Shown: piece after piece, positions 1 through 64,000 of the stretch
Numbering within the stretch: position 1 is the stretch's first letter
Layout: every line of letters starts with the position of its first letter
Source: a virus
Taxonomy: Duplodnaviria > Caudoviricetes
IMG/VR virus record: IMGVR_UViG_2744054422_000002
Span: 1 to 64,000 of that record
DNA length: 64,000 nucleotides
Direction: 5' to 3' (one strand)
Program-made: the position numbers and the translations under genes
The notes under the pieces: generated by a model
Databases searched by the model: none
Told to the model about the DNA's origin: nothing
Seen by the model: only the letters and a program-made list of their open reading frames with translations

Positions 1-38
1 CTCGCGGTCCGGCCTTGCCGATCTCGGGCAAGGCCGGG

Positions 39-240
39 CTACCCGCGGGTGCTGGTGAACCGCACCCCGCTGCCCCACTTCTCCCGCTGCGCGGCAAAAC
101 ACCATGTGCACAGCGGGAGCCCGCCGGGGCCGTACCGCCAGGTCTGCCGCTGGCATCCCGCGCACAGGCCGACGTTACTGCCAGGGCAGATCATGGTGCT
201 GGGGTCGGGCTCCGTGATCGGGGGCACTGGGGTCGTCATG
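39..240 (-). CDS. Small Cys-motif hypothetical protein (CxxC...CxxC)
   Basis: MTTPVPPITEPDP...CAGCQR...LCTWCF; start taken at the ATG after GAGGA. Confidence 0.5.
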
Positions 241-306
241 TCTGTGTCCTCATCTGGGCGACGAGTACTCATCGCCTCGAACAAAGAATAGAACACGCGT
301 CTCGAT

Positions 307-328
307 TGTCAGACCCTCCCCGTACGGT
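307..328 (+). promoter_or_regulatory. RecA-NDp/PafBC-type DNA-damage promoter, probably leaderless
   Basis: TGTCAG-N10-TACGGT fits the actinobacterial TGTCRG-N10-TANNNT motif; ATG follows 6 nt after the -10. Confidence 0.55.
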
Positions 329-334
329 GAGGGT

Positions 335-508
335 ATGTCCCACTCTCCCGGGCCTGACGGCCAGGTGCCGTACGCCCTCGACGAGGTCAACGACCGCATC
401 CGCAGCCTGATGGACGAACCGGCCTCCACCGAGCGCGCCGAGAAGTACCGGCGCCTACTGTCGCTGTGGACGGCCCTCTCGCGCGACGACGTGACCAAAG
501 CGGCCTGA
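335..508 (+). CDS. 57-aa hypothetical protein (below ORF-track cutoff)
   Basis: Hand-translated MSHSPGPDGQVPYALDEVNDRIRSLM...VTKAA*; directly behind the promoter motif. Confidence 0.55.
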   Translation: MSHSPGPDGQVPYALDEVNDRIRSLMDEPASTERAEKYRRLLSLWTALSRDDVTKAA

Positions 509-523
509 CGTCGCTGTGCGGCT

Positions 524-865
524 TCATCGCGCTTCTCGCGCAGGGATCTCACGGCCCGGGTGAGCCGCAGTGAAGTGGTCCCGGATCCCGGTCTCGATCC
601 GCCCGCGCAGCACGGCCGCGCGCTGCTGTGACCGCTCGTTGAAGGTCCGGTTGATGTCCTGCGTGCTGGCCCCCACCGGCACGACGATCGGCTCTCGGTC
701 CTCCTCGAAGGCGTCTTCGTCGTGCGCCCACCCGCAGCCGAGAGCGCAGGGGAAGCGAACGATGCCGCAGCGCGGGTGCGGCCACATGTACGGGTACTCG
801 GGCATCGGGATGATCGTCGCCTCTGGCGGTGGCGCGAGCTCGGCCGCGCGGCGGGCGCGAAGCAT
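524..865 (-). CDS. Hypothetical protein
   Basis: 3' part of ORF 524..1012 has protein-like composition (FPCALGCGWAH...IRDHF); start uncertain. Confidence 0.45.
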   Translation of the reverse strand: MLRARRAAELAPPPEATIIPMPEYPYMWPHPRCGIVRFPCALGCGWAHDEDAFEEDREPIVVPVGASTQDINRTFNERSQQRAAVLRGRIETGIRDHFTAAHPGREIPAREAR

Positions 866-1121
866 CACACCGCACTGCGGGTGACGACGGTGGAGCCGCG
901 TGACGCATCGCGGTGGGACGCCGAGGTGAGGCCCCCGCCCGATCCCGCCGTCACCGCCGATGACCTCCCAAAACACCACAGCCGCGCCCTGCACACCAAA
1001 TTTTTTGCCCATCAGGAAAGTTCAATCACGAACTAATCACTTTCCGTACCTTCGCGGCAACCACACAGGTCCTTCACTGGTCACCCACGCGCAAACACAG
1101 CAGAAACCCGTGGGGAGCACC

Positions 1122-1793
1122 ATGAGCCAGCAGCAGTACCCCCAGCCCCAGCAGCCCGGCAGCAACGGGCTGGCCACCACCGCACTCGTCCTCGGCATCA
1201 TCGCCGTCGTAGTCAGCTTCATCCCTGTCCTGAACGTCGTCGTCTGGCCGCTCGCGATCCTTGGCATCATCTTCGGCGCCATCGGCCTCTCCAAGGCGGG
1301 CAAGGTCCGCAAGGGCAAGGGCGCCGGCATCACCGGCCTCGTCACTTCGGCCGTAGCGATCATCATGTTCTTTGCCATGAACGCCCTGTTCTTCTCCGCC
1401 GTCGACAAGGCCAGTAAGGAGCTCGACAAGTCGTACGACTCCACCACCGTCGGCGACGGCAAGTCCAAGACCGGCGGCGCCAAGGAGTCCGAGGTCATGA
1501 AGGACTTCAAGGTCACTAAGTGCGACGTGGTCACCGGCGACTTCGGCATCAAGGAGATGGCCATCCACGTCGACTACGCCAACAACGGCGACCGCCGATA
1601 CTCGTACTTCGTAGAGGGCGAGGTCCTGGCCGACGGCAAGAAGGTCAACGACTTCATGTCAACCGCCGAGAACCTCGCCCCGGGCCAGAAGTTCACTGAC
1701 AAGAACGCTGGTGCGCTGGTGAACGCGGACGAGATCAAGGACGCCAAGAAGCTCGAGTGCAAGACCATCAAAGCGTCCCGAACTGACTTCTGA
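1122..1793 (+). CDS. DUF4190-like membrane protein with C-terminal extracytoplasmic domain
   Basis: GGGGAG RBS; SNGLATTALVLGII...GIIFGAIGL...GKGAGITGLV TM pattern; strong GC3 bias. Confidence 0.75.
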   Translation: MSQQQYPQPQQPGSNGLATTALVLGIIAVVVSFIPVLNVVVWPLAILGIIFGAIGLSKAGKVRKGKGAGITGLVTSAVAIIMFFAMNALFFSAVDKASKELDKSYDSTTVGDGKSKTGGAKESEVMKDFKVTKCDVVTGDFGIKEMAIHVDYANNGDRRYSYFVEGEVLADGKKVNDFMSTAENLAPGQKFTDKNAGALVNADEIKDAKKLECKTIKASRTDF

Positions 1794-2028
1794 TCGCTGA
1801 CGTCGCACGACGCCGACCACCATCTGCAGGCCTCGCCGCGCACCCCGCAGCGGCGGGGCTCGCTGCATCATGGAGACCATGGAGTCGCAGCGGCACGGGC
1901 GCCGGCCGGGCTGAAGCGGGGCGGAGACCTGACCGCAGGCCCGGCCGAGGGCCGGGCCGCGCGCGGGGAGCGGAGCGAGTCTCAATGACGGAGTCAAGCC
2001 GCTTGCGTGGCAGGCGGGGATAGACACG

Positions 2029-2090
2029 CAGACTGAAACAGATCAGGCAGGTGCTGAATCCAGTGCCTGCCTGATCTGCTGTTTCGGCTG
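2029..2090 (-). terminator. Long hairpin downstream of the tRNA 3' half
   Basis: CAGATCAGGCAGG / CCTGCCTGATCTG 13-bp perfect stem with further extension. Confidence 0.7.
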
Positions 2091-2127
2091 TCGGGGTGGC
2101 GGGATTTGAACCCACGACCTCTTCGTC
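2091..2127 (-). mobile_element. att core: 3' half of a tRNA-Pro, marking the prophage boundary
   Basis: Minus strand GACGAAGAGGTCGTGGGTTCAAATCCCGCCACCCCGA = 3' anticodon stem, T-arm and acceptor strand; the 5' half of the tRNA is absent. Confidence 0.8.
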
Positions 2128-2163
2128 GGTTACGAACGCCCCAAGTAGCCGCACCGTCGGGTG

Positions 2164-2192
2164 TCTGCGCACTGAACAGATCAGTGCGCAGA
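2164..2192. repeat. 12-bp perfect inverted repeat beside att
   Basis: TCTGCGCACTGA-ACAGA-TCAGTGCGCAGA. Confidence 0.7.
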
Positions 2193-2488
2193 TCCTCGAT
2201 TCCAGCTGCGCAGAGAAGAGTTTAGTGCCCAGGTCAAAGCCTTGGGCGCTGAACTGTTTCCTCTCGCCCGACAACGGGGCTCGGATCTGCGGTTTCGTCC
2301 ACGAGCCCATGTCCGCCGGCCGTGTGGAGCGCTAAGCGATCCAGCCAGAGACCCGCGGGCCGCCGTTCACCGCCGCCCCTCGGACTCTTTGAGGTGGCCC
2401 TGCCCTCGTCAGTCACCGGCCGCGCGCTGAACAGGTCGACATGACGGCGCCGCCGAACAAACCGGTGCGGCTCACCTTGCCGCAGAAT

Positions 2489-2504
2489 TCGAACACGCGA
2501 TCTA
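2489..2504 (+). promoter_or_regulatory. Putative SOS (LexA) box
   Basis: TCGAAC-ACGC-GATCTA versus actinobacterial TCGAAC-N4-GTTCGA; 8 nt before the ATG. Confidence 0.45.
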
Positions 2505-2512
2505 ATTCGGAT

Positions 2513-2737
2513 ATGGCGAACCACAGGGTCGACTACCTCACCAGCACCCAGGAGCACATCCTGCGCTGCATCCGCGAGTCGATCGCCGAACGAGGTGAAT
2601 CCCCGACCGTGCAGGAGATCGGCGAGCATGTGGGCATGCGCAGCCGCGCCTCCGTGCACTACCACCTGGGACGGATCGAAGCGCTCGGGTACATCGCCCG
2701 CGAGCCTCACAGGCCGCGCGGGATCAGGCTCACATGA
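2513..2737 (+). CDS. LexA-type DNA-binding-domain-only regulator
   Basis: LTSTQEHILRCIRESIAERGESPTVQEIGEHVGMRSRASVHYHLGRIEALGYI; no S24 peptidase domain. Confidence 0.85.
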   Translation: MANHRVDYLTSTQEHILRCIRESIAERGESPTVQEIGEHVGMRSRASVHYHLGRIEALGYIAREPHRPRGIRLT

Positions 2738-2946
2738 CCAGCACCGCCCCTGACCGGGAGCGCTTCCACCTCACGGTGTCCTCCACCGGCCGCCCGGTCA
2801 TACAGGGCTGGTGGGAGAACGACGCAGTCGCGCGAGGCAAGTTCGTGTCCTGGGTGGGTGAGTACGGCACCATCCCCGGCGCACGCCTCACACTGGTCGA
2901 CGAGGCCGCGGCTCGCACGCTGGCCGTCTGGCCGGACGCGGAGTAG
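2734..2946 (+). CDS. Hypothetical protein coupled to the LexA-like gene
   Basis: ATGA overlap; RFHLTVSSTGRPVIQGWW. Confidence 0.7.
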   Translation: MTSTAPDRERFHLTVSSTGRPVIQGWWENDAVARGKFVSWVGEYGTIPGARLTLVDEAAARTLAVWPDAE

Positions 2947-3305
2947 CGCCGTCAGCCCTCCGACGCCGGGGGTCGTACGGCCCTCTTCACAGCCCACTCG
3001 ACCTCCTGCCGCGACATGCTCACGCCCTCACGCGCCGCGTATTCCGTGACCACCGCCTGCGCGGCCTGATAGACCAGTGGCGGTCGCGGATGTGGCTGGA
3101 CACCTGGGTCTAGCAGGGCAGACGTAGCAAGGGGGCGCGGCAATCTGCCGCGCCCCCTGCGTCCCGCCCTCCTCTTGACCTGTAGCTCTTCCTCAGCTGA
3201 GCTGCTTGCCGGTAGAACTTCGACACGGATTCGACACGCAGTGCCCTGACGGATCTGTACGGTGCGAACGACACACACGCTAGGGGCGAACTGTTGGGGG
3301 CGGGC

Positions 3306-3714
3306 ATGACGGCGTATCTGACTGAGGCTGATCCACGGTGGGCTAAGCACTCTGGTGAAGCGGGGCACTACGGAGCCTCGGAATGGGGTCCGGAGGACTT
3401 GGAGCGCGCCGCGATGTTCTTGGCCGAACTCCCGCCGCAGGCCCGGCGGGTGTTCCAGTACCTGCTGCGCAACCCTGGCCGGTGGATCCACTGCACGGAG
3501 TTGGTGGATAAGGCCCTGGGCGGGCCGAACGAGAGTGATCCGGCGCGGCGCGTGGCAGGGGTGCTGTCCGGGATGAGCAAGGGACACAGCAACAGTGAGC
3601 GGCGGCTTCCGTTTTACTGGTGGGAAGGCTCCCGAGGGGAGCGCAGGTGCAACGTACGCAGTCCGCCCCTCGGTGGCAGCGGTGTTCCTGGCCGCTCAGC
3701 TCGACGCCGCGTGA
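3306..3714 (+). pseudogene. DUF6416-like protein with a +1 frameshift near 3627
   Basis: ...RRLPFYWWE continues in the +1 frame as APEGSAGATYAVRPSVAAVFLAAQLDAA*. Confidence 0.55.
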
Positions 3715-4214
3715 TATGCACAGCCACAACTGATCACCTGCGGCCGTGACCTGTGGCCGCCTTAACGATCATCGCTCTGACCTGCTGCTGAGCTGTCGGC
3801 AGTTGTCGACGTTGGTCATCGTTGAGCGCCCTTCCACGGCCCGAGGACGGCCCGGGAGGGCGCTCGTGCGTTGGGCGTGAAGTCTGCTCCATATGTCTAC
3901 GACCTGGGTCCCGGCTGTGATCCCTATCCCGACAGAGGAATTTTTCCGGCCAGGAGCGCGTGTAGGGACTTTCCCGTAATTTGAACTGCTTGACCACCAC
4001 TCCGAAGCGGGACAGCAAAGACGCTTCCCTTTCCAAGCTCGACAATCCCCGAGCCCTCCACGATGAAAGGCTTCGCGGGATCTGATTGGCCTCGATCTCG
4101 TCATACATCTCGCGGGGCGACTTCAGCGGCAGTGCGGCGAGGAGATCGTCCAGGTCGGCGTCGGTGGTCACGGTGTCCTCCGTCTCGGGAGACGGGACAG
4201 AATGCCACAAAGGG

Positions 4215-4245
4215 GGACGCCTGCCCCGACATAGGGCGGCCGTCC
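4215..4245 (-). terminator. Hairpin after the lysis cassette
   Basis: GGACG.CTGCCC / GGGCGG.CGTCC imperfect stem. Confidence 0.45.
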
Positions 4246-4247
4246 GG

Positions 4248-4640
4248 TCAGCGACTGGCCGGATCGTCCGGCGGGGCGGGCGGGGTAGTCGGCTGCGGGG
4301 GGCGCGGGTCGGCGTCGGGACAGAGCAGGGCCAGGCGCTCGTTCGCCTGGTCGACGGCGTCTCGAAGGCTGCTGCCGTTGTTGGGATACACCTCGTGCCA
4401 GACGTGGCCGAGGCGTTCCTCCATCCCCGATACCCGCTCCATCACGCCCGGGCGCGCCGGGACCCCGGGGCGTCCCTCTTCGCCGTACCAGTCGTCGAGG
4501 AACTGACTGGTGCGACGGAACAGGTGCATCGCCGCCCGGATCAGCCGCCACAGGGCAGTGCCGCCGCCGACGAGGATCGTTATGGCCCCGCCCCAGACCA
4601 GTGCCGTGTCGAGGGCGGAAACTCCCGTCGTCACCTCCAT
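4248..4640 (-). CDS. Lysis-cassette membrane protein (holin-like / DUF2746-like)
   Basis: One N-terminal TM; FLDDWYGE...PGVMER...NNGSSLRDAVD; follows the endolysin. Confidence 0.65.
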   Translation of the reverse strand: MEVTTGVSALDTALVWGGAITILVGGGTALWRLIRAAMHLFRRTSQFLDDWYGEEGRPGVPARPGVMERVSGMEERLGHVWHEVYPNNGSSLRDAVDQANERLALLCPDADPRPPQPTTPPAPPDDPASR

Positions 4641-4643
4641 GCG

Positions 4644-5735
4644 CTAGCCCTCCCACGCGAGCACGGTCAGGACAGCGCTCGCGACTTCGACCTGCTCATC
4701 CGACTGGTTCAGCAGCCGCACCCGCATAGACCGGCCAGCCGCCAGACGCTTCGTCAGCGGCACGATGGCGTAGGCCCCGCCGGGCGTGCCGATCACCTCG
4801 TGGATCGGGTGGTCCTGCTTGAGCGCACCCACTGCGTCGTACTCGCTCATGCGGACCTGGACGACTTCGTCGACGGGCAGGCCCTCGAACCGCAGGCTGA
4901 GCGAGCCGGTGAACGTCGCGGCGCCCTTGGCGAAGGTCGGGCTGTTCGTGGCGTGGCCGTCGGGCTCGTCGGTCCACTCGGTGGTGAACTCGATGTCGTC
5001 CCACAGGCCCGGCGCGAGCTGGTAGCTGTGGACGAGGCCGAGGTTGACGTAGTCGGGGTTCACGGTGTCGGTCTCCTGGGGGGTGGGGCTCCAGCTCGCC
5101 GGGTGCGCGAGTCGCTCGGCGACGTCGGCACGGAGCTGCGCCATGGTGAACTGGAAGGGGCCGCGGCGGCCGTACCCGGCGACCGGGCCGGCCGGGTCGG
5201 GCTTGCCTTCGACAGAGGTCTCCAGGTGCCCGGCGACGCTGCCCGCGCTCCAGCCGTGGAGGCGGCACAGCGCGGCGTTGAAGCGGACCCAGCTGTCGTA
5301 TTGGCCGCGCGTGTAGACGTCTTCCCCGTTGCCGAGGTTTTCGACTTCCAAGCCGTACAGCGAGTCGTTACCGTCGACCGTCTTGGATTTGTCCTGCTTC
5401 GGGAGCGGCTTCTCGGCCACGATCGCGTCGAAGACGTTCTTCGCGACCAGGCCCGCGTGGTTGGCACGGCCGTCGGCCACCAGGACGACGACGCCGCTCT
5501 TGGGCAGGTAGGCGTGGGCGAGGGGCGGCGGCAGGCCCGGCCGCCCCACCGTGGCGATCGTCGCCAGCGAGTTGACGCCCGCGGTGTGGTGGTTGAGCAC
5601 GCCGTGGACCGGACCGAAGATCTTGCCCGTCGCGGCGTCACGGCCGCGCGTCGTCCACCCGGCGAACTCGGTGAACGCAACGCCTTCCGCCTTCAGCGTG
5701 GCGCGCCACTGGGCTGGGGTTGCTGGGGTCGACAC
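4644..5735 (-). CDS. Endolysin, N-acetylmuramoyl-L-alanine amidase (Amidase_2)
   Basis: NHHTAG, GRANHAG, GLEVEN, GHLE..KPDP motifs; start moved to the GTG after GGGAG. Confidence 0.85.
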   Translation of the reverse strand: MSTPATPAQWRATLKAEGVAFTEFAGWTTRGRDAATGKIFGPVHGVLNHHTAGVNSLATIATVGRPGLPPPLAHAYLPKSGVVVLVADGRANHAGLVAKNVFDAIVAEKPLPKQDKSKTVDGNDSLYGLEVENLGNGEDVYTRGQYDSWVRFNAALCRLHGWSAGSVAGHLETSVEGKPDPAGPVAGYGRRGPFQFTMAQLRADVAERLAHPASWSPTPQETDTVNPDYVNLGLVHSYQLAPGLWDDIEFTTEWTDEPDGHATNSPTFAKGAATFTGSLSLRFEGLPVDEVVQVRMSEYDAVGALKQDHPIHEVIGTPGGAYAIVPLTKRLAAGRSMRVRLLNQSDEQVEVASAVLTVLAWEG

Positions 5736-5765
5736 GGCGATCACTCCCGACGTGGAGAGTTGACG

Positions 5766-5800
5766 CCCGGCCCAGAACCAGCGGCTACACCAGGAGTCTA
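5766..5800 (-). promoter_or_regulatory. Late-leader element copy 1 (endolysin)
   Basis: TAGACT-N9-GCCGCTGGTTCTGGGCCGGG. Confidence 0.8.
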
Positions 5801-6139
5801 ACTACCGGCCCCGGTCAGGGCGCTGTCGTCGTCGAGCGGCCCCCCATGACCGGACAGGGCCCGCGCAGTCGCCTCGCGGATACCGGCCGCGACCAGGTCC
5901 TCGTACTGCTGGCGCCGCGAGTCCTTCTCGGCGGCCAGCATTTCGGCGACGCGGGTGTCGTGCTGCTCGCGCTGCTCGGCGCGCAGCTCCTCGTAGACCT
6001 CCTGGGTCACGTACTTCGCGCCGTCCGGCAGCTCCGGTTCCAAGTCGCCGACCACGGTGATCCGGCCGAGGACGCCGTCCGGGAAGCGGATGTAGCGGGT
6101 GACCGGCTCGGGCAGGGGCAGGCCAGGGATGTCCAGCAT
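5798..6139 (-). CDS. Small fibre-associated protein (possible chaperone)
   Basis: GAGGAG RBS; RYIRFPDG...LPDGAKYVTQEVYEE; follows a fibre-like gene. Confidence 0.65.
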   Translation of the reverse strand: MLDIPGLPLPEPVTRYIRFPDGVLGRITVVGDLEPELPDGAKYVTQEVYEELRAEQREQHDTRVAEMLAAEKDSRRQQYEDLVAAGIREATARALSGHGGPLDDDSALTGAGS

Positions 6140-6149
6140 GGTGCGCTCC

Positions 6150-6986
6150 TCACAGACTGACGATCAGGGCCCGCAGGATGAAGTGGACTTGGTAGTAGTA
6201 CGCGCCGCCCGAGCCGCGGCCGGCCGTCGCGCTCAGCGTGATCGGCGCGGTGGCGCCAGGGGCGAGGGTGAGGCCCTCGGGGATGAATTTCGTGGCCTGC
6301 GCATGCGCGCCGACGATCGACCCGGTGCCCGTGTTGCGCGTGTAGAACATCTCGTCGGAGCCGTGACCGGTGCCCGCACCGGCCCCGGCCGGGAGAACCA
6401 GGTAGACGTCGACCTCCCGCTCTGTGTAGACCTGCGCGGGCCTGCACGTGTCGGGGTTCGTGATGTTGACCGAGAACGAGTCGATCACCGTGTTCTGCGC
6501 GGCTGGGACCGCAATGTCGTTGTAGGTGCGGTCGTCGAAATAGCTGGTGAAGCTGATCTTGCCGCGCGGCTCCGAGCGCAGCCGTCCTTGGCTGTCGCAG
6601 GCCACGACGCCGCCGAAGGTGTCCACGTTGCATGTGTAGGGCCACGTCTGGGTGTTGGCCTTCACCGGCGCGGAGGCGGAGCCGTTGCCGCTCAGGCCGC
6701 AGCCGGTGAGGACCTGTCCGCCGGCCGTGGGGACGAGGAGCCCGCCGTCGGGGCCGATACTGACGTTGTTCCCGGCCTGCCCGGACAAGTGGGCCGCGAT
6801 GACGCCGGTTGCCGCGTTGTACGTGATGCCGCTGCCGCCGGACAGGCAGGCGCGGACCGTCGAGCATGGGACGTCGGCCGAGATGACGTAGGGGTTGGCA
6901 GCGGAGCCGGAGCCGCTCAGGGTGACGTTCTCACCGGCCTGTACCGAGCAGTTGCAGAGTCCTCCGCCACAGCCGCATCGCGCCAT
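6150..6986 (-). CDS. Cys-rich minor tail / fibre protein
   Basis: MARCGCGGGLCNC; paralogous to 21683..23278 (GSAANPY, CLSGG..YNAATG, GCGL.G.G). Confidence 0.7.
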   Translation of the reverse strand: MARCGCGGGLCNCSVQAGENVTLSGSGSAANPYVISADVPCSTVRACLSGGSGITYNAATGVIAAHLSGQAGNNVSIGPDGGLLVPTAGGQVLTGCGLSGNGSASAPVKANTQTWPYTCNVDTFGGVVACDSQGRLRSEPRGKISFTSYFDDRTYNDIAVPAAQNTVIDSFSVNITNPDTCRPAQVYTEREVDVYLVLPAGAGAGTGHGSDEMFYTRNTGTGSIVGAHAQATKFIPEGLTLAPGATAPITLSATAGRGSGGAYYYQVHFILRALIVSL

Positions 6987-7016
6987 GGGTCCACCGTCCT
7001 CGCGGGGTTGTCTCGG

Positions 7017-7053
7017 CCCGGCCCACAACCAGCGGCGCGCACCGTCGAGTCTA
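7017..7053 (-). promoter_or_regulatory. Late-leader element copy 2
   Basis: TAGACT-N11-GCCGCTGGTTGTGGGCCGGG. Confidence 0.8.
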
Positions 7054-7075
7054 TCGACGGCCTTCGCGGGACACC

Positions 7076-7174
7076 GTCCGGACGTGTCCACGGATGCCGT
7101 CCGGACACCATCCGGGCAGATTCCGGACGGTCCGTCTGACCTGCCCGGATACCGTCCGGACGCGGTGTCCGGAC
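7076..7174. repeat. Phased array of the GTCCGGAC palindrome
   Basis: Perfect copies at 7076, 7099, 7154, 7167; near-copies at 7110, 7121, 7143. Confidence 0.75.
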
Positions 7175-7180
7175 GCGGTG

Positions 7181-7903
7181 TCAGGCGAAGAGCCAGACGA
7201 TGACGATGCCAGCGCCTCCGGGGGTGCCGTTGACGCTGTCGCCGTCCCGGGCGAGGGCACCGGCCGCACCGCCGCCGAAGCCACGGCCCGCGCCCCCGCC
7301 GCCGCTGGACGCGCGCTGCCAGCCGCCGTGACCGAGCCTGGACTCGCCGCCTTCGCCGCTCTGCCCCTGGTCGCCGGTGATGCGGAGCGGGCCGCCGCCG
7401 GGACCGCCGCCCTGGGCCATGTCACCGATGCCTGCGGTCGGCCCGGACGTACCCGAGTAGCAGACCGGCGTGGCTCCTGACGGCATGACAGTTTGCCCGC
7501 CGAAGCCGCCGTTCGCGGTGCACAGGCCGCCGAAGGAGCTGTTGCCGCCATTGCCGCCGTCGACGGTGGGGGTGCCTGCGGTTCCGGCGTCGCCCACGAC
7601 GATCGTCTCTGCGGCGCCGAGCGCCGATGCGTCGATCAGGCGCTCGGCGTAGCCGCCGCCCGTACCTCCCGGTTGCGCGACCAGTTGACCGGCGTTCGCC
7701 CGCGCGCCCGCCGCCCCACCGCCGCCCGCCTGCACCTGGACGAAAATGCGCGACAGCCACGGGTAGTCGGCTTTCGCGAACGTCTCGGTGCCGGGCGTCG
7801 CGAAGTACAGGATGTCGCGGAGATCGGCGCTCCCCGGGACCATCGTCAGCCGGCCATCGGCTCCGACGTCGAAGTAGGCCGGATCCACACACACGCTTGC
7901 CAC
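7181..7903 (-). CDS. Glycine-rich minor tail protein
   Basis: VQVQAGGGGAAG...GGGYAE...GGAGIVIVW. Confidence 0.75.
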   Translation of the reverse strand: MASVCVDPAYFDVGADGRLTMVPGSADLRDILYFATPGTETFAKADYPWLSRIFVQVQAGGGGAAGARANAGQLVAQPGGTGGGYAERLIDASALGAAETIVVGDAGTAGTPTVDGGNGGNSSFGGLCTANGGFGGQTVMPSGATPVCYSGTSGPTAGIGDMAQGGGPGGGPLRITGDQGQSGEGGESRLGHGGWQRASSGGGGAGRGFGGGAAGALARDGDSVNGTPGGAGIVIVWLFA

Positions 7904-7933
7904 GGGCTTGCTCCATCAGGGGAGTTCCAGCGG

Positions 7934-7968
7934 CCCGGCCCACAACCAGCGGCGTCGACAGAAGGGTA
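7934..7968 (-). promoter_or_regulatory. Late-leader element copy 3
   Basis: TACCCT-N9-GCCGCTGGTTGTGGGCCGGG. Confidence 0.8.
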
Positions 7969-8063
7969 ACCGCGTCAGCCTCCGGAGCGCGCCGCCAGAT
8001 CCTCCGGCCACAGCACGACGCCGCCATCGGGCTCGGCCGCCCACCCCTTCGGACCGTGACCGG

Positions 8064-8294
8064 TCAGCCGCCGAAGATGGCGGTCCACGCCGCGTAGACG
8101 AGGAAGCCCAGGATGAACAGGACGACGCCGAGCCCGAAGAGGGCGTCGATGGCGTCGCCGCCTCCTCCGCCGCCCCGGCTCTCCGCCATCTGCCGGGCCT
8201 CCTGCTCCTTCATGTACCACGTGTGCCGGTCCATGTAGTCGCTCGCCTGCTGGCGGAACAGGTCTTCGTTCTGCTGCCGTTCCCAGTCGTCCAT
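8064..8294 (-). CDS. Small C-terminally anchored membrane protein (moron)
   Basis: GAGGAGG RBS; MDDWERQQ...LFGLGVVLFILGFLVYAAW; own TAATGT upstream. Confidence 0.6.
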   Translation of the reverse strand: MDDWERQQNEDLFRQQASDYMDRHTWYMKEQEARQMAESRGGGGGGDAIDALFGLGVVLFILGFLVYAAWTAIFGG

Positions 8295-8388
8295 GGGTAT
8301 GACCCCCTCCTCGCGTGTTGGTTGAACGCTGCACATTAACCTCACGCGGGTGAGGCGGTCTCCCCCCAGCTGGAACGGCCGCGTGAGG

Positions 8389-8850
8389 TCAGGCATGTGA
8401 CGACGATGCGGGCGCGACCATCACGTGCACGGGCAGGCCCGGCCCGGCCGGCTCGGCGACACCGGTCCCGCGGCGAGGCCGGGAGCGCCACACCCTGACC
8501 GTCACGTTCCACGCGGTGACCTCCTCCAACGCCGCCCACGCCGTCCGCTCGTCGTCGCTGGGATCCGGGTCCACCACGGTCGCCGTGACGGCCGGACGGC
8601 CGCTGTACGGGGCCGGGAACGCCCACGTGGCCCGCCCGTCCTCGCCGGTGGTCAACACGGCTGCGACAAGCCCGCCAGGGGTCGCCAGGAGCGGCGTGTG
8701 GGTCACGCTCTGCGGGGCCGGGTCGCGCTCCAGCGGGGCACCACTGGTGCGGGTCCGGCCGGCGATGCGGGCCCTCTGGTCGAGGCTGCGCAGCACTCCG
8801 CCGAGCGGGTTGCCGACCATGCGTCGGGCTGGTGTTCCACGCATGGCCAT
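8389..8850 (-). CDS. Minor tail protein
   Basis: Abuts the 8851 gene; GRATWAFPAPY...PAVTAT beta pattern. Confidence 0.6.
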   Translation of the reverse strand: MAMRGTPARRMVGNPLGGVLRSLDQRARIAGRTRTSGAPLERDPAPQSVTHTPLLATPGGLVAAVLTTGEDGRATWAFPAPYSGRPAVTATVVDPDPSDDERTAWAALEEVTAWNVTVRVWRSRPRRGTGVAEPAGPGLPVHVMVAPASSSHA

Positions 8851-9891
8851 CTACGCCACCTCCGTTGCCGCCGCAGCGACCTGCACCTGCACGCTTTCCG
8901 TGCCGGGCGTGTTCTCGTCGCCGCCAGTCTCCGTGACTTTCACGCCGGTGATCTTGAGCCGCTGGGTGACCTTGCGGCACGTGCTGGCACTGGTGACGTC
9001 CAGCGCCCACCCGGGCACCAGGTTCGGCACGTCGATCGCCGCGAGCGGGCTGATGGTGACCTGCTGCGTGTCGATGAACACCGGCACCTGCGCCGAGGTG
9101 CGACGCCGCGCCTTCGCGGCCTGCACCGCCGACGCGGCGTCGTTGATCTCCGTCATCTGCACGTACCGCTCGTGCAGCCCGTACACCGGGTCGGTGCCGC
9201 CGTCCGATCCGATGACGCCGCTGTCGTCGCTGCCCTCGACGATCCACCGGGTGACGAGGGCCTTGCCGTCGTCGCCGACCTCCAGGCCCTCGGGCATGTC
9301 GACGTCCGACAGCCGGCCGACCGAGACCAGGTGCGTCTCGGGCAGCAGCAGGAACGTCGACCCGATGACCGTGTAGTCAATGCCCGCCTCCGCGAGCTGG
9401 TCGAGGTGGTCGCCGGTCTGCCCGACGCCAGCCGTGTACGAGCGGGAACCGCTGACCCCGGCCTTGCCGACGATCTGCACGGTGTGGCCCGGGTCGTCGG
9501 GGGCGAATCCGTCATCGATCAGCCACTCAGCGATCTCCGACAGGTCGACGTTCGTGAACGTCTTGTCCTCGTGCGGCACGCGGTCGTTCAGCCACACCGA
9601 GAGATCTTCGGCCAGAATCTCGACCTGCCCCAGCGACCAAGTGACCGACGTGACCGGCCCGTCCCACACGTACTGGCCGTCCCTGAAGATGACCAATCTT
9701 GATCGCCAGGACCCGATGGTGCCGAGCCGGTTGCAGCAGTCGCCATCCGGCTGGATCAAGGCGCGCGCCGCACTCGTGCCGTCCAGCACGCGGGACCACT
9801 CGATTTCCGTAAGCACCTCAGCGGTGCTGACCGTCGCGCCGTTCCTATCGAGCAGAACCGCGCTGTGAGTGCCACACCCGGCAACAGACAA
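8851..9891 (-). CDS. Minor tail / baseplate hub protein
   Basis: IEWSRVLD...LVIFRDGQYVWDGPV; second tail gene after the tape measure. Confidence 0.75.
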   Translation of the reverse strand: MSVAGCGTHSAVLLDRNGATVSTAEVLTEIEWSRVLDGTSAARALIQPDGDCCNRLGTIGSWRSRLVIFRDGQYVWDGPVTSVTWSLGQVEILAEDLSVWLNDRVPHEDKTFTNVDLSEIAEWLIDDGFAPDDPGHTVQIVGKAGVSGSRSYTAGVGQTGDHLDQLAEAGIDYTVIGSTFLLLPETHLVSVGRLSDVDMPEGLEVGDDGKALVTRWIVEGSDDSGVIGSDGGTDPVYGLHERYVQMTEINDAASAVQAAKARRRTSAQVPVFIDTQQVTISPLAAIDVPNLVPGWALDVTSASTCRKVTQRLKITGVKVTETGGDENTPGTESVQVQVAAAATEVA

Positions 9892-9915
9892 GGCCGGACC
9901 CCTCTCATCGAGGAG

Positions 9916-9953
9916 CCCGGCCCAGAACCAGCGGCTATCTGAACGCCAGGTTA
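9916..9953 (-). promoter_or_regulatory. Late-leader element copy 4
   Basis: TAACCT-N12-GCCGCTGGTTCTGGGCCGGG. Confidence 0.8.
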
Positions 9954-10586
9954 GCTGTAGACGCCTTTCCAGCTCTTACCGCGAGCCGCCCAACGGATGG
10001 TCTGGTCGCAGACGCCGTACTTGGCCGCCAACGCGATGGCGCTCGTCGGCTCGTGCCTTCGCGAGTACGGAACGTAGACGCGTCGGATCTCCCGGACATC
10101 CTCCTCCGTGAGCACAGCTCGGCCGTTGTCCTCGCCATCCTGGACGCCATACCGGTGGCGCCCGGACTTCACCTTGTCCGCGGCGTTCTGCTCCGAGTCG
10201 CCCAGGTACAGGTGGGCAATGCTGATGCAGCCATTCGTCCCCGATCCTCCGCCGCAGCGGTGCAAGACGCTGGCGTCACCAGGGTCGCCGTTGGCGATGA
10301 TCCAAACGGCCCGTGAGGCGTTCATCCACGTCTCATTCCACTTGACGTTGGGGCGCAGGCTGTAGCCATCGAGGATGAAGCAGGCGGGGCCTGTCGCCTT
10401 AGCCGCCTCTTGCAGTGCGGCGATGACCTCGCCATTCCGCCGCTTCGAGCGTCGACCGTTCGGGTCCGCTCCGCCGCGCCGCCACGACCACAGATAGCAG
10501 TTCATGCACCAGCCGTTGCGGAACTTCCGTTCCCGTTCGCAGGGAGTGCCGTCGTCGAACGTGACGATGCACGTACGCTTACTCAA
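9951..10586 (-). CDS. Free-standing HNH endonuclease with C-terminal HTH
   Basis: VLHRC...CISIAHLYLGDSEQNAADK; LTEEDVREIR...LAAKYGV. Confidence 0.8.
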   Translation of the reverse strand: MSKRTCIVTFDDGTPCERERKFRNGWCMNCYLWSWRRGGADPNGRRSKRRNGEVIAALQEAAKATGPACFILDGYSLRPNVKWNETWMNASRAVWIIANGDPGDASVLHRCGGGSGTNGCISIAHLYLGDSEQNAADKVKSGRHRYGVQDGEDNGRAVLTEEDVREIRRVYVPYSRRHEPTSAIALAAKYGVCDQTIRWAARGKSWKGVYS

Positions 10587-10705
10587 CCGAGCCTCCAGCT
10601 AGGCTCCGGGGCCCCGGGCCGGAAGCTCTCACCCTTCCGCCGGGGCCGTTTACTTGTTGATCCATTCTATCCGTTTTGGCTGGTCAGATGGCGTTTTTAC
10701 CGCTT

Positions 10706-12019
10706 TCAGCGCCCCCGTCCGGAAACGCTGATCGTGACCATCGAGTCGAGGGCCGGCGGGCTCTCTAGATCACTGGATAGGCAGACACAGAAGTTCGCGC
10801 ACTCCAGCGCCTGGTAGGTCGGCGGCTGCCCGTCGCGGCCGTAGACGTCGGGGCTGGACTCGCAGACGCCGCCGCACTCCACGGTGGCCCGGCCGGTCTG
10901 CCCGTCGAGGGTGACGGCGCCTCCGGCTGGGACGAACGTGACGTGCCAATAGTTGGCGGGAGAGCAGCGGTTCATGTCGGCGACCTGCTCGCATGTCAAC
11001 GTCTGGTCGCCGTGCTCGTAGATCTCGATCGTGATGTTCCGCAGGTCGCTGGACCCGGCCCGCAGGGTGACGATCGGGACGTCCGAGCTCCAGTTGGGCC
11101 GCCCTGTCAGGTCCATTTCGTAGCAGGCCCGTTCGGCGGCCAGCGGCAGGCAGAAGCAGGTGTTCAGCGGGGCCCCGGGCAACGGCGGCGTCGACGGCCT
11201 GCAGCGGGGGTCGGCACACGCGGCCGTCGGGTCCGGGCAGGCCGCGAACCGGCAGCCGCCCGCGCACTGGTCCGGCGGTAGCAGGCACCACTGGACGCAG
11301 GAGCCGTCCAGGTCCATCGGCGGGGTGACCTCCAGCACCGGCAGCGGGTCGGTCCACAGCCACGGCACCGCGGCGGTCATTACCCATTCCACGGTGAGGA
11401 TGTCGGCGCCGCTCTGGCACGCGCCGGACTCGCAGCTGCTGCCCGCGCGGGCGGTGACCTTCGGCCCGTCGACGAGCGCCACCCGGCGCAGGGTGCGCCG
11501 GTGCCTCGAGTTGAAGGTGGCCGCGTCCAGTTCCTCACCGGGACAGCAGCTGTAGACGGTCAGGCAGTCGCCATCGCAGCCGCCGGTGCCGCAGCCTTGG
11601 AGGACTTCCCCCAGCCAGTGCAGCCCGTAGTCGACGCCGCAGCACGTCGAGCCGAGGACGAGCGCGGTCACGGTGATCGTGCGGGGCAGCGACCGCGCCG
11701 GGCCGATCGCACCGCCCCCTGAGATGCCGCCCGTCACCGACCGCTGTACGGGGTAGTCGTCGAGCCCGTCGACCTGGAGCACCATGACGCCGGCGAACTC
11801 TGCGCTTTCGGGCACGTCGGCGTCGTACCAGGGCGCCGGACTAGTCGTGTCGCCGGGCGTGGTGTACGGCAGCTCCTCCAGCGTCGCCGCCGTGAACGTC
11901 GGGCAGCCGCAGCCGCTGTAGCCGTCCAGCGGGGAGCCCACGGTGTCCAGGTAGACGTTCAGGCGGGAGTGGTTCACCACCTCGACGCCGCCGTAGTTCA
12001 GGTACCAGTCGGTCGCCAT
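10706..12019 (-). CDS. Distal tail (Dit-like) protein, Cys-rich
   Basis: Immediately after the tape measure; YLNYGGVEVVNHSR, APWYD...ESAEFAG. Confidence 0.75.
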   Translation of the reverse strand: MATDWYLNYGGVEVVNHSRLNVYLDTVGSPLDGYSGCGCPTFTAATLEELPYTTPGDTTSPAPWYDADVPESAEFAGVMVLQVDGLDDYPVQRSVTGGISGGGAIGPARSLPRTITVTALVLGSTCCGVDYGLHWLGEVLQGCGTGGCDGDCLTVYSCCPGEELDAATFNSRHRRTLRRVALVDGPKVTARAGSSCESGACQSGADILTVEWVMTAAVPWLWTDPLPVLEVTPPMDLDGSCVQWCLLPPDQCAGGCRFAACPDPTAACADPRCRPSTPPLPGAPLNTCFCLPLAAERACYEMDLTGRPNWSSDVPIVTLRAGSSDLRNITIEIYEHGDQTLTCEQVADMNRCSPANYWHVTFVPAGGAVTLDGQTGRATVECGGVCESSPDVYGRDGQPPTYQALECANFCVCLSSDLESPPALDSMVTISVSGRGR

Positions 12020-15000
12020 CAGCCGGTCACTCCTGCCGCGAGCACGAACCGGTTCAGGACCCGCTGCGCCGTGGCGTGCGAGGAGCCGACTTCCCGGATC
12101 TCCCAGTGGTGGTTGTGGATCACGTCGCCGCCGCTCTTACCACGTCCGAGCCCGGCGAGGTCCTTCGGATCCATTCCGGCCTGGCGCAGCCTCTGGCTCC
12201 TCGTCAGCGGCACCACGTTGCCGCCGCCCAGGCCCGGCGCGGCATCGGCCATGCCGGACAGCTGCGAGGACACCCCGCGCACGAGGGCCTGCGCCGCCTG
12301 CCGAGATGCCGCGTACAGTGCGGCCATCCGGCTGATGAAGCCGATGTGGAGACCGGCACCGGTCATGTCGCCGAGGTGCATCATCACGCGCGACGGCGAC
12401 TTGATCCGCAGCGCGGTCCGGATCGACGCCTCCATGCCCTTGGCGATCTGGAGCATGAGCTGCTCGATGTTCTTGCGCTGCGCCTTCAGGCCCGCCAGGA
12501 AACCGGCGCCGGCCTGCTTGCCCGCGTCAAAGAGGAGGTCCGCGCTGGTGTTGCCGAGCGCGCCGCTCGCCTTCGTCAGCTGCGCCTGGAGGCTGCTGAG
12601 CCGCTTCAGCTGGTCCGACGTCGACGCCTTCAGCACGTCGGCGAGCTGGGCGCCCTGCACGGGGCCGAGGCCGATGATCTGCTCCAACAGATCCTTCGAC
12701 AGGCCCCGCTTCGCCAGGTTGGTGATCTCGGCGGTGAACCTCTTCACCTGGTCGATGCCCGCCTGCAGACCGGCCTGGAGGCCCTTCGCGGTGAGCGTGT
12801 CCTGACCCTGCGCGAGGTTCTGCAGCGAGAACGCGTCGACGGCGGACTTTGCGGTGTCGGCCGCGAACTTCTGCGCGTCGGCCAGCTTCTGCACCAAGGC
12901 GTCGCGCCGTGCGGCGAGCGAGGTCAGCTGCTTGTTCCCGGCCTGCAGCATCGACACGAGCCGGTCATCGACCCGCGTCTTCTTGCCCTTGAAGGCGTCG
13001 GTGATGGCCTTGACCATGGCGTCCGTCGTGGACTTGATCTGCGCGGCCGTACCGGTCAGGCCCTTCACGAAGCCCGCACCGACCAGCTGTCCGATCTTCG
13101 CGAAGACCTTGGACGGCGAGGCGATCTGCAGCGTGCTCTCGGCCGCGGTGATGGCCGTGCCCGCCATGTCCTGCGCGGCGGACTTGATCAGGCCCGAGTG
13201 CGAGCGGATGCCGTCGACCATGCCTTGCACGACCTGGGCGCCGACGTTCGACAGCAGGTCGGCGATGTCGGCCAGGGCCTTGCCGAGGCTGGCGAGCGCG
13301 CCGTTGGCGGCTGCGCCGTTGGACTGGGCCGAGCTTGCTGCGGCGAGGGTGCGGGCCTGGGCGACGCCGAGGATGCCGAGGAGTCCGGAGCGGGCCGCGA
13401 GCTCGGCGGCCCGCTTGGGCTTGGACAGCGGGATGACGACCTCGGGCCCGGCCTCGCCGATCAGGGCGTGCGTCGGCCCGTAGACGATGCCGCCCCGGGC
13501 GAACGGCAAGTACTTCCTGACCGCACTCGGAATCCCGCTCTTGATCTTGGACATGATCTGAGAGCCCACGTTGCCGATGGCGCCCACGATCTTGGAGCCC
13601 AGGCCCGAGAACAGCGAGACGACGCCGCTGATCAGGCTCGACACGGCGCTCCGGGCGGAGCTGGCCGCCGAGTGGAAGGCGCCCGCGATCTTCGATCCGA
13701 CGCTCGACAGGGCGCTGCCGATCCTGCCCGGCAGCCCGGAGAAGAACGACACAACCGACGATCCGGCGGAGCGGGCGGCGCCCAGCGCCGAGGAGCCAGC
13801 CGACCGGAACAGGCCGGCGATCTGGCCCGGCAGGGCCGCTAGAGCGGAGGCGATCCGCCCTGGCAGCGAGGCGAAGAATGAGGCCGCCGTCGACAGGAAC
13901 GACGAGATCGCCGCGGTGGTCGCGTTGAACCCTGAGACGAAGGCGTTGAGCAGGAACGAGCCCAGCGAGGACAGCGCGGTAAGGATCCGACCTGGCAGCT
14001 CGGTGAAGGTGAAGACGATCCCGGCGATCAGCGTCAGGATGGCGATCGCGACGCCGGCGACCGCCGAGGTGAACAGGTTCAGCAGCAGGCCCGGCAGCGC
14101 CTGCAGTCCGGCGAGGATCAAGCTGGGGAGCTGGGTGAAGAAGCCGACCACGGTCTGGAAGCCGGTGGTCACCAAGATGCCGATGGTGGTGAACAGGTTC
14201 GTGAAGAACGTGGCCAGCAACGAGCCCAGCGCGGACAGCCCTTGGACGATCAGGCCCGGCAACTGGGCGATGAACCCGACTACCGCGGCCACCGCGGTCA
14301 CCAGGCCGGTCAGTACGGTGACGACGCCCTGGATGATCGGTACGACGGCGTTGATCGTCAGCCATGAGACGAACGCCGCGGTGATCTGCACCAGCGGGGC
14401 GAGAAGCCGGACGATCAGGATGATGAGCGGCGTGAGCGCGGCGACGAGCTGCGCAATCGGCGGCAGGATCGGGATCAGCGCTTGCAGGACGGCTGAGAGG
14501 GCGGCGACCAGGGGCGGCAGGACGGGCAGCAGGGCGCCGACCAGGGCCGAAATCAGCGGGACGATCGCGGCGACGACCTGCGAAGCGACCTGGGCCAGGG
14601 AGGTGAGCAGGGGCGCGGCAGCGGCGAGGGCCTGGCCGAGCGCCTGGCCGAGGGCGGCCGCGAGGGGGACGAGGGCCTGCAGAACTTGCCCGAACGCTTG
14701 CGCGAGTGGCGGCAGGATCGGCAGGAGTGCGCCGACCAGTGCGGAGATCACCGGGGCCAGGGCGACAGCGACGGCCTGCAAGGCGGGGGCAAGGAGCTGC
14801 GCCAGGACGGAGACGAGCTGACCGGCGAGCGGCAGCAGCGGGGCCAGCGCCTGCACGGTGGTCGCGATCGCCTGGCCGAGGGGCGCGAGGCTGGGGCCGA
14901 TCTGCCCAAGCCCGTCAGCCAGCGCGCGAGCGACGACCTGGAGGCTCGGCGCGATGGCGGCCAGGGCGGGCCCCAGCGAAGTGATCAGCGAGACGAGGGC

Positions 15001-16473
15001 GGGGCCGAGCGCGACGAAGACGGGCGCCAACGCGGGAGCGATCTGCCCGAGTTGACCTACGAGGGCGGACAGGATGGGGCCGAGCTGGGCGGCGATCTGC
15101 GCGACCGTGCCGAAGATGTTCGAGACGGCCGTCTGCCCCGAGGCCGAGTTGACGAACTCGGCGAACGACTTCGTGATCTGCTGGATGTTGGCGAGGACCC
15201 CGCCACCGCTGACGCTCGCAGCGCTGAAGACGCCTTTCAGGATGCTGCCGATGTTCTGGAGGACCCCGCCGAGCTGGCCGAACACCGTCAGCGCGTTGTC
15301 GACCCACCGCACGACGTCGCCGCCCTGCGAGGCGTTTTGCAGGAACGTCCCGAACCGCTGCCCCAGGTTCGAGACCAGGCTCCCGAGCTGGCCGCCGTAC
15401 TTCTGGGCGATGACCGCGGCCACCTGCAGGAGACCCGCGGTGAGCTTGTTCGTCGTCTGCGACAGGCCCGTGACAGCCTGCGACGTACCGCCGAGGATGC
15501 TCTTGACGTTGGCGACGCCCTGAGCACCTTTGAGGTATCCCAGGGCTCCCCTCGCGGCGGCGCCCCACGCGGCGGAGATGCTCGTCAGCCCCGACTTGAG
15601 CGGGCCCTGCAACGCCTTCGCGGTGGCAGTGATCTGCCCCTCGACCTTGGCGAAGAACGCGTCCTGAACGCTGTTTCGCAAGGAGTCGAACGCCGGTTTC
15701 AGCGCCCGGACCTCGCGCGCCGCCGCCTGGGCCTTCGGCGACAGGTTCTCCAGGGACTTCTCGAACGCCTTGGAGTCCCCGGTCAGCGCGGCCTGGAACG
15801 CGTCACTGACCCCCGACAGTGCCAGCTTCAACGCGCCGAGCGCTGCCTGGAATCCGAGGATGGCGGCCGGGGCAGCGGCGATGATCCCGGCCGCCGGGGC
15901 GAGCGCCGCCGCGAACTTGGCGACGCCCGCCGCCGCACCCGTCGCGGCAATACCGATCGCGCCGAGCTTCAGCAGCCCGCCCAGCGCGCCGCCGACCCTC
16001 CCCGCAATACCTGCAACCCCGGACAGGGCCCGGGTCAGCCGGTTGGCGTCGACATTGACGTTCGCATTGACCCCCACGTCCGGCGCGTTGTGCGCCCGGA
16101 TACGGGCGTCGAAGTCCGACAGGTCAGGGACAACCCGGATGGGGATCTCAACGCCCGCCAGGAGCGCCCTCAGCCGCTCCACGAACCCCGTGACATCGGG
16201 CGCGATCGGGATGTCGATGGAGTCCAACGACCGCAGCCCGGCCAGCAACTGAGCGTCGAACCGGCTCAGGTCCGGCTCGACGCGGACCGTGACCGCCGCG
16301 GCGGCAAGACCCCGCTGGATCTGCCTGCGCATCTGGTCACCGATGTTGCGCGTCGCACGCAGCAGCGCCCGCTGAATGCGGATACCGGCAGCGCGAGACT
16401 CGGAGTCGGCGTTGCCGTCGTTGATATCCAGAGTGATATGGGCGGACCCGAAGTCCACGTCCTCGCCGGCCAC
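12019..16473 (-). CDS. Tail tape measure protein
   Basis: 1484 aa, Ala/Leu-rich periodic repeats; FARGGIVYGPTHALIGEAGPEVVIPL; two SPS(K/R)V motifs. Confidence 0.9.
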   Translation of the reverse strand: MAGEDVDFGSAHITLDINDGNADSESRAAGIRIQRALLRATRNIGDQMRRQIQRGLAAAAVTVRVEPDLSRFDAQLLAGLRSLDSIDIPIAPDVTGFVERLRALLAGVEIPIRVVPDLSDFDARIRAHNAPDVGVNANVNVDANRLTRALSGVAGIAGRVGGALGGLLKLGAIGIAATGAAAGVAKFAAALAPAAGIIAAAPAAILGFQAALGALKLALSGVSDAFQAALTGDSKAFEKSLENLSPKAQAAAREVRALKPAFDSLRNSVQDAFFAKVEGQITATAKALQGPLKSGLTSISAAWGAAARGALGYLKGAQGVANVKSILGGTSQAVTGLSQTTNKLTAGLLQVAAVIAQKYGGQLGSLVSNLGQRFGTFLQNASQGGDVVRWVDNALTVFGQLGGVLQNIGSILKGVFSAASVSGGGVLANIQQITKSFAEFVNSASGQTAVSNIFGTVAQIAAQLGPILSALVGQLGQIAPALAPVFVALGPALVSLITSLGPALAAIAPSLQVVARALADGLGQIGPSLAPLGQAIATTVQALAPLLPLAGQLVSVLAQLLAPALQAVAVALAPVISALVGALLPILPPLAQAFGQVLQALVPLAAALGQALGQALAAAAPLLTSLAQVASQVVAAIVPLISALVGALLPVLPPLVAALSAVLQALIPILPPIAQLVAALTPLIILIVRLLAPLVQITAAFVSWLTINAVVPIIQGVVTVLTGLVTAVAAVVGFIAQLPGLIVQGLSALGSLLATFFTNLFTTIGILVTTGFQTVVGFFTQLPSLILAGLQALPGLLLNLFTSAVAGVAIAILTLIAGIVFTFTELPGRILTALSSLGSFLLNAFVSGFNATTAAISSFLSTAASFFASLPGRIASALAALPGQIAGLFRSAGSSALGAARSAGSSVVSFFSGLPGRIGSALSSVGSKIAGAFHSAASSARSAVSSLISGVVSLFSGLGSKIVGAIGNVGSQIMSKIKSGIPSAVRKYLPFARGGIVYGPTHALIGEAGPEVVIPLSKPKRAAELAARSGLLGILGVAQARTLAAASSAQSNGAAANGALASLGKALADIADLLSNVGAQVVQGMVDGIRSHSGLIKSAAQDMAGTAITAAESTLQIASPSKVFAKIGQLVGAGFVKGLTGTAAQIKSTTDAMVKAITDAFKGKKTRVDDRLVSMLQAGNKQLTSLAARRDALVQKLADAQKFAADTAKSAVDAFSLQNLAQGQDTLTAKGLQAGLQAGIDQVKRFTAEITNLAKRGLSKDLLEQIIGLGPVQGAQLADVLKASTSDQLKRLSSLQAQLTKASGALGNTSADLLFDAGKQAGAGFLAGLKAQRKNIEQLMLQIAKGMEASIRTALRIKSPSRVMMHLGDMTGAGLHIGFISRMAALYAASRQAAQALVRGVSSQLSGMADAAPGLGGGNVVPLTRSQRLRQAGMDPKDLAGLGRGKSGGDVIHNHHWEIREVGSSHATAQRVLNRFVLAAGVTG

Positions 16474-16502
16474 CGGGCAACCTCACGCGTGCGCAGAGGA
16501 TG

Positions 16503-16534
16503 CCCGGCCCAGAACCAGCGGCGATCTCAGACTA
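16503..16534 (-). promoter_or_regulatory. Late-leader element copy 5 (tape measure)
   Basis: TAGTCT-N6-GCCGCTGGTTCTGGGCCGGG. Confidence 0.8.
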
Positions 16535-16540
16535 GCCGTT

Positions 16541-16873
16541 TCACCCCGCGCCGAGCTGGGCGTCCTGCGCCGCCATCTGCGCCATGAGGGCCTGTGCGCC
16601 ACTGAGGGTCAGGCCGCCCCGCTGCGGCTGCTGTTGCGGACTCTGTCCGCCAGCCCTCCGCAGGGCCTTCGGCTTCGTGTACAGGCGGGCCTCGATGCGC
16701 TTCCGCTCGGCGTCGTCGTCGGCACTCATGTACATAGACTGCTCGGCCGCGTTGATCAGCGTGCGGAGCGTCCAGCGGTGCGGGTCGATACCTTGGAGCG
16801 CGAGGGAGCCTTCCCAGGCGTCCCAGCCCTCCGCGACGCTCGCGAGGATCCGCTGGACGGTGTAGTAGGGCGG
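16541..16873 (-). CDS. Tail assembly chaperone second frame (probably reached by -1 frameshift)
   Basis: Open frame PPYYTVQRILASVAEGWDAWEG... starts right after a TGA, with no ATG/GTG until 16735. Confidence 0.6.
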   Translation of the reverse strand, partial: PPYYTVQRILASVAEGWDAWEGSLALQGIDPHRWTLRTLINAAEQSMYMSADDDAERKRIEARLYTKPKALRRAGGQSPQQQPQRGGLTLSGAQALMAQMAAQDAQLGAG

Positions 16874-17313
16874 TCATTGCCGCCTCCGTACAGCTCCGTC
16901 ACCCACTCCAGCAGCTCGACCAGGACCCGGTCCGGCAGCCGCATCGACTTGTCCTCGACGCGGGTCGCGCCCGTCAGCTCACCGGCGTGCTTCTCCGCCT
17001 CGGCCCGCGACCGGAAGTGCGCCACCACCTTGCCGCCCTTGATGACTTCGAAGCGAAGGAACTGCTCAGCCGATTCGGGCGTCATGAGCGTCCCCAGGAA
17101 CGCCCGCATCGACCCGTACACGCTGCGCAAGGTGCCCGGCTCCATCTTCGTCAGGTCGGGCTCGTCGCCCAGCGCGGCTTGCGCTTCCTGGACCTTGGTG
17201 TAGCCGTCGAGGAACTCGTCCCCGAAGACTTCCGGAACGAATTCCAACTTGCCCAGGTCGCCGAGGTTCGCGACGTGGGGCTCAGTACGAACTGCGAAGT
17301 CTTTGGTTGCCAC
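16756..17313 (-). CDS. Tail assembly chaperone
   Basis: Upstream of the tape measure; LLEWVTELYGGGNDRPT then a low-complexity tail overlapping the second frame. Confidence 0.7.
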   Translation of the reverse strand: MATKDFAVRTEPHVANLGDLGKLEFVPEVFGDEFLDGYTKVQEAQAALGDEPDLTKMEPGTLRSVYGSMRAFLGTLMTPESAEQFLRFEVIKGGKVVAHFRSRAEAEKHAGELTGATRVEDKSMRLPDRVLVELLEWVTELYGGGNDRPTTPSSGSSRASRRAGTPGKAPSRSKVSTRTAGRSAR

Positions 17314-17341
17314 GGGTGTGCCCTTGTCTCCCGCGCGGTCG

Positions 17342-17376
17342 CCCGGCCCAAAACCAGCGGCGTACCTGGAAGGCTA
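17342..17376 (-). promoter_or_regulatory. Late-leader element copy 6
   Basis: TAGCCT-N9-GCCGCTGGTTTTGGGCCGGG. Confidence 0.8.
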
Positions 17377-17460
17377 CCGAAGCTGCGGCAGCCGTGGGCC
17401 TCGTGTTGCAGGTGAGGAAACGGAGGCCGAGCATGGAAAGGAGGCTAGCGAGGTGAGGCT

Positions 17461-18051
17461 ATGTGCGCCGCTCCTACACATGCCCGTGACGTCGATGACT
17501 ATGAGCAGTGGGCCCAACCATCACCCTTCGGTCTGACGCAGGCTCGGCAATCTATGTCCGGCGGGGCTGCCGCGTGGTTGGCCGGTTTCTCCATCGCCCT
17601 TATCGGAGTAATCGCTCAGTCCACCAAGCAATTCCGATGGCCTGGATGGTCACTTCTACTACTGACCGTAGCTGCGACATCGCTCGTCGCGTGTCTCCAA
17701 TGTGGATTCTGGGCACGAGCATACCTGTATTCATACCGGGAGATTCTCGATTGGCGCCCCGGCCCATGGGACAGATGGGAAAGGGCGCAGCTCCGGGCTA
17801 ACCAGAAGGAGAATGAGGCTCGGGGCAGCAAATGGGAAACAGGAGCCGAGTTCACGTTCCACCTGGGACTCATCGCTCTGGCGGTTGGGGTCGGCCTCAC
17901 GATCGCACCCAGGGATCACGCCCCCGAAGAAATCGTGCGGTGGGCCGCCGCCTCGATTGCATTCCTTGGCGGACTCGTGCAACTAGCGCTGGCCTGCTAC
18001 AGCGCGTACGAGACTCTCTTCGGGGAGGGCGACCAAGATGAAGTGGAATAA
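17461..18051 (+). CDS. Four-TM membrane protein (moron, opposite strand)
   Basis: Four hydrophobic segments; lower GC than the flanks. Confidence 0.6.
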   Translation: MCAAPTHARDVDDYEQWAQPSPFGLTQARQSMSGGAAAWLAGFSIALIGVIAQSTKQFRWPGWSLLLLTVAATSLVACLQCGFWARAYLYSYREILDWRPGPWDRWERAQLRANQKENEARGSKWETGAEFTFHLGLIALAVGVGLTIAPRDHAPEEIVRWAAASIAFLGGLVQLALACYSAYETLFGEGDQDEVE

Positions 18052-18264
18052 CCAACGGCGATCCGCCTCTAACCCGAAGCCACCCCCCAAGGAAATGCCC
18101 ATCGAGCACAAGAAATGCAAGATGCATTCCATAGTCAATTGCCCAATGTGCAAGAAAAAGGAATCATCCGAAAAGGCTTAGGTTCACAGCCAGCGCGCAG
18201 CACTCTGAAGAATCAAGTAGTCGCCGGCCCCTCTCAGCGGACAACACCGAACTGCATCATGGAA

Positions 18265-18645
18265 CTATCGGCCGAGACGCAGTGCGCGCCCGAGGAAGTT
18301 ATTCGCTCTGGTACCGGGGTGCCTCACGTACTTGGCATACACCACTTGCCCGTCGACCTCGAACCTGAGCACCCCCTTCGCCCGGCGCGGGCGGATGATG
18401 TGCGGGCGGGTGCCCTCCAGCACGAACAGCGTGGCGGGGTGGTCGCAGGTGATGACGCCCTGCAGGCCCCGCCGCCCCTCTTCGATGTGCCAGTCGATGT
18501 AGTCGCCCATGCTGCCCGGTGCCTCCGCGCGGGCGATGTCCGCCACCCGGCGCGTGCGCTCGGCGAGACGCCGCTCCACGATCCCGCCACGCAACCGCAG
18601 CAGCCGAGCGAGCCGGCCCGGGTCCAGGCGCACGTCCACGCTCAC
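18265..18645 (-). CDS. Tail completion protein (HK97 gp10-like)
   Basis: FVLEGTRPHIIRP...VRHPGTRANNFLGRAL. Confidence 0.75.
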   Translation of the reverse strand: MSVDVRLDPGRLARLLRLRGGIVERRLAERTRRVADIARAEAPGSMGDYIDWHIEEGRRGLQGVITCDHPATLFVLEGTRPHIIRPRRAKGVLRFEVDGQVVYAKYVRHPGTRANNFLGRALRLGR

Positions 18646-19223
18646 GACTCGTCACCTGCCGGGCATCCACAGGACGGCAGGGCCACGGTCACTCGCTGCT
18701 CGACACCAACGCACTGCCCCTCGGGGCCGAGGACCCGCAGCTGCCCCATCATGAACTGCTGGCCGCGCCGCCCTCCCCCCGTGTCCGGGAAGCAGCACAT
18801 CACCGCGTTGATCACCGACGTGGCGTCCACGTGCACGATCCGCGCCGCCTCCGCCTGCTCCTCACACGACGGCGGGCACCCGTTCTCGGTGAACGTCGGC
18901 GCGCACCGCAGCAGCGTGATGACGTACTCGGCGGCCTGCCGCACCGGCAGACAATTCCGGCTCCCGAGGACGTCCTTCGTCTCCGCCGGGAACGCCGCCG
19001 TCGGGAACAGGCGGTCCAGGTTCACCGTCAGCTGGCCCGGCGTCTGTGCCCCGGAGCAGTCGGACGTGCAGTTGTCCCACGCCGGCTTGCCGGGCACGAC
19101 GCACGCCACGCACGGACAGCCCGGCTGCCCGTCCACCTTCACGGCCGTCTCCGTCAGGACCGCGCACACGCACGCCAGGAGCTGCTGCGCGATGTCGTCA
19201 ATGGCAAGCGGACTCAGGGCCAT
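18642..19223 (-). CDS. Tail terminator-like protein
   Basis: MALSPLAIDDIAQQLLACVC...GPEGQCVG; head-tail position. Confidence 0.65.
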   Translation of the reverse strand: MALSPLAIDDIAQQLLACVCAVLTETAVKVDGQPGCPCVACVVPGKPAWDNCTSDCSGAQTPGQLTVNLDRLFPTAAFPAETKDVLGSRNCLPVRQAAEYVITLLRCAPTFTENGCPPSCEEQAEAARIVHVDATSVINAVMCCFPDTGGGRRGQQFMMGQLRVLGPEGQCVGVEQRVTVALPSCGCPAGDES

Positions 19224-20020
19224 TGCTGCACCCTCGGGGTCTTGAAGTCCGGCGAGTAGACCCGCGACGGCGACGTGAGCCGGTACGGGTTCACGACGCT
19301 CAGCCACAGGTCGACGAGCGGCAGCCCTGTGCGGCCCTGCTGGTAGATGAGGGTCGGGTCCCCGAAGTCCAGCTCCACGCCCTGACGGATGAAGCGGGTC
19401 GCGGCCCGAGGGGTGGCCTTGCAACCGCATGACCCGCCGCCGCAGCCCTTGAGGAGATGGCAGGTCAGCTCCGACACCGCGGCGACCGCCGCCTCGTCGA
19501 CCGGCAGGCCGATCCGGTAGACCACGGTGAACGTCTCGGGTTCGCCTGGCGCGGCCGCCATGTCCTGGCAGTCCGGCCAACAGCCGCCGCCGACGCGCAC
19601 CAGCCGGCCCGCCGCGTCGACGCGGTACTGCTCGGGCGCGAGGACCTGGCCGCCGATGTCGACCGACGTGATGTCGTAGACCGGTCCGGGCAGATAGACC
19701 TCGCACAGCTCGCCGCACGAGCAGTCCGACCGGCAGCCGCACACTGACGCGTTGCGCCACAGGCCGTCTGTGCCGATGTACGGGATCCACGGGCCGGTGC
19801 CCGCGCTGGTCTGGAACGAGACGGACGACGAGGACTCCAGACAGGCCCGCCTGCACGGCCGCACGGTTACCGGGCACGGGCCGATACGGCGCCCGGACAA
19901 GGCAAAAAGGATCTGCGAGGCCACGAGCGTCCACCGGTCGAGGTCTTCCTGCTCGACGTTCTCGGTGTCGCAGCACAGTCGCGTGGGCCACGCCTGGCAT
20001 GGGCCTGTCTGGATCGGCAT
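19214..20020 (-). CDS. Head-to-tail adaptor
   Basis: ASQILFALSGRR...RQGV...RTGLPLVDLWLSVVNP. Confidence 0.7.
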   Translation of the reverse strand: MPIQTGPCQAWPTRLCCDTENVEQEDLDRWTLVASQILFALSGRRIGPCPVTVRPCRRACLESSSSVSFQTSAGTGPWIPYIGTDGLWRNASVCGCRSDCSCGELCEVYLPGPVYDITSVDIGGQVLAPEQYRVDAAGRLVRVGGGCWPDCQDMAAAPGEPETFTVVYRIGLPVDEAAVAAVSELTCHLLKGCGGGSCGCKATPRAATRFIRQGVELDFGDPTLIYQQGRTGLPLVDLWLSVVNPYRLTSPSRVYSPDFKTPRVQQWP

Positions 20021-20724
20021 CAGCGCCCCCGGTACTCGTAGTCGGACGGTGACGGGAAGCGGGAGCGGATGACGCGGCCGACCTCGCCGTTGGCGAAGGA
20101 GTCGGGCATGGTCGACAGGAACGGGGTCGACCGGTCGAAGCCCGGTCCGCGGTGCAGGACCTTCACGTCCTCGATCTGCTCGCCGCCGATCTCGTTGAGC
20201 ATTCCGTACATTGTCCGCTTGTGCAGCACGTCCAGGTGGCGGCCCGCGTCCAGCGCGGTCAGCATCCCAGCCTTGCCGACGGGCAGCGGGACGTGCAGCT
20301 CGTACGACAGCGGGTCGTCGTACCCGTGGTCGGCGAGGACGTCGCGGGTCTTCCACATGCCGCGCAGGTACGGCCCGGAGGCGCGCCCCGCGTAGTACGT
20401 CTCGACCTCGCGGACGAGGCCGCGGTGCAGGATCGGCATCTCGGCCAGCGGTTCCATGACGAACATGTCGTCGTTGGCGTACAAGAACGTGTCGGTGATC
20501 TCCGGGTGCTCGCACGCGAGCCGCACGGCCTGCGTGGTGTTGACGTACTTCGTGCCCGTCTGACGGGCCGGGATGAAGCCCACCCCGCCGAGCCATGACG
20601 GCTTGTAGCCGATGATCCACACGCGCCTGTGCGGGAGGTTCGCCTGCCAGCTCCTGAGCGCGTAGCGCAGTTGCTGGTTGGCGGGGCCCTCCCGCACCGG
20701 CACGACCAGGTCCAGGTCCTCCAC
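20020..20724 (-). CDS. Stealth-like sugar-phosphotransferase / glycosyltransferase
   Basis: DLVVP, LRYALRSW, FLYANDDMF, YELHVP resemble Stealth CR1-CR3. Confidence 0.6.
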   Translation of the reverse strand: MEDLDLVVPVREGPANQQLRYALRSWQANLPHRRVWIIGYKPSWLGGVGFIPARQTGTKYVNTTQAVRLACEHPEITDTFLYANDDMFVMEPLAEMPILHRGLVREVETYYAGRASGPYLRGMWKTRDVLADHGYDDPLSYELHVPLPVGKAGMLTALDAGRHLDVLHKRTMYGMLNEIGGEQIEDVKVLHRGPGFDRSTPFLSTMPDSFANGEVGRVIRSRFPSPSDYEYRGR

Positions 20725-20728
20725 CGAG

Positions 20729-21406
20729 TCAGGCCGGGACCGGCACGTAGTCACACGACGGCACCGGGGGCGCCACCGTGGTGATGAAGGTCCGCCGGTG
20801 GCACGTCGGGCCGAGCGGGGTGAGCATCGGGCCGGGGGTGTTGGCGGCGTCGGCCGGCTGGACGTCGTACGGGCCGATGTCCCAGTTGCCGCCCGCCTTG
20901 GTGTGACCGGTGATCTGAAGCGTGACCGCCTCAGATCCGATCTCCAGGTCACCGAGGAGACCGTTGGTCACCCATGGAAGGAGGAAGTAGATCCACTGAC
21001 CGGTAGCACCCGCGACGCAGGCCTCGCCCAGGACTTCCGCCCACAGTTCCAACGCGAAACCGGTGTCGCACTTGATCGAACAGGTGTCGAACCCGATGGG
21101 CTTGGCGTCGTACCCCATCACCACCGGGTTGCCAGTCAAAATCTCGATCAGTTCCGGGGACACGGAAAAGACGTTGAGCTCCAGGTCGAAGCCCTTAAAG
21201 GTAGGGCAGCCCTTTTTCGATCCACAGACGCGACCATTGGCGGCCTTGTACTCGATGTCGTCGCCGTCGTCCGAGTCGTTGTTCATCGCCAGGCTCGAAA
21301 AGCAGTCGAAGACGAACCCGTTGTCCGGGCCGGCGATGGGATTGCCGCACCGGTCAAGCCTGGTAATCCGCATGGTGTCCGCGTTCGCGATGAGCGGGCA
21401 GGACAT
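20729..21406 (-). CDS. Major tail protein
   Basis: MRITRLDRCG...ANGRVC...FALELW...YFLLPW...GPYDV; AGGAGG RBS. Confidence 0.8.
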   Translation of the reverse strand: MSCPLIANADTMRITRLDRCGNPIAGPDNGFVFDCFSSLAMNNDSDDGDDIEYKAANGRVCGSKKGCPTFKGFDLELNVFSVSPELIEILTGNPVVMGYDAKPIGFDTCSIKCDTGFALELWAEVLGEACVAGATGQWIYFLLPWVTNGLLGDLEIGSEAVTLQITGHTKAGGNWDIGPYDVQPADAANTPGPMLTPLGPTCHRRTFITTVAPPVPSCDYVPVPA

Positions 21407-21430
21407 GCCGGGACCTCCTTTTTTCAGGAG

Positions 21431-21463
21431 CCCGGCCCACAACCAGCGGCTGTAACCAGCATA
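21431..21463 (-). promoter_or_regulatory. Late-leader element copy 7 (major tail)
   Basis: TATGCT-N7-GCCGCTGGTTGTGGGCCGGG. Confidence 0.8.
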
Positions 21464-21504
21464 GCCAGCCACAGCCGCGGGACCAGGCGCCAGACGCCCG
21501 GTAA

Positions 21505-21672
21505 TCAGCTCTCGGAGGGCTCCTCCTTCGGCGGTTCGAGGACGACGATCCCGGCCGCCTCGTTGAACTCGGCTTCCTCCACCTCGCGGTAGCCGTCGGG
21601 GATGACGCCGAAGACGTCGGCGTCGCCGCTCAGCGAGATCCACCCGCCGTTGTCGTTGACGAAGTAGCGCAC
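21505..21672 (-). CDS. 55-aa fibre-associated protein (below ORF-track cutoff)
   Basis: AGGAG RBS; MRYFVNDNGGWISLSGDADVFGVIPDGYREVEEAEF... Confidence 0.65.
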   Translation of the reverse strand: MRYFVNDNGGWISLSGDADVFGVIPDGYREVEEAEFNEAAGIVVLEPPKEEPSES

Positions 21673-21682
21673 AGGCTGGCTC

Positions 21683-23278
21683 CTATCGGGTCATCGCGAT
21701 CAGATCGGTGTCGGTGAGCCACTGCTGGAAGGTCACGCTGCCCGCGATCACTCGGACCACCGGCCAGACCCTCACGGTGTAGCCGGTGTGCGGGGGCAGC
21801 ACGGCAGCCTGCGAGACGCCGAACGTGTACCGCTCGCGCCTGGCCGGGCCGTTGACGTAGACGCCGTGCGTCACCCGCGTACCGAGGGCGCCGCCGTTGA
21901 TCTGCACGGCGTAGCCCAACTCCCACTGCGCGTTCGCCGGCCACGACAGCTCGACGCGACCCGTGAACCGGGTGCTGAAGCTGATGCCACGGCAGGCGCT
22001 CAGGGTGTCGGCGGTGTAGGCGCCCTCGGCCCAGGCGGACGAGTCGACGAGGACGAACCCGCCCGTGACGCCGATGGTCGGCGTGCCAAGCGGATGGTTC
22101 TGCTGAAGAGTGACGGCCGCCGACGAGTGCTCGGGCGGCGTCCACAGTGCGCCGCTGGTCGGATCGCACTTGAGCGTCGAGTTCGCGACCGGGTCACAGC
22201 TCCAGTCGTCGGTCCACGGCTGCGAGCCGGCGACCGGGAAGGCCGCCAGCGGCGAGGCGGCCGTACCGGCGCCCTGGAGACCACAGCCGATCTCCAGCGG
22301 CGGGTCCGGCGGCACGAACAGCCGGCCGTCCGCGCCGAAGGCGAGCTGGTTGCCCGCGTCGGCGGACGGGGCGACGAGGAGCCCGGTGGGGGTCTCCTCC
22401 AGGCCGTTCGGCTCGGGCGCCACGATGACGTCCGCGGCGACCTGGTACGGGTCGCCGCTGGTGCCGGTGCCGGTGACGGTCATGTCGACGGTGTTCGTGT
22501 CGGCGGCCTGCAGAGCCGTCGACGCGGCCGGCGTGTAGAGCCCGCCGTCCGCGCCGAACACCGTGGTGTTCCCCGCGTCAGCGGACAGGCGGGCGGAGAT
22601 CTCGCCCGTGGCCGGGTCGTAGGCGGCGCCGTCCCCGGCCGAGAAGCAGCCGCGTACGTCCGCGCACTCGACGTACAGGCCGTCAGGGCCCGCCTGGAGC
22701 AGGTTGCTGCCGCCTGCGGGCGGCGCCGGGTCCACGATGACGTTGGTCGTGACGACGTACGGGTCACCGGCCGTGCCGGTGCCGGTCACCGAGTTGTCCG
22801 CCGTGGTGGTGTCCCCCGCCGTGACGACCGTGCCGCCGCCACCTCCGCCGGTCGGCGCGTACAGCCCGCCGTCCGCACCGAAGGAGACCGCGTTCCCCGC
22901 GTCTGTGGACAGGCGGGCGGAGATCTCGCCCGTGGCCGGATCGTAGGCGGCGCCGTCCCCGGCCGAGAAGCAGGTCCGGACGTCGGCGCACTCGACGTAC
23001 AGACCGTCGGGGCCTTCGCCGATCAGGTTCGTGCCGCCCTGCGGCGGCGTCGCGTCGAGGATGACGTCAGCGGTGACCGTGTACGGGTCGCCGCTCGTAC
23101 CGGTGCCGCTGAGTCCGAGGTCGACGGTCGTCGAGTCGGTGACCGCGAGCGCTGTCGGCTCGGCGGCCTCGGAGCTGATCGTGTACGGGTTCGCCGCGCT
23201 TCCATTACCGGTGACGGTGACGCCGGGGCCGGCGGTGACGCGGCAGTTGCACGGCGAGACGCCGCAGCACTTGGCCAT
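21683..23278 (-). CDS. Fibre-like protein with internal ~108-aa repeats
   Basis: MAKCCGVSPCNC; GPDGLYVECADVR.CFSAGDGAAYDPATGEISARLS occurs twice, 324 bp apart. Confidence 0.75.
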   Translation of the reverse strand: MAKCCGVSPCNCRVTAGPGVTVTGNGSAANPYTISSEAAEPTALAVTDSTTVDLGLSGTGTSGDPYTVTADVILDATPPQGGTNLIGEGPDGLYVECADVRTCFSAGDGAAYDPATGEISARLSTDAGNAVSFGADGGLYAPTGGGGGGTVVTAGDTTTADNSVTGTGTAGDPYVVTTNVIVDPAPPAGGSNLLQAGPDGLYVECADVRGCFSAGDGAAYDPATGEISARLSADAGNTTVFGADGGLYTPAASTALQAADTNTVDMTVTGTGTSGDPYQVAADVIVAPEPNGLEETPTGLLVAPSADAGNQLAFGADGRLFVPPDPPLEIGCGLQGAGTAASPLAAFPVAGSQPWTDDWSCDPVANSTLKCDPTSGALWTPPEHSSAAVTLQQNHPLGTPTIGVTGGFVLVDSSAWAEGAYTADTLSACRGISFSTRFTGRVELSWPANAQWELGYAVQINGGALGTRVTHGVYVNGPARRERYTFGVSQAAVLPPHTGYTVRVWPVVRVIAGSVTFQQWLTDTDLIAMTR

Positions 23279-23307
23279 GGGAAGGCTCCAGGTGGAAAGG
23301 AGTCTCG

Positions 23308-23342
23308 CCCGGCCCACAACCAGCGGCGTTACTTCGAGTCTA
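23308..23342 (-). promoter_or_regulatory. Late-leader element copy 8
   Basis: TAGACT-N9-GCCGCTGGTTGTGGGCCGGG. Confidence 0.8.
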
Positions 23343-23358
23343 GGTCTGGCGGCCGCCG

Positions 23359-23664
23359 CTATGGGGCGGTGGCGTGGACGTGCACGGTGACGCCTGGCGC
23401 GGGGATGGAAGCGGCGAGGATCTGGATCCCGAGGAGGCTGACGACCGGTGCGCCGAGGACGTTGATCGTCGTGGCTGTCGCAGAGTTCGCCGTGATCGTG
23501 TGCGAGCGGAACCCAACCGCGCCTTGGATGCCGACTGTCACGACCGGCGCAACGGAGAACGTCCCGACGAGCCAGTTGAAGGTCACGTTGCCGTTCGCGT
23601 CGGTCACGGCCGTTGCGCGCTCGACACGGCCGCTCGTCGGCGTGTAGTCGCCGCTGGTCGCCAT
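23359..23664 (-). CDS. Small beta-rich virion protein
   Basis: TDANGNVTFNW..FSVAPVVT...VTVHVHA. Confidence 0.6.
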   Translation of the reverse strand: MATSGDYTPTSGRVERATAVTDANGNVTFNWLVGTFSVAPVVTVGIQGAVGFRSHTITANSATATTINVLGAPVVSLLGIQILAASIPAPGVTVHVHATAP

Positions 23665-23684
23665 TCAGCCGGTCCGTTCCCTGA

Positions 23685-24167
23685 TCAGATCTCGCGGGTG
23701 GACAGGACGACGAAGTCGGCCCCGGCCGCGCCCGTGAACACGAAGGCGTCGGCGAGCTTCTCGCCGGCCTTGCCGCCCTGGTCGACGGACCATGTGCCGG
23801 TGCTGCCCGCGGGGAAGGCGACGGCCGGGTCTCCGCCGATGGCCACGGTGGGGGCGCCGGCGAACACGAGTAGCGTCACAGACCGGGCGCCCACGGTGAT
23901 GGTGAGGGCGCCTGCGCCGGTCTGCCGCTGCGCCTTGGAGTCGATCTGCGGATTGGGCGAGGCGCCGCAGCGTACGACGGTGCCGGTCGACGCGTACGGC
24001 GTGGTGCCGTCCAGCGCAGTGTCCGACACGGACGGAGCACCGGTGCCGCTGGTGGTGTAGTGCCGCAGGAACGGCGTGCTGCTGCCATCGACCTGCACGT
24101 CGCACAGGATCTCGTACTCGGCATCGGCTGCCGCTGCTGCCGAAACGCTGCCGCTGGTACCGGACAT
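23685..24167 (-). CDS. Minimal member of the LCD-repeat protein family
   Basis: One ILCDVQVDG..PFLRHY...LDGTTPY..TGTV..C repeat plus the shared SVT...TWSV C-terminal domain. Confidence 0.7.
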   Translation of the reverse strand: MSGTSGSVSAAAAADAEYEILCDVQVDGSSTPFLRHYTTSGTGAPSVSDTALDGTTPYASTGTVVRCGASPNPQIDSKAQRQTGAGALTITVGARSVTLLVFAGAPTVAIGGDPAVAFPAGSTGTWSVDQGGKAGEKLADAFVFTGAAGADFVVLSTREI

Positions 24168-24194
24168 GAGGAGACCTCCAGGAGGGGTGAGGGG

Positions 24195-24257
24195 TTATGC
24201 CGGTAGAGCGGCGAAGCCGCTACCGCCGGTGTCGAGACTGGCTACTGTTCCGGTCAT
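24195..24257 (-). pseudogene. 20-codon remnant of a fourth cassette gene
   Basis: MTGTVASLDT...; first 21 nt match the start of 24254..24886 at 19/21; ATGA-coupled. Confidence 0.5.
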
Positions 24258-24886
24258 GCCGGGGTGTCTCCTTCCGGAGCGACCCAGTGAGCCGAGATGT
24301 ACGTGCGGCCGTCGCCGTTGCTGACCACCGCGGCGGCGCCGAAGACGCCGAGGCGATAGGCGCCGAGCCCCACCGTGTCCCCGGCAGCGAACGAGTGCAT
24401 GAACTGCCGCGAGCCCGTCGCCTGGATCTGCTTGCCCTGGTCGCCCGCCCCCTCGCTGTGGTAGATGACCATGGCCTCTGTGCCAGGCGCCAAAGCCCCG
24501 TTCTTGTACATGCCGGCCATGACGCCTGTGTCGCTGGCCGCCGCGCCCGGCGCTGGGAGCGACGCGACACCGCGCACCTGGAGGCTGACCTCCCACACCC
24601 CGGCGCGCGGGATGGTCAGCAAAGGCACCTCGGGCACGGTCTCCCACGCCCGGAGTGCCCCGGTCAGGGAGTGGAGGAAGTTGAGCGTGCCGTTTTGCAC
24701 CCATGCCGCGTCCACGCCGACCCGCCACACCTGCGGGCAGTTCCCTGCGGCCGGGGGCGTGACGGTGAGGCCCGGGTCCACCTGGATCAGCACCTCGGGC
24801 ACCAGGAGGCCGGTTGCCGTCTCAGTCAGCGCGTTGCACGGGGCCGGATCAGGCAGGGGGCCGATACTGGCTGCCGTTCCGGTCAT
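24254..24886 (-). CDS. Cassette paralog 3, putative receptor-binding / C1q-like beta domain
   Basis: DPAPCNALT..GLLVP...CPQVW, then LTIPRAGVWEV. Confidence 0.7.
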   Translation of the reverse strand: MTGTAASIGPLPDPAPCNALTETATGLLVPEVLIQVDPGLTVTPPAAGNCPQVWRVGVDAAWVQNGTLNFLHSLTGALRAWETVPEVPLLTIPRAGVWEVSLQVRGVASLPAPGAAASDTGVMAGMYKNGALAPGTEAMVIYHSEGAGDQGKQIQATGSRQFMHSFAAGDTVGLGAYRLGVFGAAAVVSNGDGRTYISAHWVAPEGDTPA

Positions 24887-25530
24887 CAGTCGCTCACCTT
24901 CTTGAAGCGGAAGTTCGTGACCGCGACGACTTCACCCGTCGTGGTTCCGCTATCCACGTGCTTGAGACCCTCGACTCGAATCGTGGTCGGTCCCGCCACC
25001 TGGTACAGCGCCGACGCTGAGGCGTTGCCGTGGAGGGTGTGCGTGACACCAGCGGCGGGCGTGGCAGCGAAGAGCACGAGGGTCCGCGCGGTGAGCGGCA
25101 CCACGGCGTTGGCGGTGACGTTGAACAGCCGGGCCTGGACGATCGAGTTGGAGACACTGCCCACCATGATCACGCCGCCCTGCAGGTCGGCGTCCAGCTC
25201 GTAGACGCCGGCCTCCGGCAGCGTGAGCGTCGCGGGGACAGGGACCCACGTGTCGTAAGGGGAGCCTCCCAGGCCGACCGCGCCGGACGTCTGCCCGCTC
25301 ACCGGCGTGAGCCGAGCGCCGACCTGCCACGTCTCCGGGCACGCCCCGGCGGCAGGCGCCGTGACGTCGATGTCGACCGAGCGCTGCGCCGACACCGCGC
25401 CGCCGGGGGCGATGCCTTGGAGGGCGGTGTGCGGCACGAGGAGCCCGGCCGCCGTCCGGGTGAGGGCGTTGCACGGCGCCGGGTCCACGGGCGCGTCGAC
25501 GCGGTACGTACGCCCGCATGCGCCCGCCAT
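24886..25530 (-). CDS. Cassette paralog 2
   Basis: MAGACG...DPAPCNALT...CPETWQVGARLTPVSG...LPEAGVY...KVSD. Confidence 0.7.
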   Translation of the reverse strand: MAGACGRTYRVDAPVDPAPCNALTRTAAGLLVPHTALQGIAPGGAVSAQRSVDIDVTAPAAGACPETWQVGARLTPVSGQTSGAVGLGGSPYDTWVPVPATLTLPEAGVYELDADLQGGVIMVGSVSNSIVQARLFNVTANAVVPLTARTLVLFAATPAAGVTHTLHGNASASALYQVAGPTTIRVEGLKHVDSGTTTGEVVAVTNFRFKKVSD

Positions 25531-26177
25531 CAGTCGCTCACCTTCACGAAGCCGAGGCGTGGTCCTCCGAGGAGCGCCTGGGTGGAGTCGTTGAAGCCGA
25601 CGTACTGCCGCTGCCCTTCCACGCGGATCGTCGTCGGCCCGGTGACGGTGAGGAAGGCGTTGAGGCTGCCGGCGTTCTGAAGCGCCATCACCGTGCCACC
25701 GCCGTCGTTGATGTTGCCGAACTGGATCCGCCGGTTGGTGCCGGGCACGGGTGCCCCAGCGGTGACGTTGACCAGACGGGCGTTGATCGCCACCGCCCAC
25801 GGCGTTGTCGCGGCGATGTGCGAATAGAAGTCGGCGGAAAGGGCGTACGTCCCCGCCTCGGGCAGCACGACCTGGGCACTGGTCGCCACCCATGTCCCGG
25901 ATGGAACGGCTTGCAGGTTCGCGTCTGCCCCGAGCACTTCACCGCTGACCGGGGTGAGGCGCGCCCCGACCGTCCAGGTCTCCGGGCAGGCACCGGCGGC
26001 CGGTGCCTGCACGTCCACGTCGACCGAGCGCGTCGCCGAGACCGCGCCGCCGGGGGCGATCCCGGCAACCTCGGCACGTGGCACGAGGAGCCCGGCCGCC
26101 GCCTGTGTGAGCGCGTTGCACGGCGCCGGGTCCAGGCGCGGGACAACCCGGGTCGACCCGCAGCAGCTACCCGCCAT
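25530..26177 (-). CDS. Cassette paralog 1
   Basis: MAGSCCG...DPAPCNALT...CPETWTVGARLTPVSG...LPEAGTY...KVSD. Confidence 0.7.
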   Translation of the reverse strand: MAGSCCGSTRVVPRLDPAPCNALTQAAAGLLVPRAEVAGIAPGGAVSATRSVDVDVQAPAAGACPETWTVGARLTPVSGEVLGADANLQAVPSGTWVATSAQVVLPEAGTYALSADFYSHIAATTPWAVAINARLVNVTAGAPVPGTNRRIQFGNINDGGGTVMALQNAGSLNAFLTVTGPTTIRVEGQRQYVGFNDSTQALLGGPRLGFVKVSD

Positions 26178-26389
26178 CAGTCACCGTCCGGGGCAGTGGG
26201 GAGCGGCGAGGCGAAGACGTCCGGCAGGCTCGCGAGATAGGCGGCCTCGTCCACCTCCTCGTAGCCCAGCTCGAAGTACGGCGCCGGGTCCGTCAGGTGG
26301 TAGACGACCTGCACGCCCTCGCCCTCCGTCGTGAAGTAGCGCGGGCCGGGCGCCGGGCCTGGCGTGGTCTCGGTGGTGTCGTCGCTCAT
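26177..26389 (-). CDS. Small acidic fibre-associated protein
   Basis: AGGAGG RBS; RYF...GYEEVDEAAY. Confidence 0.65.
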   Translation of the reverse strand: MSDDTTETTPGPAPGPRYFTTEGEGVQVVYHLTDPAPYFELGYEEVDEAAYLASLPDVFASPLPTAPDGD

Positions 26390-26430
26390 CAGCGCCTCCT
26401 GGTCGGCGGTGGGGAGAAGGGGGGTGGCCA

Positions 26431-29400
26431 TCAGCGGTACGTCCAGTTCAGGAGGTAGCTCGCTGCCGCGGTCGCCCCGGCGAAGGAGGCCACGGCGAGG
26501 GCGGTGTCACTGTCCTGGGCGACGGACCACGTCATCGTGACCCCGGCCGGGACCGGCACCGCCGCACCGTCCGACATGGTGACGTTGACCGCGCCGGCGA
26601 GGACGGTGAGGCTGACGCTCTGGGCGCCCGGGAAGGTACCGGCGATGTTCTGCGCCGCGGTTCCGGTCACGGCCCGCACACCGGTGCTCAGCGGCCCCGG
26701 CAGCGCCTCCGCCGCCGTGCAGTCGACCGGCGAGACCGGCGTGTACGGCTGGGTGAGGTCGCCGTCGAGATAGGTGCCCAGCAGGGTCGGGGCGGCGCCG
26801 TCGCAGGGGTCGACGGCCCACAGCTCGGTGTACTGGACGTCACCGATGCCGTCGCCGTCGGTGTCGTCGCAGCCGCACCGCTCCACCACCTGCTTGGCGC
26901 AGGCGGGCGTGCTGCTGCCTGCCTCGCCGCCGCAGGGCGCCAGGTGCCAGCCGTCCGGGATGGCGTCCTGGCGCTGCCCGTCCTCGTCCAGGTAGTAGAC
27001 CGAGTCGTCGCAGCAGACCATCCGCGTCCAGGAGCGGGTCTCGGGGATGACCTCATAGGTGACCTTCAGGTGCACCATCAGGCCGGATCCGCCGCCGACG
27101 GTTTCCTCGACGTCGAGGTAGAGGAAGTTCCGGCCGGCCTGCGCGCCCGGGATGGTGGCGGGGCCGAAGGTGTACGTCGTCCCGTTGTGCGTGGCCGTCG
27201 CCGGGAGGCTCTGCCAGGCACCGTTGTTCAGCCGGAACGCGCGGCCGATCTGGTCGGCGTTGAACACCGTGGCCTGGAGCTGGATGGTCGCCGGGTCGGC
27301 GTTGGCCGGCAGGTCGAAGTAGGCGCGCGGGAACCAGTGGGTGTTCAGGAGCGACGGGCCCTCGTTCGGCTGTGCCGGGCTCGACTGCGCGGAGGCGCCG
27401 TTCGGGTGCGGGGAGACCCACCAGGCCGGGCGGGCGGTGTCGGAGTCGGTGACCGACCAGGCGCCCGAGTACTGGAACTCGTACATGTCGTACCAGGGCG
27501 GGTTGGCCGCGTTGATGTCCGGCGTCCACTTCCATACGGGGTCCACCGAGTTGTTGTTGAGGTGGGCCTCGTTGGAGATGAACTCGACTTCCTGGGTGGG
27601 GTCCTGCTGGATGCAGACCTGGGCCGGCTGGCAGCAGGACTCCGGCTCGGGCGGCTCGCACACCCCGGCGGTCCCGGCCACGGTGTAGGGGGTGGTGCCG
27701 TCGAGGAGGGTGTCCGTGATGGTGGGGGTGCCGTCGCAGGAGCGGCAGATGTGCCGCAGGAACGGGCCGGCCGGGAGCACCGACACGGCCCCGGCCCAGT
27801 AGGTGAGGAACGTGCCGCACACCGCCGCGCGGCTGTTCGGTGCCGGTGCGGTGGTGACGGAGGTGACGGCGCCAGAGGTACGGAACCGGGCGCTCCCCGC
27901 GACCTGCGGAGTGGTCACATACGAGCACGGGTCAGGCGGTACGCCATCGGCGGTGCGGGTCAGGACCCCGGTTGCCGAGTTGTAGGAGTAGCCGTCGGGC
28001 AGGGACACGACTTCCAGCCCGGTGGGGAGCTGCGCCCAACTGATGCCCGGGTTCGACGGGTAGTAGTGGACGAAGACCGAGAACTCCACGATGGAGGGCC
28101 GGGAGAACGTCCACCGGGTTGGTGCGGTGACGGCGTGGGGGAAGGAGTGCAGCCCCCACCAGGAGCCGTCAACGTTGCTCTGGTTGACCGGCATCGCCGT
28201 ACCGTTGCCCCCGTCCGTCGCCGTCCAGCCGACGCCGTTGGACAGGGTGCCGGACGTTGCGGTCCCGGTGATCGTGACCGGCGCGCCAGTGGGCACGTCG
28301 CACAGCACCAGCGTTTCGCAGTCCTTGCAGGGCGACGGCTGGCAGACGCCCACGGTGCCGGTCGGGGCGTACGGCGCGGAGCCGTTGAGGGCATAGTCCG
28401 CGTGGCCGGTGACGGTGCCGGCCGCATCCCGGGCGTAGTCGCGCAGGAACGTCGTCACGCTGCCGTTCGCCTGGACATCGCATAGGACGGCCAGGTCCCG
28501 CTCCGGCTGTGGGTCGGGCTGGCAGTCCCCCACGGTGCCGGTCGGCGTGTAGGGGGTGCCGTCCAGGAGGTAGTCGGAGTGCCCGACGATGGCGCCCGTC
28601 TCGTCCCTCCGGTAGTCCCGGACCATCGCGGTGACGGTGCCGTCCGCGGCCGTGTCACAGAGCTGGACGACGTCCTGTTCCGGCTGCTCGACGCCGACCG
28701 GGCAGGTGGTGACGGTGCCGGTCGGCGTGTAGGTGGCGCCGGTGGTGGCGTCGACCAGGCGGACGCTGTCGATCGTGCCGTCCGCGGCGTAGCTGTACTC
28801 GATCAGCACCAGGCCGGCGACCGTGCCGTCCGCCAGGACGTCGCAGAACGTGCCCGAGACCTGGACGGACTGGGAGCTGCCGCAGGCGACGGTGCCGACC
28901 GGTGGCGCGCCCGCGCTGTATGCGCCGGTCTGGAGGTTGATCCATCCCTCGGAGCTGACCACGCCGTCACAGTCGCGGACGACGGTGACGGCGATCGGTG
29001 TCCCGTCCGGCAGGCACAGGCCGATGGTGGCGGTCGGGGTGGTCGGCGAAGCGCAGTCGTTCACCGGCAAGCAGACGCCGACGCTGCCGGTCGGCGTGTA
29101 GGCCGTGGTGCCGTCAAGGAGCGTGTCCGCCGTGGTGGTTCCGGCGTCGTCGGTGATGAACGTGCGCAGGAACGGGGCGGAGGTGCCATCGGCCTGGACG
29201 TCACAGAGGAGTTGCGCCGTCTGGTCCGCGGCGGCCCGGCACGGCACGATGGACGCCGCGGCCAGGACGGCGCCGGTGGCAAGATCGAGGTATGTGACGG
29301 CCGGATCCCCGCAGGCGGCGCACTTGAGGACGGCCGCCGTGCCGGCGCCGCCGGCGCCGTCGTCGTAGCAGACGGTGCCGAGGACGACGGGGGTGTCCGC

Positions 29401-29850
29401 GGTGGTGTCCTCCGCTGGGCAGTCGACCGGCGCGACTGGCGCGTACGGCTGCGCGAAGTCGCCATCCAGGAACGCGCCGAGGAGGGTGGGAGCGCCGCCG
29501 TTGCACGGGTCGAGGGCCCACACCTCCACGTACGTGACGTCCGCGGTGCCGTCGCCGCTGGTGTCGTCGCACAGGGTGCGGGTGGTGATCTGCCGGGCGC
29601 AGCCGTTGCTCTGGCCGCCGCACACACTGAGCGTCCCGGTCGGCGTGTAGGCCGCGCCGGTGGACGGGGTGACGATCCGCGTGCCGACCCGGTCGCCGCT
29701 GGTGGAGTCGTAGACCGGCTCAACGAGGGCCACGCCAGCCACGCTTCCGTCAGGCAGTACGTCGCAGAGGAGGACGGTCTCGACGTCGACGCGGCGCGTG
29801 GCCGCTACGCCGCTGACGATGACCGGGCCGCCCCCGCAGCATCCGCTCAC
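26431..29850 (-). CDS. Large Cys-rich modular virion protein (LCD repeats)
   Basis: 1139 aa; repeated LCD..ADG...LDG.TPY.P.GTVG.C; CDDT(S/D)GDG loops; two unique inserted domains. Confidence 0.8.
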   Translation of the reverse strand: MSGCCGGGPVIVSGVAATRRVDVETVLLCDVLPDGSVAGVALVEPVYDSTSGDRVGTRIVTPSTGAAYTPTGTLSVCGGQSNGCARQITTRTLCDDTSGDGTADVTYVEVWALDPCNGGAPTLLGAFLDGDFAQPYAPVAPVDCPAEDTTADTPVVLGTVCYDDGAGGAGTAAVLKCAACGDPAVTYLDLATGAVLAAASIVPCRAAADQTAQLLCDVQADGTSAPFLRTFITDDAGTTTADTLLDGTTAYTPTGSVGVCLPVNDCASPTTPTATIGLCLPDGTPIAVTVVRDCDGVVSSEGWINLQTGAYSAGAPPVGTVACGSSQSVQVSGTFCDVLADGTVAGLVLIEYSYAADGTIDSVRLVDATTGATYTPTGTVTTCPVGVEQPEQDVVQLCDTAADGTVTAMVRDYRRDETGAIVGHSDYLLDGTPYTPTGTVGDCQPDPQPERDLAVLCDVQANGSVTTFLRDYARDAAGTVTGHADYALNGSAPYAPTGTVGVCQPSPCKDCETLVLCDVPTGAPVTITGTATSGTLSNGVGWTATDGGNGTAMPVNQSNVDGSWWGLHSFPHAVTAPTRWTFSRPSIVEFSVFVHYYPSNPGISWAQLPTGLEVVSLPDGYSYNSATGVLTRTADGVPPDPCSYVTTPQVAGSARFRTSGAVTSVTTAPAPNSRAAVCGTFLTYWAGAVSVLPAGPFLRHICRSCDGTPTITDTLLDGTTPYTVAGTAGVCEPPEPESCCQPAQVCIQQDPTQEVEFISNEAHLNNNSVDPVWKWTPDINAANPPWYDMYEFQYSGAWSVTDSDTARPAWWVSPHPNGASAQSSPAQPNEGPSLLNTHWFPRAYFDLPANADPATIQLQATVFNADQIGRAFRLNNGAWQSLPATATHNGTTYTFGPATIPGAQAGRNFLYLDVEETVGGGSGLMVHLKVTYEVIPETRSWTRMVCCDDSVYYLDEDGQRQDAIPDGWHLAPCGGEAGSSTPACAKQVVERCGCDDTDGDGIGDVQYTELWAVDPCDGAAPTLLGTYLDGDLTQPYTPVSPVDCTAAEALPGPLSTGVRAVTGTAAQNIAGTFPGAQSVSLTVLAGAVNVTMSDGAAVPVPAGVTMTWSVAQDSDTALAVASFAGATAAASYLLNWTYR

Positions 29851-29918
29851 AGAGTCACCCCCCGCGTGCCGAGGCGACCGAGGGCAAGCGGCGATAGACG
29901 TAGGAATGTTCCGGGCAT
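29847..29918 (-). CDS. 23-aa leader ORF coupled to the 1139-aa gene
   Basis: GAGGAAG RBS, ATG 27 nt after motif copy 9; MPGTFLRLSPLALGRLGTRGVTL* with GTGA overlap. Confidence 0.5.
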   Translation of the reverse strand: MPGTFLRLSPLALGRLGTRGVTL

Positions 29919-29945
29919 GGACGCTTCCTCACGGGAGGTTCATCG

Positions 29946-29978
29946 CCCGGCCCAGAACCAGCAGCGTCCCCAAGGTTA
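29946..29978 (-). promoter_or_regulatory. Late-leader element copy 9
   Basis: TAACCT-N7-GCTGCTGGTTCTGGGCCGGG. Confidence 0.75.
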
Positions 29979-30462
29979 CCGTCAGCAGCAGAACCCACGC
30001 GGGGAGCAAACGAGTAATACAGGGCGAAGGCCGCAGGCGCGGGAACACCGGCGACCCTCTCACCGAACACCTTGAGCAGACCAAGGCTACAAAGAGGGCC
30101 GTCGACCGACCGAGGCCCGGTGAGTCGCGACCGTAAAGACTTGGCATGACGGTGAGCCATCAACAGCAGCAGCACCGCATGCAGTCGTCGAAAGAGACGG
30201 TCGAGTTGAAAATCATGTGACGCACCATCAGCACCCTTCCTAGCTGCGGTTTTGCGAGGATGGCACGCCACCAGCGAGACAGATGAGGTGCGGGCGGGGT
30301 GGGTTCCGTTGGTGTCACGGCGGGGGATATTCAAACCTCAGGTAATCCTCAAGCCAAAAGATGACTCTTGACGATCAACAGGCTGGTCAATCACTGTCAT
30401 CACAGCTCTTCGGAGCGGGAGCGCCTGACTAGCGCAACCTAAAATAAGGGGCGGGGATCAAT

Positions 30463-31161
30463 TTGCTACGCAGCAATTCAGTGCGTCATCGTGTCATGCA
30501 GGCCGTCGTGGGGGGTTCCACAGCATTGGTGCTGTTCGGCGGCCTCGGGACGCAAGCCGCATTCGCAGATGACGGCGACACGACGGGCAATTCGGCAACC
30601 GTGCACGAAACGGCACCGGACGAGGTCGACGAGACCGACGCAGTAGAGGTGCCATCGAATCAGGTGGACACCGAACCCGACATTCCCAGCACAGACCCTG
30701 GACCGGGCAATCACCCGGGAAGTGAGTACTGCGACCCAGTCAATGTCTACACGCCTACATACAAGGGCGGGTATCACATGAAGGGCATTGGCATCACGCA
30801 GTCCAACACTAACGCGACCAGCCGGGGTATGACGTCGACATTCACGTCAACGACCACCGGAACCGTTGGCGTCGCCATTGCCGGGCACCTCTCCACCAGC
30901 GTCCAAGTCATGGTTGCCAAGATTGAGGCGAAGTACGACGTGACTCTCACCGCCTCCGTGGCTGTCGGCATCTCCACTTCATCCGCCATCACGACACCGG
31001 CGCACTACTCCACGTACGGGAAGTACGGCGTCTACCGGCTGCGCAACCAAGGCGTCAGCTACCACTACTACACCAATTGCTCCACCACTCCGCACGTCAC
31101 CGTGACCAGCTACACGCCTCACCACCTAGGCTGGTTTATCTGGGAGACGAAGAACGGATGA
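30463..31161 (+). CDS. Secreted Ser/Thr-rich protein (moron)
   Basis: Signal peptide ending AFA-D; acidic linker; alternating S/T beta region. Confidence 0.7.
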   Translation: MLRSNSVRHRVMQAVVGGSTALVLFGGLGTQAAFADDGDTTGNSATVHETAPDEVDETDAVEVPSNQVDTEPDIPSTDPGPGNHPGSEYCDPVNVYTPTYKGGYHMKGIGITQSNTNATSRGMTSTFTSTTTGTVGVAIAGHLSTSVQVMVAKIEAKYDVTLTASVAVGISTSSAITTPAHYSTYGKYGVYRLRNQGVSYHYYTNCSTTPHVTVTSYTPHHLGWFIWETKNG

Positions 31162-31697
31162 GCGCCTTCCATCGAACTGGTCGCCTGGCTTGTGCCACCG
31201 TGCTCTCCGCCGCAGCCGCGGTGGGATGCACCAGCGGTCACTCCTCTTCGGCAGCGCACCCCACGGCATCCGAGACCGGAAACGTCAGTACTGCCGAGCC
31301 AAAGCCCACACCCTCGGATACGCCCCAAGCCCCACAACACACCGCCTCGGTGGCCAAGCCCCCCAATCTTGCCGAGGATGGAGTCCCGGTGCTTGTTTCC
31401 GCTGCCGGCCTCAAAGGCAGCGCGGAATATCCCCTCAAGGGAGGCATCCGGGCGGGCAAGACGCTGGCCACAGCGGTGAATTGCCAAGGCGACGGAACTT
31501 TGCGGGTCTCCTTGGAGCCGACCGGGCTCAGTTTTCCACTGACATGCTCGGAGGGAAACGTCACGCCCACATTCAACGAAGTACGGTTTGCGTCCAACCA
31601 TAAAAAGGCGTACTTCAAGTTCACCCCGTCGCCATCCTCAGACATCACATGGTCCTTTGCCGCAGGATGGGATCCACACCCTCCCAAAAGGGAATAG
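31158..31697 (+). CDS. Lipoprotein coupled to the secreted protein
   Basis: ATGA overlap; lipobox AAVGC. Confidence 0.7.
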   Translation: MSAFHRTGRLACATVLSAAAAVGCTSGHSSSAAHPTASETGNVSTAEPKPTPSDTPQAPQHTASVAKPPNLAEDGVPVLVSAAGLKGSAEYPLKGGIRAGKTLATAVNCQGDGTLRVSLEPTGLSFPLTCSEGNVTPTFNEVRFASNHKKAYFKFTPSPSSDITWSFAAGWDPHPPKRE

Positions 31698-31763
31698 TCT
31701 CGCATTTTTCGAAGCGTGCGCTGCCTGGTGGGGTGGCCAAGAGTCCAAAAAAGCGGGGACCAC

Positions 31764-31796
31764 GTGGCCCGCTGCACCCTCGGTGCAGCGGGCCAC
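31764..31796. terminator. Hairpin between convergent genes
   Basis: GTGGCCCGCTGCACC-CTC-GGTGCAGCGGGCCAC, 15-bp perfect stem. Confidence 0.75.
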
Positions 31797-31802
31797 ACCC
31801 GT

Positions 31803-34800
31803 TTACAGCGTGATCACGCTCGTCCAGGTAACGGTCACGGTGCCGGTGTCCGCCGCGATGGTGAGTGGGCCGGTCAACAGGGCGTCGGTGTCGCGGGCGA
31901 CGCTCCAGGTCGCCGCCTCGCCGGTGTGCAGGGTGCTGGGGCCGTCGGCAGTCGTAACGAGGCCGTCGCCGCCGAAGGCGACCGCGGTGACGGACTGGAG
32001 GGTCGGCCACACGGCGGCGTCCCATGACTGGCCGGCCGTGAGTTCCCGGCGGCGGGCCTGGACACCGAACGCTGGGTCGGCGCCCTCGGCGTCGTCGAGG
32101 GCGTTGCAATCCACCGGCGCGACCGGGGTGTACTCGGCAGTGAGGCCGTCGGTGTAGGTGCCCAGGCTGGTGAGGGCGCCTGTGCAGTCGACGGCCAGGA
32201 GCTCGACATAGCCGACGTCGGGCAGGCCGTCGCCGTCGGTGTCGTCGCACCGGCACTCTTGGATGACGTTCTGTGCCCGGCACGGCTGTTCCGGGCAGCA
32301 GGAGCCTCCGACCGCCTCACAGTGGCCCGCCGCGCCGGTGGGCGTGTACGGCTGTCCGTCGATGGTCGTGTCAGTGACCGCGGCGACCTCGCCGGTCTCA
32401 CAGTCCGTGATGACGTTGCGAAGGAACTGCACCGCGCAACCGGTCTGGTCGTAGACCACGGTGGCGTCGAACGCGGACAGCTGCCACGCGGTGCGGCGCG
32501 GCGGCGGGCATAGGGCGCCGCTGTCGTCGTAGGCGTCGAACGCGACCAGGACGGCGATGTTCCCGGCGGCGAGGTCGGCGGCCGGGACGTCCGCCTCCGC
32601 AGTGAGCGTCCCCGTCCACCCGGCGGGCGTGTTGGCCGGGGGGAGCGCGAGCGCTACCCGGTTCGCTTCATCGGTGCCGTTGTACATGCCGATGAACCCG
32701 GTGGTGGCGCAGCCGTTGTCAGGGCCGAGCTGGACAACGTCTACCTGTACCGAGACATGTGCGGTGCCGGCGTCACAGACCGGCAGCTGCGCCTGGATGA
32801 TGGCCGCGGCGGTGCGCACAGTGCCGGTCGTGCCCGGCTGCGGCCCCGCCGCGTCGGGAAGGGTGAGTGTGCCGCCGTCCCACAGGGTTTGGGCCCCTGC
32901 CGTGGCCACGCCCGTGGTGTACGGGTAGTAGGGCGCTGGCGGGGTGTCGGTGATGGTCGGGCTCGGCGTGCCGTCGGTGGGCAGGTCGCACAGGAGGAGC
33001 GTGCTGGTGTTCCGGCACGGCGGCGTGCACTGGCCGACCGTGCCCGCGATGGCGTACGGGGTGGTGCCGTCGAGGGTGGTGTCCTGGGTGGCGGTGAGGG
33101 GGCCGTCGCAGCTGTAGGTCAGGTGCCGCAGGAAGGCTGTCACGGTGCCGTCGGCGGCCGTGTCGCACAACGGCAGCGTCTCAACGTCCGTACACGTGCC
33201 GGCAACAACGGTGCCGCCGCTGGTGGACGCGCACTGTGCGGGCTGACCGGTGACGGTGTACGGGTCGCCGTCGAGGGTGGTGTCCGTGACGGCGAGGACA
33301 GCGCCAGTGACACAGCCGGTGGTGATCGTGCGGAGGAACTGCGCGCCGCAACCGTCGGTATCGTAGGCGTACGCGGCGGTGAAGTTCCGGGCCTCCCACT
33401 GGCGTTGGTCCGGCGGCGGGCACGTCGCGGTCTGGAACGTCTCCACGTCGAGCCAGACAGCGACGTCGCCGGCGGCCAGGTCTGCCGCGGGGACGTCCGC
33501 CTCAATGGTCAGCGTCTGGGGCGCGCCGACTGGGGTGTTGAAGAGGCCGGTACCCGACGCGAGGACCGACCCGTCCGTGTGGAACAGCCGGAAGCGGCCC
33601 GCGCCGGAGCAGCCAGCACCAGGGCCGAAGTTCTCGACCACGACCGACAGCGACAGGTGGACGGTGCCCGCGTTGCATGCGGGCGCATCCGCCTGCAAGG
33701 TGGCGGCGACGTACCGGTGGACCTGGGTGATGACGCCCGGGTTGGTCGAGACGTCCGGGCCGAAGGTGATCGTTCCACCGGACCAGAGCGCGGCTCCGCC
33801 GCCGGGGCGGAGAACGAAGTCGCCGTTCGGGATGTCCGCAATGAACTGCTGCGCCGTGTCCGTCACGACGGAGACGCCGGTGGCAGGCTCGTCGTCGGGG
33901 AGGTCGCACAGCAGCAGCGTGTTGGCGTTGCTGCACGGTTCCGCGCACACGCCGACGGTGCCGGTGGCGGCGTACGGCGTGCCGTCCAGGCCGTAGTCCT
34001 TGTGTCCGGTGATCTGGCCGGTGGTGGCGTCGCGCCGGTAGTCCCGCAGGAACGGGACCGCGGTGCCGTCCGCCTGGACGTCGCACAGGACGGTGAGGTC
34101 CAGGTCCGCGGCTGGCGCGCCGGTCCCGGCCGGGCAGATGTTCAGCTGCCCCTGGAGCGTGTAGGTGGTGCCGGTGGCCGGGTCGACCAGGCGCACGGAG
34201 GCCAGGGAGCCGTCCGGGTTGTACTCGTACTCCACAAGGACCAGGCCGAGGACGTCGCCGGTGGCCGGGTCCACATCACAGAGCAGCCCGGCGAGTTCGA
34301 AGGCCCGGGAGTCCCCGCACGCGGCGGCGCCGGTCGGGGGCGCCCCGGCGGAGAAGGCGCCGGTGGTGAGGTTGATCCACCCGTCCTGGGTGACCACGCC
34401 GTCACAGTCGCGGGTGACCACCACGGCGATGGGTGTGCCGTCGGCCAGGCACAGGCCGAGGGTCGCGGCCGGGGTGGTCTGCTCCGCGCACGGTGTTGAG
34501 CCGCCGTCAGTTCCGGCGCAGGCGCCGACCGTGCCGGTGACGACGTGCGGGGTCTGCCCGTCGAGCGCGACGTCCTCGTACGACGCCGTCCCGTTGAGGA
34601 AGACGTACCGGCGCAGGAAGGGTCCGCTGCCGTCGCACAGCATCACCGTCTCGCGGTCGGGGCAGCCGTAGGTGCAGGCGACTGGCGCGGTCGGCACGTA
34701 CGGCACCGACGGGTCGTCCTGGTAGGTGAGGACGAGTTCGGCCGTGCCGTCGGCGCGAATGCACCACAGCTCGCTGTAGGTGTCGTCGGGCTGGCCGTCG

Positions 34801-35294
34801 CCGTCGGTGTCGTCGCACCGCTGACGACAGATCGTGTCGATGCAGTCCGTCGTGCACGCCCCCGCATCGGCAGGGGCCGCGCCGGGCGTGAACAGGCCGG
34901 TGGTCGGGTTGATCCAGCCGACGACGACCGGATCATGGGCGGGGGTGTCGCAGTCGGCGCACTCGGAGCGGACGACGACGAGGATGCTCGTGCCGTCGGC
35001 AAGGCACATGGGCGCCGTGGCGATGGACGGGGAGCAGGAGCAGCCGAGCGTGCACGGGCCGGCGTCGGCCGGGACCGCGCCCGCGGTGTAGGTGCCGGTG
35101 ACGGGGTCGATCCAGCCGATGGCGGCCGGGTCGGCTGCCGGATCACCGCAGTCGACGCACTCGGAACGGATGACGACGAGGACGGTCGTGCCGTCCGCAC
35201 GGCACAGCGGCGTGGAGGCGATCGAGGGCGCGCAGGCGCAGGTGCCTGTCGTGCCTCCGTCGCCCGGGGCGCACGGGACGGGCGAGACCGGCAT
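31803..35294 (-). CDS. Large Cys-rich modular virion protein, paralog of 26431..29850
   Basis: 1163 aa; shares the GLCL.DGTPIAV.V.RDCDGVV...GWINL module, LCD repeats, CDDTDGDG loops and TWSV terminal domain. Confidence 0.8.
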   Translation of the reverse strand: MPVSPVPCAPGDGGTTGTCACAPSIASTPLCRADGTTVLVVIRSECVDCGDPAADPAAIGWIDPVTGTYTAGAVPADAGPCTLGCSCSPSIATAPMCLADGTSILVVVRSECADCDTPAHDPVVVGWINPTTGLFTPGAAPADAGACTTDCIDTICRQRCDDTDGDGQPDDTYSELWCIRADGTAELVLTYQDDPSVPYVPTAPVACTYGCPDRETVMLCDGSGPFLRRYVFLNGTASYEDVALDGQTPHVVTGTVGACAGTDGGSTPCAEQTTPAATLGLCLADGTPIAVVVTRDCDGVVTQDGWINLTTGAFSAGAPPTGAAACGDSRAFELAGLLCDVDPATGDVLGLVLVEYEYNPDGSLASVRLVDPATGTTYTLQGQLNICPAGTGAPAADLDLTVLCDVQADGTAVPFLRDYRRDATTGQITGHKDYGLDGTPYAATGTVGVCAEPCSNANTLLLCDLPDDEPATGVSVVTDTAQQFIADIPNGDFVLRPGGGAALWSGGTITFGPDVSTNPGVITQVHRYVAATLQADAPACNAGTVHLSLSVVVENFGPGAGCSGAGRFRLFHTDGSVLASGTGLFNTPVGAPQTLTIEADVPAADLAAGDVAVWLDVETFQTATCPPPDQRQWEARNFTAAYAYDTDGCGAQFLRTITTGCVTGAVLAVTDTTLDGDPYTVTGQPAQCASTSGGTVVAGTCTDVETLPLCDTAADGTVTAFLRHLTYSCDGPLTATQDTTLDGTTPYAIAGTVGQCTPPCRNTSTLLLCDLPTDGTPSPTITDTPPAPYYPYTTGVATAGAQTLWDGGTLTLPDAAGPQPGTTGTVRTAAAIIQAQLPVCDAGTAHVSVQVDVVQLGPDNGCATTGFIGMYNGTDEANRVALALPPANTPAGWTGTLTAEADVPAADLAAGNIAVLVAFDAYDDSGALCPPPRRTAWQLSAFDATVVYDQTGCAVQFLRNVITDCETGEVAAVTDTTIDGQPYTPTGAAGHCEAVGGSCCPEQPCRAQNVIQECRCDDTDGDGLPDVGYVELLAVDCTGALTSLGTYTDGLTAEYTPVAPVDCNALDDAEGADPAFGVQARRRELTAGQSWDAAVWPTLQSVTAVAFGGDGLVTTADGPSTLHTGEAATWSVARDTDALLTGPLTIAADTGTVTVTWTSVITL

Positions 35295-35297
35295 GGG

Positions 35298-35783
35298 TCA
35301 GTCCTCCGGGTGGGCCTGACGGCGGTGGGTGGCAAGGGCGCGGTCGCTCTTGAAGGGGCGGTCGCAGTCGGGGCACTTGGGCTGGCCGTCTTCGGCGGCT
35401 GCGTCGCTTCGGTCGCTCGCATCGGCCGGGTGGACGTCGAGCGGCACGGCGCCGGGCGGGTACGCCTCGGCAGGCACCTCGGGCAGCGGCTCGCCGGGGA
35501 TCCCGTCCCGCTCCGGCTGGTCGACGCCGAGGAGCTCCAGGCCGCTGGCCGGGTCGGTCGGCTCAGGCTCGTCGGGAATGACGTATGCGTGCCCATCGAC
35601 CACCGCGCCGACCAAGAGCCGCTCGGGCACGCTGGTGAACAGGCCGTACGGGACGGCGAAGTCCACCGGCGACACCGTGCGCACCTTCGGGTCCTGAGCG
35701 ACCGCCCAACGGGCGAAGGCGGTCCGCAGGTCACGGGCCGGCTGGACGGTGATGAACGCTCTACTCACGGGCGAGGCCCCCAT
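35298..35783 (-). CDS. Hypothetical protein with a C-terminal C2H2 zinc finger
   Basis: PKCPDCDRPFKSDRALATHRRQAH. Confidence 0.65.
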   Translation of the reverse strand: MGASPVSRAFITVQPARDLRTAFARWAVAQDPKVRTVSPVDFAVPYGLFTSVPERLLVGAVVDGHAYVIPDEPEPTDPASGLELLGVDQPERDGIPGEPLPEVPAEAYPPGAVPLDVHPADASDRSDAAAEDGQPKCPDCDRPFKSDRALATHRRQAHPED

Positions 35784-35801
35784 CGTGGTCGTGGACGGCG
35801 G

Positions 35802-36641
35802 TCATGAGGGGCACGTCGAGACGTTGATCGCGCAGACGGTGCAGGTCGTCGCAACCACGTAGGTCCTCTCGACCAGGACCCGCCGGTCGTTGATGCGGTA
35901 GTTGACTGACGGACCCGGCGTGTCCGGGATGGTCACGGCCGGGCCGCGCCGGACGACGACCGGGCCGGTGATGTACAGCCAGGCGGTGCCGTCGTCGGCG
36001 GGGATGTTGCCGGGTCCGGTGTTCGCGGTGCTGTATCCGGAGCCGATGACGACGCAGTTCCCGGCGAGGGTCGTCGGGTTGCCGCCGCCCGGGTCGCGCT
36101 GCACGACGTTGCAGCAGCCGAGGAGCGCCGCGGCCCCGGCGGGGACGTGGAGGACGCCGATGCCGCCGTACTGTTCGGCCAGGCAGCCTTCCAGGGCCGC
36201 GACGCCCTGCGCGATGTTCACCGGTCCAGCGGCCGGGGTGAGGTCCTGGGCGTTCGCGGCGAGGAAGTTCGTCCAGAAGCCGAGTTCAACAGCTTCCTGC
36301 TGGCCGAGTTCGAGGGACGCCTCTGCGTGCGCGCGGGACTCCGGGTAGCTCCAGCCCATGGCGGAGCACTCGGCGCCCGCGTACACGGTGATCGGGTCGG
36401 CGTGCTCTGCAGTCGGCCTGCAGAACTCCTTCTGCGGGGTGGGGCCAGGGCTCTCGTCGGCGCCCACGCACGGGTCGTTCCACACCTCGACCGGGCAGCA
36501 GCCGAGCGCCATCCACTCCACGCCCAGCAGTTCGTGCTCGTCGGTGACGTCGATGACGTCGGTACAGCCACCCAGGATCCCGTACGGGAGCGGCTTCCCG
36601 GGGAGAGCCTCTACACGCCGCCTCATACCAGTGGACGCCAC
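35802..36641 (-). CDS. Second capsid-type protein (pentamer-like)
   Basis: PLPYGIL...PITVYAG.ECS...GVAALE...GVLH...WLYITGPVVVRR...VLVERTYVV; follows the major capsid gene. Confidence 0.6.
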   Translation of the reverse strand: MASTGMRRRVEALPGKPLPYGILGGCTDVIDVTDEHELLGVEWMALGCCPVEVWNDPCVGADESPGPTPQKEFCRPTAEHADPITVYAGAECSAMGWSYPESRAHAEASLELGQQEAVELGFWTNFLAANAQDLTPAAGPVNIAQGVAALEGCLAEQYGGIGVLHVPAGAAALLGCCNVVQRDPGGGNPTTLAGNCVVIGSGYSTANTGPGNIPADDGTAWLYITGPVVVRRGPAVTIPDTPGPSVNYRINDRRVLVERTYVVATTCTVCAINVSTCPS

Positions 36642-36765
36642 GTCAGATCACCCCCACGGGGAGCAACCGGCGTGCCGACAACGGTCGTTGTACCAGGTGA
36701 AAGGGCCGACGGTGCAGCGAACACCGCCGACCCAGACCGAACACCTGTGATCGAGGAGTCCGGCC

Positions 36766-37560
36766 ATGGCCGACGTTATCTGTTCCGTCGTCGAAGACGA
36801 CACCCGTTGCGCTCGTCCCGCGATCGCCCGCGGCTGGTGCAACAAGCATTACGTCCGGTGGCAACGCACCGGTGACCCGCTGACGGTGCGTACTCGTAAG
36901 GCGGCTGACTGCCGCGCGCTCGGTTGCGAGCAGCCCGCGGTGGGCCAGGGCCTGTGCCGCAAGCACTACATGCGGATGCAGCGTCGTGGAACCCTGGAGG
37001 TCGCCCGTCGGCAGTTCACGTACACCTCCGACCCCGTGGCCGACTTCTGGCGCCTTGCGGACCAGACGGCCGGGTCTGAGGCCTGTTGGCCGTGGACAGG
37101 AACTCTGACGGGCCAAAACTACGGAAGTTGGATACACGCCCCCGCTCACCGGATGGCGTACGTCTACGCCACGGGCCATGTCCCGGGGGAGCTGGTCATC
37201 GACCACAGGTGCCACGTCCCCGCCGACTGTCCTGGCGGACAGGCGTGTCTGCACCGGCGATGCGTGAACCCTGCGCACCTGAAGGCTGTGAAGCACGCTG
37301 AGAACGTGAGCGCCGAACGGTCGAGCAACGGGCGGCCCGCCAACGACACCTGTTCCGTCGATGCCTGTGGACGGCCCTACGTCGCCAAGGGCCTGTGTAC
37401 GAAGCACTGGCAAGCTTCCCGCCGCGCGCCGAAGCCAGCGCGCACCGTGTGCCGCAATGGGCATCCGGTGATTGGCCCCGACGCGGACGTGAAGGTCGAC
37501 GGGCGAGGGCACGTCAGGTGCCAGCAGTGCAGGCAGAACTGGGAGGCGCGGAACCTGTAG
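36766..37560 (+). CDS. HNH endonuclease with three C-C-C-H zinc-binding repeats
   Basis: IDHRCH...RRCVNPAHLKAVKHAEN; GWCNKHY / GLCRKHY / GLCTKHW. Confidence 0.85.
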   Translation: MADVICSVVEDDTRCARPAIARGWCNKHYVRWQRTGDPLTVRTRKAADCRALGCEQPAVGQGLCRKHYMRMQRRGTLEVARRQFTYTSDPVADFWRLADQTAGSEACWPWTGTLTGQNYGSWIHAPAHRMAYVYATGHVPGELVIDHRCHVPADCPGGQACLHRRCVNPAHLKAVKHAENVSAERSSNGRPANDTCSVDACGRPYVAKGLCTKHWQASRRAPKPARTVCRNGHPVIGPDADVKVDGRGHVRCQQCRQNWEARNL

Positions 37561-37585
37561 AGACATCCTGGCCCGTTTCTGTATA

Positions 37586-37619
37586 GCGGTCCCGCCCCCT
37601 TCGCTGGGGACGGGGCCGC
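37586..37619. terminator. Hairpin between the capsid and HNH genes
   Basis: GCGGTCCCGCCCCC / GGGGACGGGGCCGC. Confidence 0.6.
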
Positions 37620-37632
37620 GGCCGTCTGTGGG

Positions 37633-39258
37633 TCAGGCGATCGGGCAGGTGATGCCGAGCTGCTCGCCGGTGCGGCCGTCGGGGCAGACCGGCACGGTCA
37701 CGACGCGCGCCTCCTGATTACGGGTAATCAACGCACTGCACTCCTCGGTGAAAAGTGCCGTGTAGTCGTTCACGGAGAACTTCGTACTGTCATGAATTAC
37801 CCCGAGGCTGATCTCGCCGCCTCGTCCGGCCTCGAACGTTCCCGCCGGGTAGATGAGGAACGGGATGCTGCTCGGCCAGTCGACGGCCGGGTTCGGGCCG
37901 CCGATCTCGGTGGGAACGGCCGGGTTGAGGCCGCGCGCCCACTGGATGGAGATGCCCAGCTCGGCGAAGGCGTTGATGACGTCCCGGGTGCTGATGTCGC
38001 TGATCGGCACGCCGTTCTGGCGGGCGATGTCCGCCAGGAACAGGTTGCGCGCCCACCAGGGGAAGACGACCTCGATGTTGATGTTCGCGCAGAGAGACAG
38101 CTTCTCCGTTAGGTCCGCCGCCTGGAGGGCGACGGCGGCGAACATGGCCGAGAACGCTCCGAACGTCGCCGTGATGGTGACGGCGGTCGACGCCGCGACG
38201 GCCTGCGTGAACAGCTCCTGGCGGATGCGGATCTCGTGCGCGACCATCGCGAGGGACTGGTAGTACGCCACCAGCTCCGGGAAGTGCCGCTGCGTCAGGA
38301 TGCCGGACTCCAGGCAGGCGCCGATGGCCTCACAGCGGACCTCGACGGGGTCAGGGCAGGGGATGCGGAAGCACGGCTTGACGGCGCCGGAGATGTCGTC
38401 GGCCTCGGTGTGCACCCACGTCATCGCGGCGACGTCGAGCGACGGCATCGGGAAGTACCTGAGTCCGCCGCGCGCGAGCTGGATCTCCGGCAGGTCCCAC
38501 AGCATCTCCGGGCAGGACATGCCGGTCAGCTCGTACACAGTCTCGGACGGCGCACACCATCCGCCGCTGGCCACGAGGTCGCCGCCGTTGAGGCGGGACT
38601 GGTCGCCGGCGAGGACGACGGCACGGGTGCCCTCGGTGCCCGAGGAGCTGTCGTTGACGATCAGCTGCTCGGGGAACGGCAGCCGGTACGAGGCGGTCAG
38701 ACCGACGCCGCCGCCCGCCGTCTTGAGGGCGTTGGCGCGGCGGATGATGCCCTCGGTGACCCCGGCCATGTCGAGGGCCTGGCCCGGCTGGTAGCCGGGG
38801 ACGTCGACGGAGGCGGTGATCTCCGGGCGCGGGTTCGGGTCGGCGGGCAGTACGCGCGGCTGGTGGGCGCGGACCCGGGACAGGTCCAGGGAGCGCCCCT
38901 TGACGGTGGCGGCCGCGGTGACGGTCTCCTTGGCGGGCTCCGCCTCGACGGCGGGCTCGACGGCGGCCGGTTCGGCCGGCTCGACGGTGGCGGCCGTCTC
39001 GGGGTCATCGCCGCGCACGGTGGCGGCGAGGGCCTCGATCTCGGCGGCGGCCTTCTGCGCGGCCTCGATCCGCTCTGCCTTCTCCGCGCGGATGTTCTCG
39101 ACCCCGGTGGCCAGCCCACGGAGCTGGACCAGGTCGTCGGTGGTGACGGTGCTGCTGCGCGACATCGCGTCGAACGCGTTGATCGCGCCATCGAGGAGGG
39201 CATCCAGCTCTTCGTCGTTGAGGACTGTGATGTCCTCGGGAAGCGAGAACTCTTCCAT
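37633..39258 (-). CDS. Major capsid protein with N-terminal scaffold-like coiled coil
   Basis: LVASGGWCAPSETVYEL, DLPEIQLARGGL, HDST....NDYTALFTEE. Confidence 0.8.
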   Translation of the reverse strand: MEEFSLPEDITVLNDEELDALLDGAINAFDAMSRSSTVTTDDLVQLRGLATGVENIRAEKAERIEAAQKAAAEIEALAATVRGDDPETAATVEPAEPAAVEPAVEAEPAKETVTAAATVKGRSLDLSRVRAHQPRVLPADPNPRPEITASVDVPGYQPGQALDMAGVTEGIIRRANALKTAGGGVGLTASYRLPFPEQLIVNDSSSGTEGTRAVVLAGDQSRLNGGDLVASGGWCAPSETVYELTGMSCPEMLWDLPEIQLARGGLRYFPMPSLDVAAMTWVHTEADDISGAVKPCFRIPCPDPVEVRCEAIGACLESGILTQRHFPELVAYYQSLAMVAHEIRIRQELFTQAVAASTAVTITATFGAFSAMFAAVALQAADLTEKLSLCANINIEVVFPWWARNLFLADIARQNGVPISDISTRDVINAFAELGISIQWARGLNPAVPTEIGGPNPAVDWPSSIPFLIYPAGTFEAGRGGEISLGVIHDSTKFSVNDYTALFTEECSALITRNQEARVVTVPVCPDGRTGEQLGITCPIA

Positions 39259-39290
39259 GGGGTCGGTCTCCAAAAGATCGATCTTGGAGA

Positions 39291-39327
39291 CCCGGCCCAC
39301 AACCAGCGGTCGTCTGTGGAGATAGTA
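39291..39327 (-). promoter_or_regulatory. Late-leader element copy 10 (major capsid)
   Basis: TACTAT-N11-ACCGCTGGTTGTGGGCCGGG. Confidence 0.75.
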
Positions 39328-39496
39328 GCCCGCTGCCCTGATGAGCGGCACGACCGCTGGTCAGCCTCAGCAATGTGCGGGTTGAGCTGGCAGACGCTGC
39401 GGCGCCATCTCCATGGAGCACAAAGGGATACCGGCGGCCGCCAAGGCCTGAGAAAGTGATCTCTCACATGCGCACAGGGGGACGGAGTGACCGGCA

Positions 39497-40762
39497 GTGA
39501 TCATCCTAGATTCGAACATACTCAAGGGGATCTCTCTACGCGGCCCGGAAGCTGAACTACTGCGCACGATCCGAGCCTCCGGCGTCGAGCGGGTCGCCGC
39601 GCCATGGATCGTGTTCGAGGAACTCGCCGCTCAACAAGCTCTGCTCTACGAAAAGAAGCACAAGGCTGCCGTCGATGCCATGACGGCCCTGCGCAAGGCC
39701 TCTCCTTGGGCCAACGTCACACCCCCGGTGAAGGCTCCCCCGGAGCAGGCGCGGAACTACTGGCGCATGAGGTACGCCGATGTGGCGGAATCCCTCGACC
39801 CCAGCAAGAGGGTCTATGAACAGGCGCTGTTCCGCGAAGCGAATCTGATCGCCCCTTGCAAAACGATCAACAACGGCGGCGACAAGACCGGAACCCGCGA
39901 CGCCTCGATCTGGCTCACCGCCGTCGAATACGCCCAAGAGCATCCCCAGGAGACCGTCTACTTCGTGACCGACGACGATGACTTCTTCAGCGATAGAGCC
40001 ACGGGATGCCTCGAGCCTCCTTTGGACGAGGATGTGGAAGCCTTCGGTCCACATTTCGTCGTCTTCACCTCGCTCGACGGCGTGGTCTCCAGACTCGCGA
40101 CCGAAATCGAGGCTCCCGAGGACGCCGTTCAAGGCATCCTGACAAAGCCACCTGCGGGTGAGGCTGTCGCCCGTTCCATGCGCCGAAGCGGCAACGGCTC
40201 CTTCGTGGCTACGGCTGTCCAGGCGGGGCAACGCCTGGTCAACGTTTCCGCCTCTGCGCGTTTCCTCACCGTTTTCTCCATCGCGCTGAGTTCCGTGACC
40301 GACATCCGCGGTTGGGAGATCTCCGGGCATAAGTGGTACACGGCGACGGCCCGCTGGCTGTTCTCGGGCTACGCGGCCACGCCGCAGCTTAAGATCCCTT
40401 TCTCCGTAGTCAGCTGGGCCTGGGAAACACGTGTCTTGGTCAGTTCTACAGCACCTGAGAAGGGGGTCACAGTTCTCCGAGGCATTGCCCTTTCCCCGAT
40501 CTCACCTGACGACCTCCCGCACCTCCCACCCACGTTCCGTTCCGGGATGACGACGGACTTGGAGAGTGCGCTGACCGAGATGTACGGCGGACTGTCTGAA
40601 GCGAATGAGCGGCTCGCCCGGGCCCTAACGACAATTGATTTGCCACAGCAGGCCCAACTCCTCGAACTCCTTGAGGGTCTGCGCCGTGGCGACGCCGCTG
40701 CAAAGAAGATCAACGAGCAGTTGCAGGGATCCCGCATCGCGCCTCTGGAAGACGATCACTGA
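39497..40762 (+). CDS. PIN-domain protein (DUF4935-like), moron
   Basis: MIILDSNIL, VFEEL, GTRDASIWL, YFVTDDDDF. Confidence 0.8.
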   Translation: MIILDSNILKGISLRGPEAELLRTIRASGVERVAAPWIVFEELAAQQALLYEKKHKAAVDAMTALRKASPWANVTPPVKAPPEQARNYWRMRYADVAESLDPSKRVYEQALFREANLIAPCKTINNGGDKTGTRDASIWLTAVEYAQEHPQETVYFVTDDDDFFSDRATGCLEPPLDEDVEAFGPHFVVFTSLDGVVSRLATEIEAPEDAVQGILTKPPAGEAVARSMRRSGNGSFVATAVQAGQRLVNVSASARFLTVFSIALSSVTDIRGWEISGHKWYTATARWLFSGYAATPQLKIPFSVVSWAWETRVLVSSTAPEKGVTVLRGIALSPISPDDLPHLPPTFRSGMTTDLESALTEMYGGLSEANERLARALTTIDLPQQAQLLELLEGLRRGDAAAKKINEQLQGSRIAPLEDDH

Positions 40763-40832
40763 CCGGCGAACACGCATGTGTTGCGCGAATCGCTGTGGCG
40801 GGCCCGGTCAAGGAGGGCCCGCCACAGCCGTG

Positions 40833-41024
40833 TCAACTGGTCTTGCCGGACGTCCCAGTGGCGTTCTTCGGCGGAACCTCACGGATGGTGCTCCCGGCGT
40901 AGCGCTTGCCGACCGTCTCGGCGGTCGGCTTGCTGCCCGAGGAGAACACCACCTTCTCCTTCCCGTCGGTGGTGACGACGACCTCGAACCGGGTCTTGTT
41001 GCTCCCGTTGCAGGCACATCCCAT
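40833..41024 (-). CDS. Small head-region protein with N-terminal CxC
   Basis: MGCACNG; GGAG RBS; abuts the protease gene. Confidence 0.7.
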   Translation of the reverse strand: MGCACNGSNKTRFEVVVTTDGKEKVVFSSGSKPTAETVGKRYAGSTIREVPPKNATGTSGKTS

Positions 41025-41025
41025 T

Positions 41026-44000
41026 TCAGATCACTCCGTTCTGTGCGGCGACGGTGACGGTGGCGGACTGCTGGGCGACGAGGGCGACCATGGCCTCGAT
41101 CTCGGCGCGGCGTTCGTCCTGGCGCCGGGTCACGGCGTCGGCGATCAGGTCGATGAGGGGCCCGCCGGCGAGGGCTGTCGCGAGGGCCTCGGCGTCCACG
41201 GACGCCATCGAGGAGGGCGCAACGTCCGGACGCTGTCCGGATGCGGTGTCCGGACGCTGTCCGGGCAGGTCAGCGATGGTCCCCGTCGAGCTCGCGGACA
41301 CGGGCCGGACGCCGTCCGGATGGGCATCCGGGCTCTGTCCGGACGGGTCGTCCGTGACGGGCAGGAGGCCCGCCGCGGAGGCCGCGAGCGCCAGGTTCGA
41401 CCGCTCGGCCACGGCGGGCAGCGCGGCCAGGAGCGGCGAGGAGTGGCCTGGCACCGGCACGGTCAGCACTGCGCGGAGCTGCCACTGGCCGCCGTTGCCC
41501 TGCCGCAGGTGGTACGACGGCTGGCATGCGGCGAACACCGCGCGGTCCCACTCGCTCAACCATGGGGCTGCCGCGCCGCTGAACCACAGGCCCCCGTCGT
41601 TCATGCCGACGGTGACGATCGCGCCGACCGTCCTGGTGTCGTCGAACTGGCAGGAGGCGGTCTCGCACTCGGCGCCGTCGCGGTGGTGGCCGACGTTCAT
41701 GGTCATCGCCCCGGCCTTGATGAACGAGCCGTCGTCGAGCGCGAACCGGGCCCGCAGGAAGTGCGTGAGGTCGAGCGTGCCGAGGGACTCGATCGTCAGC
41801 TTCTTCCCGGGGTAGCCCGCGTGGGGCTCACCGGCCTGGGCGACCCACCCGTACACGCGGCCGTCCTTGTAGTGGACGCCGCCGCTGCCGGGCGGGAGTT
41901 CCTCGGCGGTCGGCTCGGCGAACCAGGCGGCGGGCATCGGGTCGAGGCCCTGCAGAGCCGTCCACGCGGACGCCTCCAGCTCTCGCAGGCCGCCCGAGGT
42001 GGTCTCTTCGTCGTCCTCGTACCCAGGCAGGTCGAGGTCCCCGGACATCGCGGCGCTGATCTCCCCCTCGGGCATGGACGACGGGCCGCAGAACAAACCC
42101 GGGGAGAGTTTGACGATCCGGCCGTCCTTCGCCGCGCCGTTGAGGTGCCCGCGCGCCGTGCTCATGGCGATGCCGAGAGCGCGGGCCACGTCGCGGGCGC
42201 CGACGGCCGCCGGGGAGGTGATCACGTAGACGACCACGCGGTCTCGAGTCTCGCCCGCCGCGGTGATGGTCGGTACTGGCGCGGCGGCGGTCTCGTCGAT
42301 CGGGTCGAGAACGATCCGCGCGTCCTTGAACGCGGGCATCGACACGAGGGTCGCGCCGCGCAGGCGGGCGCGGGTGATGCGGACGAGGAACTCGCCGGAT
42401 TTCTGCTCGTAGACGACGAGGCCCTTTTCCGGGTCGTCGGCGTCGCCGGCGGCCGCGGTGAGGACGCCGGTCCCGGCGAACGTGTCCCGGATAACGCTCG
42501 CGGTCAGCGCGCCGTCCGGGCCGGTGATCAGCTGGAGGTCGTAGCGTGAGCGGGAGATCGCGCCGTCCGATGCGGTCCACTCCGCACGGGTCGACGCGGA
42601 CAGCATCATCGAGCCGTCCTCCATCGGCAGCACCGAGGCGTGCGGCAGACGCGCGGACGCGAACAGCCAGGCCGCGTCCTCCGGGTCGAGGGTCTTGTCG
42701 ACGAACTCGATGTCGACGTCGTCCAGGTCGACGGAGATGCCGAGCGGGGCGCCCTCGTCCAAGAGCTGGATGGCGTCGGCACCGGCCGGCCTGGTCGCGT
42801 ACAGCGGGCCCGTGGCGGTGATGCGCTGGCCGTCCCGCTTCACCGTCTTGATGGCCCCTGCGAGTTCGGCGCCCTGGTGGCCCATGAGCATCTCGTCGGC
42901 GTACTGGAGCGGCATGGGCTTGCGGTCCCACTTCAGGGCGCCCTTGGCGAAGATCCTGCCGTCGCCGGTCTCCTGGTCCTCGAAAGCGATCGCACAGTCG
43001 TCGGGCGTCGACCATGTGCGTACCGCCAGCATCGGTGCTTCCTGAACGTCGGTGGCCACAAGCTCCTCCTGGGGGCCGAGGGGGATGTCGGTGTGCTCGT
43101 CTCCGAAAGCGACGCGCACCCGGTCGAAAGTGATCGGGCCGACACGCTCGCCCATGGGCTCGTACGGCCACGCCTCGTCCGTGTACGCGGCACACACATG
43201 GGCGGTCCAAGGCGAGTGCTGGCGGGGCACGTCCGGGTGGTGGGTGTCCTCCAGCGCCGCGGTGGCGGCGTACCGGGCGTCGCCGATCGTCGGATCGTGG
43301 TCGGCGCGGTCCCGGTCGTCGCTGATGGTCCACACCCAGGACGGCTTGTCGGTGTCGGTGTTCCAGTGCGCTGCGCCCGTGACGTGGCCTTGGATCGGCT
43401 GGCCGAGGTCGGACAGCGCCGCCTCGAAGGCGCGGATGAACTCGCTGCGCTCGCCCTCGCTCCACTTGCTGGCGTCGTCGCCGAGGAAGAACAGCGTGCA
43501 GTGGATCTCCTCCGCTGCCTCGCCGCCGTCGAGGGCGAGACGGGCTGCGTCGTCTTCGGTGGGCAGGAGGGCGATCATCGCGCCCATGAGGTGACTCCCA
43601 TCGCCCGCGGCCGTACGGCCATCGGGCCTTACTTCTGAAATCCCGGCCGCTGGCGCCCCCTGAGATTCGTTGGCGGCGGCCGTGGTCTCGGGATGGACTG
43701 CGAGGATGCACCGGCAGTTCACGCACTGCGAGGCGGGGGCTGTCGGATCGTGAGGGGCGTCCATCTTCACGCCCCCGACGCTGAACTGTTCGTCCAGGAG
43801 GCGGATCTGCCCGTCGACGCGGGCGTGGTCCTCACGCACCCGGTCGTCGTGCCGGGTGAGCCACTGCTTGACGATCGGCGCGGGGCTGCCTGTGGCGTCC
43901 CTGGCTGCGCCGAGGGTGGCCGTGTTCCACGCTCTACCGGCCTCAGTACGGGCGATGCGCTCCTCGCGGGCCTCACCGAGCTGGGCGCCCTCGCGGGTGA

Positions 44001-44457
44001 ACCGCTCGCGGAGCCGGGCACGGAGCTGCTCGATGTCCTCCCCTGCGTCGACACCGGCGGCCAGCTCCTCGCGGGCGGCCTCGGCGAGGCGGTCGCCGAC
44101 GGCGCGCAGCAGGTGTTCCGTGACGTCGACGTAGTCGCTCATCGCTGGGGGCAGGTCGCGGCCGTCGTCGTACCGGCCGGGGAGGTCGTCCCACTCGGGC
44201 GGCAGCTCGCTGTCGGTGGCCTGGGCGGTGTGGTCGGCGGCCTGCTCGGAGACGCGGAGGAGGCGGCGAACGATGCGCGGCATCCGGTCGGTGAACATGC
44301 GGGCGATGCGGGAGACGGAGAAGCGGGCGGCGACCAGTTCGGTGGCGTCGGCGAGCTGTTGGGCGAACTCGTCGGCGACCTCGGTGAGGACGGCGCTGAC
44401 CTCTTCGGCGACGGTTTCCTCGGCGTCGTCCAGGAGCTGGAGCAGCTCGTCATCCAT
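41026..44457 (-). CDS. MuF-like / 2H-phosphoesterase-like / prohead protease / wHTH fusion
   Basis: RIARTE..KQWLTRHDDRVREDH..VNCRC; HCTL...HVCA; ETGDGRIF..GH.GA...GISVDLD...GATLVSMPAF; ARDVARALGIAMSTARGHL. Confidence 0.8.
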   Translation of the reverse strand: MDDELLQLLDDAEETVAEEVSAVLTEVADEFAQQLADATELVAARFSVSRIARMFTDRMPRIVRRLLRVSEQAADHTAQATDSELPPEWDDLPGRYDDGRDLPPAMSDYVDVTEHLLRAVGDRLAEAAREELAAGVDAGEDIEQLRARLRERFTREGAQLGEAREERIARTEAGRAWNTATLGAARDATGSPAPIVKQWLTRHDDRVREDHARVDGQIRLLDEQFSVGGVKMDAPHDPTAPASQCVNCRCILAVHPETTAAANESQGAPAAGISEVRPDGRTAAGDGSHLMGAMIALLPTEDDAARLALDGGEAAEEIHCTLFFLGDDASKWSEGERSEFIRAFEAALSDLGQPIQGHVTGAAHWNTDTDKPSWVWTISDDRDRADHDPTIGDARYAATAALEDTHHPDVPRQHSPWTAHVCAAYTDEAWPYEPMGERVGPITFDRVRVAFGDEHTDIPLGPQEELVATDVQEAPMLAVRTWSTPDDCAIAFEDQETGDGRIFAKGALKWDRKPMPLQYADEMLMGHQGAELAGAIKTVKRDGQRITATGPLYATRPAGADAIQLLDEGAPLGISVDLDDVDIEFVDKTLDPEDAAWLFASARLPHASVLPMEDGSMMLSASTRAEWTASDGAISRSRYDLQLITGPDGALTASVIRDTFAGTGVLTAAAGDADDPEKGLVVYEQKSGEFLVRITRARLRGATLVSMPAFKDARIVLDPIDETAAAPVPTITAAGETRDRVVVYVITSPAAVGARDVARALGIAMSTARGHLNGAAKDGRIVKLSPGLFCGPSSMPEGEISAAMSGDLDLPGYEDDEETTSGGLRELEASAWTALQGLDPMPAAWFAEPTAEELPPGSGGVHYKDGRVYGWVAQAGEPHAGYPGKKLTIESLGTLDLTHFLRARFALDDGSFIKAGAMTMNVGHHRDGAECETASCQFDDTRTVGAIVTVGMNDGGLWFSGAAAPWLSEWDRAVFAACQPSYHLRQGNGGQWQLRAVLTVPVPGHSSPLLAALPAVAERSNLALAASAAGLLPVTDDPSGQSPDAHPDGVRPVSASSTGTIADLPGQRPDTASGQRPDVAPSSMASVDAEALATALAGGPLIDLIADAVTRRQDERRAEIEAMVALVAQQSATVTVAAQNGVI
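41224..41344. repeat. Second phased GTCCGGAC array, inside coding sequence
   Basis: Copies or near-copies at 41224, 41235, 41248, 41259, 41303, 41314, 41326, 41337. Confidence 0.75.
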
Positions 44458-44692
44458 GGGCGCTCGTCTCCTCTCCGTCGCTGCTGGGGTGCGTCGCCCG
44501 GTCCGGGGCCGCGCTCTCGTCGACCGCCTCGTTGTCGCGCTGCCGCCAGGCCAGGAGTTCCTCCCACACCTCTCGGCCGGGACAGCGGGAGCACCAGCCG
44601 AACGCGCGGTGTCCGGCGCGGGAGTGCCCGGGCGGCGCGACGTGCAGCTTCGGCGACTCCTCGCTCGTCGGGTCGTCAGTGGCGTCGCACAC
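44450..44692 (-). CDS. Hypothetical protein (H/C motif)
   Basis: GGAGG RBS; GH...GH.AFGWCSRCPG. Confidence 0.5.
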   Translation of the reverse strand: MCDATDDPTSEESPKLHVAPPGHSRAGHRAFGWCSRCPGREVWEELLAWRQRDNEAVDESAAPDRATHPSSDGEETSAHG

Positions 44693-44983
44693 GGTTGTCC
44701 TCCTGGCCGTCGGGGTCGTCGCAGATTTCGCATGCCGTCCAGGTGCCGACGACGGACACACCGTCAGGCGTGAGCATGAGGACGTCGCCGGTGAGGCGGG
44801 TATTGGCCTTGCAGGTGGGGCACCAGTCCTCGCAGGCCGGGCCCGGGGTGACGTGGTCAGGGGCGGGGTGTCGGCCACGGTGGTGCTCCCTCGCTGGGAT
44901 TTCATGAGGCCGCCTCCCTGCCAGGCCGCGATGAACTCCTTCGCCTGGTGGTGGCGCACGGGAACGACGTGCAGGCCAGTCAT
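44676..44983 (-). pseudogene. Decayed region: truncated XF1762/Mom-like N-terminus and a frameshifted zinc-ribbon gene
   Basis: MTGLHVVPVRHHQAKEFIAAW breaks off; start-less frame ...DWCPTCKA...WTACEICDD. Confidence 0.4.
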
Positions 44984-46731
44984 GCCGCGAGCCTCAGGCA
45001 GGAGGTGACGACGGCGGGCACGACGTCGTAGGAGTGCTCGATACCGGCGGCGATGAGTTCGCGGGCGTAGGCGTCGAGCGCGGCGGTGAGACAGGCCGGG
45101 TCGAGGCTGTACCGCTTGGCGATCTCGGGGACGCGGGACCAGGCGCCATCGAGGAGGCGGTACTGCTCGACCTGGCCGGGCTCGACTCTGATCTCGGTGT
45201 GCAGGGCGGCGGCTTGGATCTCACGGGCTCGGGCGCGCTCGCTGCGGGGGCAGGCGGGGGTGCGGATCAGCTTGTCGCCGGCTGAGGAGAGCGCGGCCCA
45301 GATCAGGCCGTCTGCGGCAGCGAGGAGTCCGGCGCTGGGCGCGGGGCGGCCGGAGGCGGGCAGGGAGTCGGGTTCTTCCTGTGTCTCGTCGACCGGGAGG
45401 TCGGGCTTCGGGCGAGGCGCGTTCTCGTCCTGGCCCTGGTCCTGTTGCTGGTCATTGACGGGCTGCCTTGCGCGGGCGTTCCGCTCCTCCTCGGTGGGGG
45501 CGTCGGACTCCTCGAAGCCGGTCTCGCGGCGCAGGGCTTCGGCGCTGATGACGCCTCGGTCGTACGCCTGCAGGGCGGTCTCCGAGCGGTTGGTGCGCAC
45601 GCGGAGTCCGGCTGTGTCGTACCAGACGAGCCAGCGGTGCCAGTCCTCGACGTTCTCGGCCTGGAGGAGGGGGCGCAGCCACTGCTGTGTGAGGGCGTGG
45701 CACACGGTCTGGAGCTTGGGCTCGATGCCCATGCGGATGGCCTCGGACGTCAGCATCCAGGCACCCCAATGATTGGTGTCGCCCATGCCGAGGAGGAGTT
45801 CGCCGGGGATCTCCAGGCCCGTGGCGAACCGTTTGATCGCCTCTTCGCGCAGCTTCAGCGCCAGTTCGTCGAAGTTGCTCTCGAACGTGAGGAGCTTGAA
45901 GTCGGCGATCGAGTCCGCGGGCACTTCCAGGACGATCGGGACGGTGGCCGCCGCGCTCTCGGGCTCGCGGATCGCCGTCTCGGCGATCATCATCAGGACT
46001 TCGATCAGGTCGTCCTCGGCGTCGCCCTGGCCCGGCCGGGTCGGGAAGCGCGTGCCCTTGGGGACGAGGAGGATGCCGCGCCCGGTGAGTCTTGACCTCG
46101 CGATGGCCTTGACGGCGGCGTTCAGCAGGAGCAGTTCTTCGAGCAGGTCGATGCTGGCGCGTACGGGACTGTCGGCCTCGATGGCGCGCTCGGGGTCGGG
46201 TTCCCACACGCGGAGGGCGACGGGTGAGTCCGGGTCGAGGGTCTCCTCGTCGCCGGGCGGGATCTCGACGTCGTCCCCGTCGATCTCGGCGGTGAGCTTG
46301 CCGGACTTCTGGCTGACCTCGCGGGTGGACAGCACCCGCCAGTCGTGGCCGTCCTCGGGGACGTCGGGGCTGAGGACTTCGCCGTTGGGGCGGACGACGA
46401 TCCACCCTTCGCCCGGCACTGTCAGGTGCTTGCCGAAGGCGCCAAGCATTTTGACCTGGCCGTCGGGGCCACCTGCGATCTGCTGGACGATCTCCGAGGC
46501 GCGGTGGTTGTCGGGGGCGGGCTCGATCGTGCCGTCGTCGGCGCGGCGGCCCGCGTACAGGGTGGCGCCGGCCATGCCGTTGGCCATGTACGTCGCGGCG
46601 AAGCGGACTTCGGGGACGGCGTGGTACAGCTGCCAGGCCCGGGTCTGCCATCCCTGGTCGGTGGCGGCCTTGACGGCGCGGACCTTCCGGTTGACGTATC
46701 GGGAGGCCGAGGCGGTCAGTGAGGTCGTCAC
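44980..46731 (-). CDS. Portal protein
   Basis: WQTRAWQLYHAVPEVRF, KHLTVPGEGW, ADSPVRA, LLGMGDTNHWGAW. Confidence 0.85.
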   Translation of the reverse strand: MTTSLTASASRYVNRKVRAVKAATDQGWQTRAWQLYHAVPEVRFAATYMANGMAGATLYAGRRADDGTIEPAPDNHRASEIVQQIAGGPDGQVKMLGAFGKHLTVPGEGWIVVRPNGEVLSPDVPEDGHDWRVLSTREVSQKSGKLTAEIDGDDVEIPPGDEETLDPDSPVALRVWEPDPERAIEADSPVRASIDLLEELLLLNAAVKAIARSRLTGRGILLVPKGTRFPTRPGQGDAEDDLIEVLMMIAETAIREPESAAATVPIVLEVPADSIADFKLLTFESNFDELALKLREEAIKRFATGLEIPGELLLGMGDTNHWGAWMLTSEAIRMGIEPKLQTVCHALTQQWLRPLLQAENVEDWHRWLVWYDTAGLRVRTNRSETALQAYDRGVISAEALRRETGFEESDAPTEEERNARARQPVNDQQQDQGQDENAPRPKPDLPVDETQEEPDSLPASGRPAPSAGLLAAADGLIWAALSSAGDKLIRTPACPRSERARAREIQAAALHTEIRVEPGQVEQYRLLDGAWSRVPEIAKRYSLDPACLTAALDAYARELIAAGIEHSYDVVPAVVTSCLRLAA

Positions 46732-47069
46732 TTACCCACCTCGCCGAGGGCGTCGTCGACCCGGTTCAGGAGGACGGCCGCGCCCGCGACGGCGAGCCAC
46801 TCGACGCCGTGGACGAGGAGCGGGGCGTCATGGAACTGACCGGAGACGAGGAGCCAGGTCGTGAGGAGCGCGCCGCATACCCACCAGCCGGAGCAGTACA
46901 CGCAGCTGATGAGCGTCACCAGGGCCGTGCGGATCTTCGCGTCGATGTTGCGGCTGTGCCAGGTGAACAGCCGGTCACGGGGGGCGTCCAGGATCGAGTC
47001 ATGGACGACGAGTTGCGTGCCGCGATAGCCGGCAGCGGCCAGGACGGCGAGCTCGGGAATGCTGATCAT
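46728..47069 (-). CDS. DUF1360-like membrane protein with CxxC
   Basis: YRGTQLVVHDSILDAPR...LISCVYCSGWW; overlaps the portal start. Confidence 0.75.
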   Translation of the reverse strand: MISIPELAVLAAAGYRGTQLVVHDSILDAPRDRLFTWHSRNIDAKIRTALVTLISCVYCSGWWVCGALLTTWLLVSGQFHDAPLLVHGVEWLAVAGAAVLLNRVDDALGEVGK

Positions 47070-47253
47070 GTCCGCCCCTTGCAGAGGATCTTGCGATTGC
47101 GAGCGGGCACTATAGAGCATTCGGCGCAAATGGTTCCTTTGTTGATCTTTCTTCATGGATATCTGCGGCAACAGAGATCAAAAGGGGTGCGGGAGCACGC
47201 TCAAACTTGGGATCCTCGCGGTCACGGCAAACTCCGACCACGAGGACCAAGCG

Positions 47254-48438
47254 TTGATCATTCTGGATACATGCCTCCTCCGAACGTTCAGCCCGGAGAG
47301 CAGCAGCGCCGAGCTCCTGATGGCGATTCGAGCCACAGGCGCGCAACGCGTCGGCATCCCATGGATGGTGATGGAGGAACTGGTCGCCCAACAGGCGGTC
47401 AAGTACCAGGAGAGGCATGACGCGGCGGCGCACGCCTTGAAGGCACTGCGGCAGGTCACTCCATGGCATCTGCAGGAGCTACTGGACTCTTGCGACCTCG
47501 ACAGCGTGCGCGAGCACTGGCGGGACAAGTGGGGGGCCGTTGTTGAGACGATTCCAACCAGCGATGCAGCGCTGCGCCAGGCAGTGTTTCGGGAGGCCAA
47601 CTGCCTACCGCCCTGCAAGCCACCGAAGGGCGGCATCAAAACCGGTACGCGAGACGCCGCCATCTGGCTGTCCGCAGTCGAGTACGCCCGGACGAATCCG
47701 ACCGAGACCGTCTACTTCGTGAGCGCCAACACCAAGGACTTCGGAGACGGCACCGCCTACCCGAATCTCATGCAAGAGGATCTCGCTGGCATCAAGGACA
47801 GATTCGTCCACTGGACCGATCTGGACCAAGCCCTCACAGAGTTCGCGAAACCGACTGCGACCGATCAGCACAGAGTTGCTGTGGTCCTGAGTTCGCAGAA
47901 GACCCTCGACCAGGTCAAATCCGCTTTCTGGGTCGGCGGCAACCTTCCGATCGCTGGAGGTTTCCTGTGCACGGCAAGGATCGCGGCCGGCGAATGGTGG
48001 ATCCTCCCCTCTCTCCAGTGGGCGACAGTCGACGTAGCCCTTGAGGAGATCGAGAGGTCGCAGATGTACCACATCGGCGATCAGGAGTGGTGCGCCGCAA
48101 CGGTCCGCTGGATCATGACCGGCACCATTGCCCTGAGCGCGGGCGGCTCCGCTGCGGCTGCTTGCTCGGTGACCGCATCGATGCTCTTCACCCTCAACCC
48201 GGACGATTCGCGTATCACCGTACTGAGGGCCAGCGAACCTGTACCACTCGCGCACAACAGAGTCGATACCCTCAACAGACTTCCTGAGGCCTCCTGGACT
48301 CGCGCGGAGGTGGCGGTAGCGAAACTCCTGCATCTGGCCGCGCAGCCCTCTGCCCTTCTCCCGCTCCAAGGGCCACATCCCCACGAGGGAGCAGTTCTCC
48401 GGCGCTCCGGCGAGGATCGCGCTCCCGGGCGCACTTGA
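47254..48438 (+). CDS. PIN-domain protein (DUF4935-like), paralog of 39497..40762
   Basis: MIILDTCLL, VMEEL, KTGTRDAAIWLSAVEYA, YFVSANTKDF; TTG start after GAGGA. Confidence 0.8.
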   Translation: MIILDTCLLRTFSPESSSAELLMAIRATGAQRVGIPWMVMEELVAQQAVKYQERHDAAAHALKALRQVTPWHLQELLDSCDLDSVREHWRDKWGAVVETIPTSDAALRQAVFREANCLPPCKPPKGGIKTGTRDAAIWLSAVEYARTNPTETVYFVSANTKDFGDGTAYPNLMQEDLAGIKDRFVHWTDLDQALTEFAKPTATDQHRVAVVLSSQKTLDQVKSAFWVGGNLPIAGGFLCTARIAAGEWWILPSLQWATVDVALEEIERSQMYHIGDQEWCAATVRWIMTGTIALSAGGSAAAACSVTASMLFTLNPDDSRITVLRASEPVPLAHNRVDTLNRLPEASWTRAEVAVAKLLHLAAQPSALLPLQGPHPHEGAVLRRSGEDRAPGRT

Positions 48439-48509
48439 CCTAGGGGGGTGTGGAGTCGTGATCAATACAGCCGAGCGCGGTCCGGGAGCTGGCTGTGATC
48501 TGACCCTGC

Positions 48510-48760
48510 TCACAGTCGTAGAACGAGGCCCCCCACACACACCACCAGACCGAGCATGACGAAGGCCCACAGGCGACAACCACAGGCCGCTTCAACGGCG
48601 TTCGGCTGGTCCCTGCTCACCAGCGGCGTCTTCTCGCGCCATTTCGGGACCATCATGCGGACCCAAAACCACCAGGCCGGAGGGGCCACAGGCACCGCAA
48701 TGGCCAGCAAGATCACGTACGCGACTGGCGCCGACTGGGCGTACAAGAGCCCGTGGCCGC
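48510..48760 (-). pseudogene. Membrane-protein fragment
   Basis: Two TM-like segments with no credible start. Confidence 0.3.
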
Positions 48761-49148
48761 TACTACTGCTGCCGGGCCTTAATGATCGCCGGGATCCGGC
48801 TGAGCTGAGCGGCGGGCAGACCCATGGAAGGCCGCTACCGGGTCGCGAACGAGTCCGGACGGCCGCGTACGGCGATGAACGAGACGGAAACTGAGACGGA
48901 GCCATCACGTTCGCGGCGCGACTCCAACGAACCCCTCGCCCTTGTGGTTGCCCATGATGAAGGCGAAGCCGTGGCCCTCTGCCCACGTGAAGGTCGGCAT
49001 GCCTCCGAGGGCCGCCCTTTCGTCTTGCCTTAGCGCGGCATGGCCCATAAGTTGCGGTCATGTGTTCCCGAGAGGAGCCTGAGCGCACATCTCGGCATGC
49101 AGTCTTCAGTGAGTAGCCCGCTTCCCAGACAACTCATGGCTGAACAGC

Positions 49149-49958
49149 CTACTTTGAGGAATTCACCGGCTCTGGGAGCCACAGGAGTGCGCCAAACTGA
49201 TCTAGCTGGTCTCTCCTCTCGCGATAGTCCGGAAGGGCCCGGCCGACGAGGGTCCAGAACTCTGGCGAGTGGTCACGCTTGTGCAGGTGGGCTAGCTCGT
49301 GCACCAAGACGTAGTCGATCAACTTCGCGGGAAGTTGCATCGCGGCCCAGTGGATGTTGACCCCGCCTTCTCGATTGCAAGAGCCCCACCGGTAGCCGAG
49401 TCGGCGTACTGCGATGTTCTGGAGTGGCGCGCGCATCCGTTGAGCCCACGGCTCCGCGCGGGCCGGCAGCCAGACGTTCCCCCGACGGCGGTACCAGGTG
49501 ATGAGGTCGTCCTGGGCGTGATCCAGACAGTCCCGCCGCAGGAGGAGCCGTCCGCGCACCAATCCCACGGGCACGGGGGCCTCATCCACGATCTTCAGCC
49601 GGTAGCTACGGCCGAGGTAGTGGAATCCCTCTCCCGTGACAAACTCCTTGTCAGGCCGTAGCGCCGCTTCCTCTGTGCGTTCGTCGAGCTTGTCGTAGAC
49701 CCATCGTCGCCGACTCCGCACTACTGCGATCAACCGAGCAGTATCCAATCCAGCCGGGACAGTCGCGGTGATTCGTGCGTTGCGCTCCACCGTCAGCTTC
49801 ACACCACCGCGGTCCGGTACGACAACGACATCAATCTCCAGGCGGCCGACCTGCAGCGGGCCCGAACGAACCGGGCCCAGCTGCTCCTCCGTCGCTGCGA
49901 CCGCGGCCACTTCAGCTATTCCTCTGGAGTGAGTAGCGGTGGTGCCCAAGGATGTCAA
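49149..49958 (-). CDS. M48/YgjP (DUF45)-like metallohydrolase associated with type I R-M
   Basis: GEGFHYLG, RWGSC, YVLVHELAH, HSPEFW. Confidence 0.85.
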   Translation of the reverse strand: MTSLGTTATHSRGIAEVAAVAATEEQLGPVRSGPLQVGRLEIDVVVVPDRGGVKLTVERNARITATVPAGLDTARLIAVVRSRRRWVYDKLDERTEEAALRPDKEFVTGEGFHYLGRSYRLKIVDEAPVPVGLVRGRLLLRRDCLDHAQDDLITWYRRRGNVWLPARAEPWAQRMRAPLQNIAVRRLGYRWGSCNREGGVNIHWAAMQLPAKLIDYVLVHELAHLHKRDHSPEFWTLVGRALPDYRERRDQLDQFGALLWLPEPVNSSK

Positions 49959-52900
49959 ACAAGCTATCGGCGAGGTGGTCGACTTGTGAGGGGTCCGCTA
50001 CCCCCAGATCGATCAAGAGACGGAAGACGGCCGCGCGCAGGTCTCCCTGGGCCACAGGGTTGGACCAGAAGTTCTTCTTGCGCACGTGCTTCACTGCCTC
50101 ATCTTCGATCTTCTCTGCCACGAGGACGAGACGGTCGTGTACCTCCTGCGCCAGGACGCCGTCAGTGATCGCCTCAGACACCATCTCGCCGTAAAGTGCT
50201 CGCTCCAGCGGAGACAGCGCAGCCAGCCTCTGATCCCCATGGTCGCCGCTACCCTCATAGACAGCGATGACCTTGCTGGTCAGATCCTTGAAGAGCAGCA
50301 CCTGCTGGTCCCACTGGTCAGCATAATCCCGCAGGATCTCTTCCAACCGCTCCCGCAGCTTGGTGTACTCGGCAGGGTCCTCCCCAAGGTGCACCTCGAT
50401 ATGACGCCGGATGGCATGCTCCATCGTTGACGCCTGCGCCTTCGCACCAGGCAGGTCCTCGACCTTGTCCGCGAAATCCCCCGCAGTGAGCTGCCGTGGC
50501 GGTATCACCTGCTTCACGCCAAGCGCGGCGATGTGCTGGTCGATGAGTTCGCGAACCTTCTCGCCGTAGAGCGAAGCATCGAAGTCGCTGCTGTCCTGGT
50601 AGCGATCTCGTGCCCAGGTACTGATCTCTGAGTACAGCCGAACGTCGGCGAGGTAGTCCTTGGCCTCCTGCCGGGGCATTACCGTCTCGACGGTAATGAG
50701 GAACTTCCGCAGCGCACTGTCGAACTGGCTGCGCAGTTCGTCGTCCTCCAGGAGCTGCACACACTCCTCTATCGTCTGCTTGTCGCCAGCGGGGGTAACG
50801 CCGCGCTCGGTGAACAGCATCCGCAGACGGTTGCGTCGTGGTTCCAACCTGGCGATCTCCGCGCCGAAGTCGGTGGGGGCGCCTTCAGCGTCCTCGGCGG
50901 CATACGCGTCCATGGCTGCCTGGAGGTGCTTGGAGATGCCCGCATAGTCCACGACGAATCCGGCGGCCTTGCCGTCAGCAGTGCGGTTGACCCGCGCGAT
51001 GGCCTGCAGTAGGTCCGCTTCCTTGATCCGTCGGTCCAGGTACATAACCTGCTCGATCGGGGCATCGAAGCCGGTCAGCAGCATGGTGCGAACAATCAGG
51101 AACGCGACGGGCTTCTCCCCGTGAGCCGGCTTGTCGGGGAATGCCTTGAGGAACCGTTCAACGACGTCCTCGTGCCCCTTCGCATCGGTCCATTGGTCCA
51201 TTTCCTCGTCTTGATTGTGGTCCCCTGAAATGACCGGTACGAAGTCGATGGCCTTGAGTAGCTCCAGTTGCCGGTGTGCGGCAACGGCGATCGCCTGCTT
51301 GGCAGTGAGCCTCTCGGTAGGCTTCTCCAAGACCACCGACGACAACTTCTCCGCCTCGGCGACCAACTCATCCCGGGCATGGAGCAGCGCGTCTCGATAC
51401 CGTACGGCGATCTTCCGGGAGTGGGCGACGACCTGTCCCTTGAAGCCGTTCGGCATCACGCTGGAGACATAGTGGGCCAGCATGTCCCGGGCCTTCTTCA
51501 GGATCAGGCTATCGGCGCTCAGTACGTCGCTAGTCGTGGCGTACCGCTGCTGGAGCTTGTCGTACTCCTCCTCGGTCAGTTCGGGGAAGTACGAGGCAAA
51601 GGCGTCATCGAGATCCTCGGCGTCTGTGATGGCGGCCTTGGCGATTCGGCCCTCGTAGACGATCGGGACGATCGCCCCGTCCTCCTCAGCATCGGTGAGC
51701 CGATACTGGTCGATGAACGTGCCGAAGATGTCCGCAGTGCGGTTCTTCGCCCGCATGATGATCGGCGTTCCGGTGAAGCCGATCCGGACAGCGTTCGGCA
51801 GAGACGCCATCAGGTTCTGGTGCAGCTTGGAGCCGTGAGAGCGGTGGGCCTCGTCCACCAGGATCAACACCGACTCTCTGTCATTGAGTTCGCCCCAGCC
51901 GACGGCCCGGTCGTGGGTGAGGGCATCCGCTGCAGCGGCCTGCTTCGACTTGGCGGCATCCACCTGCTTCTGCAGCATCACGAAGGCCAGGCCAGCGCCC
52001 TTCTTACGCAGCGCGGCCGGCACACCGGTTGAACGCTTCACGACGTCGGGCTTCTCGCCAGTGAGTACCGCTGTCTTCGACAGCTGGGTCTGCAATTGGG
52101 TCCGGTCCGTGACCAGCACGATCTTGAACTGGCTCAGCCCCGGCGTCGATCTCATCTTGCGCACCAGGAACACCATGGTCAGCGACTTGCCAGAGCCCTG
52201 GGTGTGCCAGACGATCCCGCCCCGCCGGTCGTCCTTGCCATCCTGTCGCTTGGTCTTGCCGGTCAGCAGGCGCTCCACGGCACGGTTGACAGCACGGTAC
52301 TGCTGATAGCGGGGCGCGATCTTTACGCGGCGGGTACCGCCCTCATCGGTGGCGACGTCCATGAAGACGACGAAGTTCTTCACAATGTCGAGGAGTTGAG
52401 CCGGTCGTAGTACGCCGGCAGCGAGGATCTCCTGTGCCCACAGGGCGTCTTTGTTCTTGCCGAGTTCCGTGGCGAGATCAGCCCTGGCCAGGGGGTACGG
52501 ATCGCGCCACACCGAGTAGTGGTCGGCGTGCGATGTATAGGTGCCCAGCATAGCCTTGTCACCCGTGGTCGCCACAGTGAGCTGAACGGTCCGGAAGAGC
52601 GGTTCGCTGCCCTCACTGTGAGTCTTAGCCCCACGCTGATTGGCATAGCGACGCAGCTGGTCGATAGCCGGGGACAGGGAGCCGCCATGCATGGCGGGTT
52701 TCTTGCACTCGATGACGACCAGCGGGATGCCGTTGACGAACAGCACCAGGTCCGGGACGACGGACTTTTGCCCCGACGTTCCTTGCACGTCCATCCGGAA
52801 CTGCGACACGACGACGAAGTCGTTCCGCTCCGGGTGAACCCAGTCGATGTACTGCACCCGCTGGTCGCGGCCACTGTCCCAGCCAGGCAGTCCGTCGACT

Positions 52901-53229
52901 GTGACACCGATCAGGAGCAGATCGGTTGAGACTGTGTTGGCCTCCAGGAGGGTGGTTGAGGGGAACCGCGTCAGCGCATTAACTGCCTGCGAAATACGCG
53001 CCTCGTCCAGCCACTCGCTACCATTTGTATCGAGGTTGAGCTCCCGCAACTTGCGCCGCAGGAGTCGCTCGAGAACCGGCTCCGCGAAGGAGCCCCGGAG
53101 CGATGCCCCCGGGTCCCTCGGTTCTACCGCGCCGGGCGTGCTTCCCCCCGCGTGCCGCCACCCCATCGCCACGAGCTGCGCGATGAGCGGCTCCTCGACG
53201 AGTACGTACTCCAGCCCCGACTCCGACAC
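49912..53229 (-). CDS. hsdR: Type I restriction endonuclease subunit R
   Basis: PDLVLFVNGIPLVVIECK, HTQGSGKS, DEAH, FTGTP, MLLTGFDAP, QAIARVNR. Confidence 0.95.
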   Translation of the reverse strand: MSESGLEYVLVEEPLIAQLVAMGWRHAGGSTPGAVEPRDPGASLRGSFAEPVLERLLRRKLRELNLDTNGSEWLDEARISQAVNALTRFPSTTLLEANTVSTDLLLIGVTVDGLPGWDSGRDQRVQYIDWVHPERNDFVVVSQFRMDVQGTSGQKSVVPDLVLFVNGIPLVVIECKKPAMHGGSLSPAIDQLRRYANQRGAKTHSEGSEPLFRTVQLTVATTGDKAMLGTYTSHADHYSVWRDPYPLARADLATELGKNKDALWAQEILAAGVLRPAQLLDIVKNFVVFMDVATDEGGTRRVKIAPRYQQYRAVNRAVERLLTGKTKRQDGKDDRRGGIVWHTQGSGKSLTMVFLVRKMRSTPGLSQFKIVLVTDRTQLQTQLSKTAVLTGEKPDVVKRSTGVPAALRKKGAGLAFVMLQKQVDAAKSKQAAAADALTHDRAVGWGELNDRESVLILVDEAHRSHGSKLHQNLMASLPNAVRIGFTGTPIIMRAKNRTADIFGTFIDQYRLTDAEEDGAIVPIVYEGRIAKAAITDAEDLDDAFASYFPELTEEEYDKLQQRYATTSDVLSADSLILKKARDMLAHYVSSVMPNGFKGQVVAHSRKIAVRYRDALLHARDELVAEAEKLSSVVLEKPTERLTAKQAIAVAAHRQLELLKAIDFVPVISGDHNQDEEMDQWTDAKGHEDVVERFLKAFPDKPAHGEKPVAFLIVRTMLLTGFDAPIEQVMYLDRRIKEADLLQAIARVNRTADGKAAGFVVDYAGISKHLQAAMDAYAAEDAEGAPTDFGAEIARLEPRRNRLRMLFTERGVTPAGDKQTIEECVQLLEDDELRSQFDSALRKFLITVETVMPRQEAKDYLADVRLYSEISTWARDRYQDSSDFDASLYGEKVRELIDQHIAALGVKQVIPPRQLTAGDFADKVEDLPGAKAQASTMEHAIRRHIEVHLGEDPAEYTKLRERLEEILRDYADQWDQQVLLFKDLTSKVIAVYEGSGDHGDQRLAALSPLERALYGEMVSEAITDGVLAQEVHDRLVLVAEKIEDEAVKHVRKKNFWSNPVAQGDLRAAVFRLLIDLGVADPSQVDHLADSLFDILGHHRYSLQRNS

Positions 53230-53272
53230 GATGCTCTCCGTCTCCCCCAGCGTGTCACTCGATCAAACGAGG

Positions 53273-54493
53273 CTACCGCTCAGCACCGACAGGCACCCGT
53301 ACGCGTCCGGTGAGGAGGTCGTCCATGAGCGCCTTCTGCTGCACTTTTAGCATTTCTTGTTTTGCAGCCGTACGCTGTTGTAGATGATCGATTGCCTGCA
53401 TCGAATCCACGATCCTACCTTGCACCTCCAGCGACGGAAGTTCGATGTCCATCCCGCGCAGTGACGTAGGGTTCACATTCACCTGCTGAGCCCCTGGCGT
53501 AGCCAACCTCCTTACACGTCGCCTGATCAGGTCATGCTCAAGCCACTCCACCAAATAGGCTGGGTGCACGCGAGTTCGATCAAAGTTAAGACGGATCAAG
53601 TATGAAGCGAAAGAGGCACCATGGAGTTCGTCACTCCACACGCAACTCTTCCCGACTCGCTCCAAACTGTTAGTTCGATTGAATAGAACATCGCCAGCCT
53701 TGAGCAGCAATCGTGCCGGAATTTGCACGTCGCTATACTTCAATTCTTGAAGCGCCGGCTTCCCATTCTGAATATTGTTCATGCGCAGAACCGGAGTTCC
53801 CCTCGCATCATCCGTCAAAGAGGAAGAGATTCCGTAGTCGGCGCTCGGCACGACGTCCCTCAAGGCAAGAAGTTCCCAATCCGGAATTTCTGTAGGCTCA
53901 GGGGAAACGGGGATGAGGTCGCGAACCAGGGCTACACGCTCAAGGCCGACCTTTTCGAGGATCTTCCCCAATGCCGCAATTTCCCCTTCGAGCGCTTCAA
54001 GGATCTCCACAATTCGGCGCTGCTCGTCTAGCGTCGGTAGGTGTAGCTCCAGCGCGAAGAAGTCATCGACCTTCACGTTGAGGAGGCCGTGATTGCGAAC
54101 CCCCTCCTTGGCGATATCCAAGATTGCGTCGTTCAGGATTCCCGAATCGAAATAATGCGACACAAAGGTTGCGTCAGCCACCTCAGGATCCACTCGGAAA
54201 CAAATATAGAGAGGGGAGACAACTCCGGAATCGTAAAGGCCAAGTTGCCGTACCACCCCTGCCGGGTAGCCCGCCGAGTAGCTCTTATTGTATGCGAAAT
54301 CCCCTCGGCGGAGTCGGAAATACTGCGAGAGATCCGCGCTTGCGACCCTCCGATTAAAGAATTCCTCTTGACTGACAAGCCCATGCTTGGCCGAGATTGT
54401 CAAGACATTTCGATCGTCGGCAAGGTTTCGCTGAGTGACGCGCGAGGCAAGACTGCCAAGGTTGCGCGTAGTCCATCCCTCGACCCCAGCCAT
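53273..54493 (-). CDS. hsdS: Type I R-M specificity subunit
   Basis: Two TRDs; LPTLDEQRRIV / LPSLEVQGRIV; KALMDDLLTGRVRV; visibly lower GC. Confidence 0.9.
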   Translation of the reverse strand: MAGVEGWTTRNLGSLASRVTQRNLADDRNVLTISAKHGLVSQEEFFNRRVASADLSQYFRLRRGDFAYNKSYSAGYPAGVVRQLGLYDSGVVSPLYICFRVDPEVADATFVSHYFDSGILNDAILDIAKEGVRNHGLLNVKVDDFFALELHLPTLDEQRRIVEILEALEGEIAALGKILEKVGLERVALVRDLIPVSPEPTEIPDWELLALRDVVPSADYGISSSLTDDARGTPVLRMNNIQNGKPALQELKYSDVQIPARLLLKAGDVLFNRTNSLERVGKSCVWSDELHGASFASYLIRLNFDRTRVHPAYLVEWLEHDLIRRRVRRLATPGAQQVNVNPTSLRGMDIELPSLEVQGRIVDSMQAIDHLQQRTAAKQEMLKVQQKALMDDLLTGRVRVPVGAER

Positions 54494-54500
54494 TGTCTGC

Positions 54501-57005
54501 TCACGCATAACCCAGCACCTCAAGGAATCCCGCCAGTCGCTCGGCTGCAGCTACACGTTGATTCTCCAGGTCTGCGAGCGTCACCGCATACTTATTACCC
54601 CAGTTCAGGTATGCCGCAACCAGATCCTGGCGGCCCACTGACACGAAACGATCCATTCTTGCTCGCAAGTCCTCATCCAGGAAAGTAAGAACCGTCTCCT
54701 GAGCCTCTCCCACCGACAATCCCGCTGCGGCCTTCTTCAATTCGTAAACGAAGGCAGCCCGTAGTTTCTTGACCCCCGCCTTAGCATTCTTCAACTCAGC
54801 CTTAAGCTTGCGGAGATCCGCCGCGCTAAGGATCTCCTCCGGGCTCTGCTCCGGCTCGTCAACCTCGTCGTCGCCAGCAGCAGTCTTCTTCGGCGTGCCA
54901 GCCTTGATCTTGCCGTCCAGGTCAACGACCAGCGCCTCCGCGGCGTCCAGCTGCTCCACGTAGTCGGGGATCAGCGCCGGGACTAGCCGATGGCCTCTCG
55001 CCTTGCGCTGGTCGGCTCGCAGCCGCGCAAGAGTCTTGGAATCTGCGTCTTCCGGTTCTTCGAAGGCCGACTCGATGTTGGCCACCCAACGCTCGACAAC
55101 ACCCGCGAAGCCCTGCCTCGCCAGACTCTTAAGGTCGTACTGAACCTCGTACCACCAAGCCGCGATCACGCCAGAGAGCTGGAAACGGTTAAGTACTCCC
55201 ACCGACAGCAGGTCCCGGGTAAAGGTCGTCAGCAGTTCTTCACGCGTCTTCATCAGCTCGCCGCTCCTGTCCGAGACAAGCTCAGGTTCCCTCCCGAGAC
55301 CAGCCTCAGACACCTCACCAAGGGCGACAAGATGCTTCACATGCGCGTCCCGCCATTCGCCGTATACCTCCACAAGCTTCCGCTCGCGTGGCGCGGTCAG
55401 CGCCGGGATGCTGGCGGCTGTCGCCTCATATCCGGCATCAGGGAAGTCGTAGTAGTCGGCATCCCGCTCCTTGAAGAGCTTCGCCACGTCAACGCCGTAC
55501 GCCTTGAACAGCCCGGCCTTAGCTGCGACCTCCGCCTTCGGTACACCGCCGTGCAGGTGAGCCCGTACGTCTTGCGGTTCGGGCGGCGGGGCGTTGTCGA
55601 CGTAGCGGCGGATGTTGAGGTTGTAGTCGTTGTCCTTTAGTTCCTCAAAGGGGACGACCCGCGCGAAACCGTCGATGTTCTTCCGTTCCCGGAAGGCAGT
55701 GACGATCTTCTCGTCGTGTTGCGGGTCGACGGTGTTCTGAGCACGTCCCGCCGCGAACTCGCGGTCGGCGTTGATGAAGAGCACACCGTCCTGCTTATCT
55801 TCGGGCAGGCCGTCCGAGCCACGCAAAATCAGGATGCACGCTGGGATGCCGGTGCCATAGAAGATGTTCGGGCCGACGCCGATCACCGCTTCCAGGCGAT
55901 GCTCCTCAACCATCTGCTTCCGAATCTTGGCTTCGTCCCCGCCTCGGAAGAGCACGCCGTGCGGCATGACTGAGGCACCGACGCCGTCCGGCTCCAGCAC
56001 CGTCAGTACGTGCTGGATGAACATCAAGTCAGCCTTCTTGCCCGACTCCGGAGCCCAGCCGTATGCCATGCGCTCGGGGTGCGGCATCCCCTTCCGCTTG
56101 TAGTTCTGCGCGAAGGGCGGGTTCGTAAGAACGCGGTCGAAGTGAAGGAGTTCGCCCTGTGCGTCCTCGTGCTTAGGGTCAGCAAGGGTGTCGCCGTGTG
56201 CAATGCCCTCGCCAGTCATGCCGTGGAGGAGCATGTTCATCCGGGCCATTGCCCAGGCGCTTCCATTCTCTTCCTGCCCGTACACAGCAAGCGTCGAAGC
56301 GTCATGGCCGTGCTCCTCGACGTACTCCTTGGCGAGGATGAGCATGCCGCCGGAGCCGCAGCACGGGTCGTAGACCGAGTGGCCCTCCTTGGGCTCCACA
56401 AGGCGGACCATCATGCGGATCACGGAGCGGGGCGTGTAGAATTGCCCGCCCTTCTTGCCTCCCTCATCGGCGAACTCGCCGATGAGGTACTCATAGGCAT
56501 GGCCCAGCAGGTCGGGGAACTCGAAGTCCTCGTTGCGCAGCTGATAGCGGCCGAAGTGGTCGATCAGGTCCCGCACTGCGGTGGCGCTGAGCGGCGAGTT
56601 GCCCACCTTGCGCGTGAAGTCGATGTGATCCAACACACCGCCAAGGGCGAGCGAATTGTGATCCTCCAACGCGCCGAGCGCCTTGTTGAGCAGGTCGCCA
56701 GGGTTCGCCTCGCGGGCGTGGTCGACGATGTAGGGCCAACGAGCGGGCTCGGGTACGAAGAACTGATTGCTGGGGTAGTAACCCTTCGCCTCGGCAACCA
56801 TCTCCGCCCGGCTCTGGGAGTCGCCGGCGCGCAGCCGCTGCTGAATGACCTCGGCGCGCACGACATCGAACTGGTCGGAAGCGCGCTTCAGGAACAGCAT
56901 CCCGAAGATGTACTCCTGGTACTGCGACGCATCCATCTTGCCCCGCAGAATGTCCGCCGCAGCGAATAGGTGCCGTTCCAACTGGGGCAGGGTCAGCCGT
57001 GCCAC
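54501..57005 (-). CDS. hsdM: Type I R-M adenine methyltransferase subunit
   Basis: [33 protein letters not shown]; GTG start after GGAGG. Confidence 0.95.
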
Positions 57006-57194
57006 CCGAGCCTCCTTCTCATCGTCCGAGTCGCGCAGCCTGAAGACCACCAGCCTGCTGATCCTTGCGCGCTCTGGGTTGTCACTACCGTCTTACCGCA
57101 TCGCACTGACGGCACCAGGACTCATCATCCCGCACGAACCCCATGGAAAGTTCGACCACGAAGGGGCCAGGGCGATCGAGGCAGAGTGCCCCAC

Positions 57195-57400
57195 GTGACC
57201 GTTGACGATCTCATGAGGGCCCTGGCTACGCTGCGTCGAGCCCGGATAGGCAGTCGTGGAGCACCGCATAAACCCTTGCTGCTGCTCTGGCTCCTCAGTC
57301 GCTTCTCCACATCAGGAAGCACCGCGTCTCGTACAACGAGGTGGAAGAGTCCCTCAGTCGCCTGATCAACGATTTCGGGCCAGCCAGTCGGCGTGCACCG
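57195..57400 (+). pseudogene. Remnant of a phosphorothioate-binding (SBD-HNH) restriction endonuclease
   Basis: GAPHKPLLLLWLLSRF, frameshift, then YNEVEESLSRLINDFGPAS; HNH part missing. Confidence 0.55.
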
Positions 57401-57513
57401 GTTGCGATGGGGCGGGGTCCAGGCTGGCCGGGTCGATGCCGAGGAAAGCGAGCCGCTCCAGGTCACTGGGCATCGCGTCCTCCTCTGCGCTCACCCTCCG
57501 GCAGCCCACCTCT

Positions 57514-57534
57514 TAGAATCGAACGGGTGAACGA
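57514..57534 (+). promoter_or_regulatory. -10 element and SOS box overlapping a leaderless start
   Basis: TAGAAT then TCGAAC-GGGT-GAACGA spanning the GTG at 57527. Confidence 0.55.
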
Positions 57535-57865
57535 TAACTCGCCGTCGCGTCTGGAGATGCTGCACTTCGCACGCCGCATCGCTGAACAGCAGCTCACCCA
57601 GATCGACCGGTGGATCGCCGCGGAGGAACGGCGGGAAGCGGAACGTCAGCACGGCATCGCGGCCCGCCCTCCCGCACCGGACTGGCTGGTCGAGCACGGC
57701 CTGTCCGGCCAGGACTCGATGTACGTCCACACCGGCGACTGCTGGAACGCGGGGAAGCGCTCCAAAGGCGTCACGAGGGACACGGCGCTGCGCGCACTCA
57801 CCGAGGGTGGCGCACCAGCCTGCCCTCACTGTCGGCCGGACACCGCGCTCGGCATCCTGGAGGGC
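57527..57865 (+). CDS. DUF6233-like protein (frame runs on; true end uncertain)
   Basis: PPAPDWLVE...VHTGDCW...ACPHCRPDTALG. Confidence 0.65.
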
Positions 57866-58107
57866 TTATTCAGGCGCTGCGCGGCTTCCGTGCGCTCTCC
57901 CACTTCAACCGCAAGTGCGCGAATTGCCCGTTCTGCTACAGTCCGCGCCCCGCGCGTCTTTGAGCGGAGCGCGCGGCAGGGAGAGGCGCCGGCGGTTATG
58001 CCGCTACAGCGTCCGGACGGCAGGGGTCGCGCATCCCCGGCCGCCGGTGCCACCTCACCCGGCTTCCGGGCCCCCGCAACCCCGAGCGTGGGGGCCCGGA
58101 TCACTCC

Positions 58108-58365
58108 TCAGAACAGAGCGATCGTGTCGATACCCGGCGCCTCATCAGGCTCCCCGTCGTCCAGGCCGAGGTCGAGAGCGAGCTGCTCCCCCGGCACAGG
58201 CAAGTCCACGATCTCCAGCGACCCGGCGCAGGACACGAGGGCGTCGCCGAAGATCTCGGGCCGCTTCGTCGGGTCGTGTCGCCACAGGCGGCCCTTGCTG
58301 GGGCGTCCGGCGACTATCCCGGCAGCGATCGACCGGGAGCAGAACGCGCACTCAAGTCGGGGCAT
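58108..58365 (-). CDS. Small Cys/His hypothetical protein
   Basis: CAFCSR...WRHD...SCAGS. Confidence 0.55.
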   Translation of the reverse strand: MPRLECAFCSRSIAAGIVAGRPSKGRLWRHDPTKRPEIFGDALVSCAGSLEIVDLPVPGEQLALDLGLDDGEPDEAPGIDTIALF

Positions 58366-58459
58366 CTTCACACAAACCAGTGTGCCGATGCCCGGCCTGC
58401 CGCGTACAGCAGACCGGGCATCAGGGTCATCAGTCAGGCTGATGTTGCAGGGAGTACGT

Positions 58460-59251
58460 TCACCTCGTGTGGGCTTCCATGGCCTTCGCGGCCTCGCACA
58501 GCGCCTTCAAGTCGCTTAGGAAGTGCCGCATCACGGCAACCCCAGCTCGCTCGGGATCGGGTGACCGCCTCCACGGATTCCGGCCGTCGCCCAACAGTTG
58601 CTCCGCCGCCTGGTGGCCAGCGGTCTCCGTGGGCTTATCGATCCAGTCGCCGGTCAACTGGCCGCGCACCCCGTCGTCGAACCTCTTCCACTGGGTTTTC
58701 ACTCCAGTCCGCCACAACCGCATTTCCTGCACCTCGTCACTGCGGCGATGGAACGATGCAAAGTTGTCGCGGTGAAAACGTGCCGGAAATAGCGCTCCGA
58801 AGGCGGCGAAAAAGACGCGAACGGCATCGACCCGCGCCGGGTCTTCGGGGCGCATGAGTCGGATGTCTGCGATCTGTTCGGACAGGTCTTGCACCCTGTC
58901 GGCGACGTCGTCGAGGCCGCGGCCGTTGAAGGGATCAAGCAGGCTCGCCACGAAGCTGGCAACCCCGGCCGCGGCCCGGGCGCGGACTAGTTCGGTCTCT
59001 CGGAACTCGGCCTGGGTCCTGGTCAGGTAGTCCAGCCCCACGAGCGCGAAGGGCACACCGAAGCAGGCACCAGTCAGGCCCGAAAAGAGGTTCAGGAGGT
59101 AGCCGTGGCGCGGCCACCAGTTGACGGTGTCGAGCCACACGCCAAGCCCGATGAGGGCGAGCCCGACAGGAATGCCGACGGATATGACGATGCGGGTAGT
59201 CCGCGGTTGTGTTCTCAGCCAGTTACCCGTCCGCGTGATCAGTTGCGGCAC
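58460..59251 (-). CDS. Hypothetical protein with two N-terminal TMs
   Basis: GIPVGLALIGLGVWLD...GACFGVPFALVGL. Confidence 0.65.
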   Translation of the reverse strand: MPQLITRTGNWLRTQPRTTRIVISVGIPVGLALIGLGVWLDTVNWWPRHGYLLNLFSGLTGACFGVPFALVGLDYLTRTQAEFRETELVRARAAAGVASFVASLLDPFNGRGLDDVADRVQDLSEQIADIRLMRPEDPARVDAVRVFFAAFGALFPARFHRDNFASFHRRSDEVQEMRLWRTGVKTQWKRFDDGVRGQLTGDWIDKPTETAGHQAAEQLLGDGRNPWRRSPDPERAGVAVMRHFLSDLKALCEAAKAMEAHTR

Positions 59252-59482
59252 AGCCCCCCCCTAACTCGTTTGCACTACGCGGACGTTAGCGCACGCTCAG
59301 AAGTCGCGGGTCGACGATCTCCAGGAGCCGTCGCAACACGCGAGGACGCGGGGCGGCGGCCGTGCGGCTTGAAGTCGGAGCCACGGGGGCCGCCCACACC
59401 CGTCACTTCCCGATCCTCCGCCCGTAGGCGGCCGCTGCGGCCGCTCGCCGGCCCGCGCAGCCACCCCGCCGGATCCGGAGAT

Positions 59483-60514
59483 TTAGAACACGCCTTGGCA
59501 CTGCTCCGGCGACCGCATGCCGTGAGTACAGGCCCAGCGGATGACGTTGATGACTTTGATCGAGACCCGCTGTGCATGCGAGCCGGACCCGTCGGGCGGT
59601 CCCCCGTCGGTGACGAGAGGCTTGGTGTTGAGTTTTGCCTGGTGTTGCTGGTTGTCGTCCGTCGTGAATTCAGCCTTCAGATCCCATGTACAGCGCTTGC
59701 CCGCGTCAGCAGTACCCAGGACGCTGAGCGTCTGAGCATCCGCCCCTCCACCGAGCGTGATCGTGTGGTGAGCGAAGTAAGGCTGACCCCAATTCGGCGA
59801 GTCCACGTCCGAAACATCCAGCAGCTCCCGCTCCCTTCCGAGCCGGAAGGCGACGGCACTGATTGTCATCTCACCTTCGGCCTTACTGTCGACTGCAGCA
59901 ATCATTTCAGACCTGTCACATCTGATGTTCACCGCCTCAATAGCAGTTACCGTGATCATGGCGTCGCTGTCGCTGACGAGATCTACGAGGTAGACCTGCC
60001 CTGACCCGCCTGGATCGGTGTAGCCCACTGACAGATCTACAGCGGGTGTGCCGCCCTTCACGCTGTCGGCCGAGCTGTACTCGCCGCTCTGAAATCCTTT
60101 GATCTGACGGGGGCTCAATTTTTTCCGGTAAAAGGTTTCGTACGGAGCGCGGTAGTAATCGCTCTTCATGGGCCGGATCGAGGCGTGAATGAAGCCCTTC
60201 TCCGCATTCAACTCGTCATGGAGGTTTTCGGCGTGCCGCTCCGTCCGTTCAGCGGTGCACTGCCCCCAAAGGAATTCGGTGGTGAGGGTCAAAACGACGA
60301 TGAAGGCGGCCTTGCTCAGGGAGATTCCCCAACGCGCGATCCGTCGTCTTCTCGGTGTGCCGCTTGAGTCCGGGTCGAGCGTGTTCACTACGAACCGTAA
60401 CTCCCGCCTGAGCCAGAGCCGTAGCCGCTCCCTGCGGCTCGGTCCAGTCGGCTGCGGTCCTGGCTGCGGGTTCGGCTGTGGCTGCGGGTTCGGCTGCGAC
60501 GACGTAGTACTCAC
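59483..60514 (-). CDS. Membrane-anchored hypothetical protein
   Basis: PQ-repeat N-terminus, one TM, beta-rich domain. Confidence 0.6.
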   Translation of the reverse strand: MSTTSSQPNPQPQPNPQPGPQPTGPSRRERLRLWLRRELRFVVNTLDPDSSGTPRRRRIARWGISLSKAAFIVVLTLTTEFLWGQCTAERTERHAENLHDELNAEKGFIHASIRPMKSDYYRAPYETFYRKKLSPRQIKGFQSGEYSSADSVKGGTPAVDLSVGYTDPGGSGQVYLVDLVSDSDAMITVTAIEAVNIRCDRSEMIAAVDSKAEGEMTISAVAFRLGRERELLDVSDVDSPNWGQPYFAHHTITLGGGADAQTLSVLGTADAGKRCTWDLKAEFTTDDNQQHQAKLNTKPLVTDGGPPDGSGSHAQRVSIKVINVIRWACTHGMRSPEQCQGVF

Positions 60515-60599
60515 GGATACCCCCGATGTGTGGCGACGTGGAGCCTAGCCAGACATCCAGCGCCCATCGTGACCTTTACAGAATCTCCCTTCTCCCAGT

Positions 60600-62192
60600 T
60601 CACACCCCGATCCGCCGCCCATACGCGGCTGCCGCGCCGCTCCCCGGCCCAGCCCGGCCGGTCTGGCCCGGCTGCGGGGCCCGCGGGAGCGGCGGGTGAA
60701 CGATGGCACCCTTGTTGGCCTCGGGGATCAGGCCGTACACGAGGATGCACGAGGCGTCGATCCGGCCCGGCGAGTTCGGGTCGGTCGACATCCACGTCGC
60801 CCACTCGTTCTCCAGGTCGGTGAACATGCCGCGCAGCCGGACCCGGTCCTGCACCATCTGCTGGGCGATCGGCTCGGCGCGCAGCAGCTTGCCCTGCTTC
60901 GCGAACACCATGTCGATGCCCGGCATGAGGACGTTCTTCGGGATGACCCCCTCGCGCTGGAGCGTCTCCCACGACGTGCGGATGGCCAGCACGCACATGT
61001 CGCGGCCGTAGTTGGCCTCGACGTAGATCACGGCCGCGTTCGTCTCGTACGCGAGCAGGCAGGCCGCGGTGGACCACTCGGCCGACGACATCGCAGCCGA
61101 CCGGTCGTGCGTGACCCAGACCCGGCTGTCGTCGCCGACGAAGCCGCCGATGACGCCGGCGACGTCCCGGCCGCCACCAGACGGGTCGACCGACACGGCG
61201 ATCTTCTGCGGCTCGACGACCGTGACCGCGTCACGGATGAGGCGCAGCAGGTCGCGGGAGACCAGGGCTCCTTCGGCGGGCTGCGGGTCGCCCTGCGCCA
61301 TGGAGTGCCAGTCGCGGACGCTGGACGTCTTCTTGACGTCCGCCCACCAGGCGAACAGCGCCCGCCGGTTCTTCGTGCGGATCTTCGGGTGCGGCAGCGG
61401 GTCGCCGTCCTCACGGCCGAGCGGGTCGGGCCCGAACTTGCTCGGGTTGGCGATCGCCGGGAGGTGGACGACCTTCCACCGGCCGCCGTCCTCCAGCCGG
61501 CCTTCCTCCTCCAGCCGCCTGCCGCAGAAGTCATCGGGGTGCCAGCGCGTTTGGGCCACGACGACCGCGTTCCGGTCGGGCTGCAGTCGCTTGAGGGCGG
61601 CCGATGACCACCAGTCATGTACGTGCTCGCGCTGTCGGGGTGACTCGGCGTCGGCGCGATCTTTGTGTGGGTCGTCGACGACCAGCACGTTCACGTCGAA
61701 GCCGGTCAGGCCCGAGCCGATCGACACCGAGCGGACGCCGCCGCCCGCGGTGGTGTCGTAGTCCTGCGCGGCCGATGAGCCGGCGAGGAGCGCCAGGTCG
61801 TACTCGTCGCCGTAGTCGGTGATGTACCGGCGGATCGTCTTGCCCCGGCGCATGGCGAGGTCATCGGAGTACGAGGTGACGGCGACGCGGTCCTCACCGT
61901 GCAGGCACAGCCACCAGAACGGGAACCACTCGGCCGCCAGGGACGACTTCCCGACCTGGGACGGCGTCCAGACCATCAGCCGGTCGTACTCGCCCTTCTC
62001 CAGGCCGACGAGGGCCTCGGCGATGACCCGCAGGTGCGGGCGCACGCGGTACACCCTCTCCAGTCCCCGGGCCAGCGTGACCGGGTCGCACAGGAGATCC
62101 CGCGCCATCGCCTTCTTCGCAGCCTGGAGCCGCTGGTACACCTCGGCGTCGTCGAGGTGCGCCAGCTCATCGACGTTCTGCGGCTTGCTCAC
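60600..62192 (-). CDS. Terminase large subunit
   Basis: TPSQVGKSS Walker A, VLVVDDPHKD Walker B, QTRWHPDD, VSVDPSGG, SPGRIDA. Confidence 0.9.
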   Translation of the reverse strand: MSKPQNVDELAHLDDAEVYQRLQAAKKAMARDLLCDPVTLARGLERVYRVRPHLRVIAEALVGLEKGEYDRLMVWTPSQVGKSSLAAEWFPFWWLCLHGEDRVAVTSYSDDLAMRRGKTIRRYITDYGDEYDLALLAGSSAAQDYDTTAGGGVRSVSIGSGLTGFDVNVLVVDDPHKDRADAESPRQREHVHDWWSSAALKRLQPDRNAVVVAQTRWHPDDFCGRRLEEEGRLEDGGRWKVVHLPAIANPSKFGPDPLGREDGDPLPHPKIRTKNRRALFAWWADVKKTSSVRDWHSMAQGDPQPAEGALVSRDLLRLIRDAVTVVEPQKIAVSVDPSGGGRDVAGVIGGFVGDDSRVWVTHDRSAAMSSAEWSTAACLLAYETNAAVIYVEANYGRDMCVLAIRTSWETLQREGVIPKNVLMPGIDMVFAKQGKLLRAEPIAQQMVQDRVRLRGMFTDLENEWATWMSTDPNSPGRIDASCILVYGLIPEANKGAIVHPPLPRAPQPGQTGRAGPGSGAAAAYGRRIGV

Positions 62193-62824
62193 TCCTCGGT
62201 GTCGTCCTCGCCGCCAGGGTCGGGCAGACCGTCGTCGTCCTCGTCGTCGGCTCCGTCCAGCGCCCTGGTACGCCGCTGCACGGCGGCGGCGAGGTCAGCC
62301 AGCCGTACGCGCCGCTGCTCCGCGGGCATCTGGGCGAACTCGGCGAGCTGCACGGCGAGCGGGTTCCCGCCCGGGCCGGTGACCGCGATCGTGGCCGCCG
62401 GGTCGCCGAACAGGACGCGCCGGTGCCTCATGGCGACGTCGAGCAGGCGGATGAAGTCGCCCACGGTCATCTTCTGCGCGTCGAGCGTGCCCAGGCGCTG
62501 CGCCAGCTTGCCGACGGCCGCGCCCAGGATCCTCGCGTCGCTCTCGGCGGCTTTCCGGCGCTCCTCGACCCATCCGGCCTCGTAGAGCCGGTCCAGGTGC
62601 CGGTCCCACGCCTCGGCTCGCTCACGCCACCGGAAGCGGGCCGCCGCCTTCCGGACGGTGACCGCGTGGAGCTGTAGCCCGTCCGCAGCCTTCTGTAGGG
62701 TCCGTGTCCGGCCGAGGTCACGGTAAGTGATGAACTGGCCGTGTTTGCGGGCGGTCTCGTCGGGTTGCTGCTCCCATGGGTCGAGGGTCGTACTGAGCGT
62801 GATCGGGGGCTGGTTGGCGGTCAT
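62189..62824 (-). CDS. Putative terminase small subunit
   Basis: PWEQQPDET...YRDLGRTRTL...WRERAEAWD; VTGPGGNPL; overlaps the TerL start. Confidence 0.7.
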   Translation of the reverse strand: MTANQPPITLSTTLDPWEQQPDETARKHGQFITYRDLGRTRTLQKAADGLQLHAVTVRKAAARFRWRERAEAWDRHLDRLYEAGWVEERRKAAESDARILGAAVGKLAQRLGTLDAQKMTVGDFIRLLDVAMRHRRVLFGDPAATIAVTGPGGNPLAVQLAEFAQMPAEQRRVRLADLAAAVQRRTRALDGADDEDDDGLPDPGGEDDTEE

Positions 62825-62829
62825 GGCGG

Positions 62830-63726
62830 TCAGGCCGGGATGTCGAGGTACTGGCGGGCCCACAGTTCGAGGGCCTTGTGGCGGTGCTCGGCGGGGATGT
62901 CGCCACGGGCTACAGCCTGCTGTAGTGCCTTTTCGACGGTGGCGGCTGCCTTGGTGGGCATGGCGTCGGTGTGGAACAGGGTGGTGAGGGGAGCCATGCC
63001 GTGGTGGCGGGGTTCGCCTGTGTCCTGGTCGAACCAGCCGTCGGTGAGTTCGGGGGCGTGGGCTTTGAAGGACTCCAGGATGATGCCGAGGGCTGTGGCG
63101 ACGTTGGTGACGTCGTAGCTCTTGGAGGCGAGGTCGAGGGCGCCCATGGTCTGGTCGTACTGGCGTAGGGCGGCGACCCATACGGCGTCGGAGGAGGCGG
63201 CGAGGCCGAGGGCGTCGCGGAGGACGTCTTGGGCTTCCTTGAGGTCGTCGGGGAGGAACACGATCGCGAGGGTCTGGAAGGTGAGGTTGGCTTCGCCGAG
63301 TGAGGGGCTGTCGAGGTCGGCGAGGAGTTCGAGGGTGGCGTCGTCGATGCCGGCGTACTGGCGGAGGTCGATCTCGTCGATCTTCTCGTAGATCGTCTTG
63401 AGGATGGCGAGGTCGTCTTCGCCCGCGATGGCGTTGTGGCTGACCTGGAGGGCGAGGCGCTTGCTCTCGGTAAGGCGGTCGCTGGTCTCCAGCCAGAAGA
63501 TCTCTTCGAGTCCGGCTTCCACGGCGGCTTTCACGCGGTGGTTGCCGGACAGGATGTGGCGTACGCCGGTGTCGACGTCGTGCCACACGAACGGCGTGGA
63601 GGTGAGGGTCTCGTCTTCGCGGAGGTTCGAGACGAGCTGCTGGTACTGCTCGTGCCGCATGTAACGGGCGTTGAGTTCCAGGGACTTGAGCGTCTTCGGG
63701 TCGCCCTTGGCGATGTCGACCTTCAC
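62830..63726 (-). CDS. ParB/Srx-N domain protein
   Basis: NARYM...ILSGNHRVKAA...QVSHNAIAGEDD. Confidence 0.75.
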   Translation of the reverse strand: MKVDIAKGDPKTLKSLELNARYMRHEQYQQLVSNLREDETLTSTPFVWHDVDTGVRHILSGNHRVKAAVEAGLEEIFWLETSDRLTESKRLALQVSHNAIAGEDDLAILKTIYEKIDEIDLRQYAGIDDATLELLADLDSPSLGEANLTFQTLAIVFLPDDLKEAQDVLRDALGLAASSDAVWVAALRQYDQTMGALDLASKSYDVTNVATALGIILESFKAHAPELTDGWFDQDTGEPRHHGMAPLTTLFHTDAMPTKAAATVEKALQQAVARGDIPAEHRHKALELWARQYLDIPA

Positions 63727-64000
63727 TTCTTCACATCCTTGCCGTATCGCTTCTTCCACTCGGCGAGCACGTCGGCGAGCGGCTTCCCGGAGAAGGGGGC
63801 CCCGTACTGGAGTTGGAACTGCTGGGCGTAGTACGAGTCGTTCGCGTCGATGCCCTTGGCCCAGTCCTCTTTGAGGACGTCCTTCTGATCGCGCTTCAGC
63901 AGGCGTAGGACGCCGCGGTACTTCATCGACACCGGCCGCTTCGTGAACGCCGTGGTGGCGAGGGACTGGTAGCGCCGGTGGCCGTGCCGCCACGCGAGGA
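63723..64000 (-). CDS. C-terminus of a possible phage DNA-modification protein (partial)
   Basis: TTAFTKRPVSMKYRG; coupled to the ParB-like gene; truncated by the window edge. Confidence 0.4.
   Translation of the reverse strand, partial: LAWRHGHRRYQSLATTAFTKRPVSMKYRGVLRLLKRDQKDVLKEDWAKGIDANDSYYAQQFQLQYGAPFSGKPLADVLAEWKKRYGKDVKK

Follow-up and report, generated by a model that had tools for sequence, protein, structure and literature searches.

Ten virion and lysis gene units of a Streptomyces prophage share a leader plan, in which a bare promoter precedes one small RNA hairpin common to all ten and often a further helix in which the ribosome-binding site (RBS) is masked. The window analysed here, the whole stretch of 64,000 nt, lies in a 93-kb provirus and carries on its minus strand ten copies of the tag GCCGCTGGTTNTGGGCCGGG, behind which stand capsid, tail, fibre and lysis genes (Table 1). 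Eight of the ten copies are exact and two have one change (GCT... at 29946 and ACC... at 39291). Shuffled sequence gave a mean of 0.04 matches, and 11 were reached in none of 100 shuffles; a match with 3 mismatches at 22634, inside an ORF, is treated as a chance occurrence. Across the 93-kb provirus at up to 2 mismatches, the reverse strand holds 10 copies and the forward strand none. Each window copy has a TANNNT hexamer 6-12 nt upstream and a start codon 24-32 nt downstream, so that the co-oriented copies and the spacing described in the initial annotation were recovered in full (10/10 in each case).

The downstream genes include endolysin, tape measure, major tail and major capsid; its hub corresponds to a minor tail protein and its "fibre" at 7017 to an unnamed 278-aa protein, for which no Pfam or PHROG family was found. 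The reading at 29946 needs one correction, the nearest ORF there being a 23-codon upstream ORF (29847-29918), whose stop overlaps the GTG of the 1139-aa gene. The endolysin gene has an alternative GTG at 5744, 21 nt downstream of the tag. Screened against Rfam over its full length with E up to 1, the window gave one weak Pxr-like match (31739-31804), which lies at no tag, and no tag matched a curated covariance model. To our knowledge, very little of the control of late genes has been mapped in actinomycete phages. We found no published description of this shared control tag, which is apparently undescribed.

Table 1. Leader cassettes of the late genes and the candidate reader gene, in window coordinates.
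Feature	Extent (strand)	Tag	-10 box	P1	Start	Gene product	P2
Cassette 1	5733..5800 (-)	5766	TAGACT 5795-5800	5765-5785	GTG 5735	Endolysin	SD-hiding helix
Cassette 2	6984..7053 (-)	7017	TAGACT 7048-7053	7016-7036	ATG 6986	Unnamed 278-aa protein, MARCGCG start	Weak
Cassette 3	7901..7968 (-)	7934	TACCCT 7963-7968	7933-7953	GTG 7903	240-aa glycine-rich tail-fibre-type protein	
Cassette 4	9889..9953 (-)	9916	TAACCT 9948-9953	9915-9935	TTG 9891	346-aa minor tail protein	14 bp, from motif position 13 to start codon
Cassette 5	16471..16534 (-)	16503	TAGTCT 16529-16534	16502-16522	GTG 16473	Tape measure protein	Takes up motif positions 18-21
Cassette 6	17311..17376 (-)	17342	TAGCCT 17371-17376	17341-17361	GTG 17313	185-aa protein in tail-chaperone position	Weak
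Cassette 7	21404..21463 (-)	21431	TATGCT 21458-21463	21430-21450	ATG 21406	Major tail protein	GCCGGGCUCCU paired with AGGAGGUCCCGGC
Cassette 8	23276..23342 (-)	23308	TAGACT 23337-23342	23307-23327	ATG 23278	531-aa function-unknown protein	
Cassette 9	29848..29978 (-)	29946	TAACCT 29973-29978	29945-29965, with U3	GTG 29850	1139-aa Cys-repeat giant protein	
Cassette 10	39256..39327 (-)	39291	TACTAT 39322-39327	39290-39310, compensated outer pair A1-U21	ATG 39258	Major capsid protein	
P0001	35298..35783 (-)					161 aa, in capsid operon; candidate reader, unproven	

Promoter box, hairpin and masking helix

The geometry of the window recurs in related phages. TANNNT ends 5-15 nt upstream of the tag in 342/409 related copies, against 18/409 in a control window. 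Among 308 copies, hexamer position 5 is C in 92%, no -35 signal appears in the 18 nt that precede the hexamer, the tag is preceded by C or T in 219 and by G in 14, and a start codon lies 22-35 nt past the tag in 291. The first part of a late unit would be a minimal host-type promoter, with a -10 box TA[G/C][A/C]CT and no -35, and transcription probably starts at the tag or no more than a few bases from it. The earlier placement of the element in the late-gene RNA leader, directly past a -10 box, is supported.

The second part would be a 21-nt hairpin, P1, located at the 5' end itself or no more than a few bases from it. In about 400 tag copies from related actinomycete phages, positions 1-3 pair with positions 19-21 as an outer stem. 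Pair 2-20 is CG in 399 copies, UA in 6, UG in 4 and CA in none; pair 3-19 is CG in 352, UA in 13, UG in 44 and CA in none; and pair 1-21 is GC in 382, GU in 8, AU in 2 and AC in 1. Pairs 2-20 and 3-19 therefore vary from C-G through U-G to U-A and never to C-A, and the three outer pairs together have 56 G-U cells versus 1 A-C cell. In alignment A1, 99.9% of cells are paired and 13 cells, in 3 pairs, carry double changes, a combination matched by none of 500 shuffles. Because G-U is tolerated and C-A is not, the pattern fits a sense-strand RNA and not a symmetric DNA site, and on this covariation the tag fits an RNA hairpin of the sense transcript. The GCCGCUGGUU "toehold", which the initial annotation had taken to be unpaired, is thus not free, since its positions 1-3 pair within the tag, with double changes and without C-A at 2-20 and 3-19.

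For the remainder of P1 we favour an inner stem of pairs 6-18, 7-17, 8-16 and 9-15, in which G4C5 would be bulged and U10-N-U-G-G14 would form a pentaloop. Loop base 11 is free to vary, and insertions of 1 and 2 bases are tolerated at one spot, after G4. By itself P1 is weak, at about -5 kcal/mol, and does not fold better than shuffled sequence (z 0.3 to 1.0). Tandem hairpin pairs are present in relatives.

The third part would be a gene-specific helix, P2, in which bases that follow the tag pair with the Shine-Dalgarno (SD)/pre-start region. Leaders fold at -15.2 kcal/mol with their own 3' half versus -13.2 with a swapped one, and the own fold is the better in 176/295. The mean probability that the SD is unpaired is 0.26 in 282 tagged leaders versus 0.41 in 75 other genes of the isolated phage TurkishDelight, and it falls below 0.05 in 32% of the leaders versus 8% of these control genes. 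In the minimum-energy folds of the window, the SD is clearly hidden in at least six of the ten leaders; all five pairings initially proposed (major tail, hub/minor tail, tape measure, capsid and endolysin) are among these folds, which also bear out the weaker pairing at 7017 and 17342. RBS-occluding hairpins accordingly exist in many leaders but are less general than had been implied, being strong in about a third of ~280 related leaders. The motif itself is not the main source of the occlusion: the probability of an unpaired SD changes only from 0.29 to 0.26 when the motif is included, and the 3' arm of the motif makes 4.43 paired bases with the pre-start bases, only slightly above the 3.97 of control genes. 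As modelled by folding, an SD-hiding P2 is strong in about a third of leaders and is mostly due to the variable bases behind the motif, so the switch may cover some genes only. In tape-measure leaders, P2 pairs motif positions 18-21 in 20/20, with double changes, and forcing P1 in the window leaders costs 5.6-17 kcal/mol of P2. Since P2 reaches into the 3' strand of P1 in several gene families, full P2 and P1 would be mutually exclusive.

Spread, loop dialects and a candidate reader

The tag marks the virion genes of a widespread Streptomyces-group prophage family and of TurkishDelight. Phages of Streptomyces, Kitasatospora, Embleya, Nonomuraea, Planotetraspora, Planomonospora, Sphaerisporangium and Micromonospora carry it unchanged, and its invariance between genera that share only 40-60% identity in their virion proteins makes a host reader possible instead of a phage one. 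In Woodruffvirus phages, only the capsid and major tail genes are tagged, in a loop variant. The early regions of tagged phages have no genes in common, and host genomes hold no tag copy outside prophages. Loop position 12 varies by phage lineage, giving U, A or C "dialects"; one prophage has C12 in 7/7 copies and another A12 in 9/9. Position 12 is uniform in 66/72 loci with at least 3 copies versus 13/72 for position 11, a uniformity that is inflated by the patterns with which these loci were fetched, which fix position 12. U12 and A12 phages both occur in Streptomyces. A position 12 bound to lineage favours a phage-encoded reader.

The shared tag implies one common reader, which is probably a protein and not the antisense RNA first proposed. 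P0001 is a new and unproven candidate for this role. Its conserved N-domain (phrog_30321), for which no telling fold match was found, is followed by an acidic linker and, at the C-terminus, by a C2H2 zinc finger; the Pfam matches of the protein are to zf-C2H2 families only, below their cut-offs. It is among the few non-virion-looking proteins common to the provirus, TurkishDelight and three Woodruffvirus phages. The Cys and His residues of the finger are invariant in 41 homologues. Among the 30 distinct homologues in the loci, the C-terminus is a zinc finger in 24 and an Arg/Lys-rich tail in 4, and the other 2 are truncated where the locus stops. Homologues occur in 10/301 Streptomyces genomes, including all 7 with visible tag clusters and both variant-dialect prophages, a co-occurrence that does not single P0001 out because it travels with the whole virion module. 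No column of P0001 separates A12 from U12 phages, its finger helix does not track the loop dialect, and a homologue was not found in two of the five other-genus genomes that hold 1-2 tags. P0001 could instead be a virion or DNA-binding protein. We put forward as speculative, and rather unlikely, the proposal that the tag hairpin and P0001, with its ferredoxin-like N-domain and exchangeable zinc-finger/Arg-rich tail, make up a dedicated RNA-protein pair by which translation of the entire late regulon is switched on. If so, the dialects U12, A12, C12 and GYUAG would be ready-made orthogonal hairpin-reader pairs for high-GC bacteria. As a reader, P0001 would feed back on itself, since it is made from the first tagged operon.

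Readings of the tag and known parallels

Our best explanation, which we hold to be about evenly balanced between right and wrong, is that a late transcription unit, comprising promoter, P1 and P2, starts at each of the ten sites and that its P1 is read by one trans-acting protein. P1 would act as an RNA operator; by holding P1 shut the reader would trim or open P2, and translation, perhaps also stability, of all late messages would rise together, following the logic of Mu Com on mom mRNA extended to a whole gene class. An RNA-binding protein was the fallback of the initial annotation and is the reading favoured here. Its leading model, in which a free 5' half is met by a trans antisense RNA that opens every stem, is now highly improbable. 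Bases 1-12 are predicted to be single-stranded in several leaders when P2 is fully formed, and isolated antisense words do exist, one matching 14/15 bases at 85488 (+) in the provirus and one an exact 13-mer in TurkishDelight gene 79. These two words, however, lie in unrelated coding genes, match different parts of the tag and are not common between phages; positions 1-3 are paired within the tag, and loop base 11 varies freely. No gene for a trigger RNA was found: the search of the provirus for opposite-strand copies was empty, two Streptomyces host genomes hold none at up to 1 mismatch, and no antisense partner was found in the provirus or three host genomes.

The tag might also be a passive or host-read 5' element without a phage reader, a possibility that we take seriously but consider doubtful. 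A terminal hairpin would then shield late messages from 5'-end-dependent RNases or bind a conserved host protein, P2 would set the translation level of each gene, and the cassette would serve as a strong internal promoter and stabiliser for abundant virion proteins. The predicted position at the 5' end, the identity of the tag across phages of eight actinomycete genera, the lack of shared early genes and the restriction of Woodruffvirus tags to capsid and major tail, the two most abundant proteins, would all agree with this. A simple stabiliser, however, needs no invariant loop and bulge, each phage keeps one loop dialect although Streptomyces is home to U12 and A12 phages alike, copies in host genomes are confined to prophages, and complementarity to a host rRNA operon is not above chance (scores 39, 31 and 27 versus shuffle means of 30, 30 and 26). 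It is improbable that the motif works as duplex DNA, bound at +1 to +20 by a phage repressor or activator in the manner of an operator or stoperator-like roadblock. Its asymmetric, co-oriented, intergenic and promoter-proximal copies resemble Cluster A stoperators (PMC3203893), and lineage dialects are typical of repressor-operator pairs, but a DNA-binding protein would not impose the strand asymmetry of the co-varying outer pairs, the spacing between tag and -10 ranges from 5 to 15 nt, and insertions are tolerated after G4. Decidedly improbable, too, is a hairpin that modifies the RNA polymerase that made it, a put-like or boxB-like antitermination by which late units would be read to their end. 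A small pentaloop hairpin right behind each promoter, tandem hairpins in relatives and the Arg-rich tails of some P0001 homologues, like those of N proteins, would suit it; against this, terminator-like sites in 4000-41000 are at shuffle level (6 versus 5.9 and 4 versus 5.0), no conserved boxA-like second element adjoins the tag in alignment A1, and ten separate promoters leave little need for read-through.

The closest analogues of the tag are lambda N/boxB and Mu Com/mom. In lambdoid phages, boxB is a small pentaloop stem near the start of a phage transcript, is read via an Arg-rich peptide of a phage protein and has phage-specific loop "dialects". Nut sites, of which a genome has two, depend on boxA and on host Nus factors, and their effect is on termination, whereas the tag has ten copies, a link to ribosome-site masking, no terminator excess and, in alignment A1, no second conserved block around it. 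In the T4 late genes e, soc, 49 and I-TevI, an RBS-sequestering helix likewise hides a late gene's ribosome site, and the promoter used decides whether it forms: the late promoter lies inside the helix, so that its 5' arm is missing from late transcripts. Unlike in T4, the predicted start here is upstream of all of P2, so that another agent must open it.

Cluster K SAS/ESAS elements form an actinophage-wide, co-oriented repeat of 11-19 copies that adjoins translation starts, and their authors left open whether the reader is RNA or protein, host or phage (PMC3203893). The SAS is described there as a 13-bp word containing the Shine-Dalgarno (AGGAG) immediately before the start (PMC3203893), and the ESAS inverted repeats show no RNA-pair covariation. 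The tag differs in lying 22-35 nt before the start and behind a -10 box, without an SD and with RNA-type covariation. We rejected SAS/ESAS membership on the missing SD and the distance from the start; the wobble asymmetry speaks against an operator or stoperator, and the pairing of the "toehold" in P1 and the failure to find a trans RNA in the provirus and the host genomes searched speak against a toehold-switch or antisense riboregulator.

In Mu, mom mRNA carries a short hairpin immediately 5' of a helix in which the translation start is masked, and Com, a small phage zinc-finger protein, binds this short hairpin and exposes the start (PMC6483171). Here, P1 is likewise followed by P2 and the tagged capsid operon encodes a zinc-finger protein; P1 is a short hairpin supported by covariation and would be a putative protein site, and an SD- or start-sequestering helix is present for a subset of leaders, P2 being strong in only part of them. 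Com, on the other hand, controls one gene, whereas the tag heads ten units, and Com is a 62-aa CCCC finger, whereas P0001 has 161 aa and a C2H2 finger and is a candidate binder only. No similarity of P0001 to Com was detected, and since its finger is C2H2, with Pfam matches to zf-C2H2 only, the likeness to Com is one of analogy and not of membership. The -10 box, 21-nt hairpin and masking helix make a compact, easily testable unit, for which the loop variants and the candidate protein with its zinc finger or Arg-rich tail are direct experimental handles. Should one reader open all ten messages together, the system would offer a small portable expression switch for Streptomyces engineering and would carry the Com/mom mechanism to the scale of a regulon.

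Tagged leaders, their genes and their promoters

The tag is a 20-21-nt leader motif, and its ten minus-strand copies of GCCGCTGGTTNTGGGCCGGG are present at every coordinate claimed in the initial annotation; eight are exact, while those ahead of the Cys-repeat and major capsid genes start with GCT and ACC, respectively. The claimed setting also holds for each copy: the TANNNT hexamer lies 6-12 nt before it, and a start codon follows after 24-32 nt. The sole further match in the window has three mismatches and lies within an ORF, and shuffled sequence yields 0.04 matches. Portal, MuF-protease and DUF1360 genes are untagged, so the tagged class comprises only part of the virion genes.

Tags and related features in the window
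Feature	Position	Strand	Gene downstream of tag, or context
Tag	5766	-	endolysin (Amidase_2, phrog_880)
Tag	7017	-	unnamed 278-aa protein, no Pfam or PHROG family
Tag	7934	-	glycine-rich fibre-type protein
Tag	9916	-	minor tail protein
Tag	16503	-	tape measure
Tag	17342	-	185-aa protein in chaperone position
Tag	21431	-	major tail protein
Tag	23308	-	531-aa protein
Tag	29946	-	Cys-repeat giant protein, 1139 aa, after a 23-codon upstream ORF
Tag	39291	-	major capsid protein
Tag-like match	22634		within an ORF
Upstream ORF	29847-29918	-	first ORF after tag 29946
GTG start	29850		1139-aa Cys-repeat gene
Candidate reader	35298-35783	-	161-aa protein, two genes after the capsid gene
MuF-protease	41026-44733		no tag
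Portal	44980-46731		no tag
DUF1360 gene	46728-47171		no tag
Pxr-like Rfam match	31739-31804	+	adjoins a plus-strand insert between two giant Cys-repeat genes

The upstream ORF ends in GTGA, within which its stop codon and the GTG starting the Cys-repeat gene overlap, an arrangement that suggests translational coupling via a leader peptide.

Beyond this provirus, the exact tag word occurs in at least 118 IMG/VR stretches and at least 120 genome stretches, which among the matches listed are nearly all from Streptomyces and its relatives (Kitasatospora, Embleya, Nonomuraea, Planotetraspora, Planomonospora, Sphaerisporangium and Micromonospora); lone matches in unrelated phyla look like chance. 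TurkishDelight, an isolated temperate phage of Streptomyces, carries nine copies, all within the virion module, and is the only one of 50,697 phage records in which BLAST found the main form. A loop variant, GCYGCTGGCGKTAGGCCGRG, occurs once or twice each in the Woodruffvirus phages TP1604, Mischief19 and phiSAJS1, where the copies matched to genes precede the capsid gene (all three phages) and the major tail gene (TP1604). Two Streptomyces chromosomes hold all of their copies (at most one mismatch) in a single co-oriented cluster each, of eight copies in about 25 kb and seven in about 17 kb. In relatives, tandem tags 26-40 nt apart precede major tail, tape measure or fibre genes (TurkishDelight 18513 and 18552, 22904 and 22930; the region of the related prophage G248, 44072 and 44112, 46629 and 46656); those in the window are single.

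We collected 409 distinct tag copies with flanking sequence, and a TANNNT hexamer ends 5-15 nt before the tag in 342 of them, compared with 18 of 409 in a control window. The 308 copies that passed a filter for a -10 box and a plausible Shine-Dalgarno sequence (SD) have the hexamer consensus TA[G/C][A/C]CT; its fifth base is C in 92%, and a G lies two bases ahead of the hexamer in 59%. The base preceding the tag is C in 175, A in 75, T in 44 and G in 14, and the start codon lies 22-35 nt past the tag in 291. No conserved bases were found in the 18 nt before the G-plus-hexamer region of these copies. The pattern fits a -10-only actinobacterial promoter whose start would coincide with G1 of the tag or lie just ahead of it. 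A sigma-70 -35/-10 scan gave no promoter-like sites, and terminator-like sites were at chance level. A look-up of public reads over 15800-24000 listed no RNA data set containing this part of the window. The promoters described for phiSASD1 (PMC13722658) are not related to these, nor is that phage, and the paper is of no relevance here.

Hairpin P1 and the helix over the Shine-Dalgarno sequence

Base combinations at the tag ends point to an RNA hairpin on the sense strand, which we call P1. Across the 409 copies, positions 2 and 20 are CG in 399, TA in 6, TG in 4 and CA in none; positions 3 and 19 are CG in 352, TA in 13, TG in 44 and CA in none; and positions 1 and 21 are GC in 382, GT in 8, AT in 2 and AC in 1, the remaining combinations coming mostly from chance matches in unrelated genomes. 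The capsid copy in the window is itself compensated at its outer pair (A1 with T21). A two-fold symmetric DNA site would accept both single changes equally, whereas here G-U is tolerated and C-A is not, an asymmetry arguing that the tag acts as sense-strand RNA. In an alignment of 150 rows (the ten window copies, all 61 other rows departing from GCC...GGC, and 79 of the 238 that match this consensus), 99.9% of cells are paired, and double changes affect three pairs and 13 cells, a result matched by none of 500 shuffles; sliding the alignment out of register leaves pairing at or below 66% in every case. The unpaired 5' toehold of the initial annotation is not supported, as positions 1-3 pair with 19-21 inside the tag.

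The inner tag region is invariant in this alignment, so pairing of the inner stem is inferred. We prefer pairs 6-18, 7-17, 8-16 and 9-15, with a G4C5 bulge and a pentaloop U10-N-U-G-G14, a model, (((..((((.....))))))), identical to the centroid fold. Insertions of 1-2 nt after G4 (gCCGACTGG, gCCGTCTGG and gcCGTTCTGG) all land in the modelled bulge, the U9-to-C change of the Woodruffviruses gives a C-G pair and C16-to-T gives a G-U pair. An earlier model (4-16, 5-15, 6-14, with C17G18 bulged) had support no better than this one, which is preferred because it accommodates the insertions and the U9-to-C change. On its own, P1 is weak: its folding energy of approximately -5 kcal/mol is no better than that of shuffles.

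Downstream of the tag, a gene-specific helix, P2, had been claimed to pair with the ribosome-binding site in most leaders. In minimum-energy folds of the ten leaders this stands for the endolysin, minor tail, tape measure, major tail, capsid and 29946 leaders, where the SD is buried; burial is partial at 23308 and 7934, and poor at 7017 and 17342. When P1 is forced, P2 is deprived of its base, and the window leaders lose 5.6 to 17 kcal/mol as a result. Across 295 related leaders, the native sequence folds to -15.2 kcal/mol versus -13.2 with another leader's 3' half, and is the better of the two in 176. The mean probability that the SD is unpaired is 0.26 in leaders (n=282) versus 0.41 in 75 other TurkishDelight genes, with values below 0.05 in 32% of leaders versus 8% of controls; removing the tag leaves it nearly unchanged, at 0.29. 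The tag 3' arm forms 4.43 paired bases with the bases before the start, a slight excess over the 3.97 of control genes. These statistics indicate that SD masking is real but partial, and that it comes mainly from the anti-SD word directly after the tag.

In particular gene families the overlap of P2 with P1 is clear. All 20 tape-measure leaders form P2 from tag positions 18-21 and four more bases paired with the pre-start GGTTGCCC, with double changes that include A19-U; major tail leaders fall into two sub-types that both draw on the tag GGGC(C), and leaders with A19 or A20 often carry a compensating base in both helices. GCN serves as second codon in 170 of 295 tagged genes versus 19 of 106 other TurkishDelight genes, an excess that is uncertain because gene families are not independent. 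The tag 5' GCCGC could pair with GUGGC at the start, as it does in several minimum-energy folds.

Loop dialects and a candidate reader

Any factor that recognizes the tag in trans, its reader, is probably encoded by the phage. The provirus, TurkishDelight and the Woodruffviruses share virion-module genes only, so that a phage reader must be encoded there, the alternative being a host reader. Two prophages, identified via the candidate protein described below, bear variant tags throughout, with C at loop position 12 in seven of seven copies and A in nine of nine, and IMG/VR holds 24 A12 and 16 C12 stretches. Among loci with at least three copies, 65 are U-only, 4 A/C-only and 4 mixed at this position. 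Position 12 is uniform within 66 of 72 such loci, compared with 13 of 72 for position 11 and 28 of 72 for position 3, a count to be read with the bias that dialect loci were fetched by patterns fixing position 12; the A-only and C-only phages cannot be explained by this bias. That this loop base can differ between phages yet is fixed within each argues for a reader travelling with the phage. Related prophages (G021, loci L272-L274; G248, L275-L277) and IMG/VR loci (L278-L317) have an otherwise unchanged hairpin with C at position 12 of every copy in one lineage and A in another, and many copies of the A12 lineage also have the outer stem GUC...GAC.

One lead for this reader, to which we give a low probability, is a 161-aa protein encoded within the tagged capsid operon. 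Its conserved N-domain (phrog_30321) is joined by an acidic linker to a C2H2 finger at the C-terminus, CPDCDRPFKSDRALATHRRQAH; Pfam matches to zf-C2H2 and the double-stranded-RNA-binding zf-C2H2_jaz fall below cut-offs, and source annotation calls the protein only 'C2H2-type zinc finger protein' or 'hypothetical'. All 41 homologues keep the Cys and His residues, and several of the Arg residues, unchanged. The gp19 protein of TurkishDelight is built alike, while Woodruffvirus homologues have a Lys/Arg-rich tail instead of the finger; among 30 distinct homologues from the loci, the C-terminus is a finger in 24 and an Arg/Lys-rich tail in 4, and the locus boundary truncates the other 2. Among the matches listed, at least 10 of 301 Streptomyces genomes encode a homologue, the 10 listed being all seven with visible tag clusters, two variant-dialect prophages and one fragment. 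Sequenced phages with a homologue are TurkishDelight and the Woodruffvirus group only (15 records). In the AlphaFold model (pLDDT 75.5) the N-domain is a confidently predicted alpha/beta fold; the C2H2 finger was the only part to find a PDB match with Foldseek, VIA-align gave generic ferredoxin-like matches (Z at most 5.3), and neither search indicates a function. Against the candidate, co-occurrence with the tag is true of every module gene, no alignment column distinguishes A12 phages from U12 phages, the finger helix shows no correspondence with dialect and no homologue was found in two of five genomes of other genera with one or two tags each.

Competing readings and known systems

The initial annotation read the leaders as toehold switches opened by one antisense RNA or an RNA-binding protein. 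Its observation of shared, structured leaders is confirmed; its toehold/antisense reading is not supported. The 93-kb provirus record, of which the window is the first 64 kb, has ten tag copies on the tag strand and none on the opposite strand, and the search for an antisense partner in the provirus, TurkishDelight and three host genomes returned only the tags' own complements and two words. One, at 85488 (+) of the provirus, past the window, complements tag positions 7-21 at 14 of 15 bases and falls within an ORF (85279-85764); the other, at 62049 (+) in TurkishDelight gene 79, is an exact 13-mer complement of positions 1-13. Both are isolated and lie within unrelated coding genes, and as triggers they are probably chance. 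Pairing with host rRNA was also rejected, as the best ungapped complementarity to one Streptomyces 16S-23S-5S operon is no better than that of shuffled tags. An Rfam scan of the window matched no family at the tags, and the window has no tRNA genes. The Pxr-like match is most likely noise, scoring 35.5 bits where the gathering score is 80 (E 0.017).

The tag is best read as a late-leader RNA operator acting across the regulon, with a probably phage-encoded protein reader; we give this reading roughly even chances. We found no published description of the tag in searches on Streptomyces phage late promoters, intergenic motifs, stem-loops and the motif itself, with supplements and subscription journals outside the search. 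The wobble-asymmetry argument and the insertion-tolerant bulge are new here, as are the loop dialects and the candidate reader.

Lambdoid N/boxB systems combine pentaloop hairpins, Arg-rich readers and dialects; the tag resembles them in its pentaloop hairpin and dialects and is not a family member. In Mu Com/mom (PMC6483171), a small zinc-finger protein binds a short hairpin beside a translation-inhibition helix, and the tag layout would work alike, again without family membership. From the Cluster K SAS/ESAS elements (PMC3203893) the tag differs in position, content and RNA covariation.
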